From: Escherichia phage Sortsne | Sequence record: NC_048178.1 | Reading direction: 5' to 3' (one strand) | Length of the DNA stretch: 41,912 nucleotides | In this document: positions 1-41,912 of the stretch, in pieces | How positions within the stretch are numbered: position 1 is the first letter of the stretch | How the letters are laid out: the number at the start of each line of letters is the position of its first letter | The notes under the pieces: model-generated | What the model was told of the DNA's origin: nothing | What the model saw: only the letters and a program-made list of their open reading frames with translations | Databases searched by the model: none | Program-made: the position numbers and the translations under genes

Positions 1-72
1 TCGGTTACATTGGGAGATTTCACTTGATACCAATTTGAAACTTCGGAGGCTTCCGGTTACGGTATCATATAT

Positions 73-96
73 ATACCCCCCCTTTAGGGGGGGTAT
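73..96. repeat. perfect palindrome ATACCCCCCC-TTTA-GGGGGGGTAT amid GGTTAC/GTTACC iterons
   Basis: C7/G7 inverted repeat at 76-93; GGTTAC at 3-8 and 55-60, CCGTTACC at 113-120, more copies at 1826-1869 and 41594-41609. Confidence 0.5.
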
Positions 97-135
97 GATA
101 TGAAACGTGAAACCGTTACCGCGTAATGATACCTG

Positions 136-1806
136 TTAAAAGTCCTGTAGATCGTCGGTGTGGTCGTCGGTCGGTTGCCAGTCCGTCGGACGCGGATCGT
201 TATCGCGGATTCCGCCCAGTGGTCCCATAGATTCCATCATGGCCGTCAGCGTCTCGTCGCCTGCCATCTTTATCAGGATCTGCTTTTTGGTGGCATGTTC
301 GAACGCGCGATAAAAATCGACCTTGCTCATTGGCGGCTCGGCGGCGTTGCGCATCCATTCAGACAGCGCGCCTTTCGTCAGCTTAGGCCCCCGGTACTTG
401 TTGGCCTTGCGGCGCTCGTTGTACTCGTGGACGTACTGAGCGAGCCTGAGAGCGTTTTCCTGGGTCTTGCTAACCTTCTTCTCCGCCTGCTGCGCTTCGT
501 CCGCGCCTGCGGCCTCCTGTTTGACCATTTCGGGCTTATTGATAACGACCAGCGTCGTGTCGTTGTTGCCGATGTTCCACGCTGCCGGGTCGTCGCTGTT
601 CGTGACCTTGCTCATGCGGGCCATAGCCTCGCGCTTCGCCTGCACGAGCGCCGGAGGGAGTTTTACGGTCTTTGTACGGAACGCGCGACGGTCCAGCATG
701 GCGGAGCCTTTGGCCTTCGTGTGGTCGAAGATGAAAAGCTCCCGGTCCTTGTGCTTGGACAGCGTGATCTCGAATGCGGCGTTTGCCTTGAGCGCCGACG
801 CACCGCGCGCGCCCCTGGCGACGTCCTTCCCGGAGTGGTGGAGGATCACCACGCCACAGTTAAGCGCCTCGGCCAGCTTCTGCGCGTTGACCATCAGGAG
901 CGCGGCCTGGTCGTTGTTGTTCTCGCTGAATGGCTCGCCCCCGGTCCAGCGTCCGGCCTCGTCGCCCGTCGGCTCCCTCCAGACCTCGCCGATCTTCTGG
1001 CCTGCGGAGTTGGCGCTGTAGGTGTCAATTATGACCAGCGCCGGGGGATTGGCTTCGAAGAACGGGGAGGAGTTGATCGCCGCTGCGAACTTCATCAGGT
1101 CGCGCTCGCGGTTGAGTGGGACAGGTCGGCCCATGATAAACAGGTTATCCAGTGGCTTGTCGCCGTTCTGGCTGTAGCGCCAGCCCGCGTATCGCTCTTT
1201 CACGCCGTCGGCGTCCTCTGGTGCGAAGTACAACACGGAGCCTTTACGGACGGGCAAGCCGCCGAAGTGGTGGCCCTTCGCCACGCTGATCGCCATCTGT
1301 AGCGCGCAAAAGGTCTTTTTGGCCCCGGACTCGCCGACGATGAAGCCCACGGACCGCTCCGGGATCAGGTTCTGGATCACGTAGTTAACCACGCGGATCT
1401 CGGACTCCGCTCGCAGACGGTCCACGAGTTCGTCCGGCTGCTTCGCCAGCATTTCGGCGATCTTCGCCTTGTCACGTGCGCGGCGCTCCTCGGTGGTCAG
1501 GCTGCGCGGCATCATGGCGGGCTGGTTGTCCTCGTCCAGTACGACGTCCCACTGGTGATCCTCCTCCACGCTGGCGATCTGCCACAGGCTAAACTCCTCC
1601 ATGCTTACGCCGACCTGTTCGGCCTGTTCTTTGGCGAGCATTTCCTCCCGCTCCAGATCCTCCAGCGTAGGCTCCGGGGCCTGTTCCTGAATTGCTGCCA
1701 GGTCTGGGGGGATCTCGTGGTGCTCGATGGCTTCCGGTTCAAACATGGCGCGGAGTTCTTCTTCGCTCGGCTCCTGCTGCCCTTCGTCTCTGTCGTCTTG
1801 AATCAT
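136..1806 (-). CDS. RecA-fold replicative helicase/ATPase (RepA/DnaB-like, AAA_25-type) with acidic N-terminal extension
   Basis: 556-aa ORF; Walker A GESGAKKT followed by VVILHHSGKD motif typical of RepA/DnaB-like hexameric helicases; about 150-aa acidic N-terminus; GTTACC iterons on both sides. Confidence 0.6.
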   Translation of the reverse strand: MIQDDRDEGQQEPSEEELRAMFEPEAIEHHEIPPDLAAIQEQAPEPTLEDLEREEMLAKEQAEQVGVSMEEFSLWQIASVEEDHQWDVVLDEDNQPAMMPRSLTTEERRARDKAKIAEMLAKQPDELVDRLRAESEIRVVNYVIQNLIPERSVGFIVGESGAKKTFCALQMAISVAKGHHFGGLPVRKGSVLYFAPEDADGVKERYAGWRYSQNGDKPLDNLFIMGRPVPLNRERDLMKFAAAINSSPFFEANPPALVIIDTYSANSAGQKIGEVWREPTGDEAGRWTGGEPFSENNNDQAALLMVNAQKLAEALNCGVVILHHSGKDVARGARGASALKANAAFEITLSKHKDRELFIFDHTKAKGSAMLDRRAFRTKTVKLPPALVQAKREAMARMSKVTNSDDPAAWNIGNNDTTLVVINKPEMVKQEAAGADEAQQAEKKVSKTQENALRLAQYVHEYNERRKANKYRGPKLTKGALSEWMRNAAEPPMSKVDFYRAFEHATKKQILIKMAGDETLTAMMESMGPLGGIRDNDPRPTDWQPTDDHTDDLQDF

Positions 1807-1952
1807 AACGCTTTCCTTAAATCATGGTAACAGTGTGAGGTTTCATTGTAACCACGGCGTGTTACCGCGTCAACGTCCCACCGTTAAAGATAATTCTTTA
1901 CATCATGGTTTCGCTGTATTACCTTTAAGACTCCCCACTTCGGGAGGTATAG

Positions 1953-2393
1953 ATGGAAATTTTCGGGAGTAACGGCGTCGCCCCGGTGCGGCGCAAAACC
2001 AGCGCGGAGAAGCTGCTGGAGATACTGGAGAAGGTCACGCCCACGGATCTGTCCATTCAGGACGCTATCGATCGCGGGGTGCTGGATCGCTTCGGAGTGA
2101 CGCAAGAAGTCCGGGACGCTTTCGCCCGGCTGCGGCCATCGGAGCAAATCTTCGCGGCGTTCTTCGGTGTCGAGGGTGTGAACGACGAGGCAATGATGGC
2201 CCTATGTCGCCACACGGCAAACATGGAGCGCGCCGGACTGCTGCGCGATCTGAAAGTGGACAGGAGCCTTATCGAATGCGCTCCGGTCGAGTCGGACGGT
2301 CTGGACCACGTGATCCCCCCAGGGGTCGAGGTCGGACCGGAATTAGCCGCCGCCGTTCTGCGGTGTCGGGAACAGTTGAGGAGCAAACAGTGA
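1953..2393 (+). CDS. hypothetical protein
   Basis: 146-aa ORF with GGGAGG Shine-Dalgarno 8 nt upstream; first gene of plus-strand cluster divergent from helicase. Confidence 0.5.
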   Translation: MEIFGSNGVAPVRRKTSAEKLLEILEKVTPTDLSIQDAIDRGVLDRFGVTQEVRDAFARLRPSEQIFAAFFGVEGVNDEAMMALCRHTANMERAGLLRDLKVDRSLIECAPVESDGLDHVIPPGVEVGPELAAAVLRCREQLRSKQ

Positions 2394-2593
2394 AAAAGTT
2401 GTTAATGCGGATCGTTACTAACATAACCATCATGATCGCCGTCTACGTCGTCGTGATGTTCTTCGCTCCGGGGCATATCAAGCCGGGCGGACTGGAGGCC
2501 GTAGCCGCTGCGCTCACGCTGGCCGTTCTCGTTGCGCTGGACTACGTGCGCGACTTCATCGTGAAAGTTCTGGACCAGAAGGGGGAAGCGTAA
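2390..2593 (+). CDS. small hydrophobic (membrane) protein
   Basis: GTG start overlapping upstream stop (GTGA), GAGGAG RBS 8 nt upstream; sequence MRIVTNITIMIAVYVVVMFFAPG...LTLAVLVAL suggests two TM helices; alternative ATG start at 2405. Confidence 0.4.
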   Translation: MKKLLMRIVTNITIMIAVYVVVMFFAPGHIKPGGLEAVAAALTLAVLVALDYVRDFIVKVLDQKGEA

Positions 2594-3156
2594 TGTTTAT
2601 CAAGGTGAAGCGTTTTAACATGGAGTGCCTGCTGAATATCCACAAGATCGAGGCGGTGGTCCCGATGGACGACGGCAAGACGACCAGCGTTAAGGCTGAG
2701 GGCCATAGCTTCGACTGGGCGATCCCGTTCGACCAGGCTCAAGACGTCTTGATCGACTGCGCGGCCCAGGTGACGGCCCCGATCGCCTCCCGCGTGATGG
2801 CGCTGGACAATACGCTGGCACGTACCGCCCGGAGCGTGGAGGACCTGCTGGAGAAGCTGGACAGCGCCATGAATACGCCGATCATTAACTGCGACGGCAT
2901 GACGCCGGAGGAGGCGGAGCGATTCAAGTCCACCATGCGAGACACGCGCGCCACGCTGGACAGCATCCAGCCCCGGCTCGTTAGCCAGCCAGACGGGACG
3001 AAGGCGCGCCTAATGAGAGCGGAGGCTCTGCTGGCGGAGGTCCATCACGCATGGAACAACGACGCGGACGCGGCCAGCGCGATCGGCCACTACCTCGGAT
3101 CGAATATCGAAAACTTTTTGTACCCAGGCGAAAAAAAGGCTTGTGATAAAGAATAA
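2593..3156 (+). CDS. hypothetical protein
   Basis: 187-aa ORF; ATG overlaps upstream stop (TAATG), implying translational coupling. Confidence 0.5.
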   Translation: MFIKVKRFNMECLLNIHKIEAVVPMDDGKTTSVKAEGHSFDWAIPFDQAQDVLIDCAAQVTAPIASRVMALDNTLARTARSVEDLLEKLDSAMNTPIINCDGMTPEEAERFKSTMRDTRATLDSIQPRLVSQPDGTKARLMRAEALLAEVHHAWNNDADAASAIGHYLGSNIENFLYPGEKKACDKE

Positions 3157-3169
3157 ATCACGATAGTAT
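3141..3169 (+). promoter_or_regulatory. sigma70-like promoter TTGTGA-N17-TAGTAT with ATCACGA motif in spacer
   Basis: Read directly from sequence; followed by a 5' hairpin and gene 3217. Confidence 0.4.
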
Positions 3170-3178
3170 TAAGTTGTC

Positions 3179-3197
3179 GCCGGGGAATGGCCCCGGC
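3179..3197 (+). promoter_or_regulatory. 5'-UTR hairpin GCCGGGG-AAUGG-CCCCGGC (boxB-like candidate)
   Basis: Perfect 7-bp stem, pentaloop AAUGG, about 10 nt after predicted transcription start. Confidence 0.4.
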
Positions 3198-3216
3198 AAT
3201 AACGGAGATTGAGACG

Positions 3217-3456
3217 ATGGCAAAATTAACAGTACGCATCACAAACGGTCAGGAACGCGGTCGCCAGTGGAATCACCACTTTAAAGCCACATCGGGCCAC
3301 GCCACTGTTAAGCGTTACCTGGACTGGAAAGCGGCGGAACTCACAGGCGAGGAGCCGGAAGTCGAGGACTACGTGGACGAGTTCACCACACGCGGCGAAG
3401 TCGAAGCACGTCGCATTATCCATCGTAACAACCTGCGCGCCGCTGAATACTACTAA
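3217..3456 (+). CDS. hypothetical protein
   Basis: Start refined to ATG at 3217 (GGAG RBS 9 nt upstream); the track start at 3187 lies inside a perfect 5' hairpin. Confidence 0.5.
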   Translation: MAKLTVRITNGQERGRQWNHHFKATSGHATVKRYLDWKAAELTGEEPEVEDYVDEFTTRGEVEARRIIHRNNLRAAEYY

Positions 3457-3460
3457 CCAG

Positions 3461-3498
3461 CCCGGCCCCTTCGGGGGCCATCCACCCAGGAGTCGAAG
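3461..3498 (+). repeat. conserved intercistronic element, copy 1 (hairpin GGCCCC-UUCG-GGGGCC plus CCCAGGAGTCGAAG leader)
   Basis: Near-identical to 16206-16245. Confidence 0.6.
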
Positions 3499-3876
3499 AT
3501 GTCAAAAATGATCGTTGTTACCCGCTGGCCTACTGCCGCCGACGCACAGCAAGACGCGGAGCGCGTGGCCTCACTCATTCGCGCCCATTCCTGCGTCCAG
3601 TCCATGCCGATCCGCGTTAACACATACGAGCGCGAGGAGAAGCTGGGCGGCGGGTTCGGCTACGTGCTTACATGCGGCCCGGTGTCGATAGTCTGCCGGA
3701 GCCTTACACGTTACACGGCCTGCTATTCCCTGCCGGAAGGTCCACGCGGAAACCATCGGGACGAGTTCGAGGCGGTCACGGCTGAGGCGGCGATCGATGA
3801 AATGCGGGAATTTCTGGAAGCGCGGATCGAACATGCCCGGCTCGCGCTGGCCGTACTGGCCGGGCCGGACTCATGA
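3499..3876 (+). CDS. hypothetical protein
   Basis: 125-aa ORF preceded by conserved hairpin plus CCCAGGAGTCGAAG leader. Confidence 0.5.
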   Translation: MSKMIVVTRWPTAADAQQDAERVASLIRAHSCVQSMPIRVNTYEREEKLGGGFGYVLTCGPVSIVCRSLTRYTACYSLPEGPRGNHRDEFEAVTAEAAIDEMREFLEARIEHARLALAVLAGPDS

Positions 3877-4094
3877 TCCCGGCGAAGGTGCAACGGAAAG
3901 CGAAGGCGATCCTCCACCTGTACGCCCAGAAGGAGGTCCAGCCCCGCAAGCTGGCCGGAGGTCTGGGCCTCGCGCTGGAGGTCGGTTATCGCTGGCGTCT
4001 CCTGTCGCGTGACAAGGGCGCAACGTGGGATCTGGTATCACACGAGCGCTACAACAAACTAACCAGGGGCAAAAAGCCCCGCACAATGAGGTAA
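3873..4094 (+). CDS. hypothetical basic protein
   Basis: 73-aa ORF, ATGA start/stop overlap with upstream gene; Lys/Arg-rich. Confidence 0.4.
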   Translation: MIPAKVQRKAKAILHLYAQKEVQPRKLAGGLGLALEVGYRWRLLSRDKGATWDLVSHERYNKLTRGKKPRTMR

Positions 4095-4099
4095 CTACA

Positions 4100-4396
4100 A
4101 TGCAAAAATATTACTATCTGGTAGAGGCTCACGGTCGCCAGGTGCTGGTCCGCAAGGGCGAAAGCGAAGAAGATCTCCCGGCGATCCAGTTCGTGACGCA
4201 CACGGACGACGGCGCGGAAATGTCGTTCGGCCTGAATTTTGAGCCGAAGGAAGGCTCCACCGAAGAAGCCGCCGAAGCGGACCGCGATCGCGCCTTCGAG
4301 AAGGAGGAAGAACTCCGCACTATGGCCGAAGCCTACGCGGAGAAGCTGATCGGATGTGCTACCGGGTTCGACGCTTTGCGCGCTTTGCAAGGCTAA
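4100..4396 (+). CDS. hypothetical acidic protein
   Basis: ATG at 4100 with GAGGT RBS 7 nt upstream (track ORF 4025 trimmed to this start). Confidence 0.45.
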   Translation: MQKYYYLVEAHGRQVLVRKGESEEDLPAIQFVTHTDDGAEMSFGLNFEPKEGSTEEAAEADRDRAFEKEEELRTMAEAYAEKLIGCATGFDALRALQG

Positions 4397-4420
4397 TCAA
4401 AACGTTATTCCATTCCTACT

Positions 4421-4441
4421 AAGGGGCCTTTGCGGCCCCTT
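4421..4441 (+). terminator. GC hairpin (weak terminator/attenuator) upstream of holin
   Basis: AAGGGGCC-TTTGC-GGCCCCTT hairpin, short T tract. Confidence 0.3.
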
Positions 4442-4494
4442 GATTCTACGTGCTACCCTTTAGCGGTTATTTAATTGTTAAAAGGGATCAGGCA

Positions 4495-4851
4495 ATGTCC
4501 GAACATACGACGCTCTGGCAATTGTTCCAGTTGTACCGGGTGGAGTTGGGTTATTCATTCATCGCGGCGTCTGTCGCGGTATTCCGTCACTGGCAATTAC
4601 GCCACCCATTCCGCGATATCGTAAGCGGCGGGGCCATCTGCGCGGCGGTGGCGTTCGGGATGAATAACATCCTGTCATTCTTTGGGGTCGATCATGGTAC
4701 GTGGGGTTATCTGGCGTCCGTGTTCCTGGGTTACGTGGGCGTGGAGACGGCGCTCGACTGGGCCAGCGAAAAGATCCCTTTCCTGAAAAAAATCCGCGCC
4801 ACCCCGGCGCATACTTCACCAGCGGAGGATCAGACCGATGGCAAAATTTAA
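4495..4851 (+). CDS. putative holin
   Basis: 118-aa protein with hydrophobic segments and charged C-terminus, immediately upstream of and overlapping the endolysin gene; position in lysis cassette. Confidence 0.5.
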   Translation: MSEHTTLWQLFQLYRVELGYSFIAASVAVFRHWQLRHPFRDIVSGGAICAAVAFGMNNILSFFGVDHGTWGYLASVFLGYVGVETALDWASEKIPFLKKIRATPAHTSPAEDQTDGKI

Positions 4852-5311
4852 GCTAAACGAACAGCGCCGCGCCTTTCTGGACGCGATCGCCTACTGCGAG
4901 GGGACCGACAACGGACGCCAGCAAACGCGAAACCACGGTTACGACGTGGTGGTGGGCGGCTCCCTGTTCTCCGACTATTCGAAGCATCCCGATCGCCTGG
5001 TGCGCCTGCGTCCGGGCCTCTCCTCCACGGCTGCTGGCCGCTACCAGTTGTTAAGCCGTTATTACGACGTGTACAAAAAACAGCTTGGCCTCCCGGACTT
5101 CGGGCCGGACAGCCAGGACCAGATCGCGCTCCAGCAAATCAGCGAGCGTAAAGCGCTGGAGGATATCGACGCGGGCCGGATCGAGTCTGCCGTGGCGAAG
5201 TGTAACAAGACGTGGGCCAGCCTGCCCGGCTCCCCTTACGGTCAGCATACCTACAGCATGGCCGTATTTCTGGAGCAATTCCGCAAGGCGGGCGGGAAGG
5301 TGGCCGCATGA
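4838..5311 (+). CDS. endolysin, lambda R-type lytic transglycosylase
   Basis: 157 aa; strong resemblance to lambda R as recalled (FLDAIAYCEGTDNGRQQTRNHGYDVVVGG...AGRYQLLSRYYD...WASLPG). Confidence 0.9.
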   Translation: MAKFKLNEQRRAFLDAIAYCEGTDNGRQQTRNHGYDVVVGGSLFSDYSKHPDRLVRLRPGLSSTAAGRYQLLSRYYDVYKKQLGLPDFGPDSQDQIALQQISERKALEDIDAGRIESAVAKCNKTWASLPGSPYGQHTYSMAVFLEQFRKAGGKVAA

Positions 5312-5829
5312 TCGCCGCCCTCCGGCTGTTCCTCTCGACTCACTGGCGCTTAGTGCTGCTGGCCGTTGTCGTGCTGCTGGCGCTGGGGGGATCTTTCTGG
5401 GCGGGCCACGAGTGGAGCGATCGCGCGTGGTCCAAACGCTGGGCGCAACGGGACGCGAACGACTCCTCCCAGGAAGCGAACGCACAAGCCGCCGCCCGTA
5501 TCATTGAACAGGGGCGAAACATCGCCCGCGAGGAGTCCGTAAAATATGCGAACGAACAGGCCGCAAAAGCTCGCGCCGCTGCTGCTGCTTCTGGTGCTGC
5601 CCTTGATCGGTTGCTCGAACGAGCCAGCAAGGAAGCCGCCCGACGCGAAGCCGCTGATCAGACCGCTGCCCTCGGAAGGGCGTCAGGGGAACAGACCGCC
5701 CGAATGTATTCCGACTTGCTCCGACGGACTGGAGAAGCTGCTCGACGGTATGCTGATATAGCGGAGGGGGCGATCACCGCTGGGGAGGTATGCGAAAGGA
5801 ATTACGACGCCGTGGAGCGTCAGCAATGA
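5308..5829 (+). CDS. i-spanin (Rz-like)
   Basis: N-terminal TM anchor then Ala/Arg/Glu-rich coiled-coil-like periplasmic region; directly after endolysin; contains embedded lipoprotein ORF. Confidence 0.7.
   Translation: MIAALRLFLSTHWRLVLLAVVVLLALGGSFWAGHEWSDRAWSKRWAQRDANDSSQEANAQAAARIIEQGRNIAREESVKYANEQAAKARAAAAASGAALDRLLERASKEAARREAADQTAALGRASGEQTARMYSDLLRRTGEAARRYADIAEGAITAGEVCERNYDAVERQQ
5546..5761 (+). CDS. o-spanin (Rz1-like), embedded in Rz in alternate frame
   Basis: 71-aa ORF wholly inside Rz; signal peptide with lipobox LIGC; proline-rich mature part. Confidence 0.65.
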   Translation: MRTNRPQKLAPLLLLLVLPLIGCSNEPARKPPDAKPLIRPLPSEGRQGNRPPECIPTCSDGLEKLLDGMLI

Positions 5830-5858
5830 GAAAGGGGCCTTGCGGCCCCTTTTTTTAT
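5829..5858. terminator. bidirectional intrinsic terminator between lysis cassette and Ig-like gene
   Basis: AAAGGGGCC-TTGC-GGCCCCTTT stem-loop followed by T7, A-rich on the other side; convergent gene ends. Confidence 0.8.
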
Positions 5859-6625
5859 GCTGCCGGATTAACCGTAACAGTACAGTGAATGGATTCGACC
5901 GTTTTCGGGGGGTTGGTGTTGCTGCTGGTGGCTACGCACCAGTATTCCCCGGCATCACCAGCGACCGGGGACGCTTTGGTGTAGGTCGCGGAGGTCGCCC
6001 CGGAGATCGGCGCGCCGTCCTTGTACCACTGGTAAGAGTACGGAGCGAGGCCCGTCTGAGGGTTCGCGGCCACTACCAGGGAGGCGGAGGTCCCGACGGT
6101 CCACGTCGCGCTCGCGGACAGGTTGGTGGACAGCGAGATCGCGACCTTCGTCCTCACGCGCTGAGAGTCCAGCGTCTGCCCGATCGAGTCGGTGATGGTC
6201 ACGAAGTAGTCCGCGTTATGGGTCGCTGCGGTGTAGTTCGAGATCGTCAGCGTGTCAGTCGTTGCGCCGCTGTAGCCGTTGGCGTTGGTGACGTTGCTCG
6301 TCTGCCCGCCGGAGATTTTCTTCCACTGGTAGGAGTAAGGAGGAACGCCATCAGCGGCCACCACTTTAAAGTCCTTACTGGTGCTAACCGGGACGTAAGT
6401 CGCGCCAGCGTCGCCAGCGGCCACGCCGGGGAGATCGGTCGTGAACTTGAGCGGCTTCGCCAGGTTCGGGTCGTACTCCATGTAAAACATACCAGTGGGA
6501 TCAAGCCCGGTCGGCTCGTCAGCCAGCCAGATCACGTCCTGCTGAGGGACTTCCGACGGGTCGGAGATCCGGGTGACTTTCCAGCCCAGGAGATCCGGGC
6601 GGTAGTAGCGATGCCAATAACTCAT
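5855..6625 (-). CDS. Ig-like domain protein (two tandem Ig-like repeats)
   Basis: Start refined to ATG at 6625 (GAGGA RBS); repeated PPYSYQWKK / APYSYQWYKDG motifs typical of bacterial Ig-like domains. Confidence 0.55.
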   Translation of the reverse strand: MSYWHRYYRPDLLGWKVTRISDPSEVPQQDVIWLADEPTGLDPTGMFYMEYDPNLAKPLKFTTDLPGVAAGDAGATYVPVSTSKDFKVVAADGVPPYSYQWKKISGGQTSNVTNANGYSGATTDTLTISNYTAATHNADYFVTITDSIGQTLDSQRVRTKVAISLSTNLSASATWTVGTSASLVVAANPQTGLAPYSYQWYKDGAPISGATSATYTKASPVAGDAGEYWCVATSSNTNPPKTVESIHCTVTVNPAA

Positions 6626-6699
6626 AATTTTGTCCTCATGGTGCGCCGTGTTATAGTTCCCCGGCATTGTAGATCATCTTTGAGCCGTAAACGAAAGGA

Positions 6700-6726
6700 G
6701 CCGCATTTTAAGCGGCCCTTTTTTTT
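6700..6726 (+). terminator. plus-strand-oriented terminator-like hairpin with T8
   Basis: GCCGC-ATTTTAA-GCGGC then CCTTTTTTTT; lies between two minus-strand genes. Confidence 0.35.
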
Positions 6727-6827
6727 CATAGTAGGGTAGTAACCCCGAAGCCAATTAAACCCCATACGGCGGCACTGGCTGCGATTACGCCCCAAATTAC
6801 ATAGCGGTGTCCGCGTAAGTCTTTCAT
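6726..6827 (-). CDS. small single-TM peptide (33 aa)
   Basis: Below track cutoff; ATG overlaps upstream stop (TGATG), GAGGGG RBS; translates MKDLRGHRYVIWGVIAASAAVWGLIGFGVTTLL. Confidence 0.3.
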   Translation of the reverse strand: MKDLRGHRYVIWGVIAASAAVWGLIGFGVTTLL

Positions 6828-7216
6828 CAGAATTTCCCCTCTTTCTTGAATTTTGCGATCCGCCCACGGAGAGCGGCGACGGTTTTCCCCAGCCAGTTAG
6901 CGACGTGCTTATGGGTCAGCCCGTCCGGCACTATGACGCCATGAGGTACGACGGCCACCAGTTCGTCCTCGTCCTGCTCCGTCAGTAACCCCTCATACCA
7001 GCGGGCCAGCTTGCGGTCCTCCTCCGTGGTCCACAGGGTGTACGTTTTACTATACGCCAGCGAGACGCCCAGGTGGTGGGCGCGGACCTGCATCTGGCGG
7101 AAGTTGCGCCCGATCTTTTTGGCGAGGTCCTTCGGCGGCATGGTCCCGGCGAGGCGCTCCAGTTCGGCGTCCTGCTCGTCTGTCCATCCGATAATCTTTG
7201 CGGTGACTTGGCTCAT
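6827..7216 (-). CDS. putative DNA-binding protein with two W-T-x-E-E-D repeats (GcrA/SANT-like)
   Basis: 129 aa; IGWTDEQDAELERL and LWTTEEDRKLARW repeats; assignment from motif recollection only. Confidence 0.4.
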   Translation of the reverse strand: MSQVTAKIIGWTDEQDAELERLAGTMPPKDLAKKIGRNFRQMQVRAHHLGVSLAYSKTYTLWTTEEDRKLARWYEGLLTEQDEDELVAVVPHGVIVPDGLTHKHVANWLGKTVAALRGRIAKFKKEGKF

Positions 7217-7476
7217 TTACTCCCCTTAAGGTGTCTTTTGTTTTTGGTGGTGGCGATCATTTCTTTGAGCGATGGACCGCCGTCGCTCCCTGGTACTACC
7301 CGGACCAGGTGCGGGTCCGGCTGGTGGAGGAAGATCTCACCCTCCGGGGTGGTGATCGATATGTCGGCGATCGCGTCCTTCCCGAATACCTGGGACACTT
7401 TGGCGATCATCGTGTCCAGGTTGGCGGCTTGCGCCGCCTCCCATACTTCGCGCCGGGTCCCCTGTTTACGCGCCAT
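7213..7476 (-). CDS. hypothetical protein
   Basis: 87-aa ORF, start/stop overlaps with neighbours in a coupled minus-strand operon. Confidence 0.4.
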   Translation of the reverse strand: MARKQGTRREVWEAAQAANLDTMIAKVSQVFGKDAIADISITTPEGEIFLHQPDPHLVRVVPGSDGGPSLKEMIATTKNKRHLKGSK

Positions 7477-7756
7477 ATGCTTTCCGAAGGGCGTCGTTAG
7501 CGTGGGCCATTGTCTCGCGGATCTCGCGCTTGGTGGCCTTCACCGCTTCCGGGCCAGCGGCCCACATACGGAGGCGGTTCTGGAGGCACTGCGCGTTAAA
7601 GGCCAGTGTCTGGGCCTGCGCCAGCATCAGCCAGCTTACGACCTTCGCGCGGTTCGGACGGGAGAAGATGGTCCCCATCTGATCGCCCCAGTATTTCGCG
7701 CGGAGGTCTGCCAGTGTTTCGCCGTTCTTGTTGGTGCGGATAGTTGCTGTATTCAT
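7466..7756 (-). CDS. hypothetical protein
   Basis: Start set at ATG 7756 (MNTATIRTNKNG...) with GAGGAGAC leader; first gene after promoter at 7790-7818. Confidence 0.4.
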   Translation of the reverse strand: MNTATIRTNKNGETLADLRAKYWGDQMGTIFSRPNRAKVVSWLMLAQAQTLAFNAQCLQNRLRMWAAGPEAVKATKREIRETMAHANDALRKAYGA

Positions 7757-7789
7757 CTTTCTGTCTCCTCGTGTTGGTGTGATAAAGAA

Positions 7790-7818
7790 TATAACAAAGG
7801 ATAAGTTTACCCGCAAGA
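7790..7818 (-). promoter_or_regulatory. sigma70-like promoter TTGCGG-N17-TATATT, flanked by ATCACGAAA and TTATCACA motifs
   Basis: Minus-strand reading; immediately downstream of an intrinsic terminator. Confidence 0.45.
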
Positions 7819-7837
7819 GGTTTTTTAATTATTTCGT

Positions 7838-7864
7838 GATAAAAGAGAAAAGGCCCCGGAGGGC
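7838..7864 (-). terminator. intrinsic terminator within early minus operon
   Basis: GGCCCTCCGGGGCC hairpin followed by TTTTCTCTTTT on minus strand; promoter 7790-7818 follows. Confidence 0.5.
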
Positions 7865-7869
7865 CTCGA

Positions 7870-8610
7870 TCAGAATGGGACGTTTGCCTGGTACACGGCG
7901 AGGGCGAAGCCTTCGGGGGTGGCGCTGCGGATGTTCTTCGTGCGGGTTGATGATCCTCCCAGCTTGGCCCATCCCGGATTGTTGGCGACTGCCGGGACTG
8001 GCTTATGGTCGGGCATGTTGAAAGCGCCGCCGCACCAGATCCCCGTCTGCTTCGGGTAGCTGTCCCGCGCCGGGTAGATCTCCGGGTAGAGGCTATGCTG
8101 GTGATCCTCCGGCAAGTAGCCGCCGAAGTGGTACGGGTGGAACCAATGATCGCAAGGTCGCCACATCGTGGAGAGCCGGGAGATCTTCGGGTTCTCCAGC
8201 ATCCAGGGGATAGCCTCCTTGTCGTCATATCCGCCGCTCTCATACGCGGCAAAGATCGCCACCTGCTCGACCATCTTCGCCAGCGCCACAGCCTTCTCCT
8301 GGAAGCGCGGATCTTTCTTCCGCTTCGCTTCCCACCAGCGCGCCCCGGTACAGGTAAGATCGGTACACTCGGCGAACGACGCCACGAACATAACGCCGGG
8401 GCCGACCTCCTCCGCAATGCGGAGCGCTTCGGCTTCGGTGTTGTCGGCGTCGAACATGCGGCCCACGCGGACCAGGTTCGGCTCCTCCGGGTCGCGGTGG
8501 ATGCCGTCCGGGTGCTGGCCGTCATACATCCAGCATTCATAGCCGCCCTTAAGCCACGGATCAACCATGATCCGGGTAAGGTTGAATAAGAAAATCGCCT
8601 TACCCGCCAT
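7870..8610 (-). CDS. hypothetical protein (replication-module associated)
   Basis: Start refined to ATG at 8610 (MAGKAIF...) adjacent to upstream stop; no confident motif. Confidence 0.45.
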   Translation of the reverse strand: MAGKAIFLFNLTRIMVDPWLKGGYECWMYDGQHPDGIHRDPEEPNLVRVGRMFDADNTEAEALRIAEEVGPGVMFVASFAECTDLTCTGARWWEAKRKKDPRFQEKAVALAKMVEQVAIFAAYESGGYDDKEAIPWMLENPKISRLSTMWRPCDHWFHPYHFGGYLPEDHQHSLYPEIYPARDSYPKQTGIWCGGAFNMPDHKPVPAVANNPGWAKLGGSSTRTKNIRSATPEGFALAVYQANVPF

Positions 8611-8611
8611 A

Positions 8612-9211
8612 TTAACCTCTCGCTGGCATGATGATAAACGTAGCCGGACCGCAAGGCGTTTCGAACTCCACGCGGAGCGGCTGATCCTTCGCGGCGAAGT
8701 GGAGAGAAGCAAACGGCATCTTAGCGCCGAACTTTTTCCCCAGCTTCTCAATCAGGCCCAGATACTCGGAGGCCACCTTGATCTCCGTGATAGCCTTCGC
8801 GCCTGCCTTCTGCCCGGAGATCAGGCGATCCACGTCAGGATAGCGAGCGTCCACGACGTCCACCGTCCCGACCGCGCCGCGCATCTTGCGGAAGTCATAC
8901 TCCGCGAGGTCCTTCGGCTTATCGGCGATCGCGCTGGTCCAGTAGACGATCCCGGCTTCCGTATCAATGACCGCCGTCGAAAAGGCCCGGCCACTGGGGG
9001 GAGTCGAGATCTTGAGGATAACGCCCTCCTCCGGGGCGTTTACCAGGCCGTGGGCGCTGGAGAGCGCCACGTGACCGTTAGAGGACTGGATCGTGTTGCC
9101 TTTCAGGTGGACGGCGTTCAGATAATAGCGGACGTCGTTCTTTGCCTGGGTCAGCGCGTGGGCGCGTAATGCTTCTACGGGTGCATAAATAATCATCTTT
9201 GAGCCTTCCAT
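8612..9211 (-). CDS. truncated DnaN-like sliding-clamp protein
   Basis: DVRYYLNAVHL resembles the DVRYYLNG motif of DNA polymerase III beta clamp, and C-terminal FIIMPARG resembles the clamp C-terminus; about half the length of DnaN. Confidence 0.45.
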   Translation of the reverse strand: MEGSKMIIYAPVEALRAHALTQAKNDVRYYLNAVHLKGNTIQSSNGHVALSSAHGLVNAPEEGVILKISTPPSGRAFSTAVIDTEAGIVYWTSAIADKPKDLAEYDFRKMRGAVGTVDVVDARYPDVDRLISGQKAGAKAITEIKVASEYLGLIEKLGKKFGAKMPFASLHFAAKDQPLRVEFETPCGPATFIIMPARG

Positions 9212-9861
9212 TAAATCAGCGTCTTGCCATCAAAAATCATTTCCGCCTGCGTGACGTACTCCGTCTTGATCTCGCCACGTTTGCGCGGCTTGATAACGAA
9301 GATCACGGACGGCTTGCTGTTCTTCTTCCCGGCGATCTTCGTGTCGGCGCGCACAAAGGCCACACGGCCCGACGTCTCGCCGTCGCTGGTGATGTGAACG
9401 ACCAGACTCCCGGCGTCCAGCGCCTTCTTAAACCACGCCGTGGAGGCGTCGGAGTTCAGGAGGAGGACGGTCGTCACGCCGCGCGCCTTCGCCTGCTGGA
9501 CGGCCTTCTCCACCCAGGGAAGCGGGTCGGCGTATGGCGGGTTACACCATGCCAGCCCGTTCTCGGCTCCCCACTCCACGCCGTCGGCCAGCGCGTCCGT
9601 TGCTTCGTCCAGGTAGACGTCGCAAAGGGCGTTTTCCTTCTCCGCTGCCACGTCGATCCCGAACGCGCCGAAGCGCTTCACGCACCAGGCGAACAGCCAC
9701 GGCGGGGTCTGCCACTTCTGGCGGATGTTATCCGGCGTAACGCTGCCTTTGAAGCGACGCCCGGAAACCTTCACGGCGTCCTCCACCTGCGCCACCACTG
9801 CCGCCTCGCCGCCGATGGCTTCCACCGCGTCGATCGTTACTTTGTCGTTTTCGTCTTTCAT
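9211..9861 (-). CDS. dam: phage Dam-type DNA N6-adenine methyltransferase
   Basis: WQTPPWLF and NPPY (WCNPPYADP) motifs characteristic of phage N6A methyltransferases. Confidence 0.85.
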   Translation of the reverse strand: MKDENDKVTIDAVEAIGGEAAVVAQVEDAVKVSGRRFKGSVTPDNIRQKWQTPPWLFAWCVKRFGAFGIDVAAEKENALCDVYLDEATDALADGVEWGAENGLAWCNPPYADPLPWVEKAVQQAKARGVTTVLLLNSDASTAWFKKALDAGSLVVHITSDGETSGRVAFVRADTKIAGKKNSKPSVIFVIKPRKRGEIKTEYVTQAEMIFDGKTLI

Positions 9862-9869
9862 GTTGCGCC

Positions 9870-10307
9870 TTATTGTCCAGTTGATCCGAAGCCGCCGGAG
9901 CGGGTGCTGGTTGCTTCCGGGAGGGTGGTCACTTCGTCGAGTTCGACCTGTTCGATCGGGACGAGCATAAACTGGGCCACGCGGTCGCCCTTCTTGACCT
10001 GCGGCAAGCGGCCAGGGATATCACAATGTAACTTCACCATTACCTCGTCGCGGTAGTCGCTATCGATCACGCCGACGCAATTAGACAGGCGGGTGTTCTG
10101 GTTGAAACCCATCCCGGATCGGGAGTAGATCAGCATGGCCCAGCCTTCGGGGATAGCTACGGCCCAGCCAGTCCGGCACAGGATCGAGCCGTCGCCCTGC
10201 GCTTCTGCGGTCAGCGCGTAAACGTCCATACACGCGGAGCCGTCGGTGGCATAGGTGGGTAACTTAAAGTTTTCATCAGTGGTTAAGCGTTTGATCTTGA
10301 GTTCCAT
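9870..10307 (-). CDS. dut: dUTP diphosphatase
   Basis: Conserved dUTPase motifs (YSRSG, GVIDSDYRDEV, C-terminal RSGGFGSTG); GGAG RBS. Confidence 0.85.
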   Translation of the reverse strand: MELKIKRLTTDENFKLPTYATDGSACMDVYALTAEAQGDGSILCRTGWAVAIPEGWAMLIYSRSGMGFNQNTRLSNCVGVIDSDYRDEVMVKLHCDIPGRLPQVKKGDRVAQFMLVPIEQVELDEVTTLPEATSTRSGGFGSTGQ

Positions 10308-10456
10308 TTTGTACTCCAGTTGTTGTCTACGTGGTAAAGTTAACGGATTCGTGATTTTATTTCAAGTCAATTTGATGATAAATTATTAAATGTCTCTTTC
10401 GTCTGGTTCCCAGGCGTTACAAATTTAGCGCCGCTGGTATCTCGTGCGCTCCCATC

Positions 10457-10482
10457 GGCCCCACGTGCGGGGCCTTTTTTTT
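10457..10482 (+). terminator. plus-strand-oriented intrinsic terminator in primase-dUTPase intergenic region
   Basis: GGCCCCACGTGCGGGGCC hairpin followed by T8 on the plus strand; U-tract faces opposite to the flanking genes. Confidence 0.5.
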
Positions 10483-11293
10483 ACCCGAACGCCCCGCAAT
10501 AGTCCCCGCCCCATCTGGCGCGCCCGGTCTTGTCATAGGCATACATCCAGGCCTCGTCCGGGTCGGTGCATACCATGCGAAGCTCCCGATCGCCGTCGTA
10601 TTCGAGGGCCACCTGTACCGCGTTACGTGGCGTAAAGGTTAGCCATACCTCGGCCCCGGTGCGAGCGGCCACATTCACGGCATGGCCTGGATCGGCCACA
10701 AGATACGCCGTCTTGCCGTCGGGTACTGGGTGGATCAGGCCATAGGCTCCCCACGTCCGGCCACCAGCGGCGAACGCCACCGAACGGTCCGGCGCGATCT
10801 TCGCCACGTTGCAGGGCATCCCCCCAGACGCGCGGACGCATGGAACATACAGGAAGCCGTCGCGCATCGTGCCTTTAGCCATGACCTTCTCCACGTCCTC
10901 CGGCGTCAGGCTGTAGTCCTCGCCCGGCCTGTCCTGCATCCTGGCTAACTTCTTCGCCTCGCGGACGATCGTCTCCCGCTTCTCCGGGGTGAGTCCGCCT
11001 ATCCAGTCGCCCAGGTCGTTGATCGCCTCGTTGAATGGCTGGTTACGCGAGGCCATAAACCAAAACATGCCATCACGAGCGCCACCGCACGAGCCGGAGC
11101 AATAGGCGAAGCCCTCGCCCCGCTTATTGGCCTGCTTATGGCCCCATCGGAAACGGTCGGAGCCGCCACAGATCGGGCAAGCCTGGTGCTTCCCGTTGAA
11201 CGCCTTCCGGTCCCATCCGCACAGATCGAGGAGCGCCTGTTCCCACTTGCCGGGCATAGCGCCTAACACGTCCTCTTTTTTGTAAATTGCCAT
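10481..11293 (-). CDS. DNA primase (zinc-ribbon plus TOPRIM)
   Basis: N-terminal CPICGGSDRFRW...YCSGSCG primase-type zinc ribbon; C-terminal TOPRIM-like acidic motifs (YLVADPG...CTDPDEA). Confidence 0.7.
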   Translation of the reverse strand: MAIYKKEDVLGAMPGKWEQALLDLCGWDRKAFNGKHQACPICGGSDRFRWGHKQANKRGEGFAYCSGSCGGARDGMFWFMASRNQPFNEAINDLGDWIGGLTPEKRETIVREAKKLARMQDRPGEDYSLTPEDVEKVMAKGTMRDGFLYVPCVRASGGMPCNVAKIAPDRSVAFAAGGRTWGAYGLIHPVPDGKTAYLVADPGHAVNVAARTGAEVWLTFTPRNAVQVALEYDGDRELRMVCTDPDEAWMYAYDKTGRARWGGDYCGAFG

Positions 11294-11294
11294 C

Positions 11295-11323
11295 TTGCCC
11301 TCCGATAACTTCCCGTATACTAT
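11295..11323 (+). promoter_or_regulatory. sigma70-like promoter TTGCCC-N17-TACTAT for the plus-strand recombination operon
   Basis: In divergent primase/helicase intergenic region; TATCACGAAAGCG motif at start site. Confidence 0.45.
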
Positions 11324-11346
11324 ATCACGAAAGCGTTAAGAAACAA
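11319..11346 (-). promoter_or_regulatory. candidate divergent promoter TTGTTT-N16-TATAGT for primase operon
   Basis: Minus-strand reading; -10 overlaps the plus-strand -10 (TACTATA palindrome). Confidence 0.3.
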
Positions 11347-11360
11347 GAAAGGATAAAAGA

Positions 11361-13397
11361 ATGATTGAGACACTGGAGCGCCAGATCGAGGCGCTGGACC
11401 GGGACGCCATTCTCCGCACGTTGGGCGACCTCCCGGTGACTCCATACGATCACCAGTTCGTCGCCTATGAGGCTTGCCAGCAAGCGATCCGCAAGTACCC
11501 CGGCCCGGTTATCGTGGATGCCGCCGTTTCGGCGGGCAAGACCATCATGATCGCCATGCTGGCGCGCCGTATTCGTGATCTGGGCTTCCCGGCCATAATC
11601 CTGTCCCGTCAGGCGGAGATCATCGATCAGGACTTTGAGGAGTTGAAAAACTTCGGCGTCCCATCGTCGATCTACTGCGCCGGGCTTAACCGGAAGTCGG
11701 CCCACTTCCCGATCGTGGTCGGCTCGGAGGGTACGGTGATCGGTGGCCTCCAGCCCGGTAAACATCTGGCCGACTATGCCCCGCTGTTCCTGCTGATCGA
11801 TGAATGCCACCACGTGAACATAGAGGACCTGATCCGCTCTGAGACGCGAAAAGTCCCGGAGTATCTCATGGAGAACGGGGAGATCGTGCTGAATGGCTTC
11901 GGGGAGCCGGAGCAAATCGGCGAGCATATCGGCGAGACTTACGAGGAAATGATCGAGGCTGGCCGCGCCGCGTATACAGTCATTATCCGCACGTTACAAA
12001 AGCGTTGCCGGGAGCGGTACGGCAAAGAGCTACGCATTATCGGTTATACCGGGACGCCTTACCGTGGCGTGGAGTCCATCGTCCAGCCTAACCTAAAAGA
12101 GCCGGGCTTCTGGCGGAAGATCGTCACGAACATTTCAACGGAATATCTGGTAAGCGTTGGCGCGGTGGTCCCGACTCGCTTCGGCGTGTCCGATCTCCAT
12201 TACGACCTCGACCAGTGGCGATCGACGGGCGAGGATGGCATTAAGGAGTTCAGCGACGCGGATATGGCCGCGATGCAAGCCCAGATCCTCAAAGACAAAA
12301 AGCTCACGCAAAAGATCATGGCGGAGGTCTACGCCATCACCCAGGACCGCCTCGGCGTTCTGGTGACGTGCGCCGGGGTTCGCCACTGCAAGGAAGCCGC
12401 CGAAGCGCTGCCGCCCGGTACGCCTTACGCCATCATTACCGAAGATACCGGACCGAAGAAACGCCGCGATATCCTGCGCGACGCCAATACGGGCAAAATC
12501 AAATTTATCTTCCAGGTTAACGCGCTAACGACGGGCGTTAACGTGCCATTCTGGGACACGTCCGTGATCCTGCGGAAGATTGGCTCCCTCACCCTGTTAA
12601 CCCAGCTTTTGGGCCGTGGTATGCGCATCCTTAAGCCGTTCCACATCGCCGCCGGGTACACGAAGGAGGATCACCTGGTGCTCGACTATGCCGGGACGCT
12701 GGACGAGTTGGGATCGCTGTACTTCTCCCCGCTGCTGGAGGCTTACCAGCATAACGCCGACGAGGCAAAGGGCGCGCTCGTTGTACCGTGTCCGAAGTGT
12801 AAGGCCGCTGGGCGGAAAGTCCTTAACGGCGAACATGCTCGCCGCTGCCGCTACGTCGATCCCGATACTAAAATCCGGTGCGATCATTTCTTCCAGTTCA
12901 TCACCTGCGACGACTGGAAGGACGCCAACGGCAAGACCATCACACAAAAGGGGTGCGGGGCGAAAAATGATATCGTCGCGCGGATCTGCCGCTGCTGCGG
13001 TAACAGCCTGATCGATCCGAACGAAAAACTATCCCACACGGCATACAGCAAGGACGACTATTGCAACGTGCGCGGCTTCGCCATTGAGCCAGCGCGAGGG
13101 CGTGGCGGGCTGGCCTTCCGGTACGATCTGGAAAAGGACGGCGTGGAGTTCAGGGCGTGGCAAGTCTTTTGGCCGGGCAGCGAATCCCCCCAGGCGCGGA
13201 AGGAGTGGGAGTTCAACGGGATCGGTAAGCACGTTCTGGACGCTGGCAAGCGCCGCGAGATCAAGAAATGCCGCACCGTGGAGGCCGTACTGGCTTACGC
13301 TCCGTACTTCATGGCCCCGCTGAAAGTTACCCACCGCAAGATCGGCAAGGGTAAGGACGTAATCACCAACAAAATTTTCATTAACGAGGACTTTTAA
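11361..13397 (+). CDS. SF2 DEAD/DEAH-type DNA helicase with C-terminal zinc ribbon
   Basis: Walker A AAVSAGKT, DECH box (LLIDECHHV), helicase C-terminal motifs, CPKCKAAG...C Zn ribbon. Confidence 0.8.
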   Translation: MIETLERQIEALDRDAILRTLGDLPVTPYDHQFVAYEACQQAIRKYPGPVIVDAAVSAGKTIMIAMLARRIRDLGFPAIILSRQAEIIDQDFEELKNFGVPSSIYCAGLNRKSAHFPIVVGSEGTVIGGLQPGKHLADYAPLFLLIDECHHVNIEDLIRSETRKVPEYLMENGEIVLNGFGEPEQIGEHIGETYEEMIEAGRAAYTVIIRTLQKRCRERYGKELRIIGYTGTPYRGVESIVQPNLKEPGFWRKIVTNISTEYLVSVGAVVPTRFGVSDLHYDLDQWRSTGEDGIKEFSDADMAAMQAQILKDKKLTQKIMAEVYAITQDRLGVLVTCAGVRHCKEAAEALPPGTPYAIITEDTGPKKRRDILRDANTGKIKFIFQVNALTTGVNVPFWDTSVILRKIGSLTLLTQLLGRGMRILKPFHIAAGYTKEDHLVLDYAGTLDELGSLYFSPLLEAYQHNADEAKGALVVPCPKCKAAGRKVLNGEHARRCRYVDPDTKIRCDHFFQFITCDDWKDANGKTITQKGCGAKNDIVARICRCCGNSLIDPNEKLSHTAYSKDDYCNVRGFAIEPARGRGGLAFRYDLEKDGVEFRAWQVFWPGSESPQARKEWEFNGIGKHVLDAGKRREIKKCRTVEAVLAYAPYFMAPLKVTHRKIGKGKDVITNKIFINEDF

Positions 13398-13399
13398 GC

Positions 13400-13846
13400 A
13401 TGGGAACGATTAACAAAAAAGTGGAGTTCTGGCGCGAGTTTTACCCGGAGCATAAGGCGACCTACAGCCCGAAAGAGGAGGTAGAACAGAAGATCACGGC
13501 GTCCCACATCCAGTACAATTACCCGGACCTTCTGGCCTTCCATCCGGTCAATGAGTCCGGCGGGTCCGGTGATGCCGCCTACGGGGCGAAGTTAAAGGCG
13601 CTGGGCCGACTGGCCGGGATCTCTGACTGGGTGATCCTGGAGCCGCGCGGCGGGTATGGCTTCGCGCTGATCGAGTTGAAACGGAACGACCGGAGCAAAT
13701 CGCGCCTTAACCCGGAGCAAAAGGAGATCCTGGAGAAAGCGCGGGCGCGTGGTGGCTGGACGGCGGTCGCATGGGGTGCGGACGCCTTCGAGGTCGCGCT
13801 GGATTATTATCTCTCTCTACCGCTTGCAAATATCACGAAAGCGTGA
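13400..13846 (+). CDS. VRR-NUC domain nuclease
   Basis: ISDWVILEPRGGYGFALIELKRND matches the PD-(D/E)XK core of VRR-NUC proteins. Confidence 0.7.
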   Translation: MGTINKKVEFWREFYPEHKATYSPKEEVEQKITASHIQYNYPDLLAFHPVNESGGSGDAAYGAKLKALGRLAGISDWVILEPRGGYGFALIELKRNDRSKSRLNPEQKEILEKARARGGWTAVAWGADAFEVALDYYLSLPLANITKA

Positions 13847-13852
13847 TTTAAT
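13824..13852 (+). promoter_or_regulatory. promoter TTGCAA-N17-TTTAAT with perfect 16-bp palindrome ATCACGAAAGCGTGAT in the spacer
   Basis: Palindrome at 13832-13847 overlaps the VRR-NUC stop codon; precedes exonuclease gene. Confidence 0.45.
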
Positions 13853-13887
13853 TACTCTCACGTTATCCACACGAGAGAGACAAAATT

Positions 13888-14928
13888 ATGTTAGCCAATG
13901 GCCTGATCCCGGCGCTGCCATCTTACGAGGTGGCCGCGTCAATCTTCGTAGACGCCAGATCGTCGGAAGAACTCACAAACGAACAGTACCACGAGGACGA
14001 GGTATATATTACCGGGTCCAGCCTTTGGACCATTTACAGCAAATGCCCGGCGGCGTGGCGCTTCCAGAAGGTGCAAGAGGCGAAAGCGAAAAAGCTCAAT
14101 TCCGCCCAGAAGCCGCTCACCTTCGGGACCACTTCCCACACGATGTTACTTGAGCCGGACCGCTTCGAGCGCGAGTTTTTCCGCCTGCCTAACCCGGAGG
14201 ACTTCAAAGACCTGATCACCTCGATCAAGGGGATGGAGTCATGGCTTAAGGCGCGCGGCCAGAAAGGCTACAGCAACAAAAAGCCGGAGGAGTTGATCGC
14301 CATGTGTCGCGCGATCCAGCAACCGGACGAAGTGCTTAACATCTGGCACGAGATCGAGGCCGAAGCGGTGAAGGAAGCCAACGGGCGCGAGATCGTCCCG
14401 GCGAAGGACTGGGACCGCGTTCACTCCATGCGCGACGTTCTGCTGGTAAACCACAATTACCGCCGGATCATTGAGACGGGCGTCCCGGAGTTGTCGCTGT
14501 TCTGCATTATCGACGGCGTTCCCGTTAAGGTCCGCCTGGACCGTGTGACCGATATCGGCGAGATCATCGACTACAAGACCACGCAAAGCGCGGAGCCGGA
14601 GAAGTTCGGGCGACTGGCTCATGACCTCGGCTACTGGTGCAAGATGGCGCTACAACATGATTGTTTTAAGCTGGCATACGAGCGCGATCCGGCGGGGACT
14701 AAGTTACTCGTCCAGGAAAAGGACGAGCCGTGGCTGGCGCTCATGAATCGCCTTACCCCGGAGCAAATCATGATCGGGCGCGCCCAGTACAAGACCGCGC
14801 TCCAGCTTTACAAGCATTGCCGCGAGGCCGACGTGTGGCCCGCTTACGCAAACGGCCAGGAGGAGATCCCCCTCGCCACTCCGATGTATTTACAGCAACG
14901 TTACAAAGAATATTTTAAAGAGGTGTAA
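13888..14928 (+). CDS. PD-(D/E)XK family exonuclease (recombination exonuclease partner of Erf)
   Basis: LDRVTD...EIIDYKTTQS motif of RecB/YqaJ-type nucleases; immediately upstream of Erf. Confidence 0.6.
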   Translation: MLANGLIPALPSYEVAASIFVDARSSEELTNEQYHEDEVYITGSSLWTIYSKCPAAWRFQKVQEAKAKKLNSAQKPLTFGTTSHTMLLEPDRFEREFFRLPNPEDFKDLITSIKGMESWLKARGQKGYSNKKPEELIAMCRAIQQPDEVLNIWHEIEAEAVKEANGREIVPAKDWDRVHSMRDVLLVNHNYRRIIETGVPELSLFCIIDGVPVKVRLDRVTDIGEIIDYKTTQSAEPEKFGRLAHDLGYWCKMALQHDCFKLAYERDPAGTKLLVQEKDEPWLALMNRLTPEQIMIGRAQYKTALQLYKHCREADVWPAYANGQEEIPLATPMYLQQRYKEYFKEV

Positions 14929-14930
14929 TC

Positions 14931-15650
14931 ATGGAATTTTCAACGGATAAAGGTCAGATCGTCCCGGCAATGGTTAAGGCTCGCCTGGCGATGAAAAGCG
15001 AAGTTAAAAAGAATACCGAAAACCGCCATCTGGGTAACTGGTACGCGAATTTAGAGAGTTTCCTGGACACTATCCGCCCGGCGCTGGAAGCCAACGGCCT
15101 GATCGTTATCCAGTCGCCGCTCGCCACGGTAGAAAAAGCGAATATGCTCGTCCTGCCGCTGGAGACGATGATCCTCCATGAGTCCGGCGAATACATGACC
15201 GCCGTTATGGAAATGCCGATCAGCTTCGGCAAGGGCGCACAGGCCCACAGCGTCGGATCGGCTATCACGTATGCCCGCCGTTACCACATTTCCGCGCTGT
15301 TCGGTGTGGCCCAGTCCGACGACGACGGTAACGCCACCAGAAAATCCGCCCGCCAGTGGATCGGGGATCTGGAGTTGATCGAGGACCTCGACAAGCTCAA
15401 AGAAGCCGTGGCCCACGTGGTCCACACGCTGGCCGATGATAGCGCGAGCGTGAAGGTCGTCCGCGAGTGGCACATTACGCGCCAGGCCCAGCTTAAGGCC
15501 GCGACCGCCAACGGCTTTAATCCCGCTTCTGTTGTGAAGAAGAAAAAAGCCGCCGATAATGCTCCGGCACAAGAACAGCCCGCCGTCGTAACGGAGCCGG
15601 AAGTGGACGCCCCGGCGGTGGAACAAAAACCGAATATTGAGGACTTCTAA
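14931..15650 (+). CDS. erf: Erf-family single-strand annealing protein
   Basis: [18 protein letters not shown] motif typical of the Erf family; followed by SSB. Confidence 0.8.
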
Positions 15651-15652
15651 GC

Positions 15653-16198
15653 ATGGCATCACGCGGCGTAAACAAGGTGATTCTGGTCGGCAACCTGGGA
15701 CAAGATCCCGAAGTGCGTTATATGCCGTCCGGCGGAGCGGTGGCGAACATCACGATCGCCACGTCCGAAAGCTGGCGCGATAAGCAAACGGGCGAACAAA
15801 AGGAGGTCACGGAGTGGCATCGGGTCGTATTGTTCGGGAAGCTGGCCGAAGTCGCCGGGGAGTACCTGCGCAAAGGGTCACAGGTTTACATCGAGGGCCA
15901 GCTTAAGACGCGCAAGTGGACGGACCAGCAAGGCGTCGAGAAGTACACGACGGAGGTCGTCGTGAACGTCGGCGGTACGATGCAAATGCTCGGCGGGAAA
16001 CGTGAAGGCGGTCAGTCTGGGGGGAATGGTGGCCCGACTCACTCCGGCGGTGGCAATTCTCGCCAATCTCCGGGCCGTAGCGCGCCGCAAAACCAAAATA
16101 CGGGCAAGGGTAGCGGGTCAGGGTCTGCGCCTCGTGGTGGCGCTTCTGGGGCGTCTAACGAGCCGCCGCAAGATTTCGACGATGATATCCCGTTTTAA
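15653..16198 (+). CDS. ssb: single-stranded DNA-binding protein
   Basis: N-terminal OB-fold ([35 protein letters not shown]), Gly-rich linker and C-terminal acidic tail DDDIPF. Confidence 0.9.
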
Positions 16199-16205
16199 TT
16201 AACTA

Positions 16206-16245
16206 ACAGGCCCCTCCGGGGGCCAGATCCTCCCAGGGGTCGAAG
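16206..16245 (+). repeat. conserved intercistronic element, copy 2 (hairpin GGCCCC-UCCG-GGGGCC plus CCCAGGGGTCGAAG leader)
   Basis: Near-identical to 3461-3498. Confidence 0.6.
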
Positions 16246-16686
16246 ATGAAACAATGCTCAATCTGTCGAACCATGAAGCCGTTAGAGGACTTCCACAGGA
16301 ACAAGCGCCAGAAGGACGGAAGGGATCGGCGCTGCCGGACGTGTAAGAGCGCCTATTGCAAGGAGCGCTATCACGGAGATCCAGACCATAAGGAGAAGAT
16401 CATCGCCCAGGTGAAGGAGTACCAGGCGGGGCCGGGGCGGGAGAAGTCGAACGCCACAAAGTCGGCCTATCATTCGAAGCATCCGAAGAAGCGACACGCC
16501 CACAATCTGGTCCGTAACGCTCTGAGGCGCGGAGAGCTAACGAGGGGGCCGTGTGAGGTCTGCGGCGTCGAGAAGGTAGTGGGCCACCATGACGACTACG
16601 ATCGACCGTTAGACGTGCGCTGGCTCTGCGAGAAGCATCACAAAGCCTGGCATCTGGTCCACGGTGAAGCGCTTAATCCCGATTGA
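16246..16686 (+). CDS. Cys/His-rich zinc-binding protein (possibly HNH-like)
   Basis: CSICR...CRTCK and CEVCG...HHDDY...WLCEKHH clusters; preceded by conserved hairpin plus leader. Confidence 0.45.
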   Translation: MKQCSICRTMKPLEDFHRNKRQKDGRDRRCRTCKSAYCKERYHGDPDHKEKIIAQVKEYQAGPGREKSNATKSAYHSKHPKKRHAHNLVRNALRRGELTRGPCEVCGVEKVVGHHDDYDRPLDVRWLCEKHHKAWHLVHGEALNPD

Positions 16687-16711
16687 CGTATATCACTAAT
16701 TAATTAATAAT
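16683..16711 (+). promoter_or_regulatory. promoter TTGACG-N17-AATAAT upstream of Cro-like HTH gene, with TATCAC motifs
   Basis: TATCACTAATTAATTAATAATCACGG spans spacer and start region. Confidence 0.45.
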
Positions 16712-16729
16712 CACGGAGACGTTAACAAA

Positions 16730-16957
16730 ATGATGGAGCCTATGATGGCGCAAAAATTAAAGCCTGTTTGCCTCGTGAAAGAAGTCCGCGAAGCGAAGGG
16801 CGTCAAACAGAAAGACCTCGCGGAAGCGACTGGCATCCTCCAGCAACGTTTAAGCTGCTATGAGAACGGCCACGATCTCCCGTCTGTAACTAACCTCTGC
16901 CGCCTTGCTGTAGCGCTGGAGGTTTCCATTAACGATCTGATCGAGTACGGAGTGTAA
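16730..16957 (+). CDS. XRE-family helix-turn-helix regulator (Cro-like)
   Basis: 75 aa; GVKQKDLAEATGILQQRLSCYENG is a classic XRE HTH; own promoter carries TATCAC motifs. Confidence 0.7.
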   Translation: MMEPMMAQKLKPVCLVKEVREAKGVKQKDLAEATGILQQRLSCYENGHDLPSVTNLCRLAVALEVSINDLIEYGV

Positions 16958-16958
16958 T

Positions 16959-17204
16959 GTGGAGAATAAAGCCCAGCCTATGACCGGGGCCGATATCAAA
17001 GGCTATCGAACATTGAACGAAGCCGAAAAAAAGGCAATGAATGACCTGAAAGAGACGAGCCGCTATTTTATCGCCACGCTCGATCAGTTCCCGGACATTC
17101 TGCCGGACGTCGATCGCCGCTGGTTAGCTCGCGCCCGTACTGCAATGCAAGACGCTTGCATGTTTGGCTGTCGCGCGGTAGCAAGACCGGACGATGATTG
17201 TTAA
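16959..17204 (+). CDS. hypothetical protein
   Basis: GTG start with GGAG RBS 8 nt upstream; ends just before bidirectional terminator. Confidence 0.4.
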   Translation: MENKAQPMTGADIKGYRTLNEAEKKAMNDLKETSRYFIATLDQFPDILPDVDRRWLARARTAMQDACMFGCRAVARPDDDC

Positions 17205-17221
17205 ACCGGAATCGAGAGACG

Positions 17222-17252
17222 AGAAAGGGGCCAATTAAGGCCCCTTTTTTTA
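17222..17252. terminator. bidirectional intrinsic terminator between recombination operon and tailspike
   Basis: AAAGGGGCC-AATTAA-GGCCCCTTT plus T-run; convergent gene ends. Confidence 0.8.
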
Positions 17253-19625
17253 TGGTCCGCCAGTGATAGGCGGGCGGGTCTGGATCTGCTTATACATCCT
17301 GATCTGAGTCTCCGCCGGGATCGCCGTCTGGATGGCGTCCGCGATATCGACCACGATCGGCGCGCCGGAGTCACTCGGCGGCGTCTGGTACGGAGGGCGG
17401 ACGACCGTCGTCACGAGGTCAGCGCCACCAGCGCCAGCTTTCGGAATGACGATCCGCGTCCCAGGGGACAGCATGGTGGTATAGAGCCACGGCGATCCGG
17501 TAGAGGTCCCGTTAGGCGTTAACCACTGCGTGATCGACTTCTGGCCCACGCTCGCGGCCATGATCTTCGCCTGGTTCCCGGTCGGGAAGTACGCGCCAGC
17601 CTCCACGACGAGGTAAGGCTTAAGCCCCACGATCCCGTTAGGTCCGTTAGCCGGATCGTTGCCGCCGTAGTCGTAAGTCCAGACCAGATCGCCGCGGTCG
17701 AACTCGCGGCCACAGGGGAAGAAGTTGCCATATCCGCCGTGGGCCGTGATATCCGGGAAAAACTGTTTAGACACGTTTCCCAGCATAGCGCCCAGCGAGC
17801 CGTCGATGTTGACATACATCCGGGCCTCAATATTGGAATTGACAATATTGATATTGCTGTAACGGCACTTGCTCCACGCCTGCGTCGTCGGGTTCCGGCT
17901 GTTAACGTTGACCATGTTCAGGACGGATTTAGTCCTGATATATTCCCCGTTCGAGGTGGTCCCGCCGCTGGAGTCGTCGCCCACCGCGTCCAGTTCCCAG
18001 CATTGAACGTTAAACATATCAAGCTGAGTCGCCACGCCGAAGATCGTCAGTTTGTAACAGTCGATATTCTCCAGTTTTACCCGGTTATCGTGGGGGGATC
18101 GGTTAACGCCCGGCGTCGGGTCGCCACGGTCAGCGGCCACAGGGCAGTAAACACGGCCCGTTTTCGTGCGGACGTTGCGGATCGTATAGTTGCGCGGAGA
18201 GGACAGACGCGGCGGCCCCCATTCCATATGGATAATGCGGAGATCGTGGACGTCGGTCGAGGCGTTGGTGACAGGCTCCCCGTCCACGCCGTCGATCACG
18301 AAGTCTTTACAGCCCGACGTGTAGATCCCGGCGGTGGTGATGCCAGTCCCCACGGACATATTCACATCCGGGTTAACGGTCACATTCTGGATCGTGAAGT
18401 CGCGCCCCATTTCAACGTGAATACACTGTTTACACTGGTTAACGAGAACGTTACGGATCGTGAAGTTGCGCGCGTAGTTCTCGTCAGGCAGATCCCAGCC
18501 ATAAGGGCCTTTACCCGCGATACCGATCCCCAGGCCCCAGTTAGAAGCGAAGTTGCCGGGGTTAATGCCGTTGATGTTGTCGAGGAGGATATTTTCGATA
18601 ACGCAACCATTTTCAAAGCATTGATGGACCACGTTTAGCTCGATCCCGTCGCCCTGCATGTTAACAAATGCGAGGTTGCGGAAGATGCCGCGAGACATAA
18701 ACGCATTGCCGCCCTGGTGAATGATCCCGTTATAGCCGTTCGTAAACAGGCATCCGTCCATCTCGATCGTTCCCCAGATCTGAGGACCGCCGGACTGTAC
18801 GCCCTGGATGTTGACATGAGAGTTATTGCTCCCCCCAGGGATGCCGTCATACCAACAATCAAACATCCGCACGTCGCCGCCGTCATGGCGCATACGGTGG
18901 CCGTTACGGCCTAACACGTTTCGTAAGGTCGTATTCTGACACCACATCGAACGACCGCGCCACGTACCGCCGATCACCTCGCAGTTAACAAAGCGGGGAT
19001 CGTTGCCCGTCAGCGTCCAGTCGCCACCACGGATCACGATGTTACTCGCGGTAAGGATGCCGTTAGTCGTGCCTTTCCAGCCATGCGCCCAGACTTCGAG
19101 GCCGTTCGCGCTGGCGTAGTCAAACATCGCCTGTAAAGCCTGCGTTACGCTGGTGTATTCCGGCTTGCCGACGAAGTTCCACGGCGTCACGTAGCCGTTT
19201 AGCTGCTCCTGCACGTTGCCGACTGGCGTCCCGACATAGCTCGCGCCCTTCCCGGAGATCAGGAGGCTCCACATCTGCGCCGGGTCGTATTCGAACAGGT
19301 TCCCGAAATAGTATTGTTGGACGTCGTTACGGTCGTAAACGGCCATAGACGCCTCGATCTTCGTGACCAGCTTCACCACTTGACCATTCCAGATCGGGAA
19401 GCCGACGACGTTCGTCCGTACAGGCTGCGGGATAGGGGTCAGGGTTAGATCCTCGTTCTCGACGTAGATCTGGACCTGGTTCTCCGGGTTCGTCGGGTCG
19501 GTGTCGGCCTTTCCTGCGTAGATCTTCCCGTCCACCAGCGAGGCGAATCGGTCCTTACGAAAGAACGGTTGCGACGGCATCCCTAACGTGCTGAATACCT
19601 CAAGTTGTGCCATGAATCGCTCCAT
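17250..19625 (-). CDS. tailspike protein (P22-type N-terminal head-binding domain plus beta-helix receptor-binding/depolymerase domain)
   Basis: N-terminus GKIYAGKADTDPTNPENQVQIYVENED...NGQVVKLVT...SMAVYD closely parallels the P22 tailspike N-domain as recalled; the rest has beta-helix-like repeats. Confidence 0.85.
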   Translation of the reverse strand: MERFMAQLEVFSTLGMPSQPFFRKDRFASLVDGKIYAGKADTDPTNPENQVQIYVENEDLTLTPIPQPVRTNVVGFPIWNGQVVKLVTKIEASMAVYDRNDVQQYYFGNLFEYDPAQMWSLLISGKGASYVGTPVGNVQEQLNGYVTPWNFVGKPEYTSVTQALQAMFDYASANGLEVWAHGWKGTTNGILTASNIVIRGGDWTLTGNDPRFVNCEVIGGTWRGRSMWCQNTTLRNVLGRNGHRMRHDGGDVRMFDCWYDGIPGGSNNSHVNIQGVQSGGPQIWGTIEMDGCLFTNGYNGIIHQGGNAFMSRGIFRNLAFVNMQGDGIELNVVHQCFENGCVIENILLDNINGINPGNFASNWGLGIGIAGKGPYGWDLPDENYARNFTIRNVLVNQCKQCIHVEMGRDFTIQNVTVNPDVNMSVGTGITTAGIYTSGCKDFVIDGVDGEPVTNASTDVHDLRIIHMEWGPPRLSSPRNYTIRNVRTKTGRVYCPVAADRGDPTPGVNRSPHDNRVKLENIDCYKLTIFGVATQLDMFNVQCWELDAVGDDSSGGTTSNGEYIRTKSVLNMVNVNSRNPTTQAWSKCRYSNINIVNSNIEARMYVNIDGSLGAMLGNVSKQFFPDITAHGGYGNFFPCGREFDRGDLVWTYDYGGNDPANGPNGIVGLKPYLVVEAGAYFPTGNQAKIMAASVGQKSITQWLTPNGTSTGSPWLYTTMLSPGTRIVIPKAGAGGADLVTTVVRPPYQTPPSDSGAPIVVDIADAIQTAIPAETQIRMYKQIQTRPPITGGP

Positions 19626-19651
19626 TAAAAAGGGGGCCTAAGCCCCCGTTA

Positions 19652-22600
19652 TTATTGCTGCTCGTCGGCTGCTGCTGCCCTGCCTGCTCCGCCACCTCCG
19701 CCAGCAAGGAAGCCCACGATCCCGGCCCGGCTGATCGCGGCCTGCTCGTCCGGCGTCATGGAGGCGATCAGCGCCTTCCACTCCGGGGAGTTAGCGGCGG
19801 CTTGTTCAGCCTCATTGACGAAGGTCCGGCCCGCCGGGGTTAGCTTGCCGGAACTCTGCGCCGCTGCCGCCTGGAGAAGTTTATTAAAGTTTCCCCCAGA
19901 AAGCACGTTATCCGCCAGCACAGATCGAGGGACGCGGGTCGCCCGGCTTGCTGCCTGCGCTGCGGACAATGCGGCGTTACCTGCCGGGCCTAACGTGTAC
20001 AGCGCGGCGGCATGTTTCCCCAGGAAGCCAGCGGCCCCGTACAGCTTGGACATTACGCCACCAGCGCCGGGATCGTTAAATCGCTTCATAAACTCACTGA
20101 TCGATCCGGTCGAGGTGGTGAATCGCTGGGCGCGATCGATGCCCTGAGCCACGCGGTAAATCTGCATAAAGCGGCGTTGTTGCTCGCGGGGTAAATGCTT
20201 CATTACGGAGCCTAACGTCCCGTTAGCCTGGGCGGTGCGATACCAGTCCACAAAGCCCGGAATGGCGAAGTTATTCCGCGCGCTACGTGCGCCCAGGGTA
20301 CGCTCCAGCGCGTTAGCCACTACGTCGGACTTGAGGCTGTCCGGGGTTGCGGCCATCAGCTTGTCCCAGTCCCTCGCGCTGCCGCCCTTCTTGCCCAGGT
20401 TCAGGATCGCACTCTGCACTTTCCCGGTGATCGAGTTGTCGAGGTTTTTCCCCAGGACTTCGAGGGCCTGAGTCTCCAGGTCCTTACGGCGTTTAACAAG
20501 CTGTTTCCCCACATTCCAGTCGTCCGCCGCGCCATACTGGGCCGCGACTCGCTCCTGGTCGTCAGTCAGGCGGGCATAAAGCTGTTTAAGCTGCGCCGGG
20601 ACTTCATCCTTAAACGGGCCGTTTTTCTTGTTCAGCGCCTCGCCGACCTGCTTCCGAAGGGTGTCCAGTCGGGCGTAAGTCGGGATCGTCGAAACACTCT
20701 GATCAGGGAGTCCCGTCACTGGGTCCACCTTCCCAGGCTTCGGAGCCATCCAGTCGAGCGCCTTTTTCTCTGCTGCGGAAAGGTACTCGTCCCCGCCTAA
20801 CTCGTCAGCCTTCGCCGTCAGATAATCCACGGTGCTGTCCGGCCTTACTTCGGCGTTGCGGGGGATCTTGGCGCTCACGGCGTTATAAGCCTTTTCCGCC
20901 TCGTCGCCCAGTCCGTCGATAATGGCGCGGGTGCGGGCGGCAAACGCCTGATCGATGGTCTGCGCGTTCATGCTGGTCATGCTGTCGATCAGATCGTCGG
21001 CCTTCTCGCTTAAACGCGCGATCCCGTTTAACTGCTGCGTTTCCAGGTTGGAGCCTTTGGCGCTAACAAGCTGCTGGATCGTGCTGCGGAAATTGGTATC
21101 ACGAGCATAAGCCGCCGGGGTCAGTTGGTCCTCAATCCCCAGATCGCGGGCGGTTTTCATCAGCTTTTTATCGACGTCGGCCATGTTCGCCAGATCGATC
21201 GCCTCGTCAGACGCGCGGAGCGTCTCACCGTTCGCGCCCTGTACGTTACGATCGGGGGTGAGTCGGAACTTGCTCGCATCACGCGCCACAGCGTCGGAAA
21301 TGCCCGCCTCGGACGCCTGGGTGGATCGTGCTGCATCTGCCGCCGCGTCTGCACCAGCCCCACCAGCGGCCCCAGCGCCTTCACCAGCGCCCCGGACGGC
21401 CTGCCACAGCTTACCAGCCCCGCCGATGATAGCTCGGCCCACAGCCTCGCCAGCGGGCGCTAGTGCGATGTTGGTCAGCGTCTCCTCCGGGTCCCCACGG
21501 CCAGCGGCCACCGCACCAGGAACGGCGCGAGCCGCCGGAGCGGCTACCCAGCGTTGGACGGCATCGGCGACGCGGGTCCCGAATTGAGCGACGTCCGGCG
21601 CGTCACGCACGATCCCCATAAGCTCCTCGGCTGCTGCGGCCTTACGCGGCCCCGGCAACGGCGCGAGCATATCGCCGATCAGGGTCCCGATCTGCGCGTA
21701 TTTGTCCGTCGGCCCCTCAAATCCGGGAATCCCCCCAGGGGTGATAGTCGGCGCTTGGGTGCTCTCGTCCACAATCCCCAGCCCCTTCCCGGCATCGGTC
21801 ACGGCGTTGGAGATCATGTTCGCCAGCGAGATCGGCGTGTTCAGGAGGTCGATCCCGGTCTGGGCCACGCCTCGCGCTGCCTGTTCGACGCTGCCGCCTA
21901 ACTTCCGCCAGTTTTCGGCGGCTTCGGCGTTAGGGTCGGTTTGTCCGGGGAGATTAGCTCCGCCCGGCTCTCCGTTACCGTTCGGCGCTGCCGCCCCTTG
22001 TGCGCCATCAGATCCCGCTTGATTAGGTGCATTGCCAGCGGCGACGGCTGCGACTTGTTGATCGGCCCCTCCGGCTCCGGCGGCTGCTCCATCTCCTCCA
22101 GTTCGGGGGGAATATTCCCCGAATTGATCGAATACATTACCAGACTGAGACGAGCCGCCAGCGCGGGCGCTGGTTGCACGTTGAACAGGTTCAGCGCTAC
22201 CGCCAGGCCCTCGGCCAGTCCACTCATTAAAACGTTCATCCACATATTGACGCCCCTCCGGGCCAGGTTGTGCCTGTCCCGCGATCTGTTTATCTACATT
22301 GCCGGGGCCGTCGTGGTAAGCCTGGAGCGCGAGGCCCCAGTCTCCGTAACGCTGGTACATCTGGGAAAGGTACTGCGCCCCGGCGTCAGCCTGGAGCGCG
22401 GGATCGCGCTGTAGCTCGTTCCAGTTGTACCCCATACCCTCCGCCGTTGGCCTCATGACCTGAGTCAAGCCATAAGCGCCAGCGGAAGAACGCGCGGAGG
22501 TCGGATCAGCTTCGCCGCCCGTCTCCTTGCTCGCCAATGCCTGCATGATGCCAGCGGGTAGTCCCCATTTAGCCCCGGCGCTCTCAAGTAGATCAGCATA

Positions 22601-22699
22601 GCCGTCGCCCGTCGATCCCGGTTGCGTAGGAATCTGATTAGGGAGCGCCGTCGCAGATTTCGGCATGTTCTGATCGAATTGGTCGAATACGTTAGCCAT
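19652..22699 (-). CDS. ejection/internal virion protein with N-terminal lytic transglycosylase (SLT) domain
   Basis: 1015 aa; SLT motifs ALASKETGG, GAYGLTQVM, AYHDGPGNV; long Gly/Ala-rich helical remainder. Confidence 0.8.
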   Translation of the reverse strand: MANVFDQFDQNMPKSATALPNQIPTQPGSTGDGYADLLESAGAKWGLPAGIMQALASKETGGEADPTSARSSAGAYGLTQVMRPTAEGMGYNWNELQRDPALQADAGAQYLSQMYQRYGDWGLALQAYHDGPGNVDKQIAGQAQPGPEGRQYVDERFNEWTGRGPGGSAEPVQRATSARAGGSSQSGNVFDQFGEYSPRTGGDGAAAGAGGADQQVAAVAAGNAPNQAGSDGAQGAAAPNGNGEPGGANLPGQTDPNAEAAENWRKLGGSVEQAARGVAQTGIDLLNTPISLANMISNAVTDAGKGLGIVDESTQAPTITPGGIPGFEGPTDKYAQIGTLIGDMLAPLPGPRKAAAAEELMGIVRDAPDVAQFGTRVADAVQRWVAAPAARAVPGAVAAGRGDPEETLTNIALAPAGEAVGRAIIGGAGKLWQAVRGAGEGAGAAGGAGADAAADAARSTQASEAGISDAVARDASKFRLTPDRNVQGANGETLRASDEAIDLANMADVDKKLMKTARDLGIEDQLTPAAYARDTNFRSTIQQLVSAKGSNLETQQLNGIARLSEKADDLIDSMTSMNAQTIDQAFAARTRAIIDGLGDEAEKAYNAVSAKIPRNAEVRPDSTVDYLTAKADELGGDEYLSAAEKKALDWMAPKPGKVDPVTGLPDQSVSTIPTYARLDTLRKQVGEALNKKNGPFKDEVPAQLKQLYARLTDDQERVAAQYGAADDWNVGKQLVKRRKDLETQALEVLGKNLDNSITGKVQSAILNLGKKGGSARDWDKLMAATPDSLKSDVVANALERTLGARSARNNFAIPGFVDWYRTAQANGTLGSVMKHLPREQQRRFMQIYRVAQGIDRAQRFTTSTGSISEFMKRFNDPGAGGVMSKLYGAAGFLGKHAAALYTLGPAGNAALSAAQAASRATRVPRSVLADNVLSGGNFNKLLQAAAAQSSGKLTPAGRTFVNEAEQAAANSPEWKALIASMTPDEQAAISRAGIVGFLAGGGGGAGRAAAADEQQ

Positions 22700-24018
22700 T
22701 AAAGCCCCTCCGGTAAGAATCCGTATTTTTCCTTAAACTGCTGCTTAACGCTAGGGGTCGGGTTCGAATACAGATAATTAATGGCCGCGCTCGCGTTGGT
22801 CGGGTCCATCCCCCCAGACGAAAGCTGTCCGATTGCCGATTGTTTGGCGTCGTCCTGCTGGATATCCCGGCGGTAGGACTCCACGCGCCCGCCCTGCGAC
22901 TTCTCGATCGCGTCCTTGCCCTTGCTGAGTGCGGTCACGTAGCGCGTCATAACGTCCTTAAGCTGCTGCTCGTTCATGGTGCGCGGGTCTGCGTTGATCA
23001 GCGCCTGAGCGGCTGCGCGGCCCTCCTGCTCGGTAACGGGACCAGTACCGCGTAAAGACTGAATACCCGCGACGCGGGCCTGATCTTTAAGCTGGTTAAA
23101 CTGATTCATGATCTCCGCCGTGGCATCGCCGCCGCCAGTCACGAAAGAGGCCCCACGGTTCAGCGCGCCCAGGTTGCCCGTCACGTAGGCCAGATCCTTA
23201 CGCTGGAGGAGTCGCTGGGCCTGGTCGATCGCCGTGGTGATCGGGGCGAGTTGCGTCTCGTAGGTCTGCAAAAAGTCGCGCTTCGTGTTCAGGCTGTCCT
23301 GTTGCATTTTTTGCTGCTGCTGCGCGTACTTCTGGCGCTCAATATCGTTCCTTTCCTGCGAGATCCGCGTGTTGAGGCGCTCGGTCTGGAGGCCGATATA
23401 TTTCAGGTTACGATCCGCCGCTTTCGCTGAGGCGTCCAGGTCCTGCCCCCGGATCGTGGTCTGGTTCTTCATCGTCTCTTTGGCGTAGTCCAGTTGATCC
23501 TTACTGGTATTGCTCGCCAGGTGGAGAGCCTGCACCGAACGACGGAAGCCCTCCGGGTCAGACGTGGCCGACTGGAGCGCGCGCTGAGGATCGATCCCCA
23601 TCGCCTGGAGTGCCTGCGCGTTCTGCTGCACAAATGCCGCCGCCTGCTCCGGTCCCTGCGAGAGAGCGACGTCCGCCTGGCTGGCAAGGCTTGCGCCCTG
23701 CTGCTGGCGCATCGTGTCCAGAAGGCCCAGGCGCTTCTGTAACGCCTCGATCTGGTTCGGGTACTTGTACGCCAGATCCTGGAGTTTCGACGGGTCCCCG
23801 GCTGCGGCCTGCCAGTCAGCATTAAATTGCTTCATCTGCTCGGCCTGGAGTCCTGCCTGTTTCATGGCCTGGCCCCGGATCTGGTTCTCCTGAAATTGCG
23901 CCGTGTTCTGCTGGATCTTGCCGTAGTTGTTCAGCGTGTCTTGTGCGCCCTGTTGAATGATCCCGATATTCTGCGCAAAAGATCCGATGTTGGGATCTGC
24001 TCCGAAGATAGCCGCCAT
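22699..24018 (-). CDS. ejection protein (gp20-like by position)
   Basis: 439-aa Gln-rich coiled-coil protein in the P22-like ejection cluster; 1-nt start/stop overlaps. Confidence 0.55.
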   Translation of the reverse strand: MAAIFGADPNIGSFAQNIGIIQQGAQDTLNNYGKIQQNTAQFQENQIRGQAMKQAGLQAEQMKQFNADWQAAAGDPSKLQDLAYKYPNQIEALQKRLGLLDTMRQQQGASLASQADVALSQGPEQAAAFVQQNAQALQAMGIDPQRALQSATSDPEGFRRSVQALHLASNTSKDQLDYAKETMKNQTTIRGQDLDASAKAADRNLKYIGLQTERLNTRISQERNDIERQKYAQQQQKMQQDSLNTKRDFLQTYETQLAPITTAIDQAQRLLQRKDLAYVTGNLGALNRGASFVTGGGDATAEIMNQFNQLKDQARVAGIQSLRGTGPVTEQEGRAAAQALINADPRTMNEQQLKDVMTRYVTALSKGKDAIEKSQGGRVESYRRDIQQDDAKQSAIGQLSSGGMDPTNASAAINYLYSNPTPSVKQQFKEKYGFLPEGL

Positions 24019-24668
24019 TAGATAAAGCTCCCGAACATGTTACCGAAAGAGTTAACGTCTTGCGCTGCCCCCTGAGAGAGCGCGTTCTGGCTGTACCCGG
24101 CCACCTGCCACGGCAAGGCCGCTTTAGCCGCGTTAACGTTGCCTTTCTGAGACTGGAGGCCCAGAAGGGTGTTAGTGCCTTGTGCTGCGGTCGCAGACTG
24201 CGCGCCAGCGCCGGACAGGCCCACGTTAACAAGCCCCATAAGCTGGTTATACATATCCTGCTGCTGGGCCGTCTGCTGCGCGAGATAGTTCTGGCCTAAC
24301 GTCGGCGCGATCGATGCCAGCGCGTTATTAGTGGCCGAACTCCCCAGCCCGCCCGTCGCTTCCGCTGCGGCCAGTTGCGATCGTCGTGCTGCCTCCTCCG
24401 ACTGCGCGAACTCCTGCCCGCCGTAATACTGGGAGAGCGACTTCTCTCGATCGATCGGCTGGCCCGCCAGCGCCACAAGGTCGGGTAGTGCATTGGTCCC
24501 GGCTTCACGGAATGGAGACAGCCAGGCGTCCTGTCGCTCCATTAGATCGCGCTGCCAGTCCATCTGTTTGTCGAGGCTTTTCTGTTGCTGCTTCGCCGCC
24601 TTGTTCGCGCCGATGCCGCCTAAGATACCCCCGACGGCGTTACCGATCCCACTGATAGCTCCGCCCAT
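24018..24668 (-). CDS. ejection protein (gp7-like by position)
   Basis: 216 aa, Gly-rich N-terminus and Gln/Ala-rich body; assigned by position. Confidence 0.5.
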   Translation of the reverse strand: MGGAISGIGNAVGGILGGIGANKAAKQQQKSLDKQMDWQRDLMERQDAWLSPFREAGTNALPDLVALAGQPIDREKSLSQYYGGQEFAQSEEAARRSQLAAAEATGGLGSSATNNALASIAPTLGQNYLAQQTAQQQDMYNQLMGLVNVGLSGAGAQSATAAQGTNTLLGLQSQKGNVNAAKAALPWQVAGYSQNALSQGAAQDVNSFGNMFGSFI

Positions 24669-25050
24669 TTGGTCCTCTCCTCAAGAAAATAATTTCGGCC
24701 TTTTGACCGCCCACTAATTCTACCTGCTCCGGCGGATATTCAACAAATCCGACTTTCTTCACGACGTTGCGCGCGTGTCGGTGGCTCGCCAGTACCGGGA
24801 CGCGGATCTGGTACTCGCCCCAGTGCTCCAGGAAGGCCAGACACGCCTCGCGGGACCGTCTGCGGCTGGGGGGAGTCATTGCCATATGACCGTCGATCCC
24901 GCCTTCATCGTTCGCCATGATGGCAAATACGCAACAACGATCCCACAGGAAATATTTTGCGACCGCCTCGCGCGGCCACTCCGGGAGGCCCCAGGCGTGG
25001 AGTAATGCCACGCCGGAGTCCGGGATTAGCTCGATCATTTCTCCACTCAT
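24640..25050 (-). CDS. hypothetical protein (gp14-like position)
   Basis: 136-aa ORF, ATGA coupling with tail-needle gene. Confidence 0.4.
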   Translation of the reverse strand: MSGEMIELIPDSGVALLHAWGLPEWPREAVAKYFLWDRCCVFAIMANDEGGIDGHMAMTPPSRRRSREACLAFLEHWGEYQIRVPVLASHRHARNVVKKVGFVEYPPEQVELVGGQKAEIIFLRRGPNGRSYQWDR

Positions 25051-25634
25051 GGCGTCGGGTTCACTCCTGCCAGTCCGTGGGACATAACGAGGGCCACCAG
25101 CGCGGCGATCGTCTGTCGCGCCTCCACCAGCCCGTCCGCCAGTGCCTGGATCTCCGCCTGCGAGTAGGTCGCCCCGGCGGTATATGCGGCGCTTCCGTTA
25201 ATGCCGCCCTTCTTGAGCGTACCGCTCGCCGCCGTCCAGCCTAATTGACGCCCGCCCATCACTTTGACGTTATTCACGCGGATCTCGGTCCCGATGGACA
25301 GCGGCCCGTCCATCACCTGGAGCGTGGTCTTGTTCAGTTTGACGCTGTTCACGTCCAGCGACACGATCGATCCGCTCAAGCCTTCGACCTCGGCGCTCAA
25401 TTGCGAGATCTGCCCGGCCTGCTGGTTCAGGGTGGTGTCCTGTTGGTCGTTGCGGGTCTTTTGCTCGTTCGCCACCTTTAAGGCGTCGCTGGCGTTCTCC
25501 GTCGCCTCGCCAGCATTGCGTCCAGCCTGCGCCGAAAGTTGGTTAAGTCTCACCAGCCAGTCGCGGAAGGCGACCGGAGTCCCTGGCGGTAAGCTGTTCG
25601 GGTTTAGCTGCTGCGGGGTGTAGTTTGCGGCCAT
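25047..25634 (-). CDS. tail needle protein (P22 gp26-like)
   Basis: GWTAASGTLKKG...YSQAEIQALADGLVEARQTIAALVALVMSHGL parallels the P22 gp26 C-terminal region as recalled; heptad-rich middle. Confidence 0.75.
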   Translation of the reverse strand: MAANYTPQQLNPNSLPPGTPVAFRDWLVRLNQLSAQAGRNAGEATENASDALKVANEQKTRNDQQDTTLNQQAGQISQLSAEVEGLSGSIVSLDVNSVKLNKTTLQVMDGPLSIGTEIRVNNVKVMGGRQLGWTAASGTLKKGGINGSAAYTAGATYSQAEIQALADGLVEARQTIAALVALVMSHGLAGVNPTP

Positions 25635-25649
25635 AAGATCCTCCCAGGG

Positions 25650-27107
25650 TTAGCTCACACGGACACGAGCGCGCGAGAGAGTCGCCGGGGTTGCGCCGAC
25701 GGTGCGGATTTTGAACGCGAGAGCCGTCCGGCATCGCCCGATCTTCTTGAGGATAACGCGCTTTAGCCACTGCTGCGGCGTGTTGTAGTCGATCAGGATC
25801 TCCTGTCCGAACGCGCTCCCGTCCTCGGTGGCGGATAGCCACATCCGGCTCGTAACGCTGTCGCCGCCCACGCTCGCGTCGATCTCGAAGTCGGACAGGA
25901 TCATGTTCTCAAACGGCATAAGCGGCGTATAGAGGACGATCTCCTGGTCGGCCCCGTACTGGGAGCAAGTGGTCATATCGAACTCGCCCAGAATGGCCTC
26001 GCGCTTGTCGCCTACGGTGATCTTGCTGCCTTCGTTGCAGTAGTCGATCGCGCGGTGCGGGCCGCTGGCGTTCTGTACGCCCGTTTTAATAATCGACCAT
26101 ACCGGGACGCCTTGCGCCTGGCTAACGGGGTGATCGTAGACGAGCGTCTGGTCCGGTAAGTGGACAATAAGAAGTTTATGGCTTTCAAAGCTCACAGCCT
26201 CCAGTCGGGCGTCCTGTAATTGGGCCACGGAGTACGCGGAGAGGATCTTCTTAATCTGGATCGAGGCCAGATCAGACCAGTCGCCGCCGCCGGGGTTCAT
26301 CAGCGCGATCGTGTATTCGCCCACGAAAGGCGACGTGATAAAGGCGAAGCTGTTCAGGTACTGCGCCACCGTTTCACGGCCCAGCGTCCCGGCTTCGACC
26401 GTATAGGACGGCTGGCTGGCGTAGACGTTCTGATCGTCCCCGGTCAGGCCGAAGAACTCGATCGAGGCGGTCCCGAAGCACAGGACATAATCGCGCCACG
26501 CCCTGATCGCCACGATGCCGTCCGGCATGGACTCCGCACGATACGCCGGGGCCGTCTTGTCCGGGTGGCTCTCGTCGGTAAGGTCGGAGATCCAGAAGGT
26601 GTCCGATCCCTTCACGCTGAAAATGTAGCGCTGTCGGAGGTGGCACACGTCGTTAATATCGCCCCACGTGTATTGTGGGTTATCGACGTCCGTCCCGGAG
26701 TCGCGCGGCCAGTTGGCGAAGGTTTTACGGGTCCCGTCATAGCCGATCAGGATAAGCTGATTTTGGGAGACGATCCCCTGGCTGGTGCGGCTATGCGCCA
26801 TCGGGGTTCGATCTTCGGCTGAGATATCCGCGATCGGGTTGCCGTTGTTGTACAGCTTGCCGCCCATCACGCGGTAGGCCGTGTTTGAGACGGTGTTCCA
26901 GTGGACGCCACGAGAGATCCCCGCAACGTCCAGCGACTTACGGAGGCCGGGCATCATGCGCATGTAGCCGTTGCCGCCCTTAATCTGGCGCGCGATCGCC
27001 AGCATGTTCTCCGGTAAGCGGGTGATCCAGTCGAAGTCCGTCCGGCTGCGGCCATCACCGAAAACAATCGGCAAATTCACGACCTGTCCGCGTTCTGGTT
27101 GTTTCAT
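25650..27107 (-). CDS. tail accessory / head-completion protein (P22 gp10-like by size and position)
   Basis: 485 aa between gp4-like and needle genes. Confidence 0.55.
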   Translation of the reverse strand: MKQPERGQVVNLPIVFGDGRSRTDFDWITRLPENMLAIARQIKGGNGYMRMMPGLRKSLDVAGISRGVHWNTVSNTAYRVMGGKLYNNGNPIADISAEDRTPMAHSRTSQGIVSQNQLILIGYDGTRKTFANWPRDSGTDVDNPQYTWGDINDVCHLRQRYIFSVKGSDTFWISDLTDESHPDKTAPAYRAESMPDGIVAIRAWRDYVLCFGTASIEFFGLTGDDQNVYASQPSYTVEAGTLGRETVAQYLNSFAFITSPFVGEYTIALMNPGGGDWSDLASIQIKKILSAYSVAQLQDARLEAVSFESHKLLIVHLPDQTLVYDHPVSQAQGVPVWSIIKTGVQNASGPHRAIDYCNEGSKITVGDKREAILGEFDMTTCSQYGADQEIVLYTPLMPFENMILSDFEIDASVGGDSVTSRMWLSATEDGSAFGQEILIDYNTPQQWLKRVILKKIGRCRTALAFKIRTVGATPATLSRARVRVS

Positions 27108-27116
27108 CCTGCCCCC

Positions 27117-27572
27117 TTATTCCGCGCTGCCGTCGTCGTAAAATCGGCTATGCGCCCACGTTGATTGATTGCCCGCCCCGGTCGGCATATCGTTACGACG
27201 CTTGAGCGGCGGGACCTTGTAAAACTGGATCTTGATATCGTCCCATTTCTCCTTAAGGAGCGCCCGGACGTCTGGGGGGAGATCGCGCTGGTTGTCGATA
27301 AGCATCCGCTGGCCCAGCTTGAGCGCCAGGGCCTCCAGCGTCCACAGGTCCAGCCCGGAGTCCTCGTTCCCGTCCGGTACGCCGTCGGAGTTGGTGGTGA
27401 AGATATAGGGGAAGTCTAAGCCGTCGCGGATCTGCTCCGCCATGAGAGCCTCCAGATCAAACAGCCCATCCGTGATGGACTGTTGATCGGCTACCATTAG
27501 CGTTGCAGTCGAGGACAGACCAGCCCGGCGTAATGCCTGGTTTACGATCTGGATCTTCTGCAAGGTCGCCAT
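27117..27572 (-). CDS. tail accessory factor (P22 gp4-like)
   Basis: 151 aa; MPTGAGNQS and DLEALMAEQ segments resemble P22 gp4 as recalled. Confidence 0.65.
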   Translation of the reverse strand: MATLQKIQIVNQALRRAGLSSTATLMVADQQSITDGLFDLEALMAEQIRDGLDFPYIFTTNSDGVPDGNEDSGLDLWTLEALALKLGQRMLIDNQRDLPPDVRALLKEKWDDIKIQFYKVPPLKRRNDMPTGAGNQSTWAHSRFYDDGSAE

Positions 27573-28144
27573 TATTTTTTAGCCTTCGCTTTAGTGTCCA
27601 CTTTCTGGCCTTCGACTTTCTGGCCTTCTTTGGTGTCCGCCTTCTTGTCGTCAGCCTTCACCACTGCCGGGTCGTTCTTCTGCTCCGGCTCTTTGGTTTC
27701 CGGCTTAACGTCCACGTGGTCCGGCTGGTGCTCGCCCGCGATCACGGTTTCGCCTTCGTGGTGCTCCTTCTGGCCGTTCAGGCCCGCCTCGTCCGGGTTC
27801 GGGACGTCGGTCGCGTGTACCAGCTTACGCTCGCTCTCTGCCACTTCTACGGCGTCGATCTTCGCCTGCTGTTCGCGCTTGTCGATCTCGGCCTGAGTCT
27901 CGTCCTGTTCGCGCTTCTCGCGCTGCGCTTCCTTCTCTGCCGCTTCGGCGATCAGCTTGTCGAGTTCGGTCAGCTTTTCAGGATGATCCACCCAGAAGCC
28001 GGACGCAATTCGCTCTTGCGCTTCGTCCTCGTCGAAGATCGCATAGTGGGCCAGGAACGGGCCGCAACGGACAGCGGTCAGTCGGATCGCCTCGGTGATG
28101 ATGTTCGGGCGGGTATAAATCATTTGTTTGGTTTTACGGGACAT
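27572..28144 (-). CDS. hypothetical protein with Lys/Glu-rich low-complexity C-terminus
   Basis: 190 aa, GGAGAA RBS; lies between coat-gene terminator and gp4-like gene. Confidence 0.45.
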   Translation of the reverse strand: MSRKTKQMIYTRPNIITEAIRLTAVRCGPFLAHYAIFDEDEAQERIASGFWVDHPEKLTELDKLIAEAAEKEAQREKREQDETQAEIDKREQQAKIDAVEVAESERKLVHATDVPNPDEAGLNGQKEHHEGETVIAGEHQPDHVDVKPETKEPEQKNDPAVVKADDKKADTKEGQKVEGQKVDTKAKAKK

Positions 28145-28189
28145 TGTGACTTCTCCGGGTCGGTTGTTAACGGGTCAAGTATAAGCCAA

Positions 28190-28217
28190 AAAAAAGAGGC
28201 CACAAAGGCCCCTTTTC
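28190..28217 (-). terminator. intrinsic terminator after major capsid gene
   Basis: GC hairpin followed by U8 on minus strand directly downstream of coat stop codon. Confidence 0.6.
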
Positions 28218-28235
28218 TCATAGTGCGCGGCTCGC

Positions 28236-29498
28236 TTACGCGGGCTGCTTCGGTAATACCAGGCCCACATATTCCGGGACCAGTACAGTAGTACCGTACA
28301 GCGTGGTAAAACGAGCGGTACACGCGCCGCTGATATGGTTGAAGTCGTAGGACATGATCAGAGTCGCGCCCTGTTTGGTGGTGCTGCGCATCACCTTCGG
28401 CCCCATATCGGACGGGAACGCCAGATTACCCCACATCAATTCCACGGAGCCGTCGGCCCATGCCAGGTTAGCGTTAGCCGCGACTTTGTTGATCACGGTC
28501 AGCGCTGCGCCGGAGGCTGCGTTCGCGTCCACGTTGGAGTAAGGACGGGAAGCCAGATCCGCGTTATCCGGCGGGAGGATCTGCGGGGTGATCGTGATGT
28601 TGTTGCCGGACACTTCCAGGACGCGGAACGTCTGGAGGTAGTCGGTCGTGTCTTTGCTGATCTGGTGTACAGAGTGAACGCCCGCGATAGTGAAGGCGTC
28701 GCCCGCTTCCAGACCGTGACCAGCGGAGACAGCGATCACGCCCTGGCGGTTATCCACCGGGATATCGTTCGCGTTCTTCGATACGACCTTATGCGCCGGG
28801 GCGGCGGTAAGGGTGATCGCACCAGTCGGACCAGCGCCCAGACGCGGGGAGATATCGGTCTTGTAAGCGTCGAAGCTCGCAATATCCGGGATCTTCGCTT
28901 TTTCAAAGGCGGATTGGTTGATGCCGGAGCTATACGCGCGGCCAGCCAGTTCTCCCGCGATATCCTTATAGGAGAAGGCGTTCAGGAACGCGCGACGGCT
29001 AACGCCCGCCGGGATGCCGATCGAGGTCATGAGGGCGTCCAGTTCTGCGAAGCTGTTCCACAGATCTTTACCCAGCGTACCAGTCGAGTTATCGCCGACG
29101 GTCACGACGTTAGTCGCGTAACGGCCTGCGGTGTTGATCAGGTCGGAGTCGATCTTCGCTGCGATACGCTGCGCGGCTGCGCGGCCCATTTCTTTCATGT
29201 ACTCCGGGTTACGCATTTCGCGCGCGTCCAGAGTCCACAGGACGTTCTGAGGCTCTTTATAAGCGGACGGGACCAGACGCTCGACGATATCGGTCGGACG
29301 CTTACCAGTCAGATCCAGACCTTCCAGGAGGTCGGCGTGGTAACGCTGCGGGCGGTAAATTACATCGCCTGCGCGCTGCATGGTCTTATCTTCCGGGCGG
29401 AACTTCGCCGCGTTCTGGGAGACTACGCAAGAGGCGTCGAAGCTCTCCACGTACTCCTCGAACATGATTTCAATCGTTTTTACATGCTGGTTAGCCAT
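28236..29498 (-). CDS. major capsid (coat) protein
   Basis: 420 aa, position after scaffold as in P22, followed by an intrinsic terminator; size matches P22 coat. Confidence 0.75.
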   Translation of the reverse strand: MANQHVKTIEIMFEEYVESFDASCVVSQNAAKFRPEDKTMQRAGDVIYRPQRYHADLLEGLDLTGKRPTDIVERLVPSAYKEPQNVLWTLDAREMRNPEYMKEMGRAAAQRIAAKIDSDLINTAGRYATNVVTVGDNSTGTLGKDLWNSFAELDALMTSIGIPAGVSRRAFLNAFSYKDIAGELAGRAYSSGINQSAFEKAKIPDIASFDAYKTDISPRLGAGPTGAITLTAAPAHKVVSKNANDIPVDNRQGVIAVSAGHGLEAGDAFTIAGVHSVHQISKDTTDYLQTFRVLEVSGNNITITPQILPPDNADLASRPYSNVDANAASGAALTVINKVAANANLAWADGSVELMWGNLAFPSDMGPKVMRSTTKQGATLIMSYDFNHISGACTARFTTLYGTTVLVPEYVGLVLPKQPA

Positions 29499-29529
29499 GC
29501 TCTTTTCTCCACCGATGGATTAAAAATGG

Positions 29530-30477
29530 TTAGTCTTTTTTCAGCTTTTCTTTCATGGCGAAATAATCCGTCCAGTCCCCGGACTGCTGCGCCTTAGCGC
29601 GCGCTGCCTCAAGTTGGCCGATATTTTTCGCCCCGCCGCTTCCCTTAACTTTGGGCGCGCCGTTAACGTCCCGTTTCACCTTCGGCGCGGTCCCTGCTCG
29701 GCGATCGATATCGGCGATTAGGTAGCCCAGGCGAATATGGTCGCTAGTATAGGCTTCTTCGATCTCCTGTCGCAATTTTTCATTGCGGGCCAGTGCCATA
29801 ACGGTAAGCGTCGGTTTCTGGCTGTTCAGGAGTAAAGCGGCCTGTAACGGCTCCGGCAATTCTGCCACGATCTCCTCGGCTCGTTCATAGCCTGCGATCT
29901 TCTTGATCGCGGTCGCGCGTTCTTCCCGGTAGACCTTGCCCTTTTCTTCGAGTTTGGTCTGGAATACCTGCGCGCGCTGCTGCTGTTCCTGCTGGCGGGC
30001 TTCGATCTTGCCTTTCTGCTCGTGCCATTCGTCCAGCTTCTCCGCGAGTTTCTCCGGGTCCCAGTCGATCCCCTCGTCGCCTAACTGCGGCTTAGGAGGT
30101 ACTTCGAGCGGGAGCGGGCCGGATTGCTGCGGCTGCTGCTGGGTGGATTGCTTAAGAGCGCGTTTTTGCTCGCGGATCGTCGCGCGTAGGCGCTTCACCG
30201 TTTCGCTGTCTTGTTCCTGATCATCGTCGTCGGTGGCTGGAGCGGCCAGGGCCTCGCCGTCGAAGGTAAACTCCTCCTCGTCGTCCTCGCCTTCGTTACC
30301 TTCGCCGCCTTCGCTGCCTTCGCTGCCTTCGCCGTCGTTGTCGTCGGTGTCGGTGTCGGTGCTGCGGTCGGTGTCGGTGTCGTTGTCGCGGTCGTCGTCG
30401 TGGTTCTGGTTGTCCAGATCCGCGTCGGTGGTGGTTACTTCTTCGTTGTCGTTGCCTACGTCCTGATTTCCGAACAT
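29530..30477 (-). CDS. scaffolding protein
   Basis: 315 aa, highly acidic repetitive N-terminus (TDTDTD, EGSEGSEG), coiled-coil body, basic C-terminus; directly upstream of coat. Confidence 0.65.
   Translation of the reverse strand: MFGNQDVGNDNEEVTTTDADLDNQNHDDDRDNDTDTDRSTDTDTDDNDGEGSEGSEGGEGNEGEDDEEEFTFDGEALAAPATDDDDQEQDSETVKRLRATIREQKRALKQSTQQQPQQSGPLPLEVPPKPQLGDEGIDWDPEKLAEKLDEWHEQKGKIEARQQEQQQRAQVFQTKLEEKGKVYREERATAIKKIAGYERAEEIVAELPEPLQAALLLNSQKPTLTVMALARNEKLRQEIEEAYTSDHIRLGYLIADIDRRAGTAPKVKRDVNGAPKVKGSGGAKNIGQLEAARAKAQQSGDWTDYFAMKEKLKKD
30290..30420. repeat. intragenic short tandem repeats (CCTTCGCYG and GTCGGT units) in the scaffold gene
   Basis: Encodes the acidic EGSEGSEG / TDTDTD low-complexity tract. 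Confidence 0.5.
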
Positions 30478-30600
30478 GTATAGATCCTCTCTCGTTACGC
30501 GATGTATTCGCCCATCGGTGGCGCGAGTAAGTGTAAGCGAGGATCGGGGGGAATTGCAAACAGGGGAGATCGCGGTTAACGATCCCCCAGAGGTGGCGGG

Positions 30601-30990
30601 CTATTTCTTGTCTAACTGGTGTCTTAAGCGGGCGACTTCACCATACAAAATCCGAATGTGATCGGCGAAGAACTTCGACTCCTCTCCCGGCGTCACGTGG
30701 ATCGGGATCATGTAGTACGTCGCCCGGCCCTTCGCTGGCTCGTCCGGCGTCGGCTCCGTCACTTCCGCCTCGGAGTAGGCGATCCGGTACTCCGCGCCCT
30801 GCGGCGGGTTAGGCTTCCGGTCGCCCGGCTTCATTTCCTTGAGGTAGGCCAGATACTGCTCCATCTGCTCGTCCGTCGGGGCAAACTCCACAAAGCCATC
30901 GAGCGGATCGTGGAGCGGCTCGCCTTCGACCTCCCGGATCTGGCGGGCCATGACGCCGCCTAAAAAGTGGTAACGGTGGGTCATTTTCAT
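30601..30990 (-). CDS. hypothetical protein (portal-scaffold insertion, gene 3 of 3)
   Basis: Start refined to ATG at 30990 (ATGA overlap with upstream stop). Confidence 0.4.
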   Translation of the reverse strand: MKMTHRYHFLGGVMARQIREVEGEPLHDPLDGFVEFAPTDEQMEQYLAYLKEMKPGDRKPNPPQGAEYRIAYSEAEVTEPTPDEPAKGRATYYMIPIHVTPGEESKFFADHIRILYGEVARLRHQLDKK

Positions 30991-31403
30991 TTGTTGCGCG
31001 CTCCGATCATGGCTTGCCAGGTAAACACGACCGTATCGGAAAGAAGCTCGTCCACTCCCTCCTCCTCCATCTGCTCGTAAAGTCCATCGAGAGCGCCGGG
31101 GATCTGCTCCCATAGGGCTTTACGTCCGGCCTCGATCTGCTCCGCCGTCGGCTGGAGTTCCACCTCGATCGGGGCCGGAGCGACTTCGCCCGCCTTCACC
31201 TGCGGCTCCGCGTTGGTCATGAGGGCCTCGACCTGCATCGCCACGATAGCGATCGCCATGCCATACGCCGCCAGATCCTGCTCGGTCGGCTGCTGAATGA
31301 AACGGCCAGCCAGTCGGGCCTCGTGCTGCTTCACCAGCGCCTCGATCCCCATTTCTTCGGCCTGGGCCAGCATGATCGCGCGCATTGCTTTTGCTTCGTT
31401 CAT
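30987..31403 (-). CDS. hypothetical acidic protein (portal-scaffold insertion, gene 2 of 3)
   Basis: 138-aa ORF preceded by GGCCCC-CACA-GGGGCC hairpin and CCAACCAACGAGAGAGAC leader. Confidence 0.45.
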   Translation of the reverse strand: MNEAKAMRAIMLAQAEEMGIEALVKQHEARLAGRFIQQPTEQDLAAYGMAIAIVAMQVEALMTNAEPQVKAGEVAPAPIEVELQPTAEQIEAGRKALWEQIPGALDGLYEQMEEEGVDELLSDTVVFTWQAMIGARNK

Positions 31404-31453
31404 CGTTTTGTCTCTCTCGTTGGTTGGTTAGGCCCCCACAGGGGCCGGGTTAG

Positions 31454-31897
31454 TTATGCGTGGCCTTGCGGCTGCGCGCCCAGAAGGTCGAGCGTCGGCT
31501 GGATATCTTCCTCCGCTGCCGGGTGCGGGATATGGAGGCCGGGGGACTGTTTGCCCGCCTTGAGGTGGGTCATAACGGCGTCCCAGATTGCCACGACGTC
31601 GGCCAGCGCGTAGTCCGCCAGGATCTTCTCGTGGATGGCCTGAGCGCCGTCCTCGTTGTTGAACTCCAGGACCTGCTCGACGGTCGGCATGGTGTTGTTA
31701 AAGCGCTGCATCACGCGGGCCATTACAACCGTCCCCACGCCGCGAGATAAAAACACGTTGCCGTCGTCGTGGGACAGCATCACCGCGATCTCCGGCTCGT
31801 CTGTCTCCGGGTGGTGCGCCAGGGCCAGCGTCAGGAGGCCACCGCGTGGGCCGTGTTCGAATACGCGGGCGGATTTGGTGGTGGTGATCTCTTTCAT
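31454..31897 (-). CDS. hypothetical protein (portal-scaffold insertion, gene 1 of 3)
   Basis: 147-aa ORF with ACGGAG RBS. Confidence 0.45.
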   Translation of the reverse strand: MKEITTTKSARVFEHGPRGGLLTLALAHHPETDEPEIAVMLSHDDGNVFLSRGVGTVVMARVMQRFNNTMPTVEQVLEFNNEDGAQAIHEKILADYALADVVAIWDAVMTHLKAGKQSPGLHIPHPAAEEDIQPTLDLLGAQPQGHA

Positions 31898-31937
31898 CTT
31901 GTGCTCCGTTGTTTATCACTGTTTCGTTGTTTCTTGT

Positions 31938-31956
31938 GACAAAGAATAGCCCGGAC
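31938..31956 (-). terminator. hairpin after portal gene (attenuator or processing site)
   Basis: AGCCCGG-CAAGT-CCGGGCT followed by AUUCUUU on minus strand. Confidence 0.3.
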
Positions 31957-31997
31957 TTGCCGGGCTGTAAAGTGGTTTTTTAACGAAAGTGATATTT

Positions 31998-34232
31998 TTA
32001 TTGGGCGGCGTTGTCCAGCGTCCGATCGGCCTGCTGCTGCGCCTGGCGTTCTGCCAGTTCGCGGGCGGCGTTGTCGTTCTGCTGCTGGTGTCCCTGGCCC
32101 ACGGAGCGGAGGAACAGGTCCGCCTGTTTGTGGGCGTCGTCCTTCTCCGCCGTGACGTACTTTTGCAGGATGGCGATCGCGGACAATAGCTGTTCCTGCG
32201 GGATCGCTGCGGCTTCGGCCATCGTTTTGACGGTCTGGGCCTGCTTAAGCTGCGCGCCGCTGCTGGAGTCCTGCGCCTTGAGTTGCAGTTCTGCGCGCTT
32301 GTTCTCCTGCTCCATCACTGCCGCCTGCCCCTGGGCCGCTACGCCCTGCGCTGCGATCATCTGCGGGTCCGGCTGCTGCTGTTGCGCCTGCTGGGCCTGC
32401 TCGACCATCGCCTTTTCCTCGTCCGTCTGAGGCTGCACGATGCCAGAGAGGAGCATCTGTTTACGGCTGTACTCTTTGAAGTCCTGCAAGCCTTCGCCGT
32501 CCATGTTCGCAATGATCAGCGACATGACGATCGCCGCGTTCGGGTCGTTCGGGGCCATCGTGGCGAGGAGGTTCGTCAGACTGCGGACCGTTGCCTGGCG
32601 CTTCGTCTGGGAGGACTCGCCAACGTCGGCGACAACCTCATATTTTCCGCGCTTGAGGTCGTTAATCGCGATCGCCTCTTTGGTGGTGCGGTCGATCACT
32701 TTCCCGGTCATTAACACGAGGTCGTCGGTCCCGTCCTCGTTCTCGATCCTCACGTAGTTCTCGGAGCCGTAGACCTTGCGGGCGGCGGAGAGGTAGACGC
32801 GGCCACAGTGGCGGAGGGTTTTCGCCAGGTTGTCCATATAGAGCGCGCCCTGGCCGTCCATGCGGGCGAAAATTGCCTCCACGGTTTCGGTCGCCAGGTT
32901 CGACGGGAGCGCCTCAAGCTGGGAGGAGCCGACGATCTGCTGGATGGTCCCGCCCGTGTACTGTAGGACCGCTGCCAGCGCCGGAGAAAGCGGCGTTGAT
33001 GGCGTGTACCCTAACGGGCCAGCCTGCGCCACGACCTCACCAGAAGCGTTACGGAGCGATTTAGCGGGCAAGTATGCCGGGCGGTTCGTGTTACGTTCCC
33101 CCCAGGCGTCCGCCAGCTTGCCGGGAATCATATCAATATCCATGATCGGGATATTGTCGCCGCCTGCCTGCGCTGCCTGGTCGGCCATCATGGACACGAT
33201 CAGGTTTTCCAGTCGCTGGGCGTCCATTGCGAGGGTGGCGTGGCCCATTACGCGCTCCTGGTTGTCGATAAACGAGCGGCGCGCGTTGAAGATAAAGACC
33301 GGAATCCAGTCGAACGGGATCAGCTTCGGCTCCTCGATCCACTCTCCGCCGGAGAACAGCCCGCAATAAACCTTACGGCGCTTAACCTTACGGCTCTTGA
33401 GTTTCTTCCAGCCTGCGGCCTTTAGCTCGTCCTCGATCAGATCGATATCGTCCTCGTCGTAGACCTCCGTCTCCCCGGTGAGTGGGTTCTTATAGGAGAT
33501 CACGGTGGTGTCCTCGATCTTCACCTCGTACCAGCGGGCGATATAGATCGCGTCCTTCGTGGCCCAGTCGAAATTTTTCCCGGTGTTGAGTTCCATCAGG
33601 TCCTCCGGGAGCATCGCGTCCGGGTACTCCTCCTCGTACTTGTCCGGGGTCATGCTGAATAGCTCGGCCATCCACATGGCATCCGAACGATCGTACATTT
33701 TGGAGTCGGGATCGACGAACAGGCACGAGGCCGGATCATAGATCGGGTAAAACGTGATATGCCGCTCCTCGTTGTCCGGGTCGAATTGGTCCTCCAGTTC
33801 GGTGTCCATGCGAAACGCGCCCATCCCGCCGTCGATCCCGTCGCCGTAGGTGTTATCGACGGACTCCGGCCCGTTGCTCTCGTTGTAGTCGGCGCGGAAT
33901 TTGCCGTTTAGCTTGTCGGCTAACTCCTCGCTGGCCTTGTCGTCCTTCGGACGGAATACCACGGAGACACGGTTCAGACGGTAGTCGGCGATCAGGCGGT
34001 CACACTCTCGCGCTACTTTGTTAAGCTCGAATCGAGGGTATTTCTCAAAGCGATCATCATCCATGCGAAAGCCGCTGTTAGTGCTGCCTTCCCACTGCGC
34101 GCCCGGTACGCGGACAAAGCGCTGGGTTTCGATAATCTTCTTGCGGCTCTGCTCCTCGCTGCTGATCGACTGGCTGAGGCGCTTACGTGCGCTCTCGTGC
34201 CAGTTCTGGGCCGACTTCGTTACTCGTGCCAT
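31998..34232 (-). CDS. portal protein (P22 gp1-like) with Gln-rich C-terminal barrel
   Basis: 744 aa, size and position as in P22-like phages; long Q/A-rich helical C-terminus. Confidence 0.85.
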   Translation of the reverse strand: MARVTKSAQNWHESARKRLSQSISSEEQSRKKIIETQRFVRVPGAQWEGSTNSGFRMDDDRFEKYPRFELNKVARECDRLIADYRLNRVSVVFRPKDDKASEELADKLNGKFRADYNESNGPESVDNTYGDGIDGGMGAFRMDTELEDQFDPDNEERHITFYPIYDPASCLFVDPDSKMYDRSDAMWMAELFSMTPDKYEEEYPDAMLPEDLMELNTGKNFDWATKDAIYIARWYEVKIEDTTVISYKNPLTGETEVYDEDDIDLIEDELKAAGWKKLKSRKVKRRKVYCGLFSGGEWIEEPKLIPFDWIPVFIFNARRSFIDNQERVMGHATLAMDAQRLENLIVSMMADQAAQAGGDNIPIMDIDMIPGKLADAWGERNTNRPAYLPAKSLRNASGEVVAQAGPLGYTPSTPLSPALAAVLQYTGGTIQQIVGSSQLEALPSNLATETVEAIFARMDGQGALYMDNLAKTLRHCGRVYLSAARKVYGSENYVRIENEDGTDDLVLMTGKVIDRTTKEAIAINDLKRGKYEVVADVGESSQTKRQATVRSLTNLLATMAPNDPNAAIVMSLIIANMDGEGLQDFKEYSRKQMLLSGIVQPQTDEEKAMVEQAQQAQQQQPDPQMIAAQGVAAQGQAAVMEQENKRAELQLKAQDSSSGAQLKQAQTVKTMAEAAAIPQEQLLSAIAILQKYVTAEKDDAHKQADLFLRSVGQGHQQQNDNAARELAERQAQQQADRTLDNAAQ

Positions 34233-34247
34233 GTTCTTCTCCGTGGG

Positions 34248-35870
34248 TTAGCGGTTGCTCGGCACATTATAGCCGTTGTAATCGTCATTTTTCACGCGCT
34301 CCGGCGGCTGCATCAACATGCAAAGCACGTCGGCCATGCCAGGCGATTTCATTTTTAACTTGGTGCGCATCTGCGGCTTAGGCATACGCTGGAATTTCCC
34401 CTCCGTGTTGTAAACGCGGGGAATACGGCATACCTCGGCGCGTAGCTTCTGCATATGCTCCCCGATCCCCTCGCTGGAGAGGCTGATCAGCTCGTCCGGG
34501 TTCACGTACTCGCCGTGGACCACGGCCCGGTAAGTCTTTTCAAAGCGGCGGCGTAACAGGTAGATATCCTGGGAGCCTCGGTTCTTAAAAGCGTTCTGAT
34601 TTTTCAGAAGGTTGTCGCCTTCGGTCTTGTTATTTAGCCACGTATCAAGCTCCACCAGCCCGTCCGGCTGGTTCACGCCATCCCCGGCGTTATACCCCGA
34701 CACGAGGGTGTTAGTCGAGGCGTAAGCGTCGGTGATCTGGCGGCGGAGGCCAGCGCCCAGCCCTGCCCGGTCCCAGATAAACGCCTCCACGCCGTGATCC
34801 TTCGCCGTGTTCACGGCCTTGTCCGCTGCGTCGTTGGCGTCGCCTTCGAACCACTCCTCCATCCACGTGACCACGGAGCCGTAACGCTCGCCGTATGCCT
34901 TGTTATCCGCCCCGACGTCCGCCGGGTCGAGTGCGCCGATCCTCATGCCGGACGGCTTAAAGCCTAATTTCACATGAGCGTCGATCGCCGCGTCGAACCA
35001 CTCCGCCGGGATAATGGCATCCGGTACGCTGTCGTTAAAATGCCCTTCCCACACGTGATCGAACAGCGCGCGGGAGAGGGTTTTCCGGTCGAACTCCATT
35101 TCCGCCCGGAGTTCTGGGGGAAACCACGGATTATCCGACCAGTTAACGCGGATCACGAGGTGGAGATCGTCCTCGTAGATGCCGTCACGAAGGAGATCCT
35201 CCCAGAATGGATTGATAAATCGCTTCGAAAACGCATCCTCTGAGGAGCCGGGGTTCGCGGTGAATAGCATCATGCCGCCGGATTCGCGCATGGTCGGCGT
35301 TAGCTGGCGGATCGACTCCTCGGAAAAGGTCTGCGCCTCCTCACCCCAGAATCGACGATAACCGAACGCGGATTTAACCCCGGCGGGGTCGCGGGCCATC
35401 CCTTTAAAGCGGATGATCGCGCCGTTCTCGTGTCGGATCTCCTTCTCCAGTACCTCGAAGCCGTCCAGGTTCGACGCCTCGATCCGGTTGACGAGTAGCG
35501 GGTGTACGGAGTCCTTGATCGATGCCTGGTACTCACGAAGGCACAGGGCGCTCGTCGCCTCGTCGTGGGCGTCCGCGTCGATGATTGCGCCGACGGTGAG
35601 CGACTTCCCGGAGCCTCGGCCACCGACCAGGATCACAAAGCGCTTAGGCCGTAACAGGATCGGGGTCAGGACCTCCGCGATCGTCAGGTCGTGCGGGTCG
35701 CTGGTGTATACCCACTCGCCGTTAACCTTCTTCATGTTGTAGCAGTGGGCCGCACTGGTCCCATCCGGGCGGTAGACGCCGTAAACCAGCCCGCCCTCCT
35801 TCGCCTTATAGCGGAGTTGCGCCTCCAGTCGTGCGAGGCGCTCCAGCGCCTCCTTACGATTTCTTGCCAT
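34248..35870 (-). CDS. terminase large subunit
   Basis: Walker A VGGRGSGKS near N-terminus; C-terminal acidic RNase H-like nuclease region; upstream of portal. Confidence 0.85.
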   Translation of the reverse strand: MARNRKEALERLARLEAQLRYKAKEGGLVYGVYRPDGTSAAHCYNMKKVNGEWVYTSDPHDLTIAEVLTPILLRPKRFVILVGGRGSGKSLTVGAIIDADAHDEATSALCLREYQASIKDSVHPLLVNRIEASNLDGFEVLEKEIRHENGAIIRFKGMARDPAGVKSAFGYRRFWGEEAQTFSEESIRQLTPTMRESGGMMLFTANPGSSEDAFSKRFINPFWEDLLRDGIYEDDLHLVIRVNWSDNPWFPPELRAEMEFDRKTLSRALFDHVWEGHFNDSVPDAIIPAEWFDAAIDAHVKLGFKPSGMRIGALDPADVGADNKAYGERYGSVVTWMEEWFEGDANDAADKAVNTAKDHGVEAFIWDRAGLGAGLRRQITDAYASTNTLVSGYNAGDGVNQPDGLVELDTWLNNKTEGDNLLKNQNAFKNRGSQDIYLLRRRFEKTYRAVVHGEYVNPDELISLSSEGIGEHMQKLRAEVCRIPRVYNTEGKFQRMPKPQMRTKLKMKSPGMADVLCMLMQPPERVKNDDYNGYNVPSNR

Positions 35871-36276
35871 AGCCCAGATCCTTAAACGTCGCCTCGCACA
35901 AGTTGAACAGGGAGCCGACCAGATACGCCTCCGGCTCGTCGTTGTTCGGGTCCCACTCGATCCCCAGCGTGTCGCCGATGTAGTTCTTTGCGTGGATCAC
36001 CTCGTGGGCGATGGTCGTCCGCCAGTACGGCCCGCGACGGATGCCGATAAATACCAGTTTAACGTCGGCGGCGTGGTACTCGATCGCCGCGCCCTGCTGG
36101 ACAGGCTTCTCCCTGTTCCAATCCGGGAAGCATTCGCCCAGCTTCCCCACCATAGCCTCGTCTGCCGGGTCAAAGCACACGATAAAGTAAGGGTAAGGGG
36201 ACGCCGTGAACCATTTCAGGCCCAGCGCCTCCAGTCGTCCGTAAGTGTCCGGCGGTAACTTATTTTTTCGAGTCAT
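35854..36276 (-). CDS. small HExxH-motif protein (putative zinc metallopeptidase-like) between terminase genes
   Basis: 140 aa; TIAHEVIHAKNY contains HEVIH with acidic residues downstream; overlaps both neighbours by 17 nt. Confidence 0.45.
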   Translation of the reverse strand: MTRKNKLPPDTYGRLEALGLKWFTASPYPYFIVCFDPADEAMVGKLGECFPDWNREKPVQQGAAIEYHAADVKLVFIGIRRGPYWRTTIAHEVIHAKNYIGDTLGIEWDPNNDEPEAYLVGSLFNLCEATFKDLGYGKKS

Positions 36277-36805
36277 GGAGGAGTTGCTCCAGCGTTGCGA
36301 TACGTTCCAGGAGGTCGGACAGTTCGGCCACTTCTGCGCCGTGTCGGATCATCTTCACGAGGACCTCGGCGGCGTCGAACGGGATCACCCCGTCGGCCAC
36401 GTGCTGGGTTAGCTCGTCGATACGGTCGGCGGCGGTCGTGCCTTTGAGTTCGAATTGATAGATCGGCGCGGTCGGCTTCACGTAGGGGATAAGACGGCCC
36501 AGGATATCGCGCATCATGGCCGGGTCATAGAGGGACATTTCGATCGCGCGCTGGATGTATAGCTCCTCGGTAAGCGGGATCTCCACCATTTCGTCCTCCA
36601 TGATCGGGCGGTCGTTCTCGTCCAGCATGACCTCGCCCGTCTTGGGGTTGACCTTTTCGATCTTCTCCCCGGTGCGCTCCTTCATTTTCACCTTGCGGAG
36701 AGCCTCCAGCAAGATCGTGCGGAATTGCTTCTCCCTGCCACGGCGGGCGGGCTGGTTCTCCGCGCTAAACTTCTTGCCCTTCTTAAGATTCTGCTCGTTC
36801 GCCAT
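36260..36805 (-). CDS. putative terminase small subunit
   Basis: 181 aa with basic N-terminus (NLKKGKKFSAENQPARRGREK) and helical remainder; by position; identity uncertain. Confidence 0.4.
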   Translation of the reverse strand: MANEQNLKKGKKFSAENQPARRGREKQFRTILLEALRKVKMKERTGEKIEKVNPKTGEVMLDENDRPIMEDEMVEIPLTEELYIQRAIEMSLYDPAMMRDILGRLIPYVKPTAPIYQFELKGTTAADRIDELTQHVADGVIPFDAAEVLVKMIRHGAEVAELSDLLERIATLEQLLHDSKK

Positions 36806-36806
36806 G

Positions 36807-36858
36807 ATAAAAAAAATCCTCCGGTTGGCCTGAATTGTTCCAGGTGTTGCGGAGGATT
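36807..36858 (-). terminator. intrinsic terminator-like hairpin plus U8 tract immediately upstream of terS start
   Basis: 9-bp stem AATCCTCCG/CGGAGGATT, 26-nt loop, then TTTTTTTT on the minus strand, overlapping the terS RBS. Confidence 0.4.
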
Positions 36859-36862
36859 GTCG

Positions 36863-36891
36863 TTTATACCGGGGCCGTGATCAAGTCCACG
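36863..36891 (-). promoter_or_regulatory. candidate late promoter (-10 TATAAA, weak -35) just upstream of terminator and terS
   Basis: Minus-strand TGGACT-N15-TATAAA; would give a short hairpin-plus-U8 transcript unless antiterminated. Confidence 0.25.
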
Positions 36892-37186
36892 GCGATCCCT
36901 TGCCGGGGGAGAGGTCCGGGCATAGGTGCATATTCTCCGGGGTGATAGGCCAGGGGCTAACCGGGTGACGGTACGCCAGGGAGTCGGCCTTCTTGGCGAT
37001 GTACCCCCGGACCTTCCCGCCGCCGCGCTGGCTGCTGTATGCCGCACAGATCACGCACGAGCCGTTAGTGGTGTATCGAGTGAAGTTGCCGGGGTGCTCC
37101 TTGCACTCCCCGCCGTGGTACGTCTTGCGCTTGAGGAGAAGGGCCTCCGCCCTGCTCCGCGCCACTGAGCGCTCTTTCGTCTCCAT
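36881..37186 (-). CDS. hypothetical Cys/His-containing protein (candidate late regulator)
   Basis: 101-aa ORF coupled to upstream gene (TGATG); 3' end overlaps a promoter-like -10 and precedes a terminator; coding status uncertain. Confidence 0.3.
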   Translation of the reverse strand: METKERSVARSRAEALLLKRKTYHGGECKEHPGNFTRYTTNGSCVICAAYSSQRGGGKVRGYIAKKADSLAYRHPVSPWPITPENMHLCPDLSPGKGSPWT

Positions 37187-37689
37187 CAGTCACAGCCCCC
37201 GGAGGAGGACGATCCGCTGTCGCTGCTGCCGGAGTCGTAGCTCCCGCCGTCGTCGTGGCTGGAGTGGTGGCGGCTGCTGCTGTCGTCGTGGCTGCTGGAG
37301 TGGCTGCGGTGGCTGCTGCTGTCCCAGTCCGCCCGGTCGCTGGTGTGGCAGATCGGATTGAGTGGCGAGGTCAGGGAAAGCGGGTTCAGCGGGTCGAGGT
37401 CGTCGCCCTGGTTGCGGAGTGCGCGCCGGGTCGGGTCGCTGCGGAGGGCGTTCGCCTCACGTGCTGCGGACTTGTCGGCCATGCTGCGGGGAGCCTGCAC
37501 GACCTTAGCCTGGGGACGGTTCGCCATCGTCTCGATCATGCGCTCCATACGCGCCTTACCGCTTAGGACGTCCTGGACGCTGCGCTGGTTGCAGTCGTCA
37601 CAGATCCAGAATACGTCCGCGCTCTCGGTCCATTTGCGCGGGGCCTGCTTGCCGCACGTGCGGCACTCTTTGAAACGTTTAAGGGACAT
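37186..37689 (-). CDS. zinc-ribbon protein with His/Ser/Asp-rich low-complexity tail
   Basis: Start refined to ATG 37689 with conserved CACGAGAGAGA leader; CRTCG...(17)...CDDC ribbon; C-terminal SSSHRSHSSSHDDSSSRHHSSHDD. Confidence 0.45.
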   Translation of the reverse strand: MSLKRFKECRTCGKQAPRKWTESADVFWICDDCNQRSVQDVLSGKARMERMIETMANRPQAKVVQAPRSMADKSAAREANALRSDPTRRALRNQGDDLDPLNPLSLTSPLNPICHTSDRADWDSSSHRSHSSSHDDSSSRHHSSHDDGGSYDSGSSDSGSSSSGGCD

Positions 37690-37757
37690 TGTGATCTCTC
37701 TCGTGGGTGGAAACGGCCCCAGCATAGCGCCGGGGCAAACATCATGCAAGCGTTAAA

Positions 37758-38039
37758 TTATGCGGACAATACCCACCAGCCCATAGCCACGATAAGCGCG
37801 CCGAAGCCGATCCACTTCCACGGCAACGGCTTAACGTCTGCGAGCGCCGCCATCAGTCCGGGAGGGCCGGAGATCTCGACGCCGTTCGAGGTGGTCATAG
37901 TCCCGAATACGCCCTCCGCCTGTAGCCTGCGCTTTACCGCGTCAAGGTCTACGGGCGGGCGGTTGATCCAGTCGCGGACCTCTCGATCCGGGATGTACCC
38001 CGGAGGGAATGCTCGATCCCCCCAGGTCCCGGCGGTCAC
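37758..38039 (-). CDS. hypothetical protein with C-terminal TM anchor
   Basis: 93 aa, C-terminal WKWIGFGALIVAMGWWVLSA hydrophobic helix. Confidence 0.4.
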   Translation of the reverse strand: MTAGTWGDRAFPPGYIPDREVRDWINRPPVDLDAVKRRLQAEGVFGTMTTSNGVEISGPPGLMAALADVKPLPWKWIGFGALIVAMGWWVLSA

Positions 38040-38986
38040 TTTACGCGGCGGAAGCGCTTAACCTGTTCCCACGCGACGACGCTCACCTGGAGCGTGTTAT
38101 GGCGTCCGCCTACCGTCTCGATCTCCACCATATCGTCGTCGTTCAGGAGGGGCGGGCGGCGGTCCTTGTCGAAGCGCTGCCACACGATCCAGTCCTCGCC
38201 CTGTTCGCCAGTCTGCGGACGGTCCAGCAAGGCGTCCAGCAATGCCTCCGCCGTACCGATAGTGATCCGCCCGCCTCGGTACTGCTCGATCAGTTGGCGG
38301 GTCTGGTCGGAGCGCTGGATGTGCCAGCGGAGGCTCTGCTCCGTCTCCTGGTGGACGCGCTCGGCGAAGTGGGCCACGCGCTCCGGGTCGGTGTCGCAAC
38401 GGGTCAGGCGCTCGCGGGCTTCGTGCTCGTTAACAAGCTGCTGGAGGCCGCGCGTCGGCATCTTGAAAACGTTCCAGTTATACGGGACGCGCTTCTCGTC
38501 GCAAGCCTTCACGTAACGCTCCAGAAGGTCCACGCGGCGCTCGGCGTCCTTCGCTGCCTCGGCGTGTTTCTCGCTGGCTTCGGCCATTGCCACCAGTTCG
38601 CGGGCCTTCTGCTCGGTCCATGCGATGGTCTGCGGCTTGCCGTCGATCGGGCGGAAGGTTGGCGGGACGTGTAGCGCGCCGACGATCTCGCGGATGTTCA
38701 CGTAATACCCGCTCATCCGGTGCTCCGCCTCGGTCATGGTCTGGAGTTGGCGCTCCAGTGCGCGCTCGTGGGACTTGTCGCGCCACTTCTCCGACTCCTT
38801 GAATACACGCTCCAGCGCGTCGAGGGACAGGAGGGGGAGGTGGTGCGGGGCCAGGTCCGGCTCGGCCTTAAAGCCGTGTTGCATGGCGTCGGTAACGTCG
38901 GCGATCCAGTTGGCGCGCTGCTGTACCTGGGTGCGGGCTACATGGTCCATCAGGGCGTAAGCCACGCCGCTGTCGTGTGAGTTCAT
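38036..38986 (-). CDS. hypothetical protein
   Basis: 316-aa ORF preceded by hairpin plus CCAACCAACGAGAGAGAC leader. Confidence 0.5.
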   Translation of the reverse strand: MNSHDSGVAYALMDHVARTQVQQRANWIADVTDAMQHGFKAEPDLAPHHLPLLSLDALERVFKESEKWRDKSHERALERQLQTMTEAEHRMSGYYVNIREIVGALHVPPTFRPIDGKPQTIAWTEQKARELVAMAEASEKHAEAAKDAERRVDLLERYVKACDEKRVPYNWNVFKMPTRGLQQLVNEHEARERLTRCDTDPERVAHFAERVHQETEQSLRWHIQRSDQTRQLIEQYRGGRITIGTAEALLDALLDRPQTGEQGEDWIVWQRFDKDRRPPLLNDDDMVEIETVGGRHNTLQVSVVAWEQVKRFRRVK

Positions 38987-39032
38987 AGTCTTGTCTCTCT
39001 CGTTGGTTGGCCCCGTTGCCGGGGCGGTTGGA

Positions 39033-39257
39033 TTAAAAGCCGTCGTAGTAGCCAGGGAGGGCGCGGAGTTGCGCTTCGTCGTCCACCAGGTCCCACTCTG
39101 TCGGCTCCAGGTCGATCGTTACGCCAGCCAGCCCGTCGCGGTCCGCGAGTGCTGCGTGGATCATCATGCCAGCCACCAGCGGGGAAGGGTTGCCGCTTGC
39201 CATCTGGCGGGCGATCTCTGCCTGAATCTCTGCGAGTGTCTCGGCTAATGTTTTCAT
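39033..39257 (-). CDS. hypothetical protein
   Basis: Start refined to ATG 39257 (AGAGGA RBS) downstream of promoter 39304-39332 and its 5' hairpin. Confidence 0.4.
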   Translation of the reverse strand: MKTLAETLAEIQAEIARQMASGNPSPLVAGMMIHAALADRDGLAGVTIDLEPTEWDLVDDEAQLRALPGYYDGF

Positions 39258-39275
39258 GCTGCGGTCCTCTGGTTG

Positions 39276-39294
39276 GGCGGGACCATTTCCCGCC
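39276..39294 (-). promoter_or_regulatory. 5'-UTR hairpin GGCGGGA-AAUGG-UCCCGCC (boxB-like candidate)
   Basis: Perfect 7-bp stem with the same AAUGG pentaloop as the hairpin at 3179-3197. Confidence 0.4.
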
Positions 39295-39303
39295 GTCCAG
39301 ATA

Positions 39304-39332
39304 AATATAACGCTATCGTGATAATCATGCAA
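39304..39332 (-). promoter_or_regulatory. promoter TTGCAT-N17-TATATT with ATCACGATAGCG in spacer
   Basis: Minus-strand reading; followed by 5' hairpin with AAUGG loop. Confidence 0.45.
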
Positions 39333-39340
39333 GCATTATT

Positions 39341-39613
39341 TTATTCTTTATCATCCCATCGATCGCGGTCGAATAGTACGCCCTTTCGGAAGTCGTCCCA
39401 CGCGAAGTACGGCCACACGACCAGGGACAGCGACGCGAACAGGACCACGATCAGCGCCACGAGGAAGCCCAGAAGGGGGAGGAGGGCCGGAGGGACTGCC
39501 CGCGCCTCACGTGCCAGGCTGCGGCCCAGGAACGCGCCCGCGCCCTGGTATGCCTGCATTACGATGTAAGTCACGCCCAGCGCGACGTAAGAGAGTATCA
39601 GTTCGATAAGCAT
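39341..39613 (-). CDS. small membrane protein
   Basis: 90 aa, two predicted TM segments. Confidence 0.45.
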   Translation of the reverse strand: MLIELILSYVALGVTYIVMQAYQGAGAFLGRSLAREARAVPPALLPLLGFLVALIVVLFASLSLVVWPYFAWDDFRKGVLFDRDRWDDKE

Positions 39614-39840
39614 CAGTAGATCCCATTGGTGAGTAAGAACAGCCGCCCGTTTTGCATCAGGCGGATCATGTCGCTGGTCCCGCGCCCCATCGGGACCGGG
39701 TAGAGTTTGCCGTCCTCTGCGCGCATATACAGGCGGTTACGGACGCGCCAGCCCTGGAGGGTGTGGCCCCGGCGTCCGTACTGGTCGCGCTTCACGTCCA
39801 CGATCCGGCAATAGATCGCGCGCTCCTCGATCTGCATCAT
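39613..39840 (-). CDS. hypothetical protein
   Basis: 75-aa ORF with start/stop overlaps on both sides. Confidence 0.4.
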   Translation of the reverse strand: MMQIEERAIYCRIVDVKRDQYGRRGHTLQGWRVRNRLYMRAEDGKLYPVPMGRGTSDMIRLMQNGRLFLLTNGIY

Positions 39841-40217
39841 GCGAACCTCCGCGCGTGTCGTGGGAGGGTGTCCAGGTCGTGGTCCCAGCGGACCGCCTCG
39901 CGTGGCTTGCGGTAGCCCTCGTAAAGCATCTGGATCGCCGCCATCGGGTCGGACGGGAGCGACTCGTGGACGTACAGGAGGAACTCGCCCCGGCGTCCGT
40001 TGTGCTGCATACCGAAGCCGCTCCGGTGGTAGTGCTCGACGTTCAGCGTCGGCTCCGCTGGTGGCATGGAGGGGAACGGGTCGATCGCCACTGGTGAGGG
40101 CATGGCGAGGACGGGCTGGCCGTCCATGACGCTGACGCGCTGGCCGTCGTGCGGGCCGCCAATGAGTAGCGCCTGGACGTAGGTCGCTGGTGTGGTGTTG
40201 GTCATTCGAAGCTCCAT
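39837..40217 (-). CDS. hypothetical protein
   Basis: 126-aa ORF; alternative ATG at 40205 gives ATGA coupling to the small ORF upstream. Confidence 0.4.
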   Translation of the reverse strand: MELRMTNTTPATYVQALLIGGPHDGQRVSVMDGQPVLAMPSPVAIDPFPSMPPAEPTLNVEHYHRSGFGMQHNGRRGEFLLYVHESLPSDPMAAIQMLYEGYRKPREAVRWDHDLDTLPRHARRFA

Positions 40218-40336
40218 TCCGCGAAAGCGCGGCGTAAGCCCATGCGGGCGTTAGTGATGGCTACCCACTGATCCAGCGCGTCGGGCTGGCGGTGGTAGTG
40301 GTTCGTTATGGCGATGGCGATCGCGCTGCGGTCCAT
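40202..40336 (-). CDS. small ORF (44 aa)
   Basis: Below track cutoff; GGGAGG RBS 5 nt upstream of ATG; stop overlaps downstream ATG (ATGA). Confidence 0.3.
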   Translation of the reverse strand: MDRSAIAIAITNHYHRQPDALDQWVAITNARMGLRRAFAEWSFE

Positions 40337-40379
40337 CAGATCCTCCCAGGATGCCCGGCTCTCGACCGGGCGGTGGTGT

Positions 40380-40694
40380 TTACAGTGCTGGCAAACTGCC
40401 GACGTCGCGGGATGCCTTGAGCGCGTTCCAGTGGTCGAACGGTGACGGCTCGCGCCACGAGTGATCGCACTGGCCGAAAGAGAGGTGTCCGCACTCCAGA
40501 AGCGGGCCAGTGTAGCCGATGCGGGTTAGCTCGCTGTTCGGGACTTCCATCAGCGTGTCGAGGGTCCAGCGGTTGTCCTCGCCGTAGCGGTACGGCTCGG
40601 CCTGGACACGGACCGGGAAGCGGACGGACTCGAAGCCGCTCGGAAAGTAGCCGCGCCCGTAGCTGTCGGCGTTCAGAAGGATGATTGTTTTCAT
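40380..40694 (-). CDS. hypothetical protein
   Basis: 104 aa, preceded by GGCCCC-TTGC-GGGGCC hairpin plus CCAGCGAGAGAC leader. Confidence 0.4.
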   Translation of the reverse strand: MKTIILLNADSYGRGYFPSGFESVRFPVRVQAEPYRYGEDNRWTLDTLMEVPNSELTRIGYTGPLLECGHLSFGQCDHSWREPSPFDHWNALKASRDVGSLPAL

Positions 40695-40739
40695 GGTGTC
40701 GTCTCTCGCTGGTGGTGGCCCCTTGCGGGGCCGTGTGGG

Positions 40740-41024
40740 TTATGCTGCGGCCAGTTCGCCGCCGATGAATGCCAGGACTTCGCGGAGGTGCTTCTCGTCG
40801 CGGATGGTGGCCGGGAGTTCTTCCTTGATGGCGCGATCCAGGTAGATATTGCCATTCCATGTATAGGAGCCGTTAGGGTTGACCAGATAGGAGAACATCC
40901 ATTCGCAATCGTTATCCGCTTCCCACACGCACAGGATGATCTTGCCGTCGTTGTCGATATCTTCCAGGGTCACGTCGAGGTTACGTTTTGCTGCGAAGGT
41001 TTTTGTAGTTTTGGACAGGTTCAT
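40740..41024 (-). CDS. hypothetical protein
   Basis: Start refined to ATG 41024 (MNLSKTTKTF...) with conserved CCAGCGAGAGAGAC leader. Confidence 0.4.
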   Translation of the reverse strand: MNLSKTTKTFAAKRNLDVTLEDIDNDGKIILCVWEADNDCEWMFSYLVNPNGSYTWNGNIYLDRAIKEELPATIRDEKHLREVLAFIGGELAAA

Positions 41025-41136
41025 GGCTTCGTCTCTCTCGCTGGTGGGCTGCACCGTTGCCGCCCTTGATGTGATAAAGAATATCTCAGAGGCGGCAAGG
41101 TGTCCAGCAAAATATCACGAAAAGATTAAATTATTT

Positions 41137-41325
41137 TCAGGCCAGATCGTCGTCCACCTTCCGGCCCAGTGCTGCCACGTCGTCCTCGGTCGCCGGACGG
41201 TAGCCGAAGCTATGCCCGATCCGCTTCGCTATGGCCTGCGCCTGCTTCTTGTGGAGGGTGACGCAAATCAGCGCCCCGGTAACATCGACCACGGCGTGGG
41301 CCGCGTTCAGCGCTTCGTCTTTCAC
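41137..41325 (-). CDS. hypothetical protein
   Basis: 62-aa ORF, ATGA-type overlap with upstream gene. Confidence 0.35.
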   Translation of the reverse strand: MKDEALNAAHAVVDVTGALICVTLHKKQAQAIAKRIGHSFGYRPATEDDVAALGRKVDDDLA

Positions 41326-41567
41326 AGGTCGGCCTCCTTGTCCTGCCGCTTGCTCTCCTCCACTGCCTCCCGGCGCTTCTGGTCCATCTGCGCCACGAAT
41401 CCCTCCACGGCCTGGGTGGCGAGTCCGGTCGCCTGGTTGTGGCTGAATCCCTTTTTCCGGTAGCGGTCGTAAGCCGACTGGAAAAGCGTCGCCCGTTGCT
41501 GCGGGCCTACATACATATGCGAGAGGTCCACGACGTCCGCCGCCTTCTTCTCCTGCTGCTCTTTCAT
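41322..41567 (-). CDS. hypothetical protein
   Basis: 81 aa, strong GAGGAG RBS 6 nt upstream of ATG. Confidence 0.45.
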   Translation of the reverse strand: MKEQQEKKAADVVDLSHMYVGPQQRATLFQSAYDRYRKKGFSHNQATGLATQAVEGFVAQMDQKRREAVEESKRQDKEADL

Positions 41568-41605
41568 CTCGTTCTCCTCGTTTGCTCGTCGCCGTAACGA
41601 ATCCG

Positions 41606-41806
41606 TTACAGTCCCAGAATGTTAAACACGATCGCCGCTAACAGTACGATGCCAGCGCCGTAAACCGTGAAGCACATCAGCAATAAATTCCACTGGCCGA
41701 CCTCCTTCCGGTACTCGCTGATCGTCTCCGGTTCGGTCCGTCCCCTTGCCTTCCGGTCGGGGAATTTAATCACGTTAATATTAACCTCTCTTTCATCACG
41801 AATCAA
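41606..41806 (-). CDS. questionable small membrane-protein ORF
   Basis: Track ORF begins with TTG and has no RBS; region is dense in operator-like motifs; an AAGGAGG RBS sits further in, in another frame. Confidence 0.2.
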   Translation of the reverse strand: MIRDEREVNINVIKFPDRKARGRTEPETISEYRKEVGQWNLLLMCFTVYGAGIVLLAAIVFNILGL

Positions 41807-41912
41807 TGATAATTATGTGTGGTATTTGTCGGGGGTTTACCCGGCCCATTTCCTCAATGTTTGCCCCTTCGGGCTACCCGTTACCGAAAGTAATGTAAGT
41901 TATTGATTACTG

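Follow-up and report, generated by a model that had tools for sequence, protein, structure and literature searches.

T5 pb10 is a dispensable decoration protein located at the centres of capsid hexamers, and T4 Hoc has reportedly been proposed to adhere weakly to glycans or mucus (Barr et al. 2013; Fraser et al. 2006). The Sf14 protein gp20 was identified in virions by mass spectrometry and sits as a monomer at hexamer centres via an N-terminal capsid-binding domain; its relatives carry two or three Ig domains, and T4 is the exception in the placement of the capsid-binding domain (PMC11821841). The Schitoviridae podophage Moo19 encodes a 273-aa protein, gp28, that combines an N-terminal region located at the quasi-sixfold axes with Ig-like domains (PMC11654681).

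Here, we analyze a window of 41,912 nucleotides from Escherichia phage Sortsne (NC_048178.1), the whole stretch to which all coordinates below refer, in which a gene for an Ig-like protein lies next to a short open reading frame (ORF) for a hydrophobic 33-aa peptide. On balance, we consider it probable that the two are separate genetic units, one encoding an Ig-like decoration protein and the other a small membrane peptide. Small single-pass membrane peptides such as Caulobacter SidA, E. coli AcrZ/MgtS and the type I toxin TisB consist of a single transmembrane helix in a chain of around 30 residues; they work either by oligomerising or by attaching to larger proteins of the membrane.

Architecture and relatives of the Ig-like protein

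The longest ORF at the Ig-like locus (5855–6667, minus strand) spans 270 aa and contains the motifs GVPPYSYQWKK and LAPYSYQWYKDG. We rejected its first ATG, at 6667, as the start of the gene because it has no Shine-Dalgarno sequence, lies within a conserved TACAAT box, and is in a different frame from the gene in phages sortkaff and IME279. Translation probably begins at the ATG at 6625, giving a gene of 256 codons plus stop (5855–6625, minus strand) that is preceded by a Shine-Dalgarno GAGGA (6633–6637, minus strand) with a spacer of 7 nt. The equivalent ATG is the start used in most gene calls. A 299-aa ORF on the plus strand (5840–6739), antisense to the gene, was set aside as an artefact of high GC content.

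The protein consists of a small, beta-rich and lineage-specific N-terminal domain with a linker (residues 1–70; 6416–6625, minus strand), followed by two tandem Ig-like domains (5858–6415, minus strand) that cover approximately residues 72–162, with W101 in PPYSYQW, and 163–254, with W200 in APYSYQW. The original prediction of two Ig-like repeats was borne out: Pfam Ig_3 matches in two stretches (1.2e-08), and an AlphaFold2 model (pLDDT 94.4) reveals two beta-sandwich domains whose structural matches are Ig-domain proteins. The N-terminal domain of ~65 aa is likewise confidently folded (pLDDT ~91 at residues 1–50), and searches of the PDB and BFVD returned no structural relatives of it outside its own family; it has no similarity to known capsid-binding domains. 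Direct inspection of the N-terminal sequence (MSYWHRYYRPDLLGWK) detected no hydrophobic signal or transmembrane segment. All three domains have pN/pS ratios of 0.14–0.31, a pattern of substitutions indicating that the gene is under purifying selection.

Homology and architecture both support the earlier suggestion that the Ig-like protein is a decoration protein. Its PHROG match is phrog_2973, 'Hoc-like head decoration' (4.2e-52, residues 8–270 in the 270-aa numbering), and a profile of the family searched against the PDB retrieved 9c2d_S (1.4e-40), T5 pb10 (8zvi_a and 5lxk_A, ~5e-21), 9d7z_J, 9e99_J, and Hoc (3shs, 9.4e-07). We take chain S of 9C2D, the Sf14 virion model, to be gp20; the length of 9d7z_J, 273 aa, equals that reported for Moo19 gp28. 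The protein most likely decorates the virion surface, as Hoc and pb10 do, without being essential, and its N-terminal domain is presumed to be the virion-anchoring module. In the mechanism we propose, this domain would attach the protein to the particle, most likely at the capsid hexamer centre by analogy with T5 pb10 and Sf14 gp20, and the two Ig-like domains would point outward as a short flexible arm making weak contacts with carbohydrate-rich surfaces. As it has no signal peptide, the protein would meet the capsid in the cytoplasm. We infer this virion location and binding site by homology and analogy, and a search of the literature found no virion proteomics or structure for Sortsnevirus or Murrayvirus. 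Counting against decoration, the gene's neighbours are early genes, and the head genes are distant.

The Ig module itself is widely shared. At least four types of N-terminal domain are fused to it, distributed according to phage lineage, and the number of Ig domains varies between two and three among homologues. The module also occurs in tail-tube proteins, including Sf11 gp24, and, in RB16/RB43-type phages, in proteins that carry a Wac/fibritin whisker annotation. At one locus (L012), which we take to be N4-like from its DNA polymerase A and rIIB genes and from N-terminal matches to ~76-kb Pectobacterium and Kosakonia phages, the homologue shares a strand with the lysis genes and follows them; at another (L025) it lies directly 3' of the tailspike gene, again on the same strand.

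This last arrangement, together with the occurrence of the module in annotated whiskers and a tail tube, would fit an accessory of the neck or tail, for example a whisker on the collar or a decoration of the tail, with the N-terminal domain docking on the portal, the adaptor or the tailspike. A collar is visible on particles of Kc237 and Kc166B (PMC8402661), and relatives are annotated, in conflict with one another, as 'neck whiskers protein', 'tail protein' and 'major tail subunit'. However, these names were transferred rather than obtained by experiment, the best-scoring characterised relatives with an N-terminal anchor followed by Ig domains are capsid decorations, and the best PHROG family is a head decoration. 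We consider a neck or tail location unlikely and retain capsid decoration as the preferred reading.

Transcriptional context of the Ig-like gene

Consistent with the original description, the Ig-like gene adjoins the lysis-cassette terminator. Its stop codon (5855–5857) falls within the T-run of a bidirectional terminator hairpin, GGGGCC-TTGC-GGCCCC followed by T7 (5830–5857, stem-loop 5834–5849, both strands, −19.5 and −17.4 kcal/mol), which is common to this gene and the convergent lysis cassette, where the Rz stop is at 5829. The homologue in Kc166B has the same terminator element downstream.

A second hairpin, GGGCCGC-TTAAAAT-GCGGCTC, resembles a bidirectional intrinsic terminator (6690–6726, stem-loop 6698–6718, both strands, −15.9 and −16.1 kcal/mol, z ~−3.2) and lies upstream of the gene, within the 58–100 nt that separate the peptide stop from the Ig-like start. 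The stem-loop is followed by CTTTCGTTT on the minus strand and by T8 (6719–6726) on the plus strand. Its stem is conserved in group A, the Sortsnevirus/Murrayvirus-type loci, and in group B, with variation in the loop only; an Rfam search gave sub-threshold matches only, on the terminator hairpin.

Closer to the gene, a conserved box, GATGATCTACAATGCC (6663–6678, minus strand), contains the −10-like hexamer TACAAT (6666–6671) and is a candidate promoter for the Ig-like gene. The TAnnAT pattern is kept in register in three lineages, as TACAAT, TATCAT and AATAAT. We recognised no −35 element for this box, the sigma-70 consensus scan did not call it, and no second copy occurs anywhere in the genome; it is therefore not a shared late promoter.

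With a terminator on each side as insulation, the Ig-like gene probably forms its own transcription unit, and it would be transcribed either from the TACAAT box or via read-through of the imperfect upstream terminator; the timing of its expression we can only infer. The earlier proposal that the peptide and the Ig-like gene are coupled in one early operon did not survive this comparison, as a conserved terminator stands between them and the Ig-like gene has a −10-like box of its own. It is a less likely possibility that the face-to-face promoter-like sites at 6630–6671, in combination with the bidirectional terminator, yield a plus-strand RNA of ~60 nt that has a part in controlling the decoration gene.

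The hairpin at either end of the gene and its private −10-like box are also features that favour a moron, the second role originally offered for the protein, meaning cargo with its own promoter and terminator that is horizontally mobile and benefits phage or host in a way unrelated to the virion. The distribution of similarity points in the same direction: the gene of Kc166B, a phage of a different genus, is the most similar over the whole gene and both flanking elements (73% nt), while congeners match only the 5' part. Against cargo of this type, all relatives examined carry the gene, and at the same locus, rather than a sporadic few, it is under the purifying selection described above, and the phages of this group are described as lytic podophages. 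Moreover, the protein has neither signal peptide nor transmembrane segment and therefore would be unable to reach the cell surface before lysis. A moron thus appears very unlikely, and we keep to a decoration protein encoded in a unit of its own.

The 33-residue peptide and its operon

The peptide gene (6726–6827, minus strand) encodes MKDLRGHRYVIWGVIAASAAVWGLIGFGVTTLL. Its start codon overlaps the stop codon (6827–6829) of the gene upstream in the sequence TGATG, and AGAGGGG lies 8–9 nt before the start. The upstream gene (6827–7216, minus strand) encodes a 129-aa protein with two W-T-x-E-(E/Q)-D Myb/SANT-like helix-turn-helix repeats that matches phrog_323, 'transcriptional regulator' (1.2e-16), and, weakly, Pfam Myb_DNA-bind_6; no relative was found in the PDB. 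Homologues of the 129-aa gene precede the Ig-like gene in all lineages. Here it is the third member, and the peptide gene the last, of a four-gene unit extending from ~7756 to 6726. We propose that the peptide is made through translational coupling to this helix-turn-helix-like gene. The coupling originally claimed for the peptide thus holds with its upstream neighbour, through the overlapping start and stop codons, and not with the Ig-like gene.

A 33-codon ORF alone is no more than chance would provide, because the genome has 60% GC and its spurious ORFs of 25 aa or longer number in the dozens. Conservation is more informative. Outside the window, 15 group-A loci were examined, and in every one the ORF has 33 codons with neither indel nor internal stop. 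A comparison of ten genomes, which contain eight distinct sequences, gives a pN/pS of 0.2–0.4 at a pS of 0.44–0.64, and 22 of the 42 variable columns in the alignment are at codon position 3. The start/stop overlap is always kept, in one of two configurations (TGATG or ATGA). Constant length, low pN/pS, third-position changes and the preserved overlap therefore identify a real gene, and on these comparisons we conclude that the ORF is a genuine gene for a membrane-type peptide.

The original note had called the gene unannotated, which is not true of the family as a whole. It is listed as hypothetical in sortkaff, sortsyn, sortregn, Lumpael, ST231 and KMB41, so that six of nine distinct relatives' records call it, as does one metagenomic locus, and IME_EC2, IME279, Kc237 and most metagenomic calls lack the annotation. 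That so short an ORF escapes most gene callers could be taken to mean that it is untranslated and that what is conserved is an element in the RNA or DNA, belonging for instance to the terminator context or to the operon's 3' end; in addition, the upstream 'Shine-Dalgarno' doubles as code for the conserved C-terminal KFKKEG of the 129-aa protein. The third-position bias, a low pN/pS while pS reaches 0.64, the intact frame and the overlap in two arrangements all argue for translation, as does a hydrophobic helix held through conservative changes (G/A, V/L, F/Y), and we regard an untranslated element as most improbable.

The peptide itself is, as described at the outset, a hydrophobic peptide with one transmembrane helix. 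Its N-terminus, MKDLRGHR, is net positive; residues 9–33 make up a hydrophobic helix with many small residues (AASAA, GxxG) and a best 19-residue Kyte-Doolittle window of 1.88; and the C-terminus ends in GVTTLL, without a charged tail. Residues are invariant at 19 of 33 positions, among them W12, S18, A19, A20, W22 and G26. The predicted topology is N-in, and we suggest that the product is a single-pass inner-membrane peptide that most likely acts via transmembrane helix-helix packing, either with itself or with a host membrane protein.

An exhaustive protein search against 1.84 billion representatives yielded two matches: P0090, a true relative, and a repetitive 1026-aa protein that we regarded as spurious. 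A tblastn search against phages detected the peptide in Sortsnevirus and Murrayvirus only, Pfam, PHROGs, NCBIfam and PADLOC gave no match, and nothing relevant was found in the literature on small phage membrane peptides. The peptide is absent from sister lineages that retain the rest of the locus and is therefore dispensable for the basic life cycle.

Two specific assignments were rejected. As a holin or antiholin, the peptide has no Pfam or PHROG match, lies on the opposite strand ~0.9 kb from the end of the lysis cassette, and has an uncharged tail; the phage's own holin is the Phage_holin_3_1 protein encoded at 4450–4851. As a type I toxin, it has no family match and no evident overlapping antisense RNA; the opposite strand has a single promoter-like site (6630–6657), and RNA from it would end at ~6724, just short of the peptide ORF.

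A membrane-active effector, which could act in superinfection exclusion (the role raised originally, which is speculative), in inhibition of a host membrane complex or in modulation of lysis timing, is a tentative reading to which we give somewhat less than an even chance. It fits the single helix with its positive N-terminus and conserved small-residue packing motifs, the purifying selection on the peptide, and its co-translation with genes under a sigma-70-like promoter. It is weakened by the lack of similarity to holin, antiholin, exclusion or toxin families (no annotated protein proved similar in sequence; the known superinfection-exclusion proteins include T4 Imm/Sp, P22 SieA/SieB and HK97 gp15), by the position on the strand opposite the lysis cassette without a charged C-terminal tail, and by the absence from sister lineages. 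More doubtful still is the narrower idea that the peptide is the first of a new family, restricted to this phage lineage, of small membrane effectors that pack against a host inner-membrane protein. In that case, an ancestor of Sortsnevirus and Murrayvirus would have acquired the peptide gene at a position between the terminator and the helix-turn-helix gene, and the peptide's targets might include secondary infection, membrane-bound defence or cell division.

Comparison with described decoration proteins and membrane peptides

The 33-aa peptide resembles SidA, AcrZ/MgtS and TisB in form only, with no sequence similarity to them; it illustrates how inconsistently conserved small membrane genes are annotated. 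The Ig-like protein adds a case, from little-studied podophages, of a design that joins a private anchor domain to an exchangeable Ig arm. The fold of the anchor has no solved relative, which makes the domain a sensible choice for structural studies or for phage display based on these phages.

Sf14 gp20 shares with the Ig-like protein an N-terminal anchor followed by tandem Ig domains, the variation between two and three domains, and homology of the Ig domains themselves. Unlike the unrelated, beta-rich N-terminal domain here, however, its anchor is a helical bundle of ~118 aa, and Sf14 is a T=9 myovirus, whereas the present phage is a podovirus of ~42 kb in which the virion location of the protein is putative. 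T5 pb10 likewise combines an N-terminal capsid-binding domain with a homologous C-terminal Ig-like domain, but it has a single Ig domain and another type of N-terminal domain, and the alignment is limited to pb10 residues 73–160. In T4 Hoc (3SHS), after which the PHROG family is named, Ig-like domains also project from the capsid; its similarity to the Ig-like protein is weak, and its capsid-binding domain is C-terminal, in contrast to the N-terminal position of the non-Ig domain here. Moo19 gp28 is a podophage protein of similar size in which an N-terminal region is again combined with Ig-like domains. Homologues in phages of ~76 kb also lie beside lysis genes, although they have a different type of N-terminal domain (MSKMMIGNG...) and are encoded on the late/lysis strand. 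The Ig-like protein is of a known kind, probably an ordinary decoration protein of the Hoc/pb10 type encoded by a separate gene, and neither it nor the 33-aa peptide challenges current understanding.

The 33-codon ORF and the unit it closes

The window (41,912 bp, G+C 60.0%) has the length and G+C content published for Escherichia phage Sortsne (MK651787), the type species of Sortsnevirus (PMC7552041). Its closest records in the phage collection searched, at 79–81% nucleotide identity, are Kc237, IME279 and sortkaff (Sortsnevirus) and IME_EC2, Lumpael, sortsyn, sortregn, ST231 and KMB41 (Murrayvirus). Both ORFs of the original prediction were found where it had placed them, a 270-aa Ig-like ORF at 5855–6667 (−) and a 33-aa ORF at 6726–6827 (−) with the product MKDLRGHRYVIWGVIAASAAVWGLIGFGVTTLL.

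Since chance alone yields many ORFs of similar length in this genome, the presence of a 33-codon ORF alone means little. Comparative evidence strongly supports it as a real gene: it occurs in 15 of the 15 Sortsnevirus/Murrayvirus-type (group-A) loci examined besides the window, always with 33 codons and no indels. Among eight distinct nucleotide sequences from ten genomes, the window's copy compared with the others gave a pS of 0.44–0.64 and a pN of 0.13–0.18 (pN/pS 0.2–0.4); third codon positions account for 22 of the 42 variable columns, and 19 of 33 residues are invariant. The start codon overlaps the upstream stop in every case, as TGATG in the window, Kc237 and three metagenomic loci and as ATGA in sortkaff/IME279 and the Murrayviruses. 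The description of the peptide as unannotated holds for IME_EC2, IME279, Kc237 and most metagenomic gene calls, where it was missed, but not for six relatives in which it is annotated as a hypothetical protein.

The proposed translational coupling of the peptide to the Ig gene did not stand. The peptide is instead coupled to the 129-aa helix-turn-helix-like gene directly upstream (6827–7216), and a terminator hairpin (6698–6718) lies after its stop codon, the order there being A8, the hairpin GGGCCGC-TTAAAAT-GCGGCTC and CTTTCGTTT. In a scan, this hairpin was called as a terminator in either orientation. Its folding energy is about −16 kcal/mol (z about −3.2), and its stem does not differ among the group-A loci or between them and group B (L021–L023, a sister lineage without the peptide gene), variation being confined to the loop. 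In the stretch 7785–7867 (−), the scan also found a terminator-like hairpin (7850–7867), after which we read, by eye only, a promoter-like TTGCGG-17 nt-TATATT with a TG extension, then a Shine-Dalgarno sequence and an ATG at ~7756. These features subdivide the "early operon", so that the peptide closes a four-gene sub-unit bracketed by terminators: a ~96-aa gene (the 116-aa ORF 7466–7816 shortened to the ATG near 7756), an 87-aa gene with a DUF7334 match just below the Pfam cut-off, the 129-aa gene and the peptide gene. The order of terminator then promoter recurs before the Ig gene. In sortregn, the gap equivalent to 7785–7867 is annotated "repeat_region".

The best 19-residue Kyte-Doolittle window of the peptide scores 1.88, and its charged residues are only N-terminal (K2, D3, R5 and R8, plus H7), so an N-in topology with no extramembrane C-terminal part is expected. 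The invariant small residues (A16, S18, A19, A20 and G26), together with two tryptophans that are also invariant, suggest packing of helix against helix. Matches by tblastn are confined to Sortsnevirus and Murrayvirus, and Pfam, PHROGs, NCBIfam and PADLOC gave no matches. Of 1.84 billion cluster representatives searched exhaustively with HMMER, only two matched: P0090 (33 aa, 81% identity), a true relative, and a repetitive 1026-aa protein, regarded as spurious. L021–L023, Kc166B/L019 and the metagenomic locus L024 keep the helix-turn-helix gene, hairpin and Ig gene but not the peptide, and in such peptide-less sister lineages the hairpin comes almost directly after the helix-turn-helix gene stop. 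Absence of the peptide where its neighbors are kept indicates a lineage-specific addition, outside the core life cycle. The peptide would be made along with early or middle genes, and we tentatively favor a peptide that modulates a host inner-membrane protein or one that self-associates in the membrane; exclusion, division inhibition and lysis timing may be its roles, and a holin/antiholin or type I toxin is unlikely. It is an uncharacterized orphan of a sort common in phage genomes.

Start codon, leader and flanks of the Ig gene

ATG 6667 was rejected as the Ig start: it has no Shine-Dalgarno sequence, it is part of TACAATG, and a one-base indel in sortkaff/IME279 puts its equivalent out of frame. 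GAGGA precedes ATG 6625 with 7-nt spacing in nearly all relatives, and most gene calls of homologues begin at the equivalent ATG; we therefore take the Ig protein as 256 aa (5855–6625).

TACAAT lies within a 16-nt block, GATGATCTACAATGCC, twenty-odd bases downstream of the terminator hairpin 6698–6718 on the minus strand; this block is identical in all group-A loci and has no other copies in the genome. With counterparts in register in group B (TATCAT/TATTAT) and Kc166B (AATAAT), TACAAT looks like a candidate −10 element; no acceptable −35 was found for it, and a consensus promoter scan did not call the box. Transcription of the Ig gene would begin from this box or come from read-through at the terminator hairpin upstream (6698–6718), in which the minus-strand U-run is interrupted.

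Opposite the Ig gene, at window 6630–6724 (+), is a sigma-70-like site (TTGTCC-16 nt-TATAGT, TG extension, 9/12 matches) facing the terminator's plus form (GCCGC...GCGGC + T8) ~45 nt downstream, and the two together could yield an RNA of ~60 nt. All group-A relatives keep its −10 as TATAGT or TATACT, even Lumpael with its diverged surrounding leader; conservation of its −35 is confounded, since the same bases on the other strand form the Shine-Dalgarno sequence of the Ig gene. The Ig leader of the peptide-less L021, L022 and L023 has a conserved, perfect palindrome of 10 bp, GATTGCAATC, ~30–40 nt upstream of the Ig ATG, which could be a protein-binding site.

At the other end, the Ig ORF and the lysis cassette are convergent and have in common a hairpin with A- and T-runs either side (5834–5849), bearing out the predicted position beside the lysis-cassette terminator. 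The cassette consists of a holin (Phage_holin_3_1, 4450–4851), an endolysin (4838–5311) and a DUF2514 Rz-like spanin (5212–5829, +) that ends at 5829; within the last, a 71-aa lipoprotein ORF with a lipobox-like LPLIGCS (5546–5761, +) is the usual embedded o-spanin. Its counterpart in L011, the locus of a relative, has a Pfam RzoQ match. Lumpael and sortregn (L005 and L008, 2856–3068) and the metagenomic relatives L024 (2242–2460) and L025 (2252–2470) carry an extra ~70–72-aa gene between Ig gene and lysis cassette, which the window lacks. A small gene 5’ of the holin matches Pfam ParE_like in L011 (5529–5750) and L024 (3426–3644) and bears the annotation "putative toxin antitoxin system protein" in KMB41 (800–1036).

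Fold and family of the Ig protein

The two predicted Ig-like repeats are present as GVPPYSYQWKK and LAPYSYQWYKDG, and Pfam Ig_3 matches two stretches (1.2e-08). A confident AlphaFold2 model (26 homologues, mean pLDDT 94.4, pTM 0.80) begins with a small N-terminal domain rich in beta structure (strands in residues 2–63), followed by Ig-type sandwiches at ~72–162 and 163–254. Foldseek matches to it are Ig proteins of two to four domains, and in BFVD the N-terminal domain has as its top hit the Sortsne 256-aa "Immunoglobulin domain-containing protein". We found no signal peptide in the protein. Purifying selection acts over the full length of its gene, with pN/pS against two relatives of 0.14 and 0.31 and similar values across all three domains.

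A profile of the Ig protein's own family searched against PDB sequences matched a four-Ig "Immunoglobulin-like domain protein" (9ncf_S, 7.9e-52), a 372-aa "Tail protein" that we take to be Sf14 gp20 (9c2d_S, 1.4e-40), T5 pb10 (8zvi_a and 5lxk_A, about 5e-21), Sf11 gp24 (9occ_A, 6.1e-11), a "32 kDa protein" (9e99_J, 9.1e-10), a 273-aa protein of the length reported for Moo19 gp28 (9d7z_J, 3.5e-08) and T4 Hoc (3shs_A, 9.4e-07). This Ig-arm homology to proven decoration proteins, the N-anchor-plus-Ig plan and a match of nearly the whole protein to the phrog_2973 "Hoc-like head decoration" profile (4.2e-52) agree with the original reading as an Ig-like decoration protein, from which we infer a virion site.

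The Ig module is joined to at least four unrelated N-terminal domains: that of the window's protein in 41–42-kb podophages, a second in ~76-kb phages (homologues P0042 and P0044), a third in P0037 and a siphophage tail-tube-like fourth in P0071. The ~76-kb phages look N4-like: they have genes for DNA polymerase A and rIIB, and their N-domain matches ~76-kb Pectobacterium and Kosakonia phages. In nucleotide sequence the Ig gene of the window is a mosaic, as Kc166B, of another genus (L006 3525–4301), matches at 73% over the whole gene (window 5855–6625) and the downstream terminator, while Kc237, IME279 and sortkaff, which have a third Ig domain, match in the N-domain-coding part only. The nearest whole-genome relatives match the Ig region in that part only or in the terminator only. 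In L025 the Ig homologue lies after a P22-type tailspike gene, and in L012 (a ~76-kb phage) two Ig genes come after the lysis genes, in both cases on the same strand; such contexts point to late expression.

Comparison with known Ig-type virion proteins

Domain structure, Ig-arm homology, selection and insulation of the gene by hairpins are established for the Ig protein. It belongs to a well-known kind, already named "Hoc-like head decoration" in NCBI and PHROG-based annotations of relatives, and only its unmatched anchor fold and its place in a unit of its own, next to the lysis cassette and convergent with it, are unusual. It would join the virion in the cytoplasm by way of its N-domain, with hexamer centers the most likely site, and its Ig arm may give weak adhesion to polysaccharide-rich surfaces, as was reportedly proposed for Hoc by Fraser et al. 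in 2006 and Barr et al. in 2013. A literature search found no experimental work on any Sortsnevirus or Murrayvirus member bearing on virion site, adhesion or transcription.

Sf11 gp24 belongs to the tail tube (PMC12724387), and the Ig module thus decorates tails too; for the window's protein, a position at the neck instead of the hexamer centers seems to us unlikely. Hexamer centers, our preferred site, have precedents on capsids. In Moo19, a Schitoviridae podophage, gp28 is a decoration of the Ig type located at the quasi-sixfold axes (PMC11654681), and Sf14 gp20, detected in virions by mass spectrometry, sits as a monomer at the center of particular hexamers via its N-terminal domain; the capsid-binding domain is N-terminal in all the proteins compared there except T4 Hoc (PMC11821841). 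Sf14 gp20 has three Ig-like domains and its close relatives two (PMC11821841), so that it and the window's Ig protein share the same plan, with the same two-versus-three Ig variation among both sets of relatives.

Follow-up and report, generated by a model that had tools for sequence, protein, structure and literature searches.

Why should seven genes of one phage start behind nearly the same untranslated leader? The window (the whole 41,912-nucleotide stretch of DNA analyzed, Escherichia phage Sortsne, NC_048178.1) is a P22-like enterobacterial phage with ~80% identity to Sortsnevirus and Murrayvirus genomes, and P22-type virion genes are a shared trait of this Sortsnevirus/Murrayvirus-like phage group. 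We propose that the seven leaders are probably the window clade's version of modular intercistronic or 5'-untranslated region (5'-UTR) translation-initiation cassettes, which also act as recombination linkers.

Seven leaders in front of genuine start codons

An earlier note on this DNA had placed a C/A-rich leader with a conserved purine block ahead of seven start codons. All seven leaders were found at those places, the block ending 4 to 6 nt 5' of the ATG. These ATG starts are genuine, and the gene products align with their orthologues from residue 1. Orphans account for six of the seven genes, most of these being small and early; a Pfam/PHROGs library search of the genes identified the gene 3' of the 13888 leader as exonuclease VIII. 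The leaders, with an eighth variant absent from the earlier list, are as follows.

7757..7781, minus strand: leader of gene 7466-7756, CACACCAACACGAGGAGACAGAAAG; C/A-rich tract, canonical Shine-Dalgarno sequence (SD; GAGGAG)
13864..13887, plus strand: leader of the exonuclease VIII gene, TATCCACACGAGAGAGACAAAATT
31404..31430, minus strand: leader of ORFan 30987-31403, TAACCAACCAACGAGAGAGACAAAACG; fully unpaired by prediction
37690..37714, minus strand: leader of ORFan 37186-37689, GTTTCCACCCACGAGAGAGATCACA
38987..39009, minus strand: leader of ORFan 38036-38986, CAACCAACGAGAGAGACAAGACT; unpaired by prediction
40695..40716, minus strand: leader of ORFan 40380-40694, ACCACCAGCGAGAGACGACACC
41025..41048, minus strand: leader of ORFan 40740-41024, CCCACCAGCGAGAGAGACGAAGCC
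30478..30495, minus strand: scaffold gene leader, eighth variant (ACGAGAGAGGATC), ACGAGAGAGGATCTATAC; GA block and GAGGATCTA style combined

The block varies among the copies. Four copies carry the exact block CGAGAGAGAC (13872-13881 on the plus strand; 31410-31419, 38993-39002, and 41031-41040 on the minus strand), the 37689 and 40694 copies are variants (CGAGAGAGAT, ending in T, and CGAGAGAC, short by one GA), and the 7756 copy, CGAGGAGAC (also given as GAGGAGAC), is a canonical SD. With at most one mismatch, the 11-mer ACGAGAGAGAC matched 7 times, against 0.90 ± 1.0 in shuffles (n = 100, none reaching 7), and five of these matches stand 4 to 6 nt ahead of real ATG starts. The longer 17-mer pattern CCAMCMRCGAGAGAGAY, with at most two mismatches, matched 4 times (0.11 expected), and GAGAGAGA[CT] precedes a start in five of its six window occurrences. 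Since the bare 9-mer with one mismatch was not enriched genome-wide (14 versus 11.1), the leader signal resides in exact copies and in where they lie. Two of the leaders share an identical stretch of about 25 nt that takes in the spacer and the second codon.

Weak SDs in leaders predicted to be accessible

The match to the SD consensus was, as claimed, poor: in duplexes with the 3' end of 16S RNA, the six GA-type copies had energies of -3.6 to -7.7 kcal/mol, compared with -8.9 kcal/mol for 7756 and up to -11.7 kcal/mol for other genes. Over positions -25 to +15, the 7 leaders were compared with 43 sequences (genes as called in this analysis). Mean minimum free energy was -1.3 kcal/mol in leaders versus -5.4 kcal/mol in other genes, the T count was 1.4 versus 4.9 (p = 0.004), and the unpaired probability was 0.61 versus 0.52 (p = 0.02). 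The predicted folds at 31403, 38986, and 40694 consist of a hairpin and then an entirely open leader. The 13888 copy is an exception: a conserved 5' hairpin pairs its purine block.

13855..13879, plus strand: 5'-UTR hairpin of the 13888 leader, CUCUCACG paired with CGAGAGAG, so that the purine block is the stem's 3' arm
13832-13847, plus strand: perfect palindrome ATCACGAAAGCGTGAT, within the promoter 5' of this hairpin

The hairpin covaries in IME_EC2 (CUUUCUCAC/GUGAGAGAG) and Lumpael (CCUCUCAC/GUGAGAGG) and is absent in IME279. In Salmonella and E. coli, C/A-rich or ACA tracts adjoining the SD raise initiation (PMC3879156), and single-stranded CA tails serve as standby sites (PMC5934652). 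The GA-type block lies in the SD position of a leader predicted to be accessible and would act as a weak SD.

A proposed modular initiation cassette

On the mRNA, the proposed cassette begins at the upstream gene's stop codon or at a sigma-70-like promoter. Next come a short C/A-rich run and a G/C stem of 5 to 7 bp, which has no U-tract and whose loop is a hyperstable tetraloop of the GNRA or UNCG type. Then follow 8 to 14 nt almost purely of C and A, the purine block in the SD position, a 4- to 6-nt A-rich spacer, AUG, and usually AAN. The hairpin would fold immediately, keeping upstream coding RNA away from the start region, and may guard the 3' end of the upstream cistron against exonucleases. 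Neither the C/A tract nor the G/A block would pair with itself or with the other, so that the ribosome would have a landing or standby site that is single-stranded at all times. Pairing of the (GA)3-4 block with the 16S 3' end would be weak and spread over several registers, a weakness offset by accessibility and the C/A enhancer; GAGAGAGAC would thus be an exchangeable occupant of the SD position and not a separate signal. Mutual recombination may homogenize the cassettes, and leaders evolving in concert would account for their near-verbatim repetition in one genome. The same recombination may turn cassettes into joints for insertion, deletion, and replacement of small orphan genes. The strength of translation, the formation of the hairpins in vivo, and the ends of the transcripts are alike inferred.

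Hairpins and promoters of the cassettes

A GGCCCC-N4-GGGGCC hairpin had been assigned to four of the leaders. Four copies do occur in the window (0.46 expected), but only two, at 31431-31446 and 40717-40732, precede listed leaders; the others (3464 and 16209) precede plus-strand genes with canonical SDs. The 38986 leader has a different perfect hairpin, 37689 has a stem with a -10-like loop, 41024 has an imperfect stem only, and 7756 and 13888 are without a GC hairpin of this type.

31431..31446, minus strand: hairpin after the stop codon, ahead of the 31403 leader, GGCCCC-UGUG-GGGGCC
39010..39025, minus strand: perfect hairpin after the stop codon, GCCCCG-GCAA-CGGGGC, GNRA loop (z = -3.1)
40717..40732, minus strand: hairpin after the stop codon, GGCCCC-GCAA-GGGGCC, GNRA loop (z = -2.8)
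37716-37736, minus strand: stem-loop ahead of the 37689 leader, -10-like hexamer TATGCT in the loop; kept in all clades
37716..37749, minus strand: promoter-like TTGCAT-17 nt-TATGCT; kept in all clades
41046-41065, minus strand: imperfect 5' stem GGGC..GCCC, 5' of the 41024 leader
41078-41106, minus strand: promoter-like TGGACA-17 nt-TATTCT, 5' of the 41024 leader
7788..7816, minus strand: sigma-70-like promoter of the 7756 leader, TTGCGG-17 nt-TATATT, read from sequence; kept in relatives

The -10 region of the 7756 promoter, TATATTCTTTATCACA, is found again at the 41024 and 31454 promoters. Sister cassettes with other SDs also occur in the window.

3464..3498, plus strand: cassette with canonical SD, GGCCCC-UUCG-GGGGCC + AUCCACCC + AGGAG + N6 + AUG
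16209..16245, plus strand: cassette GGCCCC-UCCG-GGGGCC, then a second small hairpin, GAUCCU/GGGGUC, pairing the SD
39258..39294, minus strand: cassette ahead of gene X (39033-39257, 74 aa), GGCGGGA-AAUGG-UCCCGCC + CAACC + AGAGGA
40338..40371, minus strand: cassette GCCCGG-UCGAGAG-CCGGGC, then AUCCUGGGAGGAU, SD paired

Of 11 to 12 distinct leader tetraloops, 10 were GNRA or UNCG, a class present in 20 of the 185 hairpins of the background (Fisher p ~1e-8). Among orthologues, N varies within UNCG (UUCG, UACG, and UGCG in the 3464 hairpin), and GNRA is kept (GCAA/GCGA/GAAA; the 39010..39025 loop is GCGA in L107). Paired changes convert stems between GGCCCC/GGGGCC and GCCCCG/CGGGGC; the orthologous stems of the 39010..39025 hairpin are GGCCCC/GGGGCC, that is, two compensatory pair changes. 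The 31431..31446 hairpin reads GCCCCGG-ACCG-CCGGGGC, GGCCC-CACG-GGGCC, or GGCCCC-GGACA-GGGGCC in its orthologues. Judged by tetraloop bias and compensatory changes, the leader hairpins are real RNA-level elements. Stems of 5 to 7 bp are too short for RNase III, and a role as exonuclease barrier or insulator is therefore more likely.

This RNA-level selection would also suit a hairpin that is itself the main functional element, as a partial attenuator/terminator or a processing or stability signal, with the purine block an incidental SD; we hold this possible but rather unlikely. Neighboring-cistron stoichiometry would then be set as by the stem-loops of T4 PeSLs, which lower read-through (PMC2839356). 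The hairpins lie directly 3' of stop codons, and at two promoters a stem-loop lies between the -35 and -10 hexamers or covers them, as in PeSLs (PMC2839356); the layout at 37716..37749, with the -10 hexamer in the loop, is PeSL-like. However, the absence of a U-tract that the earlier note reported was confirmed (0 to 3 T in the 8 nt 3' of leader hairpins), whereas the phage's evident terminators have one, e.g., GGGGCC-AAUUAA-GGCCCC-UUUUUUU at 17227-17252. A terminator scan flagged no post-stop hairpin, its single flagged stem (40352-40372) being on the opposite (plus) strand. Verbatim repetition of the purine block and spacer would be left unexplained, as would the three leaders lacking such a hairpin (7756, 13888, and 41024). 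This reading largely complements the cassette explanation and does not exclude it.

SD versions differ between clades

Where relatives have the same gene junctions, ordinary SDs (GGAGAACAC, GAGGATCTA) take the place of GAGAGAGAC, the fillings being CGGAGAACACC, CAGAGGATCTAC, CAGAGGGCAAG, AAGGAGAT, or GAGGG. Sister clades with these non-GA SDs retain the same genes there, and in their orthologous leaders the SD is of the ordinary GGAG or GAGG kind. A given clade uses its version repeatedly, 2 to 5 times per genome. The GA type is that of the window's clade (GAGAGAGA[CT] ahead of a start in 3/3, 4/4, and 4/4 occurrences in the closest relatives), GGAGAACAC marks the IME279 clade (mostly 2 to 3 per genome), and GAGGATCTA marks Murrayviruses (2 to 5 per genome; 5/5 in Lumpael). 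Two features are stable across clades: the GC stem with its tetraloop, GNRA or UNCG, and the C/A linker, which is poor in U and single-stranded by prediction.

Within the window's clade, leaders are invariant (26/26, spacer included) beside proteins at 50 to 65% identity. The 40694 leader is identical (26/26) in L107-L109, and the 37689 leader is 26/26 in L107 and L108 and 25/26 in L109. The latter is present in Murrayviruses too; the IME279 clade has AAGGAGAT or AAGGAT instead. The 41024 leader is identical in L107 and L109 and near-identical in Cronobacter phage ESP2949-1; as counterpart of the 40694 leader, this phage has ATCACTGAGGGTTTTGCA, 3' of a hairpin identical to that of the window. 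Orthologous leaders of the 7756 leader are CCAACCAGCGAGGAAAAC. The hairpin-CA-SD layout is also seen in an unrelated Drexlerviridae phage, and a cassette with its genes is common to the window and a Drexlerviridae phage, identity falling at leader 2. Mycobacteriophage start-associated sequences (SAS) and T4 PeSLs are analogous to these cassettes. The suggested CA-rich initiation enhancer agrees with the weak SD, the U-poor leaders predicted to be unpaired, and published work (PMC3879156, PMC5934652), but it can be called phage-specific only in a loose sense, since sister clades use ordinary SDs and a Drexlerviridae phage shares the layout.

The spacer invariance exceeds the usual ribosome-binding-site constraint, and a sequence-specific reader would fit too. 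ACGAGAGAGAC and its flanks could be an operator of one post-transcriptional regulon, with a phage protein that represses or activates translation, an endoribonuclease, or a small RNA as its reader in trans, as with T4 RegA or RegB or, as proposed, mycobacteriophage SAS; the clades' house styles would then reflect coevolution with a clade-specific factor. Exact 10- to 11-mers recur at nonorthologous genes, a weak SD would leave translation reliant on something else, and coregulation of small, early orphans is plausible. We nevertheless regard such a regulator as improbable. The earlier note's phage-factor recognition site is not supported: the block is not kept across clades and is replaced by ordinary SDs at junctions with the same genes. 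Searches of small genes against the Pfam and PHROGs libraries gave no hit to an RNA-binding or nuclease domain, the window contained no Rfam family, and same-sense transcripts showed, outside coding DNA, no CUCUCUC complement of the block; the complementarity of host GcvB was unremarkable. For the sole clade-specific ORFan (30601-30990), the model was weak and matched no fold.

Gene exchange ends within cassettes

The translation-initiation cassettes also behave as borders. Compared with L108 and L109, cassettes show 94 to 100% identity, flanking ORFans 25 to 90%, and structural genes 95 to 98%. Gains, losses, and replacements of genes end within cassettes. Gene X is missing from Sortkaff and Lumpael, with end points inside the two leaders; its locus has three alleles bordered by CAACCA linkers, and the 39258..39294 cassette is the left joint. 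These data are suggestive of cassettes as joints for small-gene exchange between related phages and are not proof, because indels ending outside intergenic DNA are lethal and such ends are expected anyway.

Repeats that are strand specific, lie at gene boundaries, and delimit gene replacements, in a phage encoding the recombination genes ExoVIII/Erf/SSB, might instead work as DNA, either as promoters for a phage-specific transcription system or as targets of a dedicated recombinase mobilizing ORFan cassettes. We consider this very unlikely: no RNA polymerase-sized unexplained ORF was found in the window or in the relatives' annotations, the motif is not kept across clades, GNRA/UNCG bias is meaningful in RNA only, and general short-homology recombination suffices for the joints. 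Chance similarity of purine-rich SDs in a GC-rich genome, despite the unenriched 9-mer and a 14-mer, CCAACGAGAGAGAC, present in 93 unrelated IMG/VR contigs (roughly chance level), is scarcely credible and is refuted by the 11-mer (7 versus 0.9) and 17-mer (4 versus 0.11) counts, the 26/26 leader conservation, and the ~25-nt identity of two leaders.

Seven leaders with a common layout

The earlier note listed seven copies of a conserved translation leader, and all seven were found, each 4 to 6 nt 5' of an ATG and co-oriented with its gene. The leaders are named by start codon, and a g prefix (as in g38986) marks the downstream gene.

Leaders by start codon: block in the Shine-Dalgarno (SD) position; hairpin; promoter-like hexamers
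7756: CGAGGAGAC, an ordinary strong SD; no hairpin of the GGCCCC-N4-GGGGCC kind in the leader; hexamers present
13888: exact CGAGAGAGAC; no hairpin of this kind in the leader; hexamers present
31403: exact CGAGAGAGAC; GGCCCC-N4-GGGGCC directly after the stop codon, purely intercistronic; no hexamers
37689: final base T; stem whose loop contains a -10-like TATGCT; hexamers present
38986: exact CGAGAGAGAC; GCCCCG-GCAA-CGGGGC directly after the stop codon, purely intercistronic; no hexamers
40694: one GA short; GGCCCC-N4-GGGGCC directly after the stop codon, purely intercistronic; no hexamers
41024: exact CGAGAGAGAC; imperfect stem; hexamers present

The exact block thus occurs at four of the sites. 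Across the window, ACGAGAGAGAC with at most one mismatch gave 7 matches against 0.9 expected, a count reached by 0 of 100 shuffles, and the leaders account for 5 of these 7; a degenerate 17-nt pattern gave 4 matches against 0.11 expected. The bare 9-mer with one mismatch showed no enrichment across the window. Because the longer copies are enriched and the 9-mer is not, the departure from chance lies with the exact copies and with where they stand. The list in the earlier note omits an eighth variant, ACGAGAGAGGATC, 5' of the scaffold gene. Searching the whole window against Rfam matched no family at the gathering score. When IMG/VR was scanned with a 14-mer of the leader, 93 unrelated contigs were returned, about the chance frequency, with ~21% of the matches before ATG or GTG (~16% expected); at such a frequency, a wider distribution of the exact leader was rejected.

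At 41.9 kb, the window amounts to all or nearly all of a phage genome, with ~80% nucleotide identity to Klebsiella phage IME279 and Escherichia phage sortkaff (Sortsnevirus), as well as to IME_EC2, sortsyn, and Lumpael (Murrayvirus) and Kosakonia phage Kc237. This group of phages has P22-type portal, coat, and terminase genes, enterobacterial hosts, ~60% GC, and a genome of ~42 kb. Five of the seven leaders are minus-strand leaders of the leftward early region (41.9 to 36.9 kb) and of a small ORFan cluster between portal and scaffold, while the 7756 leader heads a short leftward operon at 7.7 kb and the 13888 leader heads the rightward exoVIII-erf-ssb operon. By Pfam/PHROGs-type annotation, 6/7 of the leader-driven genes have no known function. 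The regions that hold the cassettes, each made up of hairpin, C/A linker, purine block, spacer, and ATG, are mosaic.

A weak purine block in the Shine-Dalgarno position

GA-type leaders carry a C/A-rich tract and a GAGAGAG-like purine block in the SD position, where the 7756 copy has a canonical SD. The block had been called a poor SD match, and the duplex energies bear this out: with the 16S 3' end taken from Escherichia coli rrsH, GA-type leaders pair at -3.6 to -7.7 kcal/mol, which places them in the weakest third among genes. The pairing consists of two short helices (2+3 bp) flanking an A:C mismatch, with at most 3 contiguous pairs. A canonical SD has at least 4 contiguous bases complementary to CCUCC, 5 to 10 nt before AUG; GA-type copies have the position and lack the pairing, and among the seven leaders only 7756 (GAGGAG, -8.9 kcal/mol) qualifies. 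The GA block has no GGAG core, and its non-pairing flanks (C/A tract and spacer) are conserved. Extra complementarity to 16S rRNA was rejected: it came to three chance-level 6-mers only, and the CCAACC/GGUUGG match falls within helix 45, on the wrong side of the anti-SD.

Orthologues of each downstream gene were located in relatives and their upstream regions were read, with the set enlarged by six Logan/ENA contigs. At the position of GAGAGAGAC, the g38986 junction has CGGAGAACACC in the IME279 clade and CAGAGGATCTAC in Murrayviruses, which have the latter at the g40694 junction also. Relatives have CAGAGGGCAAG at the g41024 junction, the IME279 clade has AAGGAGAT or AAGGAT at that of g37689, and Cronobacter phage ESP2949-1 has GAGGG behind an identical hairpin. 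Ordinary SDs can therefore stand in for the block: relatives have them at the same junctions and retain the C/A tract, the hairpin, and the genes themselves.

Each clade repeats its own SD-position filling at several non-orthologous genes. In the window, 5 of the 6 occurrences of GAGAGAGA[CT] stand before a start, as do 3/3, 4/4, and 4/4 in the three closest relatives. The IME279 clade has 1 to 3 copies of GGAGAACAC per genome (mostly 2 or 3), and Murrayviruses have 2 to 5 of GAGGATCTA (Lumpael, 5/5). Almost every copy of these house-style blocks lies directly before a start, and they furnish an annotation rule for these genomes, by which the start codon lies 4 to 6 nt 3' of the block. A canonical SD is contained in two of the three clade styles. 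Since each clade reuses its own filling, verbatim repetition of the leader is family-wide and the GA version is the style of the window's clade. Interchange together with reuse within clades is what concerted evolution of the SD region predicts. We consider it likely that the GAGAGAGAC block is one clade's filling of the SD position and carries no special signal. In proposed reporter variants, AGGAGGAC and CACACACAC are its substitutes.

An open start region behind a hairpin

All clades have the same order from 5' to 3': a stop codon (TAA in most cases), a short C/A-rich run, a G/C stem of 5 to 7 bp, a C/A-rich linker (CCACC, AACCAACC, or CCACCC), the purine block, 4 to 7 nt, and ATG. The predicted folds of the 31403, 38986, and 40694 regions contain exactly one hairpin, after which everything is unpaired through the AUG. 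The seven leaders were compared with 43 other start regions from our own gene calls. Mean minimum free energy from -25 to +15 was -1.3 kcal/mol for the leaders versus -5.4 kcal/mol for the others, the T count from -25 to -1 was 1.4 versus 4.9 (p = 0.004), and the mean unpaired probability was 0.61 versus 0.52 (p = 0.02). A C/A-only tract beside a G/A-only tract self-pairs nowhere, which would be an easy means of holding a start region open in a genome of 60% GC.

In enterobacteria, a C/A-rich or ACA tract beside the SD can boost initiation by over 10-fold and need not keep one exact position (PMC3879156), and single-stranded CA tails of 12 to 18 nt are ribosome standby sites (PMC5934652). The leaders share with these enhancers and standby tails (Yang et al. 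2014, PMC3879156; Sterk et al. 2018, PMC5934652) an unpaired C/A-rich tract directly 5' of the SD. Such enhancers are flexible in position relative to the SD and compensate for a poor or hidden ribosome binding site (RBS), and by analogy the leaders appear to have the same layout. However, the known tracts belong to individual host mRNAs or synthetic tails, whereas here they form part of a repeated cassette, in which they may enhance initiation. The earlier proposal of a CA-rich enhancer was close to the mark with respect to the weak SD and the open C/A-rich tract and probably went too far in calling the enhancer phage-specific. Host C/A tracts are also targets of the sRNA GcvB; GcvB targeting of the leaders was rejected, since the R1-region duplex energies were mid-range among all genes.

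We propose that each unit would act as a self-contained translation-initiation cassette whose cistron is translationally uncoupled from its neighbor. The C/A linker would be the ribosome landing site, the purine block would be a weak, multi-register anchor, and the hairpin would insulate the leader. The cassette is probably a translation leader with a weak SD and an open C/A tract, kept uniform via recombination and serving as a linker for ORFan exchange. If so, a weak SD would be made workable by an insulating hairpin and a non-pairing C/A and G/A leader, and the cassette, a unit of ~45 nt, would be useful for RBS design in GC-rich contexts. The cassette reveals no new kind of signal: its parts match known elements, namely, C/A enhancers and hyperstable tetraloop hairpins.

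Hairpins and their loops

In structure predictions, the seven leaders mostly follow a stable RNA hairpin. The window does contain four copies of GGCCCC-N4-GGGGCC (0.46 expected), the number that the earlier note had placed before its leaders, but only two of them are at listed leaders (31403 and 40694); the remaining two precede plus-strand genes 3499 and 16246, which have canonical SD leaders. The reported lack of a U-tract was borne out, with 0 to 3 T in the next 8 nt. Judged as intrinsic terminators, which have a G/C stem and then a U-tract, these elements have the stem without the tract, and a terminator scan flagged no cassette hairpin except the 40352-40372 stem, on the plus strand only. 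Because the U-tract is absent, the hairpin would more likely stabilize the 3' end of the upstream RNA than terminate transcription. Stems of 5 to 7 bp are generally too short for RNase III.

The stems are perfect, 5 to 7 bp in length, and carry compensatory changes, with paired substitutions such as GGCCCC/GGGGCC versus GCCCCG/CGGGGC. Among leader hairpins with a 4-nt loop, GNRA or UNCG was found in 10/11 unique units and in 10/12 distinct hairpins of a larger set, compared with 20/185 among the remaining perfect G/C hairpins of these genomes (Fisher p ~1e-8); the expectation for random loops is 4.7%. At the g3499 junction, N varies among orthologues inside UNCG (UUCG, UACG, UGCG), and GNRA loops are likewise kept among orthologues (GCAA, GCGA, GAAA). 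These patterns show that the hairpins are selected at the RNA level. A tRNA-like minihelix followed by NCCA, as a substrate of RNase P or CCA enzyme, was dropped as a candidate, as the first CCA lies anywhere from 1 to >8 nt from the stem, depending on the cassette.

Tuerk et al. reportedly described hyperstable tetraloop hairpins in phage mRNA in 1988. The C(UUCG)G and GNRA hairpins of T4 mRNA share with those described here short G/C stems, UNCG or GNRA loops, an intercistronic position, and the lack of a U-tract. It was in T4 mRNA that hyperstable tetraloop hairpins were first noticed (PMC4371310). Unlike the cassettes here, the T4 hairpins come without a fixed C/A linker joined to a repeated SD block.

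Alternative explanations

A clade-specific phage or host factor might read ACGAGAGAGAC and its spacer as a translational operator, or the block might be selected for escape from an SD-targeting factor; we regard such a trans-acting reader as improbable. Within the clade, the leader is invariant even in the spacer, which exceeds the need of a generic RBS and favors a reader of this kind. An operator would switch the orphan genes on or off together at translation, escape would allow the GGA-free, GGAG-free block to evade a CsrA-like repressor or RegB-like nuclease, and in either case each clade's house-style leader would be a lock fitted to its own key. However, normal SDs replace the block in sister clades, no RNA-binding domain was detected among the small genes with Pfam and PHROGs, no Rfam family was matched, and the clade-specific ORFan at 30601-30990 gives an uninformative model. 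The suggestion in the earlier note that the block is a recognition site for a phage factor is very doubtful, given the swap of GAGAGAGAC for ordinary SDs at the same junctions; because the clade-specific fillings interchange, a dedicated reader of GAGAGAGAC is hard to reconcile with them.

The search of the small ORFans against Pfam and PHROGs returned families of unknown function and one dUTPase only. The 129-aa ORFan (30601-30990, minus strand) occurs only in the window's clade, with 3 homologues in 5.8 billion proteins, and is translationally coupled to the preceding gene through an ATGA overlap. Its AlphaFold model is weak (pLDDT of 73; other models, ~50), and no significant fold match was found in the PDB. 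Relatives were obtained via protein search, which listed more than 20 contigs of 37 to 43 kb, and Logan/ENA contigs; scanning metagenomes for the 316-aa protein yielded no relative, and an exact-protein look-up of the 75-aa regulator found no match.

A role at the DNA level, as a promoter or a recombinase site, is unlikely, since the loop bias is of an RNA type and no phage polymerase is present; specifically, a promoter for a phage RNA polymerase was rejected because there is no candidate polymerase and the motif is not conserved across clades. Chance as the source of the leader similarity is excluded by the enrichment of the 11-mer and the 17-nt pattern and by conservation of the leader in relatives.

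Probable gene exchange at the cassettes

We return to the reading of the cassette as a translation leader that also links exchangeable ORFans. Compared with L108 and L109, the nearest relatives with long contigs, the structural genes of the window are 95 to 98% identical and the early ORFans 25 to 90% identical; the intergenic cassettes between early ORFans are 94 to 100% identical. Identity was 98% in the cassette versus 69% in the gene for g40694 and 94% versus 60% for g37689, and leaders identical at 26/26 positions stand beside proteins that are 50 to 65% identical. An ungapped comparison had indicated identical leaders driving unrelated genes in L108 and L109; this was rejected, since BLASTP identified diverged orthologues with indels.

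A 74-aa gene, here called gene X (39033-39257, minus strand), is missing from sortkaff and Lumpael, and the deletion ends inside the two flanking leaders, at a shared ..CCATGAAC. L109 and a further relative, L110, have an unrelated 109-aa gene in its place, and L108 has nothing there. The replaced stretch begins at the SD position and extends as far as the following hairpin; the CAACCA linker is where the sequences become alike again. Another block of two ORFans (40380-41083, minus strand) is ~80% identical to a stretch of the unrelated Drexlerviridae siphovirus ESP2949-1 (L104 2501-3184), with identity covering the promoter -10 region, leader 1, and the hairpin and falling at leader 2. ESP2949-1 has further hairpin-C/A-SD junctions of the same layout, and the 94-aa gene of the block has homologues in T4-like and T1-like phages also.

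The identity of the 31403 and 38986 leaders to each other over ~25 nt, despite differing orthologues, points to conversion between cassettes. Selection alone would also leave surviving indel end points in intergenic DNA. If conversion takes place, it would represent concerted evolution of regulatory sequences inside a small genome, and conserved regulatory linkers would be joints for the swapping of orphan genes.

Linker or boundary sequences are said to figure in the modular theory of lambdoid phage evolution of Susskind and Botstein (1978), and Clark et al. (2001) reportedly treated boundary sequences in lambdoid module exchange. The cassettes share with the lambdoid linkers short conserved sequences at gene borders that provide homology for module exchange. 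The linkers here differ in being identifiable regulatory RNA elements whose exchange is seen in genome comparisons.

Relation to SAS and PeSL elements

The SAS and ESAS elements of Cluster K mycobacteriophages (Pope et al. 2011, PMC3203893), with the SAS 13-mer GGGATAGGAGCCC and a Mycobacterium host, resemble the leaders in placement. The SAS is asymmetric and present in many copies per genome, in one orientation, 3 to 7 nt before starts that are nearly all ATG (PMC3203893). It occupies the RBS position before unrelated gene families, mostly in the non-structural part of the genome, has an inverted repeat immediately upstream in about half of its copies, and was proposed to act in translation initiation or through a bound factor (PMC3203893). 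The leaders match this placement, with a spacer of 4 to 6 nt, ATG at 7/7 starts, and copies co-oriented with the gene. However, the SAS consensus GGGATAGGAGCCC (at most 2 deviations) is not the repeat found here, which is ACGAGAGAGAC in an enterobacterial phage. The SAS has a strong AGGAG core and the GA block has none; the SAS is conserved across subclusters, whereas the GA block is conserved in the window's clade and gives way to GGAGAACAC or GAGGATCTA in sister clades. ESAS elements are 17-bp imperfect repeats without support for an RNA hairpin, in contrast to the short perfect stems with compensatory changes and GNRA or UNCG loops described here. With a different sequence, no AGGAG core, and no conservation from one subgroup to another, the leaders fall outside the SAS.

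T4-type phages carry cassettes named PeSLs, for promoter-early stem-loop (Arbiol et al. 2010, PMC2839356; Comeau et al. 2014, PMC4122927). Lying between ORFans, PeSLs join a promoter and a stem-loop to an SD, and they mediate modular shuffling; their recombination yields mini-circles, and their stem-loop terminates transcription (PMC2839356; PMC4122927). Shared with them are repeated intergenic cassettes with a G-run/C-run stem-loop and an SD and ATG at the 3' end, a location in ORFan-rich plastic regions, and indels or replacements in close relatives that end inside cassettes. In some units of either system, the stem-loop overlaps the -35 and -10 hexamers or falls between them. Every PeSL, however, has a strong sigma-70 early promoter in an AT-rich context, whereas 31403, 38986, and 40694 have no promoter-like hexamers, and PeSLs belong to T4-type phages, whereas the present genome is ~42 kb, with P22-like virion genes and ~60% GC. 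Because 3/7 units lack the defining promoter, the cassettes fall outside the PeSLs. Going by sequence and layout, the element appears to work like both SAS and PeSL and to be a member of neither. The joint mechanism is known so far chiefly from T4-type PeSLs; if true here, it would extend to P22-like podoviruses and perhaps to Drexlerviridae.

The 13888 leader and sequestered leaders

The 13888 leader is an exception to the open layout. Its GAGAGAG is the 3' arm of a 5'-UTR hairpin (13855-13879, plus strand) with CUCUCACG, just 3' of the promoter. Other sequences keep the pairing in IME_EC2 (CUUUCUCAC/GUGAGAGAG) and Lumpael (CCUCUCAC/GUGAGAGG), and it is absent in IME279. The purine block is thus predicted to be partly sequestered, so that translation of the recombination operon may be damped. 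A long-range pairing of AUCUCUCUC (13809-13817) with the 13888 leader was rejected, being disfavored in the ensemble fold.

A second class of post-hairpin leaders was observed at 16225-16245 (plus strand) and 40338-40352 (minus strand), where an extra small hairpin pairs the canonical SD. The upstream mimics that pair with the SD are CCUC or AUCCU (GAUCCU/GGGGUC at one site and AUCCU/AGGAU at the other). These two would be SD-sequestering leaders, in contrast to the open GA type.

Additional elements along the genome

The following elements were also noted.

13832-13847 (perfect), 10340-10355, 11324-11339, 16710-16725, 39307-39322, and 41795-41810: operator-like palindrome ATCACG-N4-CGTGAT, overlapping promoter-like sequences
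9870-10307, minus strand: dUTPase gene with its own promoter and a canonical SD
31943-31971, minus strand: promoter-like TTTACA-17-TATTCT with the stem-loop AGCCCGG-CAAGU-CCGGGCU between -35 and -10
10392-10483, minus strand: region after the primase stop, with an A8 run, the hairpin GGCCCC-GCACGU-GGGGCC, and a conserved non-coding stretch
17205-17252, plus strand: bidirectional terminator GGGGCC-AAUUAA-GGCCCC-U7 between convergent transcription units, after a conserved CGAGAGACGAGAAAGGGGCC
37186-37689, minus strand: 167-aa ORFan with a long Ser/His/Asp-rich low-complexity C-terminal tail (...SSSHRSHSSSHDDSSSRHHSSHDDGGSYDSGSSDSGSSSSGGCD)

With at most 2 mismatches, ATCACG-N4-CGTGAT has 10 matches against 1.9 expected; an XRE-like regulator, the product of 16730-16957, probably binds at these sites. 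The dUTPase gene is absent from 6/6 GenBank relatives compared, which marks it as a window-specific insertion. At 31943-31971, the stem-loop placement is the layout of T4 PeSLs, and the -10 context TATTCTTT(A/G)TCACA recurs at the 7756 and 41024 promoters. The non-coding stretch at 10392-10483 contains GAACCAGACGAAAGAGAC, which is leader-like, yet no ATG follows; on the opposite strand, the hairpin of this region would read as a U-tract terminator. Likewise, the CGAGAGAC copy at 17205-17252 precedes no gene. The ORFan at 37186-37689 varies in length among relatives, with forms of 167, 174, and 191 aa.

Follow-up and report, generated by a model that had tools for sequence, protein, structure and literature searches.

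A shortened β-clamp homologue that keeps the clamp's docking pocket, encoded between two methyltransferase-like genes in Escherichia phage Sortsne

Replication and repair in bacteria converge on the pocket of the β sliding clamp, which is also a target for antibiotics. Escherichia phage Sortsne (MK651787), the type species of Sortsnevirus and a P22-like podovirus, encodes a protein that resembles this clamp (DnaN) at little more than half its length, flanked by two methyltransferase-like genes. Is this protein a clamp, and what could it do for the phage? We analyzed these questions in the whole Sortsne genome (the window; 41,912 bp, 60% G+C), whose length agrees with that in the isolation paper (PMC7552041). 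The closest isolates are Klebsiella phage IME279, phages sortkaff and Kc237, and the Murrayvirus group including IME_EC2, with about 79-80% DNA identity across the region.

The three open reading frames that the initial annotation had placed at 7870-9861 were found there on the minus strand. Their tight coupling was confirmed, but the block has four genes rather than three, in the order dUTPase, Dam, clamp-like gene and 246-aa gene, with spacers of 8, 14 and 1 nt read directly at the junctions. The first gene (9870-10307, minus strand) encodes a 145-aa dUTPase (PF00692, E 1.4e-17; phrog_135, E 3.6e-52), whose stop codon is followed after 8 nt by the ATG of the Dam gene at 9861. A sigma-70 promoter-like site (TTATCA-16-TAAAAT; 10354-10381, minus strand) lies 5' of the block, and a GC-rich, intrinsic-terminator-like hairpin with a T-run (7850-7867, minus strand) lies directly 3' of the last gene. 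Both are consensus matches only, and promoter-like sites were no more numerous in the region than in shuffled sequence. With its dUTPase, Dam-family and C5-methyltransferase-like genes, the block is an early operon for DNA modification and nucleotide hygiene.

The clamp-like gene can be read from two start codons. The ATG at 9211, which overlaps the TAA stop codon of the Dam gene, gives the 199-aa protein of the initial annotation. A second ATG at 9196 has a Shine-Dalgarno sequence (GGAAGG) upstream at the right distance, and all homologues begin with MIIYAP; for these two reasons, the gene almost certainly starts at 9196 and encodes 194 aa plus the stop codon (8612-9196, minus strand). The stop codon is separated by 1 nt from the ATG of the 246-aa gene. 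We refer to the 194-aa product as the mini-clamp.

Searches with the single mini-clamp sequence gave no match in Pfam (E<=0.1), NCBIfam or PDB, and the three-domain DnaN architecture of about 366 aa (PF00712, PF02767 and PF02768) is absent from the protein. Direct comparison with E. coli DnaN by BLASTP gave an E value of 8e-6, with 25% identity over residues 139-248. When a profile of 20 family members was compared with the β clamps in PDB, E. coli β was matched at E 7e-9, and an HMM built from 164 members scored 77.5 bits against DnaN. An AlphaFold2 model of the mini-clamp (pLDDT 85.6, pTM 0.83) showed the β-α-β-β-β repeats of the clamp fold. The similarity is thus far beyond chance and is accompanied by a predicted clamp fold, as the initial annotation had anticipated in calling the protein a half-length DnaN-like clamp. 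The mini-clamp is a real truncated β-clamp homologue.

It is shortened, but not to a simple half of DnaN as first described. HMM alignments assigned the N-terminal domain (aa 1-118; 8843-9196, minus strand) to DnaN domain II (residues ~128-251), and mini-clamp residues 9-127 aligned to DnaN 138-251. The C-terminal half-domain (aa 132-194; 8615-8803, minus strand) is a single β-α-β-β-β unit that corresponds to DnaN 312-366; the IGFNxxY helix and the MPxR at its end are both present, and residues 158-193 align to DnaN 331-366. Two landmarks noticed at the outset were both verified: the DVRYYLN motif (9116-9136, minus strand) is identical to E. coli DnaN 150-156, and the C-terminal FIIMPARG, whose MPAR is encoded at 8618-8629 on the minus strand, matches YVVMPMRL of DnaN. 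Domain I, the first half of domain III and the second inner helix of domain II are missing. DSSP analysis of the model found no helix between strands 59-63 and 74-78; in both the model and the family consensus, this second inner, channel-lining helix is replaced by a Pro-containing loop, which is found family-wide. In sum, a bacterial β clamp appears to have been reduced to two pocket-forming pieces, domain II and the last half of domain III.

These losses bear on how the protein could assemble. In the E. coli clamp, I78 and F106 meet I272 and L273 at the head-to-tail dimer interface (PMC11139829). Both of these segments are missing from the mini-clamp, and with both ring interfaces gone, a DnaN-style homodimer or ring through the known contacts is impossible. 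Nor does a protomer contain two complete clamp domains, as in clamps of the PCNA or gp45 type. The protein is basic, with a pI of 8.9 and its charge in the C-terminal half, and this is a family trait (median pI 8.5; above 7.5 in 115 of 164 representatives).

The clamp binds its partners' clamp-binding motifs (CBMs) in a pocket made of subsite I (R152, L155, T172, G174, H175, R176, L177, P242, R246, V247, V360 and M362) and subsite II (H175, N320, Y323, V344, M362, P363, M364 and R365) (PMC11139829). All of these residues fall within the retained clamp pieces. The DVRYYLN motif contributes R152 and L155, and the C-terminal half-domain contributes Y323, M362, P363 and R365. We examined their conservation in 164 family representatives, clustered at 50% identity. 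The equivalents of R152 (162/164), L155 (157/164), G174 (163/164), H175 (150/164) and P242 (161/164) were kept, as was T172 in the form of T or S (157/164); on the C-terminal side, the same was true of Y323 (147/164), M362 (159/163), P363 (154/162) and R365 (139/158). Pocket columns averaged 3.0 bits of information and the remaining 165 columns 1.56 bits (Mann-Whitney p 8.7e-7). Leaving the start aside, pocket residues account for six of the seven columns with the highest conservation. In Sortsne itself, 12 of the 18 pocket positions are identical or conservatively replaced at the sequence level. Second-shell positions have changed (R176V, L177A, N320A, V344D and M364A), and the CBM specificity of the Sortsne protein may therefore differ from that of DnaN or be weaker.

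Proteins of this kind are widespread. In an exhaustive HMM search, 2,587 cluster representatives passed a threshold of E<=1e-3, and 364, each standing for a cluster at 50% identity, passed E<=1e-10; among the best 150 matches, nearly all are 160-244 aa long, and five shorter ones look like fragments. By tblastn, the gene was detected in 236 isolate phage genomes, including phages of Salmonella (99), Escherichia (46), Klebsiella (26) and Vibrio (24). The family is therefore genuine and not a broken gene. Our literature search found no paper characterizing such a truncated phage DnaN, and PADLOC assigned neither the mini-clamp nor the 246-aa protein to a defence system. We conclude that the mini-clamps are a large, uncharacterized and partly mis-annotated family of minimal β-clamp derivatives that retain the docking pocket.

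We then considered the replication machinery with which the protein would work. Sortsne encodes an AAA_25 RepA-like protein, a primase, a DEAD/ResIII helicase, an ERF annealase, SSB and dUTPase, together with a VRR-NUC nuclease and a PD-(D/E)XK exonuclease. No DNA polymerase gene was found in Sortsne, and the genome annotations of IME279 and of Skate, an unrelated siphovirus, contain none either. Sortsne has no clamp loader gene. The Sortsne SSB ends in DFDDDIPF, the tip of E. coli SSB. This tip contacts the χ subunit of the clamp loader, and its presence fits a phage that runs on the host Pol III holoenzyme. At 45 diverse IMG/VR loci, mini-clamp genes had mixed early, replication and lysogeny neighbors, among them DnaB, CII, replication protein O and ParB-like proteins (two each), as well as RecT, ArdA and integrase. 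The large genes at these loci encode mostly helicases. A family-A polymerase (DNA_pol_A) is present at 3 of the 45, and the rule that mini-clamps occur only in phages without a polymerase is thus not absolute.

On this evidence, we favor the reading that the mini-clamp is a non-ring pocket module that binds host CBM proteins and most likely serves a polymerase-less phage, and we give it a rough probability of 0.55. We infer that it forms no DnaN-type ring, because domain I, the half of domain III bearing I272 and L273, and one channel-lining helix have been lost. It would bind CBM proteins through its conserved pocket and probably sits on DNA through its basic surface. The most likely use would be to capture components of the host Pol III holoenzyme and redirect them to phage DNA or forks, since Sortsne brings helicases (non-DnaB), a primase, SSB and a recombinase of its own and lacks a DNA polymerase. 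The earlier suggestion that the protein could engage or subvert the host polymerase is in keeping with the near-invariant CBM pocket and the missing phage polymerase, as read from sequence. The effect might instead be sequestration rather than recruitment, with host repair or regulatory proteins that have CBMs, such as MutS/L or Hda, as the partners. Binding the very motif by which Pol III docks on β could hinder rather than help phage replication.

A wider version of this reading, which we put forward tentatively and consider rather unlikely as a whole, extends it to the entire family. Short β-clamp derivatives would then be widespread phage pocket modules that carry the host docking site off the ring and change which proteins reach Pol III, the clamp loader or mismatch repair. 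A coupling of methyltransferases to replication, as PCNA provides for DNMT1, might be a further role in the lineages of Sortsne, Murrayvirus and Skarpretter.

A comparably low chance attaches to the mini-clamp being a true sliding clamp, which would close into a ring as an unconventional oligomer, be loaded by the host clamp loader and confer processivity on host Pol III on phage DNA. The clamp fold and the intact pocket suit this idea, the pocket being needed by both δ and α. Indeed, a true clamp would require the conserved pocket just as much, for loading by host δ and for binding Pol III α, so its conservation does not separate a receptor from a ring. Many database records, moreover, annotate these proteins as the Pol III β subunit. 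Kong et al. (1992) reportedly described each clamp domain as two β-α-β-β-β halves related by pseudo-twofold symmetry. In the family HMM, the C-terminal half of the mini-clamp aligns to both halves of DnaN domain III, which makes a pairing of half-domains geometrically conceivable: two of them would pair across a twofold axis and restore one full domain, and four protomers would supply six domain equivalents; alternatively, the protein might form a trimer like β*. Such rings would have to be built without domain I and the I272/L273 interface segment, and with a Pro-containing loop, throughout the family, in place of the channel-lining helix of the one remaining full domain. The overall net charge is also basic, whereas the known clamp is an acidic protein with a basic channel.

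The genes on either side raise another possibility. The upstream neighbor (9211-9861, minus strand) encodes a 216-aa protein that scored above the curated cut-offs of PF05869 (147.3 bits; cut-off 28.1) and TIGR01712 (121.5 bits; cut-off 97.05), in line with its first identification as a Dam-type methyltransferase, and matched an orphan methyltransferase in PADLOC (E 1e-31). It contains the (D/N)PPY catalytic motif as NPPY within WCNPPYADP. Judging by its sequence, it is a bona fide phage Dam-family N6-adenine DNA methyltransferase and a member of PF05869. Sortsne Dam differs from other phage Dam proteins (PF05869/TIGR01712) in its extra terminal segments, being a long form that carries about 40 extra aa at its N-terminus and ends in a C-terminal tail, roughly 25 aa long, that contains QAEMIF.

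The downstream neighbor (7870-8610, minus strand) encodes the 246-aa protein, which the initial annotation had left as uncharacterized. It already belongs to a catalogued family, phrog_757 (E 2e-66), and has 162 homologues, some of which are named Dcm methylase or "DNA methyltransferase". Even with a 30-member profile, no sequence match was obtained in Pfam, NCBIfam or PDB. The predicted structure (pLDDT 92.5) has the fold of a C5-methyltransferase catalytic domain, with DNMT3B, DNMT3A, a C5-carboxymethyltransferase and a prophage C5 methyltransferase as the best matches; SDR Rossmann folds scored almost as well. FxGxG of motif I, the AdoMet loop, is absent: Sortsne has FLFNLTRIM at this site, and the family consensus is FLFDxTGxM. 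Within the family, Cys82, which follows a Glu (FAEC or FPEC), and E139-N140-P141 are invariant, and we set them beside motifs IV (PC) and VI (ENV) by position and resemblance, not by structural superposition. On the strength of the model, the protein is a divergent C5-cytosine-methyltransferase-like protein, which differs from known C5 methyltransferases (PF00145; DNMT3 catalytic domain) in motif I and in matching no sequence model.

The mini-clamp might accordingly be an adaptor that keeps Dam, the Dcm-like enzyme or both on DNA or at the fork, with immediate methylation of nascent phage DNA as the outcome, in analogy to DNMT1 and PCNA. We regard this as doubtful, and as less probable than a ring. 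Its attraction lies in gene order. The mini-clamp gene sits between the two methyltransferase genes with spacers of 14 and 1 nt, and the order Dam, clamp, Dcm-like recurs in IME279, IME_EC2 and Skarpretter, that is, in Sortsnevirus, Murrayvirus and Skarprettervirus. Unrelated methyltransferases occur beside distant mini-clamps: phage C1 has an N6_N4-type fragment there, Vibrio XM1 a different Dam, and two IMG/VR loci (L108 and L129) PF00145 proteins. Full-length phage DnaN genes likewise have N6_N4 methyltransferase neighbors. Methyltransferases were the commonest class of neighbor around mini-clamps, with three Dam and three C5 enzymes among 130 neighbor ORFs, as raw counts. Most of the 45 diverse loci, however, have no methyltransferase within two genes: local HMMs for Dam, Dcm-like and C5 enzymes found them at a minority of loci, and we rejected adjacency as a universal rule.

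Motifs tell a similar story. QAEMIF in the Dam tail fits the hexameric CBM consensus and would give the adaptor a point of attachment, but it is limited to Sortsne and the Murrayvirus clade. The tail of IME279, a member of the Sortsne genus that also carries the clamp, has TLTEMMY instead, and Skarpretter has QQQMRD. The [ST]-x-x-[DE]-M helix beneath QAEMIF recurs in many PF05869 proteins that lack the Q or the F; we therefore set QAEMIF aside as a CBM, and it remains a weak lead. Members of the Dcm-like family share no conserved CBM-like motif. A strict CBM scan of a greedy, non-overlapping set of Sortsne ORFs, which missed the Dam gene, gave five matches in 12,867 residues, roughly the number expected by chance. 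They included QADLF in the portal protein, 41 residues from the C-terminus, and QALLDL at residue 19 of the primase; none in this set was terminal in a replication protein.

Finally, that the mini-clamp is a RusA-like Holliday-junction resolvase, as PHROGs and RefSeq have it, is practically untenable: the case for it consists of the phrog_3007 label and the RefSeq names derived from that label, while the protein has no Pfam match at E<=0.1 and hence none to the RusA family, its PDB profile search returned only β clamps apart from one non-significant match, and its conserved residues are those of the clamp pocket. The match to phrog_3007 itself is full-length (E 9.4e-43; residues 6-198 on positions 1-185 of the 190-position profile). 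Since the mini-clamp shows clamp homology and a clamp fold, and neither its sequence nor its fold supports a resolvase, we rejected the name as a mislabel. Family records are variously called "DNA polymerase III beta subunit", "putative beta-clamp protein", "RusA-like Holliday junction resolvase" and "hypothetical", and similarly named phage proteins of 163-266 aa with a clamp fold are numerous in BFVD; such names indicate that some annotations already recognize the likeness to the β clamp. The wrong RusA-like name, meanwhile, is spreading to new phage genomes.

If the mini-clamp is the pocket module that we propose, polymerase-less viruses would have a new route to seize host Pol III or to blunt host repair. 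The family would in addition be a natural source of minimal pocket domains for structural studies and for work on inhibitors.

Compared with E. coli DnaN (1MMI/2POL), an acidic protein of 366 aa with a pI of 5.25, the 194-aa mini-clamp is basic and lacks domain I, the first half of domain III, the dimer-interface residues and the second helix of the domain II equivalent; the two share the clamp fold and both subsites of the CBM pocket. T4 gp45 and PCNA are trimers whose protomers each have two complete domains and which are served by a dedicated loader, whereas Sortsne has 1.5 domains and no loader gene. The mini-clamp can also be compared with β*, reportedly a UV-induced internal-start product of dnaN made of domains II and III (Skaliter, Paz-Elizur and Livneh, J Biol Chem 1996). 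This protein of about 26 kDa is said to be active without domain I and to act as an oligomeric clamp. β* starts near the same point of the clamp as the mini-clamp, at the beginning of domain II, and keeps the pocket; it differs in retaining the whole of domain III, whereas the mini-clamp has, in addition, lost a helix and the roughly 55 residues of one half-domain.

Other phages attack the same strategic target, the hub of host clamp and clamp loader. Phage N4 gp8 targets the δ subunit. Twort Gp168 targets the β clamp (PMC11139829). Both are unrelated small inhibitors of clamp or loader, whereas the mini-clamp is a clamp derivative that presents the pocket itself. HSV-1 UL42, a monomer, and HCMV UL44, a C-shaped dimer, have the clamp fold with two full domains and serve a virus-encoded polymerase, and neither has a sequence relationship to the mini-clamp. 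By analogy, the role that we propose for the mini-clamp would nevertheless resemble that of herpesvirus UL42, a processivity factor that works without forming a ring.

The Sortsne mini-clamp (8612–9196, minus strand; phrog_3007), a 194-aa beta-clamp-like protein, belongs to a family that bears the label "RusA-like Holliday junction resolvase" in phrog_3007 and in RefSeq annotations derived from it (records NC_047862, NC_048112, NC_054651, and NC_054639). This name is unsupported, and the family instead has the clamp fold. The wrong RusA-like name is spreading into newly annotated genomes. A family-A DNA polymerase was encoded at 3 of 45 diverse mini-clamp loci on IMG/VR contigs, indicating that mini-clamps are not confined to phages without a polymerase. 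We also found that a PF01555 N6/N4 methyltransferase adjoins full-length phage-encoded dnaN on IMG/VR contigs, where it accounted for 4 of the 39 neighbor ORFs (13 loci, some possibly duplicates). The full-length dnaN loci included L040, L127, L077, and L099.

The Dam-family N6-adenine methyltransferase of Sortsne (9211–9861, minus strand) is a long-form member of PF05869. Sortsne-type Dam proteins (209–242 aa) carry two segments that are missing from typical members of PF05869 (140–190 aa): about 40 extra residues at the N-terminus and a tail of about 25 aa at the C-terminus. The tail sequence QAEMIF or QAEMMF was present only in the clade of Sortsne and Murrayvirus. When the longest ORFs were called greedily, 9199–10056 (plus strand) was chosen in place of Dam; this ORF is spurious, and Dam is the real gene there. 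Other spurious long ORFs, including 7596–8654 (minus strand), likewise overlap or oppose true genes, as is usual for DNA of 60% G+C.

The whole window contains 475 GATC sites, 3.2 times the base-composition expectation and 1.42 times the 3-mer Markov expectation, spaced evenly at about 11 per kb. This GATC-rich genome has its own Dam gene. CTAG is nearly missing (3 observed versus 28 expected).

In the Dcm-like protein (7870–8610, minus strand), a divergent C5-cytosine-methyltransferase-like protein, the motif-I-like loop reads FLFNLTRIM in the Sortsne clade and FLFDxTGxM in the wider family. The replacement of the family Gly by Arg raises the question of whether the Sortsne-clade protein would still bind AdoMet. 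A 270-aa protein with Ig-like domains (5855–6667, minus strand; phrog_2973, Hoc-like head decoration; PF13927) is encoded in the interval separating the lysis genes from the early block.

The phage SSB (15653–16198, plus strand) ends in DFDDDIPF, the same residues as the C-terminal tip of E. coli SSB, which recruits host partners such as the clamp-loader chi subunit. This identity is consistent with reliance of the phage on the host replisome.

What the first reader, a model, noticed from the sequence alone, without database searches (positions are those of the whole stretch)
10308..10482. Long AT-rich intergenic region between primase and dUTPase with a plus-oriented terminator
A 173-nt gap in an otherwise compact operon is AT-rich (10320-10400), contains TTGACT and AAAATCACGAA motifs, and ends in a strong hairpin plus T8 oriented for the strand opposite to the flanking genes. 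This could encode a small antisense or regulatory RNA of about 80-120 nt, or be an origin.
Basis: seen in the sequence. Interest (0 to 1): 0.5.

Follow-up and report, generated by a model that had tools for sequence, protein, structure and literature searches.

The report
Backward-facing terminator after phage primase gene
The gap after the primase gene of this E. coli podophage holds an ordinary promoter for the next genes and a conserved 57-base module whose transcription terminator faces against its neighbours, so a short antisense RNA probably ends there, though this is untested and not very surprising.

Summary
A 173-nt gap (10308-10480) lies between primase and dUTPase, both on the - strand. 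It includes the most AT-rich stretch of the genome. It ends in a perfect 6-bp G+C hairpin (10457-10474) followed by T8 (10475-10482), oriented for the + strand.

The gap is conserved in all 11 known relatives (Sortsnevirus/Murrayvirus) and has two parts.

1. The AT-rich half diverges fast (54-64% identity). It carries a - strand sigma-70 promoter, TTGAAA-17-TAACTT. The promoter belongs to a repeated phage motif, ATCACGA-N6-TAnnnT, with 6 copies against 0.12 expected.

2. A 57-nt module abuts the primase stop codon and is 74-88% identical to the window's copy, about the same as the primase gene (78-82%). It comprises a stem-loop with an invariant CUGGUAU loop and the hairpin+T8. The hairpin shows compensatory changes and the T-run never varies.

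More distant phages with the same primase have a terminator in the sense orientation, or no gap at all.

My best reading is that a 90-135 nt + strand RNA, geometrically like lambda oop, starts in the promoter region and ends at T8. No + strand promoter is conserved, so a dedicated sRNA gene is unproven. I found no iterons or DnaA boxes, so an origin is unlikely. Interest is modest.

The parts
10308..10480 (.). Intergenic region between primase (10481..11293, -) and dUTPase (9870..10307, -)
   Evidence: ORF list and Pfam. A gap of the same size, 152-166 nt by the annotated gene coordinates, follows the primase gene in all nine GenBank relatives and is also present in the two IMG/VR relatives.
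10457..10474 (+). Terminator hairpin GGCCCC-ACGUGC-GGGGCC (6 G-C pairs, 6-nt loop)
   Evidence: -14.1 kcal/mol. Kept in 12/12 genomes with compensatory G-C<->A-U changes at the stem base and variable loops.
10475..10482 (+). T8 tract immediately 3' of the hairpin on the + strand. 10481-10483 is the complement of the primase TAA stop.
   Evidence: Invariant T8-T9 in all 12 genomes. On the - strand it reads A8 upstream of the hairpin, and no U-tract follows the hairpin there.
10427..10450 (.). Second stem-loop: outer stem AGCGC/GCGCU, inner CG/CG, apical loop containing CUGGUAU (+ strand) or AUACCAG (- strand)
   Evidence: Folds on either strand in every genome. Strand preference is inconsistent: a U.G pair favours the - strand in the IME_EC2 lineage, and a G.U pair favours the + strand in ST231.
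10428..10440 (.). Invariant block GCGCC(G)CTGGTAT, the most conserved non-coding sequence of the gap
   Evidence: Invariant columns in the 12-sequence alignment. It is a single copy in the IME279 genome. A second 10-mer copy in the window at 6995 is not conserved.
10337..10365 (-). Sigma-70-type promoter for dUTPase-Dam-RusA: -35 TTGAAA (10365->10360), 17-nt spacer holding ATCACGA (10355->10349), -10 TAACTT (10342->10337). Predicted start near 10330.
   Evidence: PWM scan. The -10 keeps the form TAnnnT in all lineages (TAACTT / TATGTT / TATCGT). It is a member of the repeated ATCACGA-N6-(T/G)AnnnT motif, 6 copies against 0.12 expected and 5 against 0.04 in IME279.
10354..10381 (-). Overlapping alternative - strand promoter TTATCA-16-TAAAAT
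   Evidence: The TAAAAT is conserved in the window and the IME279 group only.
10356..10384 (+). Candidate + strand promoter TTTATT-17-TGaTAAATT (extended -10). Start near 10390 would give a 93-nt RNA.
   Evidence: PWM score 10.6. Not conserved: the IME279 group has TTTACT/TTTAAT without the key A at position 2, and Murrayvirus has TATTTG/A.
10332..10340 (+). Second candidate + strand extended -10, TGgTAAAGT, back to back with the - strand -10. Start near 10347 would give a 136-nt RNA.
   Evidence: Read from the sequence. The equivalents are TAACAT/CATAAT in IME279 and GATAAT in Murrayvirus, in different registers.
10400..10416 (+). Window-specific hairpin CGUCUGG-UUC-CCAGGCG with a U.G pair that becomes C.A on the - strand
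   Evidence: It is not present in relatives.
10347..10482 (+). Maximal extent of the inferred + strand RNA (the shorter version is 10390-10482)
   Evidence: Inferred from the candidate promoters and the terminator. No transcript data exist.

Best explanation
The gap is a conserved two-part control region.

Part 1, the AT-rich half. It is a host sigma-70 promoter on the - strand that restarts transcription into dUTPase, Dam and RusA. It is one copy of a promoter type used throughout this phage, with an ATCACGA box in the spacer.

Part 2, the 57 nt that abut the primase stop codon. This is a stem-loop with an invariant CUGGUAU loop followed by a canonical intrinsic terminator that works only for the + strand.

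Proposed mechanism. RNA polymerase starts on the + strand inside the AT-rich promoter region, from an extended -10 or from the back-to-back -10 of the - strand promoter. It makes a 90-135 nt RNA and stops at T8, exactly at the primase gene boundary.

That RNA is perfectly complementary to the 3' untranslated end of primase transcripts that read into the gap. It therefore has the geometry of a cis-antisense RNA such as lambda oop. The two complementary heptaloops offer a kissing contact, the + strand loop starting with a YUNR motif (CUGG). The terminator would also keep antisense transcription out of the primase gene.

What is shown: the sequence elements, their conservation, the strand specificity of the terminator, and the - strand promoter family.

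What is inferred: that the + strand is transcribed, where it starts, and any regulatory effect.
For: - The hairpin+T8 is a textbook intrinsic terminator on the + strand only.
- All four long T-runs on the + strand of the genome are terminators of this type.
- No such site arises in 100 shuffles.
- The hairpin and T8 are kept in 12/12 genomes, with paired G-C<->A-U changes and variable loops. The adjacent AT-rich DNA has drifted to 54-64% identity.
- The 57-nt module is 74-88% identical to the window's copy, against 78-82% for the primase coding sequence.
- Distant primase homologues carry a sense-oriented terminator (T1-like tonijn, ADB-2, pSf-1, Sushi, Bas78, KFS-SE2) or no gap (Sabo). The inverted orientation is therefore a specific, retained feature of this clade.
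- The window has two + strand extended -10 candidates at the right distance (sequence).
- A window-specific hairpin contains a U.G pair that works only on the + strand.
- In the IME279 group the second stem-loop is followed on the - strand by UAAUUUUUU. The two hairpins there look like face-to-face terminators of convergent transcripts.
- Promoters with overlapping -10 elements often fire in both directions in E. coli (bioRxiv 10.1101/2020.01.31.928960).
- For oop: it is transcribed opposite to cII and ends at a hairpin terminator overlapping the cII 3' end (PMC5869508).
Against: - No + strand promoter is conserved in position and quality across the three lineages. AT-rich DNA gives promoter-like hits easily.
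- The 5' two-thirds of the putative RNA is poorly conserved.
- There is no Rfam match.
- No trans-target complementarity exceeds chance: three 11-mers found, against roughly 2.6 by my own rough estimate.
- The stem-loop folds equally well or better on the - strand in several genomes.
- Only about 3 nt of the primase ORF would be overlapped, unlike the 52 nt of cII that oop overlaps.
- The other - strand promoter gap (7757-7870) has no reverse terminator, so insulation is not a general need in this genome.
- No transcript data exist.
Confidence: 0.45

Rival explanations
1. Insulator only. The reverse terminator merely stops incidental + strand transcription, either divergent firing of the - strand promoter or read-through antisense RNA, before it enters the primase gene and the primase/helicase promoter region. 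The resulting RNA has no function of its own.
For: The T8 ends exactly at the primase stop codon. No + strand promoter is conserved, and the 5' part of the RNA is not conserved. Bidirectional firing of -10 elements is common. IME279 has an exact TAnnnTA symmetric -10, TATGTTA.
Against: This does not explain the invariant GCGCC(G)CTGGTAT stem-loop next to the terminator. The other - strand promoter gap has no such insulator.
Confidence: 0.25
2. The module is a - strand RNA element. The two hairpins act in the 3' untranslated region of primase mRNA as a weak terminator or attenuator, a 3'-exonuclease barrier, or a protein-binding or processing site. The T8, read as A8 in the mRNA, would be incidental.
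For: The second stem-loop is more stable on the - strand in the IME_EC2 lineage through a U.G pair (-22 against -15.7 kcal/mol for the module). It is followed by U5-U6 in the IME279 group. It lies directly after the primase stop codon.
Against: There is no U-tract after either hairpin on the - strand in Lumpael, and only weak ones in the window and the EC2 lineage. An A8 tract before a hairpin has no known role, yet it is invariant. The six non-coding T (10475-10480) never vary while flanking bases do. ST231 favours the + strand.
Confidence: 0.15
3. The region is a replication origin or primosome-loading site: an AT-rich unwinding region plus hairpins recognised by the adjacent primase or helicase, possibly activated by a short transcript.
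For: It is the most AT-rich spot in the genome, it lies next to the primase and near the helicase gene, and it has a conserved hairpin with an invariant loop.
Against: There are no direct repeats or iterons and no DnaA boxes in the gap. The AT-rich part is the least conserved part, and its conserved blocks are explained by the - strand promoter family. The invariant motif occurs only once per genome. The RepA-like ATPase gene (136..1806) and its AT-rich upstream region are at least as good a candidate site.
Confidence: 0.07
4. The terminator is an evolutionary relic, left over from a lost + strand gene or a small inversion, with no present function.
For: Related T1-like phages have a terminator at the same place in the opposite orientation.
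Against: It is conserved perfectly across two genera whose neutral intergenic DNA has fallen to about 55% identity, and it shows compensatory stem changes.
Confidence: 0.05

Closest known systems
Bacteriophage lambda oop RNA with its tO terminator
   Same: It would be a short RNA made from the strand opposite to the flanking replication-region genes. It would start in an intergenic promoter region and end at a hairpin plus U-run terminator at the 3' end of the upstream gene. It would be complementary to that gene's transcript (PMC5869508).
   Different: oop overlaps 52 nt of the cII coding sequence, whereas here only the stop codon and 3' untranslated region are overlapped. oop has a defined promoter (pO) and a demonstrated RNase III-dependent effect, whereas here neither promoter nor transcript is shown. 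There is no sequence similarity, and the host phage here appears to be lytic rather than temperate.
Phage P22 sar antisense RNA (immI region); comparison from memory, not checked here
   Same: It is a small antisense RNA initiated inside an intercistronic region of a podophage operon and read against the operon. These phages also have P22-like structural genes.
   Different: sar covers the ribosome-binding site of the downstream gene (ant). The RNA inferred here runs away from the downstream gene's start and cannot cover it.
Bidirectional sigma-70 promoters giving divergent non-coding transcripts (Warman et al., bioRxiv 10.1101/2020.01.31.928960)
   Same: The -10 hexamers overlap on opposite strands. 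This is exact in the IME279 group (TATGTTA). In the window TAACTT and TAAAGT overlap by 4 bp.
   Different: The predicted start sites in the window are about 17 bp apart, which is not one of the enriched spacings (18, 23, 29, 12, 10, 7). A dedicated downstream terminator for the divergent RNA is not part of that description.
Sense-oriented intrinsic terminator after the primase gene of T1-like phages (Drexlerviridae)
   Same: The primase gene is homologous (28-35% amino-acid identity). A G+C hairpin plus a T5-T9 run lies directly after the stop codon and is followed by an AT-rich promoter region. Murrayvirus and tonijn even share the same TAGCA-N5-TGCTA palindrome.
   Different: The orientation is opposite in the Sortsne/Murrayvirus clade, and an extra conserved stem-loop is present.

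Membership tests
Intrinsic (Rho-independent) terminator, + strand | G+C-rich stem-loop immediately followed by a run of U | tested here: met
   6 G-C pairs, 6-nt loop, -14.1 kcal/mol, then U8 with no gap. The same build is seen in the three other + strand terminators in the genome.
Intrinsic (Rho-independent) terminator, + strand | Structure maintained by selection (compensatory changes, conserved U-run) | tested here: met
   12/12 genomes keep it. There is a G-C<->A-U exchange at the stem base, the loops vary, and the T8-T9 run is invariant.
Intrinsic (Rho-independent) terminator, + strand | RNA 3' ends map to the U-run | not testable with these tools
   No transcript data for this phage group were found in the literature library.
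Intrinsic terminator acting on the - strand (bidirectional terminator) | U-run 3' of the hairpin on the - strand as well | tested here: not met
   On the - strand hairpin 1 is followed by GAUGGGAGC. The bidirectional site at 6698-6726 does have T-rich sequence on both sides.
cis-antisense small RNA of the lambda oop type | Own promoter on the strand opposite to the flanking genes | tested here: inconclusive
   The window has TTTATT-17-TGaTAAATT and TGgTAAAGT (sequence). Neither is conserved in register or quality in the other lineages.
cis-antisense small RNA of the lambda oop type | Terminator at or overlapping the 3' end of the convergent target gene | tested here: met
   The T8 overlaps the primase stop codon. 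The overlap with the ORF is only about 3 nt, against 52 nt for oop/cII.
cis-antisense small RNA of the lambda oop type | Detectable transcript and an effect on the target mRNA (RNase III dependent) | not testable with these tools
   This needs a Northern blot, RNA-seq and genetics.
Hfq-binding sRNA 3' module (from memory: Otaka, Ishikawa, Morita and Aiba) | Terminator with at least 7 U, preceded by an internal hairpin and a U-rich linker | tested here: inconclusive
   U8 and an upstream hairpin are present. The linker is C-rich (CCCAUC), not U-rich. The mRNA terminators of this phage also have T7-T8, so the long U-run is not discriminating.
Sigma-70 promoter, - strand | -35 and -10 hexamers at 16-18 bp spacing, upstream of and oriented toward a gene | tested here: met
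   TTGAAA-17-TAACTT lies 30 nt upstream of the dUTPase ATG. The -10 is TAnnnT in all lineages. It belongs to the repeated ATCACGA-N6-TAnnnT family, which is oriented with the downstream gene in three of the six copies; the 41114 and 41795 copies point against the - strand annotation of IME279 and 35152 is intragenic.
Replication origin | Iterons or initiator-binding repeats, or DnaA boxes, next to an AT-rich unwinding element | tested here: not met
   The AT-rich element is present. There are no direct repeats, no DnaA box with up to 1 mismatch in 10308-10480, and the invariant motif is single-copy.
Any Rfam family | Score at or above the family gathering threshold | tested here: not met
   The best hits are 15-17 bits against thresholds of 38-81, with E-values above 1.

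The most novel reading that the evidence does not exclude
The conserved 57-nt module is the functional 3' domain of a previously unknown small antisense RNA in a group of apparently lytic podophages. Its invariant YUNR-type heptaloop (CUGGUAU) would kiss the complementary loop in primase transcripts that read into the gap. This would trigger duplex formation and cleavage, coupling primase mRNA fate and read-through into dUTPase-Dam-RusA to the activity of the adjacent promoter. That would be a lytic-phage counterpart of lambda oop. A further possibility, as was once proposed for oop, is that the transcript also takes part in replication initiation next to the primase gene.
Probability: 0.2. 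Interest if true: 0.5.

Novelty: new member of a known kind. Interest (0 to 1): 0.3.

Why it matters
If the + strand RNA exists and acts on primase transcripts, it would be an early example of a conserved cis-antisense regulator in the replication module of an apparently lytic enterobacterial podophage group (Sortsnevirus/Murrayvirus), for which the literature library held no transcription studies. It would also give a clean natural case of a terminator retained in reverse orientation.

In practice the analysis supplies an annotation for these genomes: a promoter family (ATCACGA-N6-TAnnnT), the internal promoter for the dUTPase/Dam operon, and a strand-specific terminator.

If the RNA is only a by-product, the finding is ordinary operon punctuation.

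Tried and rejected
- Rfam scan of 9800-11000 at permissive E-values: only sub-threshold noise. No tRNA or tmRNA in the window.
- Motif scans for more homologues: IMG/VR, metagenome contigs, GTDB genomes and E. coli genomes. Only the known phage clade carries the element, so the comparative depth stays at 12 genomes in about 5 lineages.
- A protein-anchored search of IMG/VR returned only the same clade.
- Small ORFs. A 12-codon + strand ORF (10390-10428) has no ribosome-binding site and is not conserved. The 41-aa - strand ORF (10417..10542), annotated in ST231 as a hypothetical protein, spans a region with non-triplet indels among relatives. Both were rejected as genes.
- Frameshifting or slippage on the A8 after the primase stop. 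There is no slippery heptamer before the stop, and the run starts after the U of UAA. Rejected by inspection.
- Trans targets of the putative RNA. The longest complementarities elsewhere in the genome are three 11-mers, against about 2.6 by my rough estimate. The complement of the invariant loop is not at any ribosome-binding site.
- A second genomic copy of CCGCTGGTAT at 6995 is absent from IME279, so it is chance.
- An alternative hairpin pairing the 3' arm of the terminator with primase codons (I3) is broken by a synonymous change in IME279, so it is chance.
- TGTTCACC, the P4 ori iteron sequence as I recall it, occurs in the Lumpael gap but is not conserved in the other genomes. Rejected.
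- CCGCTAGTAT upstream of the tonijn primase terminator resembles the invariant motif but is absent from other T1-like phages. I kept it as a lead only.
- Strand assignment of the second stem-loop from wobble pairs gave contradictory answers between lineages.
- I did not build a covariance model. MAFFT misaligns the 3' arm of that stem, and five lineages give too little power.

Full report
**What the window is.** The 41,912-bp, 60% GC window is a podophage. Its primase region is about 80% identical to Sortsnevirus (IME279, sortkaff, Kc237) and Murrayvirus (IME_EC2, sortsyn, Lumpael, sortregn, ST231, KMB41). Its length and GC content equal those tabulated for Escherichia phage Sortsne (PMC7552041). 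That record is not in the searchable phage collection, so the identification is an inference. IME279's annotation shows no phage RNA polymerase, P22-like structural genes and a T1-like replication/recombination module. Host sigma-70 promoters and intrinsic terminators are therefore expected.

**Checking the observation.**
- The primase (10481..11293, -, Zn_Ribbon_Prim) and the dUTPase (9870..10307, -, PF00692) flank a 173-nt gap.
- The gap contains the lowest-GC 80-nt windows of the genome, 27.5% against 60%.
- TTGACT and AAAATCACGAA are present on the - strand.
- The gap ends with GGCCCC-ACGTGC-GGGGCC (10457-10474, -14.1 kcal/mol) followed directly by T8 (10475-10482). The T8 overlaps the complement of the primase TAA.
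- Perfect stems of at least 6 bp followed by at least 7 T occur three times in the window and never in 100 dinucleotide shuffles.
- All four + strand T-runs of 7 or more follow a G+C hairpin.
- On the - strand the hairpin is preceded by A8 and followed by GAUGGGAGC, so it is a terminator for the + strand only.

**Conservation.**
- All nine GenBank relatives and two IMG/VR contigs have the same 152-166 nt gap after the primase gene.
- In the relatives the next gene is Dam. In the window a dUTPase gene sits between the gap and Dam (9211..9861).
- Alignment splits the gap in two. The AT-rich 5' part, in + strand terms, is only 54-64% identical between the window and its relatives.
- The 3' 57 nt are 74-88% identical, about the same as the primase coding sequence (78-82%).
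- Within these 57 nt the T-run is invariant (T8-T9). The hairpin is kept with a paired G-C<->A-U exchange at its base and with variable loops.
- A block GCGCC(G)CTGGTAT (10428-10440) is invariant. It forms the 5' arm and apical loop of a second stem-loop with outer stem GCGC/GCGC, inner stem CG/CG and loop CUGGUAU.
- Scans of IMG/VR, metagenomes, GTDB genomes and E. coli genomes found no further copies. Rfam has nothing.

**Orientation compared with distant relatives.** The same primase family (28-37% identity) occurs in T1-like phages and in Pectobacterium phage Sabo. In tonijn, ADB-2, pSf-1, Sushi, Bas78 and KFS-SE2 the primase stop is followed by a terminator in the sense orientation. In Sabo there is no gap. 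The antisense orientation is thus a derived feature of the Sortsne/Murrayvirus clade. It has been kept through divergence that has scrambled the neighbouring non-coding DNA.

**The AT-rich half is mainly a - strand promoter.**
- A PWM scan finds TTGAAA-17-TAACTT in the window and TTGAAA-17-TATGTT in the IME279 group at the same alignment columns.
- The Murrayvirus equivalent of the -10 is TATCGT, so TAnnnT is kept in every lineage.
- The core TTCGTGAT occurs 8 times in the window against 1.26 expected.
- The composite ATCACGA-N6-(T/G)AnnnT occurs 6 times against 0.12 expected in the window, and 5 times against 0.04 in IME279.
- Three of the six copies (3157+, 10355-, 39322-) lie in AT-rich intergenic DNA and point toward the next gene. 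The copies at 41114+ and 41795+ point in the + direction in a block whose genes IME279 annotates on the - strand. The copy at 35152 is intragenic and probably chance.
- The copy at 39322(-) is a very good promoter, TTGCAT-17-TATATT, in the same register as the one in the gap.
- The gap therefore holds an internal promoter for dUTPase-Dam-RusA.
- The other AT-rich gap of the same gene block (7757-7870) has the conventional arrangement: a - strand terminator and then a - strand promoter, TTGCGG-17-TATATT.

**Is there a + strand promoter?**
- The window has two candidates. TTTATT-17-TGaTAAATT (10356-10384) would start near 10390 and give a 93-nt RNA. An extended -10, TGgTAAAGT (10332-10340), lies back to back with the - strand -10. 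It would start near 10347 and give a 136-nt RNA (sequence).
- In the IME279 group the first candidate becomes TTTACT/TTTAAT, which lacks the critical A. There the - strand -10 TATGTTA is exactly symmetric, with TAACAT on the + strand.
- In Murrayvirus a GATAAT lies on the + strand in another register.
- Each lineage thus has some + strand -10, but none is conserved as such. Overlapping -10 elements commonly fire both ways in E. coli (bioRxiv 10.1101/2020.01.31.928960), so divergent initiation is plausible without a dedicated promoter.

**Which strand uses the second stem-loop?** It folds on both strands. In the IME_EC2 lineage a U.G pair makes it much better on the - strand. In ST231 a G.U pair favours the + strand. 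On the - strand it is followed by UAAUUUUUU in the IME279 group, UAAAUUUGU in the window and nothing U-rich in Lumpael. At most it is a weak, lineage-dependent terminator for primase transcripts. Where it is, the two hairpins form face-to-face terminators of convergent transcripts, which again implies a + strand transcript. The + strand loop begins with CUGG, a YUNR motif of the kind described for antisense RNA recognition loops; I cite this from memory and did not check it here. The - strand loop lacks one.

**Alternatives examined.**
- Origin. There are no direct repeats. No DnaA box lies within the gap. The invariant motif is single-copy. The AT-rich part is the least conserved, and its conserved blocks are promoter elements.
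- Coding. The small ORFs are not conserved, and non-triplet indels occur.
- Frameshift or slippage on A8. This is excluded by the position of the run relative to the stop codon.
- Trans targets. Nothing exceeds chance.
- Relic. This is unlikely given the conservation.

**Conclusion.**
- The most economical account is a conserved control region made of an internal - strand promoter and a reverse-oriented terminator module.
- I put about 0.7 on + strand transcription really ending at T8. That splits between an oop-like cis-antisense RNA with a function of its own (0.45, which includes the insulating effect) and a mere insulator (0.25).
- A - strand 3'-UTR element (0.15), an origin (0.07) and a relic (0.05) are the remaining rivals.
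- The feature is a new member of a known kind. It is worth one Northern blot but is not surprising to a specialist.

Noticed in passing
window 3157-3175(+), 10337-10355(-), 39304-39322(-), 41114-41132(+), 41795-41813(+); core also at 7833-7840, 11324-11331, 13832-13839: A repeated promoter-type motif, ATCACGA-N6-(T/G)AnnnT, occurs 6 times against 0.12 expected in the window and 5 times against 0.04 in IME279. The ATCACGA box sits in the promoter spacer, and sometimes forms a palindrome (ATCACGAAAGCGTGAT at 13832-13847). That suggests an operator for a phage regulator inside early/middle promoters.
   Followed up: partly
window 41114-41132 and 41795-41813 (+ strand): Two copies of the promoter motif point in the + direction inside a block whose genes are annotated on the - strand in IME279. 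The same motif lies at IME279 41888-41906, between gp56 and gp57. These may be unannotated + strand transcripts or divergent promoters.
   Followed up: no
L008 615-635 and 2925-2945; L009 620-640 and 2927-2947; L101 3481-3497; L112 (ADB-2) about 1585-1605: Murrayvirus genomes carry the palindrome TAGCA-N5-TGCTA centred about 41-42 bp upstream of the -10 in both - strand intergenic promoter regions. An 18-nt identical copy lies upstream of the tail-fibre gene in T1-like phage tonijn, and a variant lies in ADB-2. It is probably a shared regulator-binding site at the position of a class II activator.
   Followed up: partly
window 9870-10307: The dUTPase gene is an insertion relative to all 11 relatives, in which Dam follows the gap directly. 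It sits immediately downstream of the internal promoter, like a moron or cassette.
   Followed up: partly
window 6698-6726: A second + oriented T8 terminator lies between two - strand genes. Unlike the one studied, it is bidirectional: the hairpin is flanked by AAACGAAAGG upstream and T8 downstream. It marks the boundary between the early/middle block and the tail-protein gene.
   Followed up: no
window 13863-13871: A perfect DnaA box, TTATCCACA, lies in the leader of the exonuclease VIII gene, 16 nt after the perfect ATCACG-N4-CGTGAT palindrome. Genome-wide, DnaA boxes with up to 1 mismatch number 12 against 4.2 expected (0 of 100 shuffles reach 12).
   Followed up: no
window 11294-11360: The primase and helicase genes are driven by back-to-back promoters whose -10 hexamers overlap by 3 bp (- strand TTGTTT-16-TATAGT; + strand TATACT). 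An ATCACGAAAGCGTTAA box overlaps both.
   Followed up: no
whole window: Length (41,912 bp), GC content (60%) and relatedness match Escherichia phage Sortsne (MK651787 / NC_048178) as tabulated in PMC7552041. That record is absent from the searchable phage collection.
   Followed up: partly

What the first reader, a model, noticed from the sequence alone, without database searches (positions are those of the whole stretch)
17250..19625. Tailspike combines a P22-type N-terminal domain with a different beta-helix receptor module
The first roughly 110 aa track the P22 tailspike particle-binding domain closely as recalled, while the remainder has beta-helix-like repeats unlike the P22 endorhamnosidase. 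This indicates modular exchange of the receptor-binding/depolymerase domain and a host polysaccharide specificity that cannot be read from sequence.
Basis: partly seen in the sequence, partly recalled or inferred. Interest (0 to 1): 0.45.

Follow-up and report, generated by a model that had tools for sequence, protein, structure and literature searches.

The report
P22-type tailspike carrying a colanidase module
This gene is the tailspike of a P22-like short-tailed phage, almost certainly the published Escherichia phage Sortsne; a conserved anchor domain is joined to a beta-helix from the known phage family that degrades colanic acid, the slime capsule of E. coli, so it is real but ordinary.

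Summary
ORF 17250..19625 (-) encodes a 791-aa protein; the true start is probably the ATG at 19613. Residues 14-117 are a P22-type head-binding domain (Pfam PF09008, E 5e-34; 47% identical to P22, 52% to Sf6). The rest has no significant sequence match to the P22 endorhamnosidase.

The claim that specificity cannot be read from sequence does not hold. Residues 120-778 are homologous to the phi92 gp150 colanidase tailspike (PDB 6E0V: phmmer E 4e-59; Foldseek E 3e-37). They also match PHROG 6117 "colanic acid degradation" (E 3e-233), the NST1 colanic acid hydrolase (40% identity) and E. coli WcaM (E 3e-22).

The upstream genes form a complete P22-like virion module, so the anchor domain is native to this phage. 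Full-length relatives at 81-89% identity exist in sortkaff, IME279 and Kc237. More distant relatives (about 45%) are already annotated "tailspike colanidase".

Window length (41,912 bp) and GC (60%) match the published phage Sortsne, isolated on E. coli K-12.

Module exchange is real in this family: trees of the two domains disagree, and the nearest relatives by backbone carry a C-module only 52-55% identical. In this phage, however, the module looks vertically inherited under purifying selection.

No enzyme assay exists for this lineage. Verdict: already known, low interest.

The parts
17250..19625 (-). Tailspike gene. The ORF from the first ATG encodes 791 aa. The probable true start is the ATG at 19613, giving 787 aa.
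   Evidence: ORF listing. Relatives align from residue 5. GGAG at 19623-19620 lies 6 nt before the ATG at 19613. PHROG 6117 'colanic acid degradation', E 3e-233, covers aa 54-784.
19275..19586 (-). P22-type head-binding (particle-binding) domain, aa 14-117. It anchors the spike to the gp4/gp10 tail hub.
   Evidence: Pfam PF09008, E 4.9e-34. PDB phmmer matches to the Sf6 and P22 N-domains. 52% and 47% identity respectively. Foldseek match to 1lkt, TM 0.81 normalised to the target.
19026..19274 (-). Linker/neck and N-terminal cap of the beta-helix, aa 118-200. This is the zone where conservation with the closest backbone relatives starts to fall, so it is the likely recombination junction.
   Evidence: Low pLDDT (52-57) at aa 110-140 and short helices at 110-174 in the model. 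Identity to L003 is 72% here, against 80% in the N-domain and 35-61% beyond. Nucleotide identity profile.
17823..19100 (-). Right-handed parallel beta-helix of the colanidase/WcaM-like family, about aa 176-601. Predicted endo-glycosidase body.
   Evidence: phmmer to 6e0v (phi92 gp150), E 4e-59, over aa 120-778. Foldseek top hit 6e0v_A, E 2.8e-37, TM 0.76 normalised to the target. NCBIfam WcaM, E 3e-24, over aa 220-487. BLASTP to E. coli K-12 WcaM, E 3e-22.
18627..18659 (-). Motif MQGDGIELNVV (aa 323-333) containing the invariant D326, E329 and N331. Candidate catalytic acids.
   Evidence: These residues are invariant in all 39 family members aligned. They are also conserved in phi92 gp150 and in E. 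coli WcaM. A catalytic role is inferred, not shown.
18399..18434 (-). Motif CKQCIHVEMGRD (aa 398-409) containing the invariant Q400, H403 and E405. Second candidate active-site motif.
   Evidence: Invariant in 39 of 39 members. Conserved in gp150 and in WcaM.
17253..17822 (-). C-terminal domain, aa 602-791. It is also shared with phi92 gp150. Its function (trimer assembly or substrate binding) is inferred.
   Evidence: The gp150 alignment runs to aa 778. The model has pLDDT 76-98 here.
19627..19647 (-). Terminator-like hairpin GGGGGC-TTAG-GCCCCC followed by T5, between the gp16-like gene and the tailspike gene.
   Evidence: Pattern scan and the sequence itself. This is a consensus match only.
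17224..17249 (-). Hairpin GGGGCC-TTAATT-GGCCCC, flanked by an A-run and a T-run, directly after the stop codon. It looks like a two-way terminator between convergent genes.
   Evidence: Read directly from the sequence. It was not reported by the pattern scan.
25650..27572 (-). Homologues of the P22 tail hub proteins: gp4 (27117-27572) and gp10 (25650-27107). These are the docking partners of the N-terminal domain.
   Evidence: Pfam P22_Tail-4, E 1.7e-21, and Phage_stabilise, E 4e-139. PHROG adaptor and head-closure families.
19652..25634 (-). Needle (gp26-like), an unassigned 136-aa ORF (24640..25050, PHROG family of unknown function) and ejection proteins (gp7-, gp20- and gp16-like; the last carries an N-terminal SLT lytic transglycosylase domain). 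They lie immediately upstream of the tailspike gene, as in P22-like virion modules.
   Evidence: PHROG tail needle, DNA ejection and DNA transfer families. Pfam P22_gp7, Inj_translocase and SLT.

Best explanation
The gene encodes the tailspike of a P22-like podovirus of the genus Sortsnevirus. The window is almost certainly Escherichia phage Sortsne itself.

The N-terminal ~117 residues form the P22-type head-binding domain. This domain docks the spike onto the gp4/gp10 tail hub encoded a few genes upstream. P22 carries six trimeric spikes per virion; that number is assumed here, not shown.

After a flexible linker comes a beta-helix plus C-terminal domain of the colanidase family (phi92 gp150, NST1 enzyme, WcaM-like). 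The proposed mechanism is that the spike binds colanic acid, the Rcs-induced exopolysaccharide of Enterobacteriaceae, and cleaves it endolytically. The virion would then move through the capsule to the outer membrane. There the needle and the ejection proteins take over; the gp16-like protein carries a lytic transglycosylase domain.

Shown here: the domain architecture, the homologies, the fold, the conserved residues and the virion-module context.

Inferred: colanic acid as substrate, hydrolytic activity with D326/E329/E405 as the catalytic centre, trimeric state and copy number.
For: - Head_binding domain at E 4.9e-34.
- Homology to the phi92 gp150 colanidase over aa 120-778, E 4e-59. The AlphaFold2 model (pLDDT 85.3) has 6e0v_A as its best PDB match, E 2.8e-37.
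- PHROG 6117 'colanic acid degradation', E 3e-233.
- 40% identity over aa 122-775 to the NST1 colanic acid-degrading protein HM214492 and to the J8-65 tailspike.
- NST1 hydrolase activity on colanic acid was shown with recombinant enzyme (PMC9143390). [quoted passage not shown]
- Homology to WcaM of the E. coli K-12 colanic acid gene cluster. D326, E329, H403 and E405 are invariant in 39 family members and in WcaM.
- dN is low (0.061) at the same dS as the backbone, which indicates purifying selection on the module.
- A complete P22-like virion module lies upstream.
- Many phages with this tailspike type, including Sortsne, sortkaff, sortsyn, sortregn and Skarpretter, were isolated on E. coli K-12 MG1655. 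[quoted passage not shown]
- Three Kosakonia phages with colanidase-type spikes (Kc237, Kc166B, Kc261) all infect strain 042. Kc237 and Kc166B infect only 042 and 045, although their C-modules are only about 50% identical.
Against: - No assay exists for this protein or for any of its relatives at 45% identity or more. The characterised enzymes are only about 40% identical in the C-module.
- Beta-helix depolymerases can change specificity at that distance.
- The 88.6% identical IME279 spike belongs to a phage isolated on Klebsiella pneumoniae, whose capsule is usually not colanic acid.
- Colanic acid is made mainly at low temperature or under envelope stress, so its role as the obligatory receptor on K-12 is uncertain.
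- The very divergent C-module alleles (dN 0.4-0.47) in the closest backbone relatives are hard to explain if all of them cut the same polymer.
- The catalytic role of the invariant residues is not documented in any paper I could read.
Confidence: 0.8

Rival explanations
1. The fold and family are the same, but the substrate is a different polysaccharide: a colanic-acid-like capsule such as Klebsiella K108, a differently acetylated or pyruvylated variant, or another enterobacterial exopolysaccharide. The divergent alleles swapped between related phages would then encode different specificities.
For: - Only about 40% identity to the characterised colanidases.
- Near-identical spikes occur in phages isolated on E. 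coli, Klebsiella and Kosakonia.
- Kc237 has a narrow host range, 2 of 11 strains.
- The closest backbone relatives carry alleles that are only 52-55% identical, with saturated dS.
- A Klebsiella depolymerase catalogue lists 'colanidase-like' enzymes and cites K108 as colanic-acid-like.
Against: - Isolation on K-12 MG1655; PMC text describes the model E. coli strains it used as lacking O-antigen and capsules other than colanic acid.
- Homology to WcaM of the colanic acid gene cluster.
- Kc237 and Kc166B carry alleles only about 50% identical, yet lyse exactly the same two strains.
Confidence: 0.13
2. The C-module only binds its ligand. It would be an enzymatically inactive adhesin that kept the colanidase fold.
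For: No activity data exist for this lineage. Inactive beta-helix spikes are known in other phages (general knowledge).
Against: - The candidate acidic residues D326, E329 and E405, with H403, are invariant across 39 members, gp150 and WcaM.
- There is strong purifying selection, dN 0.061.
Confidence: 0.04
3. The whole protein is a diverged P22-type endorhamnosidase that recognises O-antigen.
For: The N-terminal domain is P22-like and the virion module is P22-like.
Against: - P22 tailspike chains align only over residues 13-113.
- The structural match of the full model to P22 is generic, TM 0.24.
- The best sequence and fold match by far is the gp150 colanidase.
Confidence: 0.01

Closest known systems
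Tailspikes of Sortsnevirus phages: Escherichia phage sortkaff (MN850581), Klebsiella phage vB_KpnS_IME279 (MF614100) and Kosakonia phage Kc237 (MW258710)
   Same: Full-length collinear homologues at 88.7%, 88.6% and 81.3% identity. They occupy the same position after the gp16-like gene. RefSeq labels the IME279 protein 'colanic acid degradation'.
   Different: - The N-domain is less conserved (76-79%) than the C-module (82-90%).
- The gene just downstream of the spike differs: an Acb2/Tad1-like gene here, a RyR-domain gene in sortkaff.
- None of these spikes has been characterised biochemically.
Phage phi92 gp150 colanidase tailspike (PDB 6E0V)
   Same: The beta-helix and C-terminal domain are homologous over aa 120-778 (E 4e-59), with the same fold (Foldseek E 2.8e-37) and shared GDxIELNVV and HVEMG motifs.
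   Different: - Foldseek gives 28% identity.
- phi92 is described as a myophage (PMC13450770). In ~150-kb phage genomes and contigs, homologues of this module carry different N-terminal anchor domains (PF18668/PF26208) instead of the P22 head-binding domain.
Phage NST1 colanic acid-degrading enzyme (HM214492) and the Bonnellvirus J8-65 tailspike colanidase
   Same: About 40% identity over aa 122-775. These are the experimentally supported colanidases.
   Different: They have no P22-type N-domain. J8-65 is a phiKMV-like podovirus (Autographiviridae) with another adaptor.
P22 gp9 and Sf6 gp14 tailspikes
   Same: The N-terminal head-binding domain is 47% (P22) and 52% (Sf6) identical. The gp4/gp10/gp26 hub context is the same.
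   Different: The receptor module differs. P22 and Sf6 carry O-antigen endorhamnosidase beta-helices, which show no significant sequence match to this protein.
E. coli WcaM (b2043), the last gene of the colanic acid cluster
   Same: 25% identity over 389 aa, E 3e-22. The candidate active-site motifs are conserved. The current Pfam family covering the phage module is named WcaM (PF27800).
   Different: WcaM is a 464-aa bacterial protein without a phage anchor and without the C-terminal ~190-residue domain. The score of 85 bits is far below the equivalog cutoff of 795 bits.

Membership tests
P22-type tailspike head-binding domain (Pfam PF09008) | Sequence match to the family model above the curated threshold | tested here: met
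   117.4 bits against a cutoff of 24, E 4.9e-34, covering aa 14-117 and profile positions 10-113 of 113.
P22-type tailspike head-binding domain (Pfam PF09008) | Fold of the solved P22/Sf6 N-terminal domain | tested here: met
   Foldseek matches to 1lkt_A (TM 0.81), 8eb7 (0.75) and 7sg7 (0.69-0.72), all normalised to the target. Model pLDDT is 80-88 over aa 31-110.
P22-type tailspike head-binding domain (Pfam PF09008) | The docking partners gp4 and gp10 are encoded in the same genome | tested here: met
   P22_Tail-4 at E 1.7e-21 and Phage_stabilise at E 4e-139, at 25650-27572.
P22-type tailspike head-binding domain (Pfam PF09008) | Physical attachment as a trimer to the tail hub | not testable with these tools
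   Needs virion cryo-EM or biochemistry.
Phage colanidase tailspikes (phi92 gp150 / NST1 enzyme; PHROG 6117; Pfam WcaM PF27800) | Sequence homology across the whole catalytic module | tested here: met
   - phmmer to 6e0v, E 4e-59, over aa 120-778.
- PHROG 6117, E 3e-233.
- All close homologues carry PF27800 in the precomputed annotation.
- PF27800 itself is not in the local Pfam copy, so it was not scored directly.
Phage colanidase tailspikes (phi92 gp150 / NST1 enzyme; PHROG 6117; Pfam WcaM PF27800) | Same three-dimensional fold as the solved colanidase | tested here: met
   6e0v_A is the top hit at E 2.8e-37, TM 0.76 normalised to the target, over 678 aligned columns.
Phage colanidase tailspikes (phi92 gp150 / NST1 enzyme; PHROG 6117; Pfam WcaM PF27800) | Conservation of the active-site residues | tested here: inconclusive
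   D326, E329, N331, H403 and E405 are invariant in 39 members, gp150 and WcaM. Which residues are catalytic is not documented in any source I could read.
Phage colanidase tailspikes (phi92 gp150 / NST1 enzyme; PHROG 6117; Pfam WcaM PF27800) | Endolytic degradation of colanic acid | not testable with these tools
   Needs the purified protein and colanic acid. It has been shown only for NST1 and gp150, which are about 40% identical.
P22 gp9 endorhamnosidase receptor module | Homology of the beta-helix to P22/Sf6 endorhamnosidases | tested here: not met
   P22 chains of 666-667 aa match only at residues 13-114. For Sf6, the stretch beyond the N-domain is non-significant. The full-length structural alignment has TM 0.24.
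Bacterial WcaM (NCBIfam TIGR04004 equivalog) | Score above the equivalog cutoff | tested here: not met
   85.5 bits against a cutoff of 794.6. The protein is a homologue of WcaM, not a WcaM orthologue.

The most novel reading that the evidence does not exclude
The strongly divergent colanidase-fold alleles that replace one another behind a conserved P22-type anchor in Sortsne-like phages are 52-57% identical, with dN 0.4-0.47 and saturated dS. They might not all be colanidases. They could encode distinct specificities for colanic-acid variants or for related enterobacterial capsules. The Sortsne allele would then be an uncharacterised specificity class, and the family would be a natural cassette system for retargeting P22-like virions.
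Probability: 0.1. Interest if true: 0.45.

Novelty: already known. Interest (0 to 1): 0.15.

Why it matters
Little is new here. The architecture (P22 head-binding domain plus colanidase module) is already captured by PHROG families and by GenBank/RefSeq annotations of related phages. The window itself appears to be a published genome.

It has some practical value.
- A colanidase-producing phage has been shown to help a second phage kill mucoid E. coli (PMC4179555).
- The Sortsnevirus allele is a distinct, strongly conserved variant that could be tested for these uses.
- The set of related phages with swapped C-modules behind a conserved anchor is a tidy natural example of tailspike cassette exchange, with a mapped junction at about aa 118-200.

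Tried and rejected
1. P22 endorhamnosidase similarity in the C-terminal part. Rejected: there is no significant sequence match beyond residue ~118 and only generic beta-helix structural similarity.

2. Recent horizontal acquisition of the C-module by this phage. This was suggested by the C-module being 90% identical to sortkaff while the backbone proteins are 73-86% identical. Rejected: synonymous divergence of the C-module (dS 0.63) equals that of the backbone (0.64-0.90). The high protein identity therefore reflects purifying selection. The replacement events are in the L002 and L003 lineages instead.

3. A sharp recombination breakpoint at the domain border, aa 117-120. The nucleotide profile shows a gradual fall between about aa 118 and 225, not a crisp edge.

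4. Fetching the presumed source record MK651787 to read its own annotation. It is not in the collection.

5. Reading Firozi et al. 2010 (PMC3465957) for the original NST1 characterisation. It is not held, so secondary sources were used.

6. A large E. coli receptor-screen preprint. It does not mention Sortsne-like phages.

7. Checking the spatial clustering of the invariant residues. The model coordinates are not exposed to scripts.

8. Local Pfam gives only a sub-threshold pectate-lyase-like hit for the C-module. The covering family, PF27800 WcaM, is newer than the local copy.
Full report
**1. The observation**

The minus-strand ORF at 17250..19625 exists and encodes 791 aa. Pfam places a Head_binding domain (PF09008, the P22 tailspike particle-binding domain) at aa 14-117. 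The E-value is 4.9e-34, with 117 bits against a threshold of 24.

A phmmer search of all PDB sequences aligns aa 13-123 to the Sf6 tailspike (E 4e-32). It aligns aa 19-118 to the P22 tailspike N-domain in seven distinct PDB sequences (E about 1e-22). Counting those alignments gives 52% identity to Sf6 and 47% to P22. The homology is certain, but "tracks closely" overstates it.

Full-length P22 chains match only through their first ~113 residues. The remainder therefore has no significant sequence match to the endorhamnosidase.

One correction applies. Homologues start at residue 5 of the ORF, and a GGAG lies 6 nt upstream of the second ATG at 19613. The real product is probably 787 aa, the same length as the nearest cluster representative P0001.

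**2. What the C-terminal part is**

Residues 120-778 align end to end with phage phi92 gp150 (PDB 6E0V) at E 4e-59. An AlphaFold2 model was built on 46 homologues (mean pLDDT 85.3) and shows a long beta-strand run from about aa 177 to 601, followed by a C-terminal domain. Its best PDB match by Foldseek is 6e0v_A, "colanidase tailspike protein gp150 of Phage Phi92" (E 2.8e-37, TM 0.76 normalised to the target). P22 and Sf6 appear only through the N-domain.

Further matches point the same way:
- PHROG 6117 "colanic acid degradation" matches at E 3e-233.
- tblastn against GenBank phages gives about 40% identity over aa 122-775 to the NST1 colanic acid-degrading protein (HM214492), to the J8-65 tailspike and to proteins of ~150-kb phages.
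- NCBIfam's WcaM model hits aa 220-487 at E 3e-24, far below the equivalog cutoff.
- A direct BLASTP against E. coli K-12 WcaM (b2043, fetched) gives 25% identity over 389 aa, E 3e-22. Three motifs are shared: QGDxIExNV, NWGxGIGxAG and CxQxIHVExG.
- In an alignment of 39 family members, D326, E329, N331, Q304, Q400, H403, E405, Y375 and R724 are invariant. They are also conserved in gp150 and WcaM.
- The current Pfam family covering this module in all homologues is PF27800, named WcaM. It is newer than the local Pfam copy, which explains the weak local result.

**3. Experimental anchors from the literature**

- Recombinant NST1 enzyme (HM214492) hydrolyses colanic acid and disperses the capsule (PMC9143390).
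- Phage J8-65 has a spike 87% identical to NST1. It makes expanding halos and lowers high-molecular-weight colanic acid (PMC4179555).
[quoted passage not shown] 2025, as cited in PMC13450770).
- Colanic acid can be a phage receptor (title of PMC6390001).
- I found no assay for this protein or for relatives at 45% identity or more.

**4. Genomic context**

The genes upstream on the same strand form a complete P22-like virion module:
- portal (P22_portal, E 3e-156), scaffold and coat (P22_CoatProtein);
- gp4 (P22_Tail-4) and gp10 (Phage_stabilise, E 4e-139);
- needle, then gp7, gp20 and a 1015-aa gp16-like protein with an N-terminal SLT lytic transglycosylase domain.

The P22-type anchor is therefore the native adaptor for this phage's own hub, not an imported oddity.

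Megablast places the window at about 79-80% nucleotide identity over about 80% of its first 25 kb with Kc237, IME279 and sortkaff; sortkaff and IME279 are classified in Sortsnevirus.

Olsen et al. list Escherichia phage Sortsne (MK651787) as 41,912 bp, GC 60%, Podoviridae, Sortsnevirus, isolated on E. coli K-12 MG1655 (PMC7552041). The window is 41,912 bp with GC 59.97%. It is therefore almost certainly that genome. The record is absent from the searchable collection.

Electron microscopy of the relative Kc237 shows short-tailed particles (PMC8402661).

**5. Modularity and exchange**

- 22 other PHROG families share only the first ~110-200 residues.
- The colanidase module occurs behind other anchors. 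These are PF18668/PF26208 in ~150-kb phage genomes and contigs, other N-termini in Bonnellvirus, and a tail-collar domain in Enterobacter chromosomal proteins.

Within the P22-like group, I compared gene-by-gene identities with six relatives.
- Two metagenome-assembled contigs are the closest backbones. L003 has coat 98.6%, gp7 98.6%, gp10 92% and gp16 85% identity; L002 is similar.
- Their C-modules are nevertheless only 52-55% identical to the window's.
- Sortkaff and Kc237 have more distant backbones (73-87% for coat, gp4, gp10, gp7, gp20 and gp16-like), but their C-modules are 90% and 82% identical.

Neighbour-joining trees of the N-domain and the C-module are incongruent. P0003 has the N-domain closest to the window, but its C-module pairs with P0006, whose N-domain is about 50% identical to the window's. 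P0005's C-module groups with the Kc166B type.

Synonymous divergence settles the direction of exchange.
- Against sortkaff, the C-module has dS 0.63, the same as the backbone (0.64-0.90), with low dN (0.061).
- Against L002 and L003, the backbone has dS 0.24-0.85 (0.24-0.55 for L003), while the C-module is saturated (dS 1.3-1.4, dN 0.40-0.47).

The window therefore seems to keep the allele shared with the sortkaff, IME279 and Kc237 spikes under purifying selection. The nearest relatives have replaced theirs.

The junction is diffuse, between about aa 118 and 225 on the left and the stop codon on the right.

**6. Mechanism**

Following the well-studied P22 system, the spike docks through its N-domain on the gp4/gp10 hub.

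The beta-helix module would then bind colanic acid and cleave it endolytically. This lets the virion reach the outer membrane, where the needle and ejection proteins act.

D326, E329 and E405, with H403, are the best candidates for the catalytic centre.

The substrate assignment rests on three lines of evidence.
- Homology to characterised colanidases and to WcaM.
- Isolation of many such phages on K-12. PMC text describes the model E. coli strains it used as lacking O-antigen and capsule except for stress-induced colanic acid.
- The shared host pattern of three Kosakonia phages with colanidase-type spikes.

Cautions remain:
- identity to the tested enzymes is only about 40%;
- a nearly identical spike occurs in a phage isolated on Klebsiella;
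- colanic acid is expressed conditionally;
- it is unexplained why such divergent alleles would be exchanged if all of them cut the same polymer.

**7. Verdict**

The feature is real and the two-module description is correct. It is a known kind of protein: relatives are already annotated "tailspike colanidase" or "colanic acid degradation", and the genome itself appears to be published.

The statement that the specificity cannot be read from sequence is not supported.

Interest is low. The residual novelty is that the Sortsnevirus allele is biochemically untested, and that the allele swaps among close relatives might reflect different specificities.

Noticed in passing
window 16959..17204 (+): An 81-aa gene is convergent with the tailspike gene and lies immediately 3' of it. 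It matches the Pfam Acb2/Tad1 hairpin domain (PF24729, E 5.8e-16), so it is a likely anti-CBASS/Thoeris cyclic-nucleotide sponge. The slot varies among relatives: a RyR-domain gene in sortkaff, Phage_gp49_66 plus RyR in L002, and an Acb2/Tad1 gene (53% identical) in L003.
   Followed up: partly
window 19611..19625 (-): The first ATG of the ORF (19625) overlaps a GGAG that sits 6 nt upstream of a second ATG at 19613. Homologues begin at that second Met. The annotated start should probably be 19613.
   Followed up: yes
window 19652..22699 (-): The gp16-like ejection protein is 1015 aa and carries an N-terminal SLT lytic transglycosylase domain (aa 38-143, E 6.9e-18). It also has a long Ala/Gly-rich region. 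The region has the highest GC in the window, 0.65-0.66.
   Followed up: no
window 19627..19647 and 17224..17249: GC-rich hairpins with T-runs bracket the tailspike gene on both sides. The upstream one looks like an intrinsic terminator between the ejection-protein gene and the tailspike gene. The spike may therefore depend on read-through or have its own transcription signal.
   Followed up: no
window 14931..25050, several genes: The backbone itself is mosaic between genera. orf136 (24640..25050), the gp16-like protein and SSB are closer to Murrayvirus phages (Lumpael, IME_EC2: 80-92%) than to sortkaff (52-74%). The ERF recombinase is only 40% identical to sortkaff but 73-75% to L002, Lumpael and IME_EC2.
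   Followed up: partly
whole window: Window length (41,912 bp) and GC (59.97%) equal those published for Escherichia phage Sortsne (MK651787/NC_048178), the type species of Sortsnevirus, host E. coli K-12 MG1655. That record is not in the searchable phage collection.
   Followed up: partly
window 16246..16686 (+): A 146-aa protein with Cys-rich N-terminal CxxC pairs and a C-terminal [24 protein letters not shown] stretch. By eye it resembles an HNH endonuclease. Pfam gives only a weak Stc1 hit (E 0.004). The IME_EC2 homologue is annotated 'baseplate wedge protein', which looks wrong.
   Followed up: no
L002 10001..12367 and L003 10001..12367: Two metagenome-assembled Sortsne-like contigs (SRR26624006, SRR30129090) have near-identical coat proteins (97-99%) but tailspike C-modules of other allele types. 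These pair with P0006 and with the Kc166B group respectively. They are natural cassette swaps behind the same anchor.
   Followed up: yes

Follow-up and report, generated by a model that had tools for sequence, protein, structure and literature searches.

The gene at 19652..22699 in the genome of Escherichia phage Sortsne (window: the whole 41,912-nt stretch that was analysed) encodes on the minus strand a protein of 1015 amino acids, in which an SLT lytic transglycosylase domain is joined to a gp16-type ejection (DNA transfer) protein. This assignment was made from the ORF list and its translation, the Pfam SLT match and the PHROG profile phrog_770. The protein is the largest of three ejection proteins, and its SLT head probably cuts the cell wall locally for the gp20/gp16 conduit, a reading that we hold with good confidence. 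The first-pass annotation had proposed a cell-wall-digesting injection protein of this size at this position. The ORF and its ATG start were confirmed, and the SLT profile, motifs and predicted fold, together with the gp16-type identity, argue for the proposed function. The coding strand had not been given in that annotation; since the plus-strand frame of 19652..22699 is full of stops when translated, this reading was ruled out and the gene was assigned to the minus strand.

The P22-like gene order that had been claimed was found with Pfam and PHROG profiles, as 5-4-10-26-14-7-20-16-tailspike on the minus strand. The series runs from the coat (PF11651), gp4 (PF11650), gp10 (PF11134), the needle (phrog_1219) and an ORF at the gp14 position to gp7 (PF25688), gp20 (PF16928), the 1015-amino-acid ORF and a tailspike with the P22 head-binding domain (PF09008). 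The gene is the last of the 7-20-16 ejection genes and lies downstream of the tail genes 4-10-26-14. Its partners are a gp7-type ejection protein of 216 amino acids (24018..24668, minus strand; PF25688, E=3.3e-21; phrog_598, E=9e-52) and, directly upstream, a gp20-type ejection protein of 439 amino acids (22699..24018, minus strand; PF16928 Inj_translocase, E=1.5e-12; phrog_2534, E=8e-94). The stop codon of the latter overlaps the ATG of the 1015-amino-acid gene by 1 nt (TAATG), and the identical TAATG joins genes 20 and 16 of P22. On the other side, the 26-nt gap between the stop codon and the tailspike ATG holds a terminator-like GC hairpin with a T-run (19632..19647, minus strand; 6 G-C pairs, a loop of 4 and a TTTTT tail). 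No tRNAs were found in the window.

The SLT domain spans amino acids 32-164 (22208..22606, minus strand), as delimited by PF01464, the AF2 model, Foldseek and PDB profile matches. Pfam SLT PF01464 matched amino acids 38-143 with E=6.9e-18 and 64.8 bits (gathering score 21.3), over positions 3-109 of the 117-position profile, a match far too strong to be due to chance. All three motifs quoted in the first-pass annotation lie within this match: ETGG at amino acids 59-62, GAYGLTQVM at 74-82 and AYHDGPGNV at 127-135, with both GLTQ (77-80) and AYHDG (127-131) intact. The predicted catalytic Glu59 of the K-E-T motif (codon at 22523..22525, minus strand) aligns with the 'QES' motif of Slt70 in the HMMER alignment and with E37 of T7 gp16, and is invariant in the homologue alignment with T7 gp16. 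A single-sequence search of the PDB matched nothing, and a search with the family profile found Slt70, MltE and T7 gp16. In the AF2 model amino acids 32-164 have pLDDT values of 80-97 and adopt a goose-lysozyme-like alpha-helical fold. Foldseek matched this model with probability 1.00 to 5ohu, 1qte, 4p0g, 3t36 and 7eyb_I, the folds matched being Slt (5ohu), Slt70 (1qte), MltF, MltE and T7 gp16 (7eyb_I). Profile, motifs and predicted fold all identify the domain as a bona fide family-1 lytic transglycosylase. It shares the catalytic fold and the E-S, GLxQ and AYNxG motifs with the bacterial family-1 enzymes (Slt70 and MltE of E. coli, Slt and MltF of P. aeruginosa). These are, however, housekeeping periplasmic enzymes or lipoproteins with other accessory domains, whereas in Sortsne a phage ejection protein carries the domain, which presumably must pass the tail channel.

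The domain arrangement resembles that of T7 gp16 (1318 amino acids; PDB 7EYB, 7K5C, 9JYY), which likewise carries an N-terminal SLT domain on the largest ejection protein. The two heads are homologous up to the extreme N-terminus (FDQFDQNMP in the 1015-amino-acid protein and MDKYDKNVP in T7 gp16), and the homology covers the T7 transglycosylase region (residues 1-156). BLASTP paired amino acids 5-153 with residues 1-139 of T7 gp16, the PDB profile search matched 7eyb_I, 7k5c and 6yt5 with E of about 1e-6, and Foldseek superposed the SLT model on 7eyb_I with an rmsd of 2.9 A over 134 columns (E=6.5e-4). Beyond residue ~150, no similarity in sequence or fold was detected to the remaining ~1150 residues of T7 gp16 (tape, transmembrane part and cytoplasmic hub). 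Structural kinship of the C-terminal body with T7 gp16 was therefore rejected, since the body model gave no match with E<0.1 in the Foldseek search of the PDB, the T7 gp16 chains included. The T7 analogy drawn in the first-pass annotation was thus apt and slightly understated, as the heads are detectably homologous and the bodies unrelated. By this analogy the protein would work like T7 gp16, yet it stands outside the T7 gp16 family. T7 ejection proteins also form an ordered core stack, unlike those of P22-like phages (PMC8954989).

The SLT domain is followed by a tether at amino acids 165-262 (21914..22207, minus strand), rich in Gly, Ala, Pro and Gln (A 23%, G 21%, net charge -7). The first-pass annotation had suggested structure prediction for the long Gly/Ala-rich region; AF2 gave pLDDT values below 50 for this part, which is predicted to be disordered, and the length of the tether varies between aligned homologues. 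The Gly/Ala richness itself was confirmed, with 44% G+A at amino acids 165-262 and 45% at 350-480. Next comes a conserved gp16 module at amino acids 267-441 (21377..21901, minus strand), homologous to about residues 61-195 of P22 gp16 by BLASTP (amino acids 272-347 versus 73-134, E=8e-5) and hhalign (Prob 93.4%, E=2.5e-7). The same module of Shigella phage Sf101 gp13 is 81% identical to that of P22 gp16. It holds the most hydrophobic segments of the protein, with peaks at amino acids 278 and 411 that correspond to the P22 peaks at 79, 132 and 165. No classical transmembrane helix was found in the 1015-amino-acid protein at the usual threshold (maximum 19-residue Kyte-Doolittle mean of 1.09); P22 gp16 likewise has none, and its pattern of weak hydrophobicity is mirrored here. 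The C-terminal body (amino acids 480-1015; 19655..21262, minus strand) is predicted by AF2 to be all-alpha, with a confident core at amino acids ~509-860 (nt 20120-21175) and helices of pLDDT 80-92 over model residues 245-595. This model matches phage 'injection' proteins in BFVD, and the body family has 806 cluster representatives in a library of 1.84 billion proteins.

The kinship with gp16 of the Salmonella phage P22 is supported by the PHROG profile, the homologous module and the position of the gene. Phrog_770 matched amino acids 142-964 with E=4.4e-108 over profile positions 3-667 of 668; P22 gp16 itself is a full-length member (E=2.3e-266, profile positions 2-663), although the profile may pool several body types. 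The P22 gene occupies the same slot and overlaps gene 20 by 1 nt in the same way; its product has similar Gly/Ala-rich segments of weak hydrophobicity, but neither the SLT head nor the long linker. As had been noted in the first-pass annotation, the Sortsne protein is much larger (1015 versus 609 amino acids). The C-terminal bodies of the two proteins can barely be aligned: hhalign against the C-terminal half of P22 gp16 gave a colinear alignment of 186 columns with marginal scores (E=0.007, Prob 5.6%). Such divergence agrees with published values: gp16 proteins of P22-like phages share 22-26% identity (PMC10883804). Because the body-to-body match is marginal, homology over the whole length of P22 gp16 is argued from the PHROG profile and from synteny.

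A domain with this fold could also be catalytically inert and serve only as a peptidoglycan-binding part that anchors the channel in the sacculus or sets its position there. In the Sortsne lineage the residue after the Glu is Thr instead of the canonical Ser ('KETGG'), and the long flexible linker would tether the domain as expected for an anchor. However, the E-S/T motif and both downstream motifs are kept in 41/41 homologues with identities down to 23%, the pattern expected of a working active site; close relatives have the canonical E-S, and catalysis is established for the homologous T7 domain (PMC8954989). We therefore consider an inert head quite improbable.

There is even less reason to expect that the protein acts from outside as a tail-associated lysin instead of as an internal ejection protein, the role implied by the RefSeq label of Sf101 gp13 ('lytic tail fiber protein'). 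Phrog_21143 and phrog_2013 carry labels of this kind ('lytic tail fiber / lytic tail protein'), and with the family profile the best PDB sequence match for the SLT region was a tape-measure protein (9b45_a); the labels, however, are automatic names. The gene is translationally coupled and sits in the gene-16 slot directly behind those for gp7 and gp20, and P22 gp16, whose role in ejection is proven, has a module in common with its product. Moreover, gp4, gp10, the needle and the tailspike are all encoded separately, and the predicted all-alpha body is unlike fibres. A main or auxiliary role as end-of-infection lysis enzyme has next to no likelihood. SLT-type endolysins do exist in some phages, and the SLT region gave weak matches to phrog_669 and phrog_1044 ('endolysin'), but a complete cassette of holin, endolysin and Rz spanin lies elsewhere, at 4450-5829 on the opposite strand, which argues that the 1015-amino-acid protein is not the lysis enzyme. 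In addition, its gene belongs to the virion structural operon, and an 850-amino-acid body has no part in lysis models.

For the favoured reading, a wall-cutting ejection protein, the analysis shows the domains, the intact catalytic motifs, the predicted fold, the gene order with its translational coupling, the separate lysis cassette and the conservation in relatives; that the protein is packaged and ejected, is enzymatically active, takes a certain place in the channel and is needed under certain conditions is inferred as follows. A P22 virion injects gp16 in about 12 copies (PMC8402733), and by analogy about a dozen copies of the Sortsne protein would be packaged in the capsid. In P22, gp7, gp20 and gp16 join one after another to build a channel of about 50 nm (PMC13622523). 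After adsorption, the Sortsne protein would leave through the tail once gp7 and gp20 have gone, and it would form the distal end of the DNA channel across the envelope, at the inner membrane. The N-terminal 160 residues would be an active family-1 lytic transglycosylase with Glu59 as the general acid, held to the channel-forming gp16 module by the disordered Gly/Ala-rich linker of ~100 residues. Local cleavage of MurNAc-GlcNAc bonds would let the gp20/gp16 conduit pass the sacculus; breaching peptidoglycan during channel formation is the presumed role of T7 gp16 as well. As judged from T7 gp16, the activity may matter most in a highly cross-linked wall, as in cold or stationary-phase cells. 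Moak and Molineux (2000) are reported to have seen delayed entry in cold or stationary-phase cells for mutants in the transglycosylase motif of T7 gp16. The T7 gp16-N transglycosylase is required when the peptidoglycan is highly cross-linked (PMC8954989).

A regex search revealed two copies of the hexapeptide NVFDQF, one at the extreme N-terminus (amino acids 3-8; 22676..22693, minus strand) and one just past the SLT domain (amino acids 188-193; 22121..22138, minus strand). These are the only two occurrences across the six frames of the window, and their DNA is identical at 16 of 18 positions. The two N-x-F-D-Q-F copies bracket the SLT cassette and co-vary by lineage across homologues; where relatives lack SLT, the copies lie side by side (MANVFDQFDDQENVFDQFDD...). 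Other members of the family carry ADP-ribosyltransferase or zeta-toxin domains. It is conceivable, if rather unlikely, that the gp16-type N-terminus is a general cargo-insertion site marked by this repeat of acidic and aromatic residues, and that gp16 is a scaffold for effector delivery and not a channel part alone. If so, the motif would serve either as a recombination joint or as a signal for docking to gp20 or the portal or for incorporation into procapsids, and P22-type phages could swap the enzymes that they inject.

The closest relatives share the whole architecture. Gp26 of Enterobacteria phage IME_EC2 (YP_009784225.1; Murrayvirus) is 85% identical in amino acid sequence, with the same SLT domain, linker and gp16 body, and homologues are found in Lumpael, sortregn, ST231, KMB41, IME279, sortkaff, Kc237 and Skarpretter. 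These proteins measure 977-1050 amino acids and lie in the same neighbourhood, and the close group shows 73-85% amino acid identity. Differences from the IME_EC2 group are limited to sequence divergence and linker length; K-E-S-S-G of IME_EC2 is replaced in the Sortsne lineage by K-E-T-G-G with 2 inserted residues. Public labels in this group are 'transglycosylase', 'lytic transglycosylase' and 'DNA transfer protein'; KMB41 and Kc237 have the split annotation 'lytic transglycosylase | DNA transfer protein', and the Skarpretter homologue is a single CDS of 977 amino acids.

More distant relatives include Sf101 gp13 (YP_009153087.1, 911 amino acids; Lederbergvirus), which is 31% identical over amino acids 34-998 and occupies the gene-16 position, and proteins of ~790 amino acids labelled 'lytic transglycosylase domain-containing protein / DNA transfer protein' in P22-like prophages of Cronobacter, Klebsiella, E. 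coli and Kosakonia. Both kinds are encoded at the gene-16 position in temperate phages of genuine P22 type. In each, an N-terminal SLT domain precedes NPFAQ repeats, the conserved gp16 module and a helical body, but their SLT domain begins at residue 1-5, without the 33-residue leader and the first motif copy. The prophage proteins have the P22-type C-terminal body phrog_29117, in contrast to phrog_6704 in the 1015-amino-acid protein. PF26808 appears in their precomputed annotations.

The combination of SLT and gp16 is already known: deposited entries from several phage genera and numerous prophages have borne such labels from 2013 at the latest, and the design is common in prophages of enterobacteria. 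As a discovery it carries little weight, the design being ordinary and present in closely related phages. Our literature searches for an SLT-bearing gp16 in P22-like phages, or for a close homologue, found no explicit description, and a 2022 review states that P22-like phages have no SLT domain. The value of the present analysis is a correction, as Sf101 and many P22-like prophages do carry one. This and the motif that brackets the SLT domain and co-varies are mildly new. Among the 147 best-scoring of the 806 representatives of the body family, ~18% carry SLT, which together with Sf101 and the prophages supports the view of wall-cutting as a module that the ejectosome can exchange. Virions that are P22-like in other respects, but whose gp16 either has or lacks SLT, offer a natural system for comparison.

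Apparent SLT-less homologues of 700-746 amino acids (P0030-P0032 and sortsyn_1) were set aside as linearisation artefacts and not taken as real variants. In sortsyn this was shown: the match begins at record position 1-2 and has a second place in the record, which indicates a circularly permuted genome that was linearised. The same is presumed for P0030 and P0032.

Positions 19652..22699 of the minus strand hold one ATG-initiated ORF of 1015 codons, as seen in both the ORF listing and its translation, which agrees with the 1015-aa protein assigned there by the first-pass annotation. The plus-strand reading of the same interval was rejected, as its frame is full of stops. A GGAGGGG Shine-Dalgarno sequence lies upstream of the ATG, which shares one base with the preceding gene's stop codon (TAATG). 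The window has a GC content of 60.0%, and Escherichia phage Sortsne (MK651787) is the type species of Sortsnevirus (PMC7552041).

Lytic transglycosylase (SLT) motifs had been noticed near the N-terminus of the encoded protein. All three, ETGG (aa 59-62), GAYGLTQVM (aa 74-82) and AYHDGPGNV (aa 127-135), fall within a Pfam SLT match (PF01464) that covers aa 38-143 (E=6.9e-18); its score of 64.8 bits compares with a threshold of 21.3 bits. By sequence comparison, the SLT observation is thus confirmed far beyond chance. When the protein is aligned with a diverse set of homologues that includes Sf101 gp13 and T7 gp16, Glu59 does not vary and stands opposite Glu37, the catalytic residue of T7 gp16 (PMC8954989); the G-L-x-Q and A-Y-x-x-G motifs are likewise conserved. 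The E-S/T motif was retained in 41/41 family members examined, with overall identities as low as 23%. Among solved structures, the family profile matched Slt70 (4e-9), Pseudomonas aeruginosa Slt, MltE and MltC, as well as residues 10-117 of T7 gp16 (1e-6). AlphaFold2 modelled aa 32-164 with a pLDDT of 80-97, and in Foldseek this model groups with Slt, Slt70, MltF, MltE and T7 gp16 (7eyb_I; rmsd 2.9 A over 134 columns). The flanking aa 1-31 and aa 165-262 are predicted to be disordered. Profile, motifs and predicted fold all place the protein in the SLT family. The N-terminal domain is a family-1 lytic transglycosylase whose active site appears intact and whose activity is predicted.

The remainder of the protein relates it to P22 gp16. 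Residues 142-964 match nearly the entire profile of PHROG 770 ('DNA transfer protein'; E=4.4e-108), of which P22 gp16 is a full-length member (E=2.3e-266). The significant direct match to P22 gp16 is limited to one module, found by BLASTP between aa 272-347 and P22 gp16 73-134 (E=8e-5) and by hhalign between aa 267-441 and P22 gp16 61-195 (Prob 93%, E=2.5e-7). Sf101 gp13 and P22 gp16 share this module at 81% identity. In the 1015-aa protein and in P22 gp16 the most hydrophobic segments lie within it, and neither of these two has a classical transmembrane helix. The C-terminal bodies (aa 480-1015 and P22 190-608) are colinear with a marginal alignment (hhalign E=0.007, Prob 5.6%). This fits a published account of gp16 in P22-like phages, in which identity is given as only 22-26% and the proteins as highly mosaic, yet functionally exchangeable (PMC10883804). 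For the body, an all-alpha structure is predicted, in which the confident core spans aa ~509-860. Its matches include many predicted phage proteins 650-1000 aa long, among them one called 'Injection protein'. Together, profile, module and synteny indicate membership of the P22 gp16/phrog_770 family.

The gene order had been described as P22-like, and it matches that of P22 exactly (5-4-10-26-14-7-20-16-...-9). The minus-strand series is headed by terminase, portal, scaffold and coat (P22 coat family) and continues with a 190-aa ORF, gp4 (P22_Tail-4), gp10 (Phage_stabilise), the tail needle, an ORF at the gp14 position, gp7 (P22_gp7), gp20 (Inj_translocase), the 1015-aa gene and the tailspike gene. 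Genes 20 and 16 of P22 overlap by 1 nt, as do their counterparts here. A 420-aa ORF (28335-29597, plus strand) lies antisense to the coat gene of the same length (28236-29498, minus strand); it is most likely spurious, a consequence of high GC content and codon bias. The stop of the ejection protein gene and the tailspike ATG are separated by 26 nt. This gap carries, on the minus strand, a strong hairpin resembling a terminator (GGGGGC-TTAG-GCCCCC, then TTTTT; 19632-19647), which may reduce read-through to the tailspike gene; the immI region takes this position in P22. The 791-aa tailspike (17250-19625, minus strand) combines a P22-type head-binding domain (PF09008, E=5e-34) with a body matching phrog_6117, 'colanic acid degradation' (E=3e-233); this match points to colanic acid or capsule as the receptor.

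Two other assignments of the protein were considered. The SLT head could have been the lysis enzyme of the phage, but a complete lysis cassette of overlapping genes for a holin/antiholin (phrog_126), an endolysin (phrog_90) and an Rz-like spanin (phrog_312) is encoded on the plus strand at 4450-5829, which rules this out. The protein could also belong to the T7 gp16 family, with which it shares the head. Homology did not extend to the body, for which no fold match was found in the PDB, T7 gp16 included; beyond the shared head the protein is therefore not a member of that family. The proposal that it is a functional analogue of T7 gp16 holds, with homologous heads and Glu59 opposite Glu37: it would work in the manner of T7 gp16 without belonging to that family.

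On homology and synteny, the 1015-aa protein most likely serves this phage as its gp16-type ejection protein. The finding holds up, and its interpretation as a cell-wall-digesting injection protein is supported by the SLT profile, motifs and fold, the PHROG 770 match and the gene-16 position. For P22, published work describes injection of ~12 gp16 copies (PMC8402733) and sequential assembly of gp7, gp20 and gp16 on the tail hub, giving a ~50-nm channel to the cytoplasm (PMC13622523). In T7, the homologous N-terminal transglycosylase of gp16 decorates the periplasmic tunnel and is needed for genome entry if the peptidoglycan is highly cross-linked (PMC8954989). By analogy with both systems, the SLT head would open the sacculus so that the gp20/gp16 conduit can pass, and the disordered, acidic, Gly/Ala-rich linker of ~100 residues would tether it to the channel-forming module. 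Our analysis established the domain identities and motifs of this protein, its predicted fold and its gene context; its virion packaging, ejection, enzymatic activity and conditional requirement are inferred.

The SLT domain is bracketed by two copies of the motif NVFDQF, at aa 3-8 (22676-22693, minus strand) on its N-terminal side and aa 188-193 (22121-22138, minus strand) on its C-terminal side; a six-frame translation of the window held no further copies. Their DNA is identical at 16/18 positions, and across ~35 homologues the copies co-vary by lineage (NVFDQF/NVFDQF, NFFDQF/NFFDQF and NPFAQF/NPFAQF). In P0181 and P0218, body-family members that lack the SLT domain, the N-termini read 'MANVFDQFDDQENVFDQFDD' and 'MADANAFDQFDDEAVTNLNPFDQFDEE', with both motif copies adjacent. 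The SLT cassette thus appears to have entered between two copies of an N-terminal motif that stood in tandem. In two larger members of the body family, a further enzymatic domain separates the N-terminal SLT from the body: an ADP-ribosyltransferase (aa 714-829) in P0170 (1212 aa) and, after an SLT-like domain, a zeta-toxin-like domain (aa 570-663) in P0153 (1255 aa). These look like polyvalent injected proteins, and their layout resembles the 'polyvalent protein' theme reportedly described by Iyer et al. in 2017. One BFVD match of the body is named as a polyvalent protein.

Close relatives (77-83% DNA and 73-85% protein identity) occur in IME_EC2 (Murrayvirus), Lumpael, ST231, KMB41, IME279, Kc237 and sortregn. 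They are labelled 'transglycosylase', 'lytic transglycosylase' or 'DNA transfer protein', and 'hypothetical protein' in sortregn. Skarpretter has the same architecture in a single CDS, and Sf101, a genuine Lederbergvirus, carries a 911-aa SLT-gp16 in the gene-16 slot. Dozens of 790-aa proteins joining SLT to a P22-type gp16 are found in Cronobacter, Klebsiella, E. coli and Kosakonia genomes; these prophage proteins (P0043-P0074) bear a precomputed Pfam match to PF26808.1. An exhaustive search with the body alone returned 806 cluster representatives; an N-terminal SLT was present in 27 of the best 147 (18%), and a Pfam scan found SLT in 8 of the 55 representatives scanned. These relatives indicate that the SLT-gp16 architecture is not new, at least in terms of annotation, and the 1015-aa protein is an ordinary, already annotated example. 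The statement in a 2022 review that P22-like phages lack the SLT domain rested on P22, Sf6, HK620 and CUS-3 only. In the IME_EC2 record, the gp20 homologue (7676-9000) is split into two overlapping CDS of 843 and 486 nt, whereas its counterpart in the window is one 439-aa ORF; the split is probably a frameshift or sequencing error.
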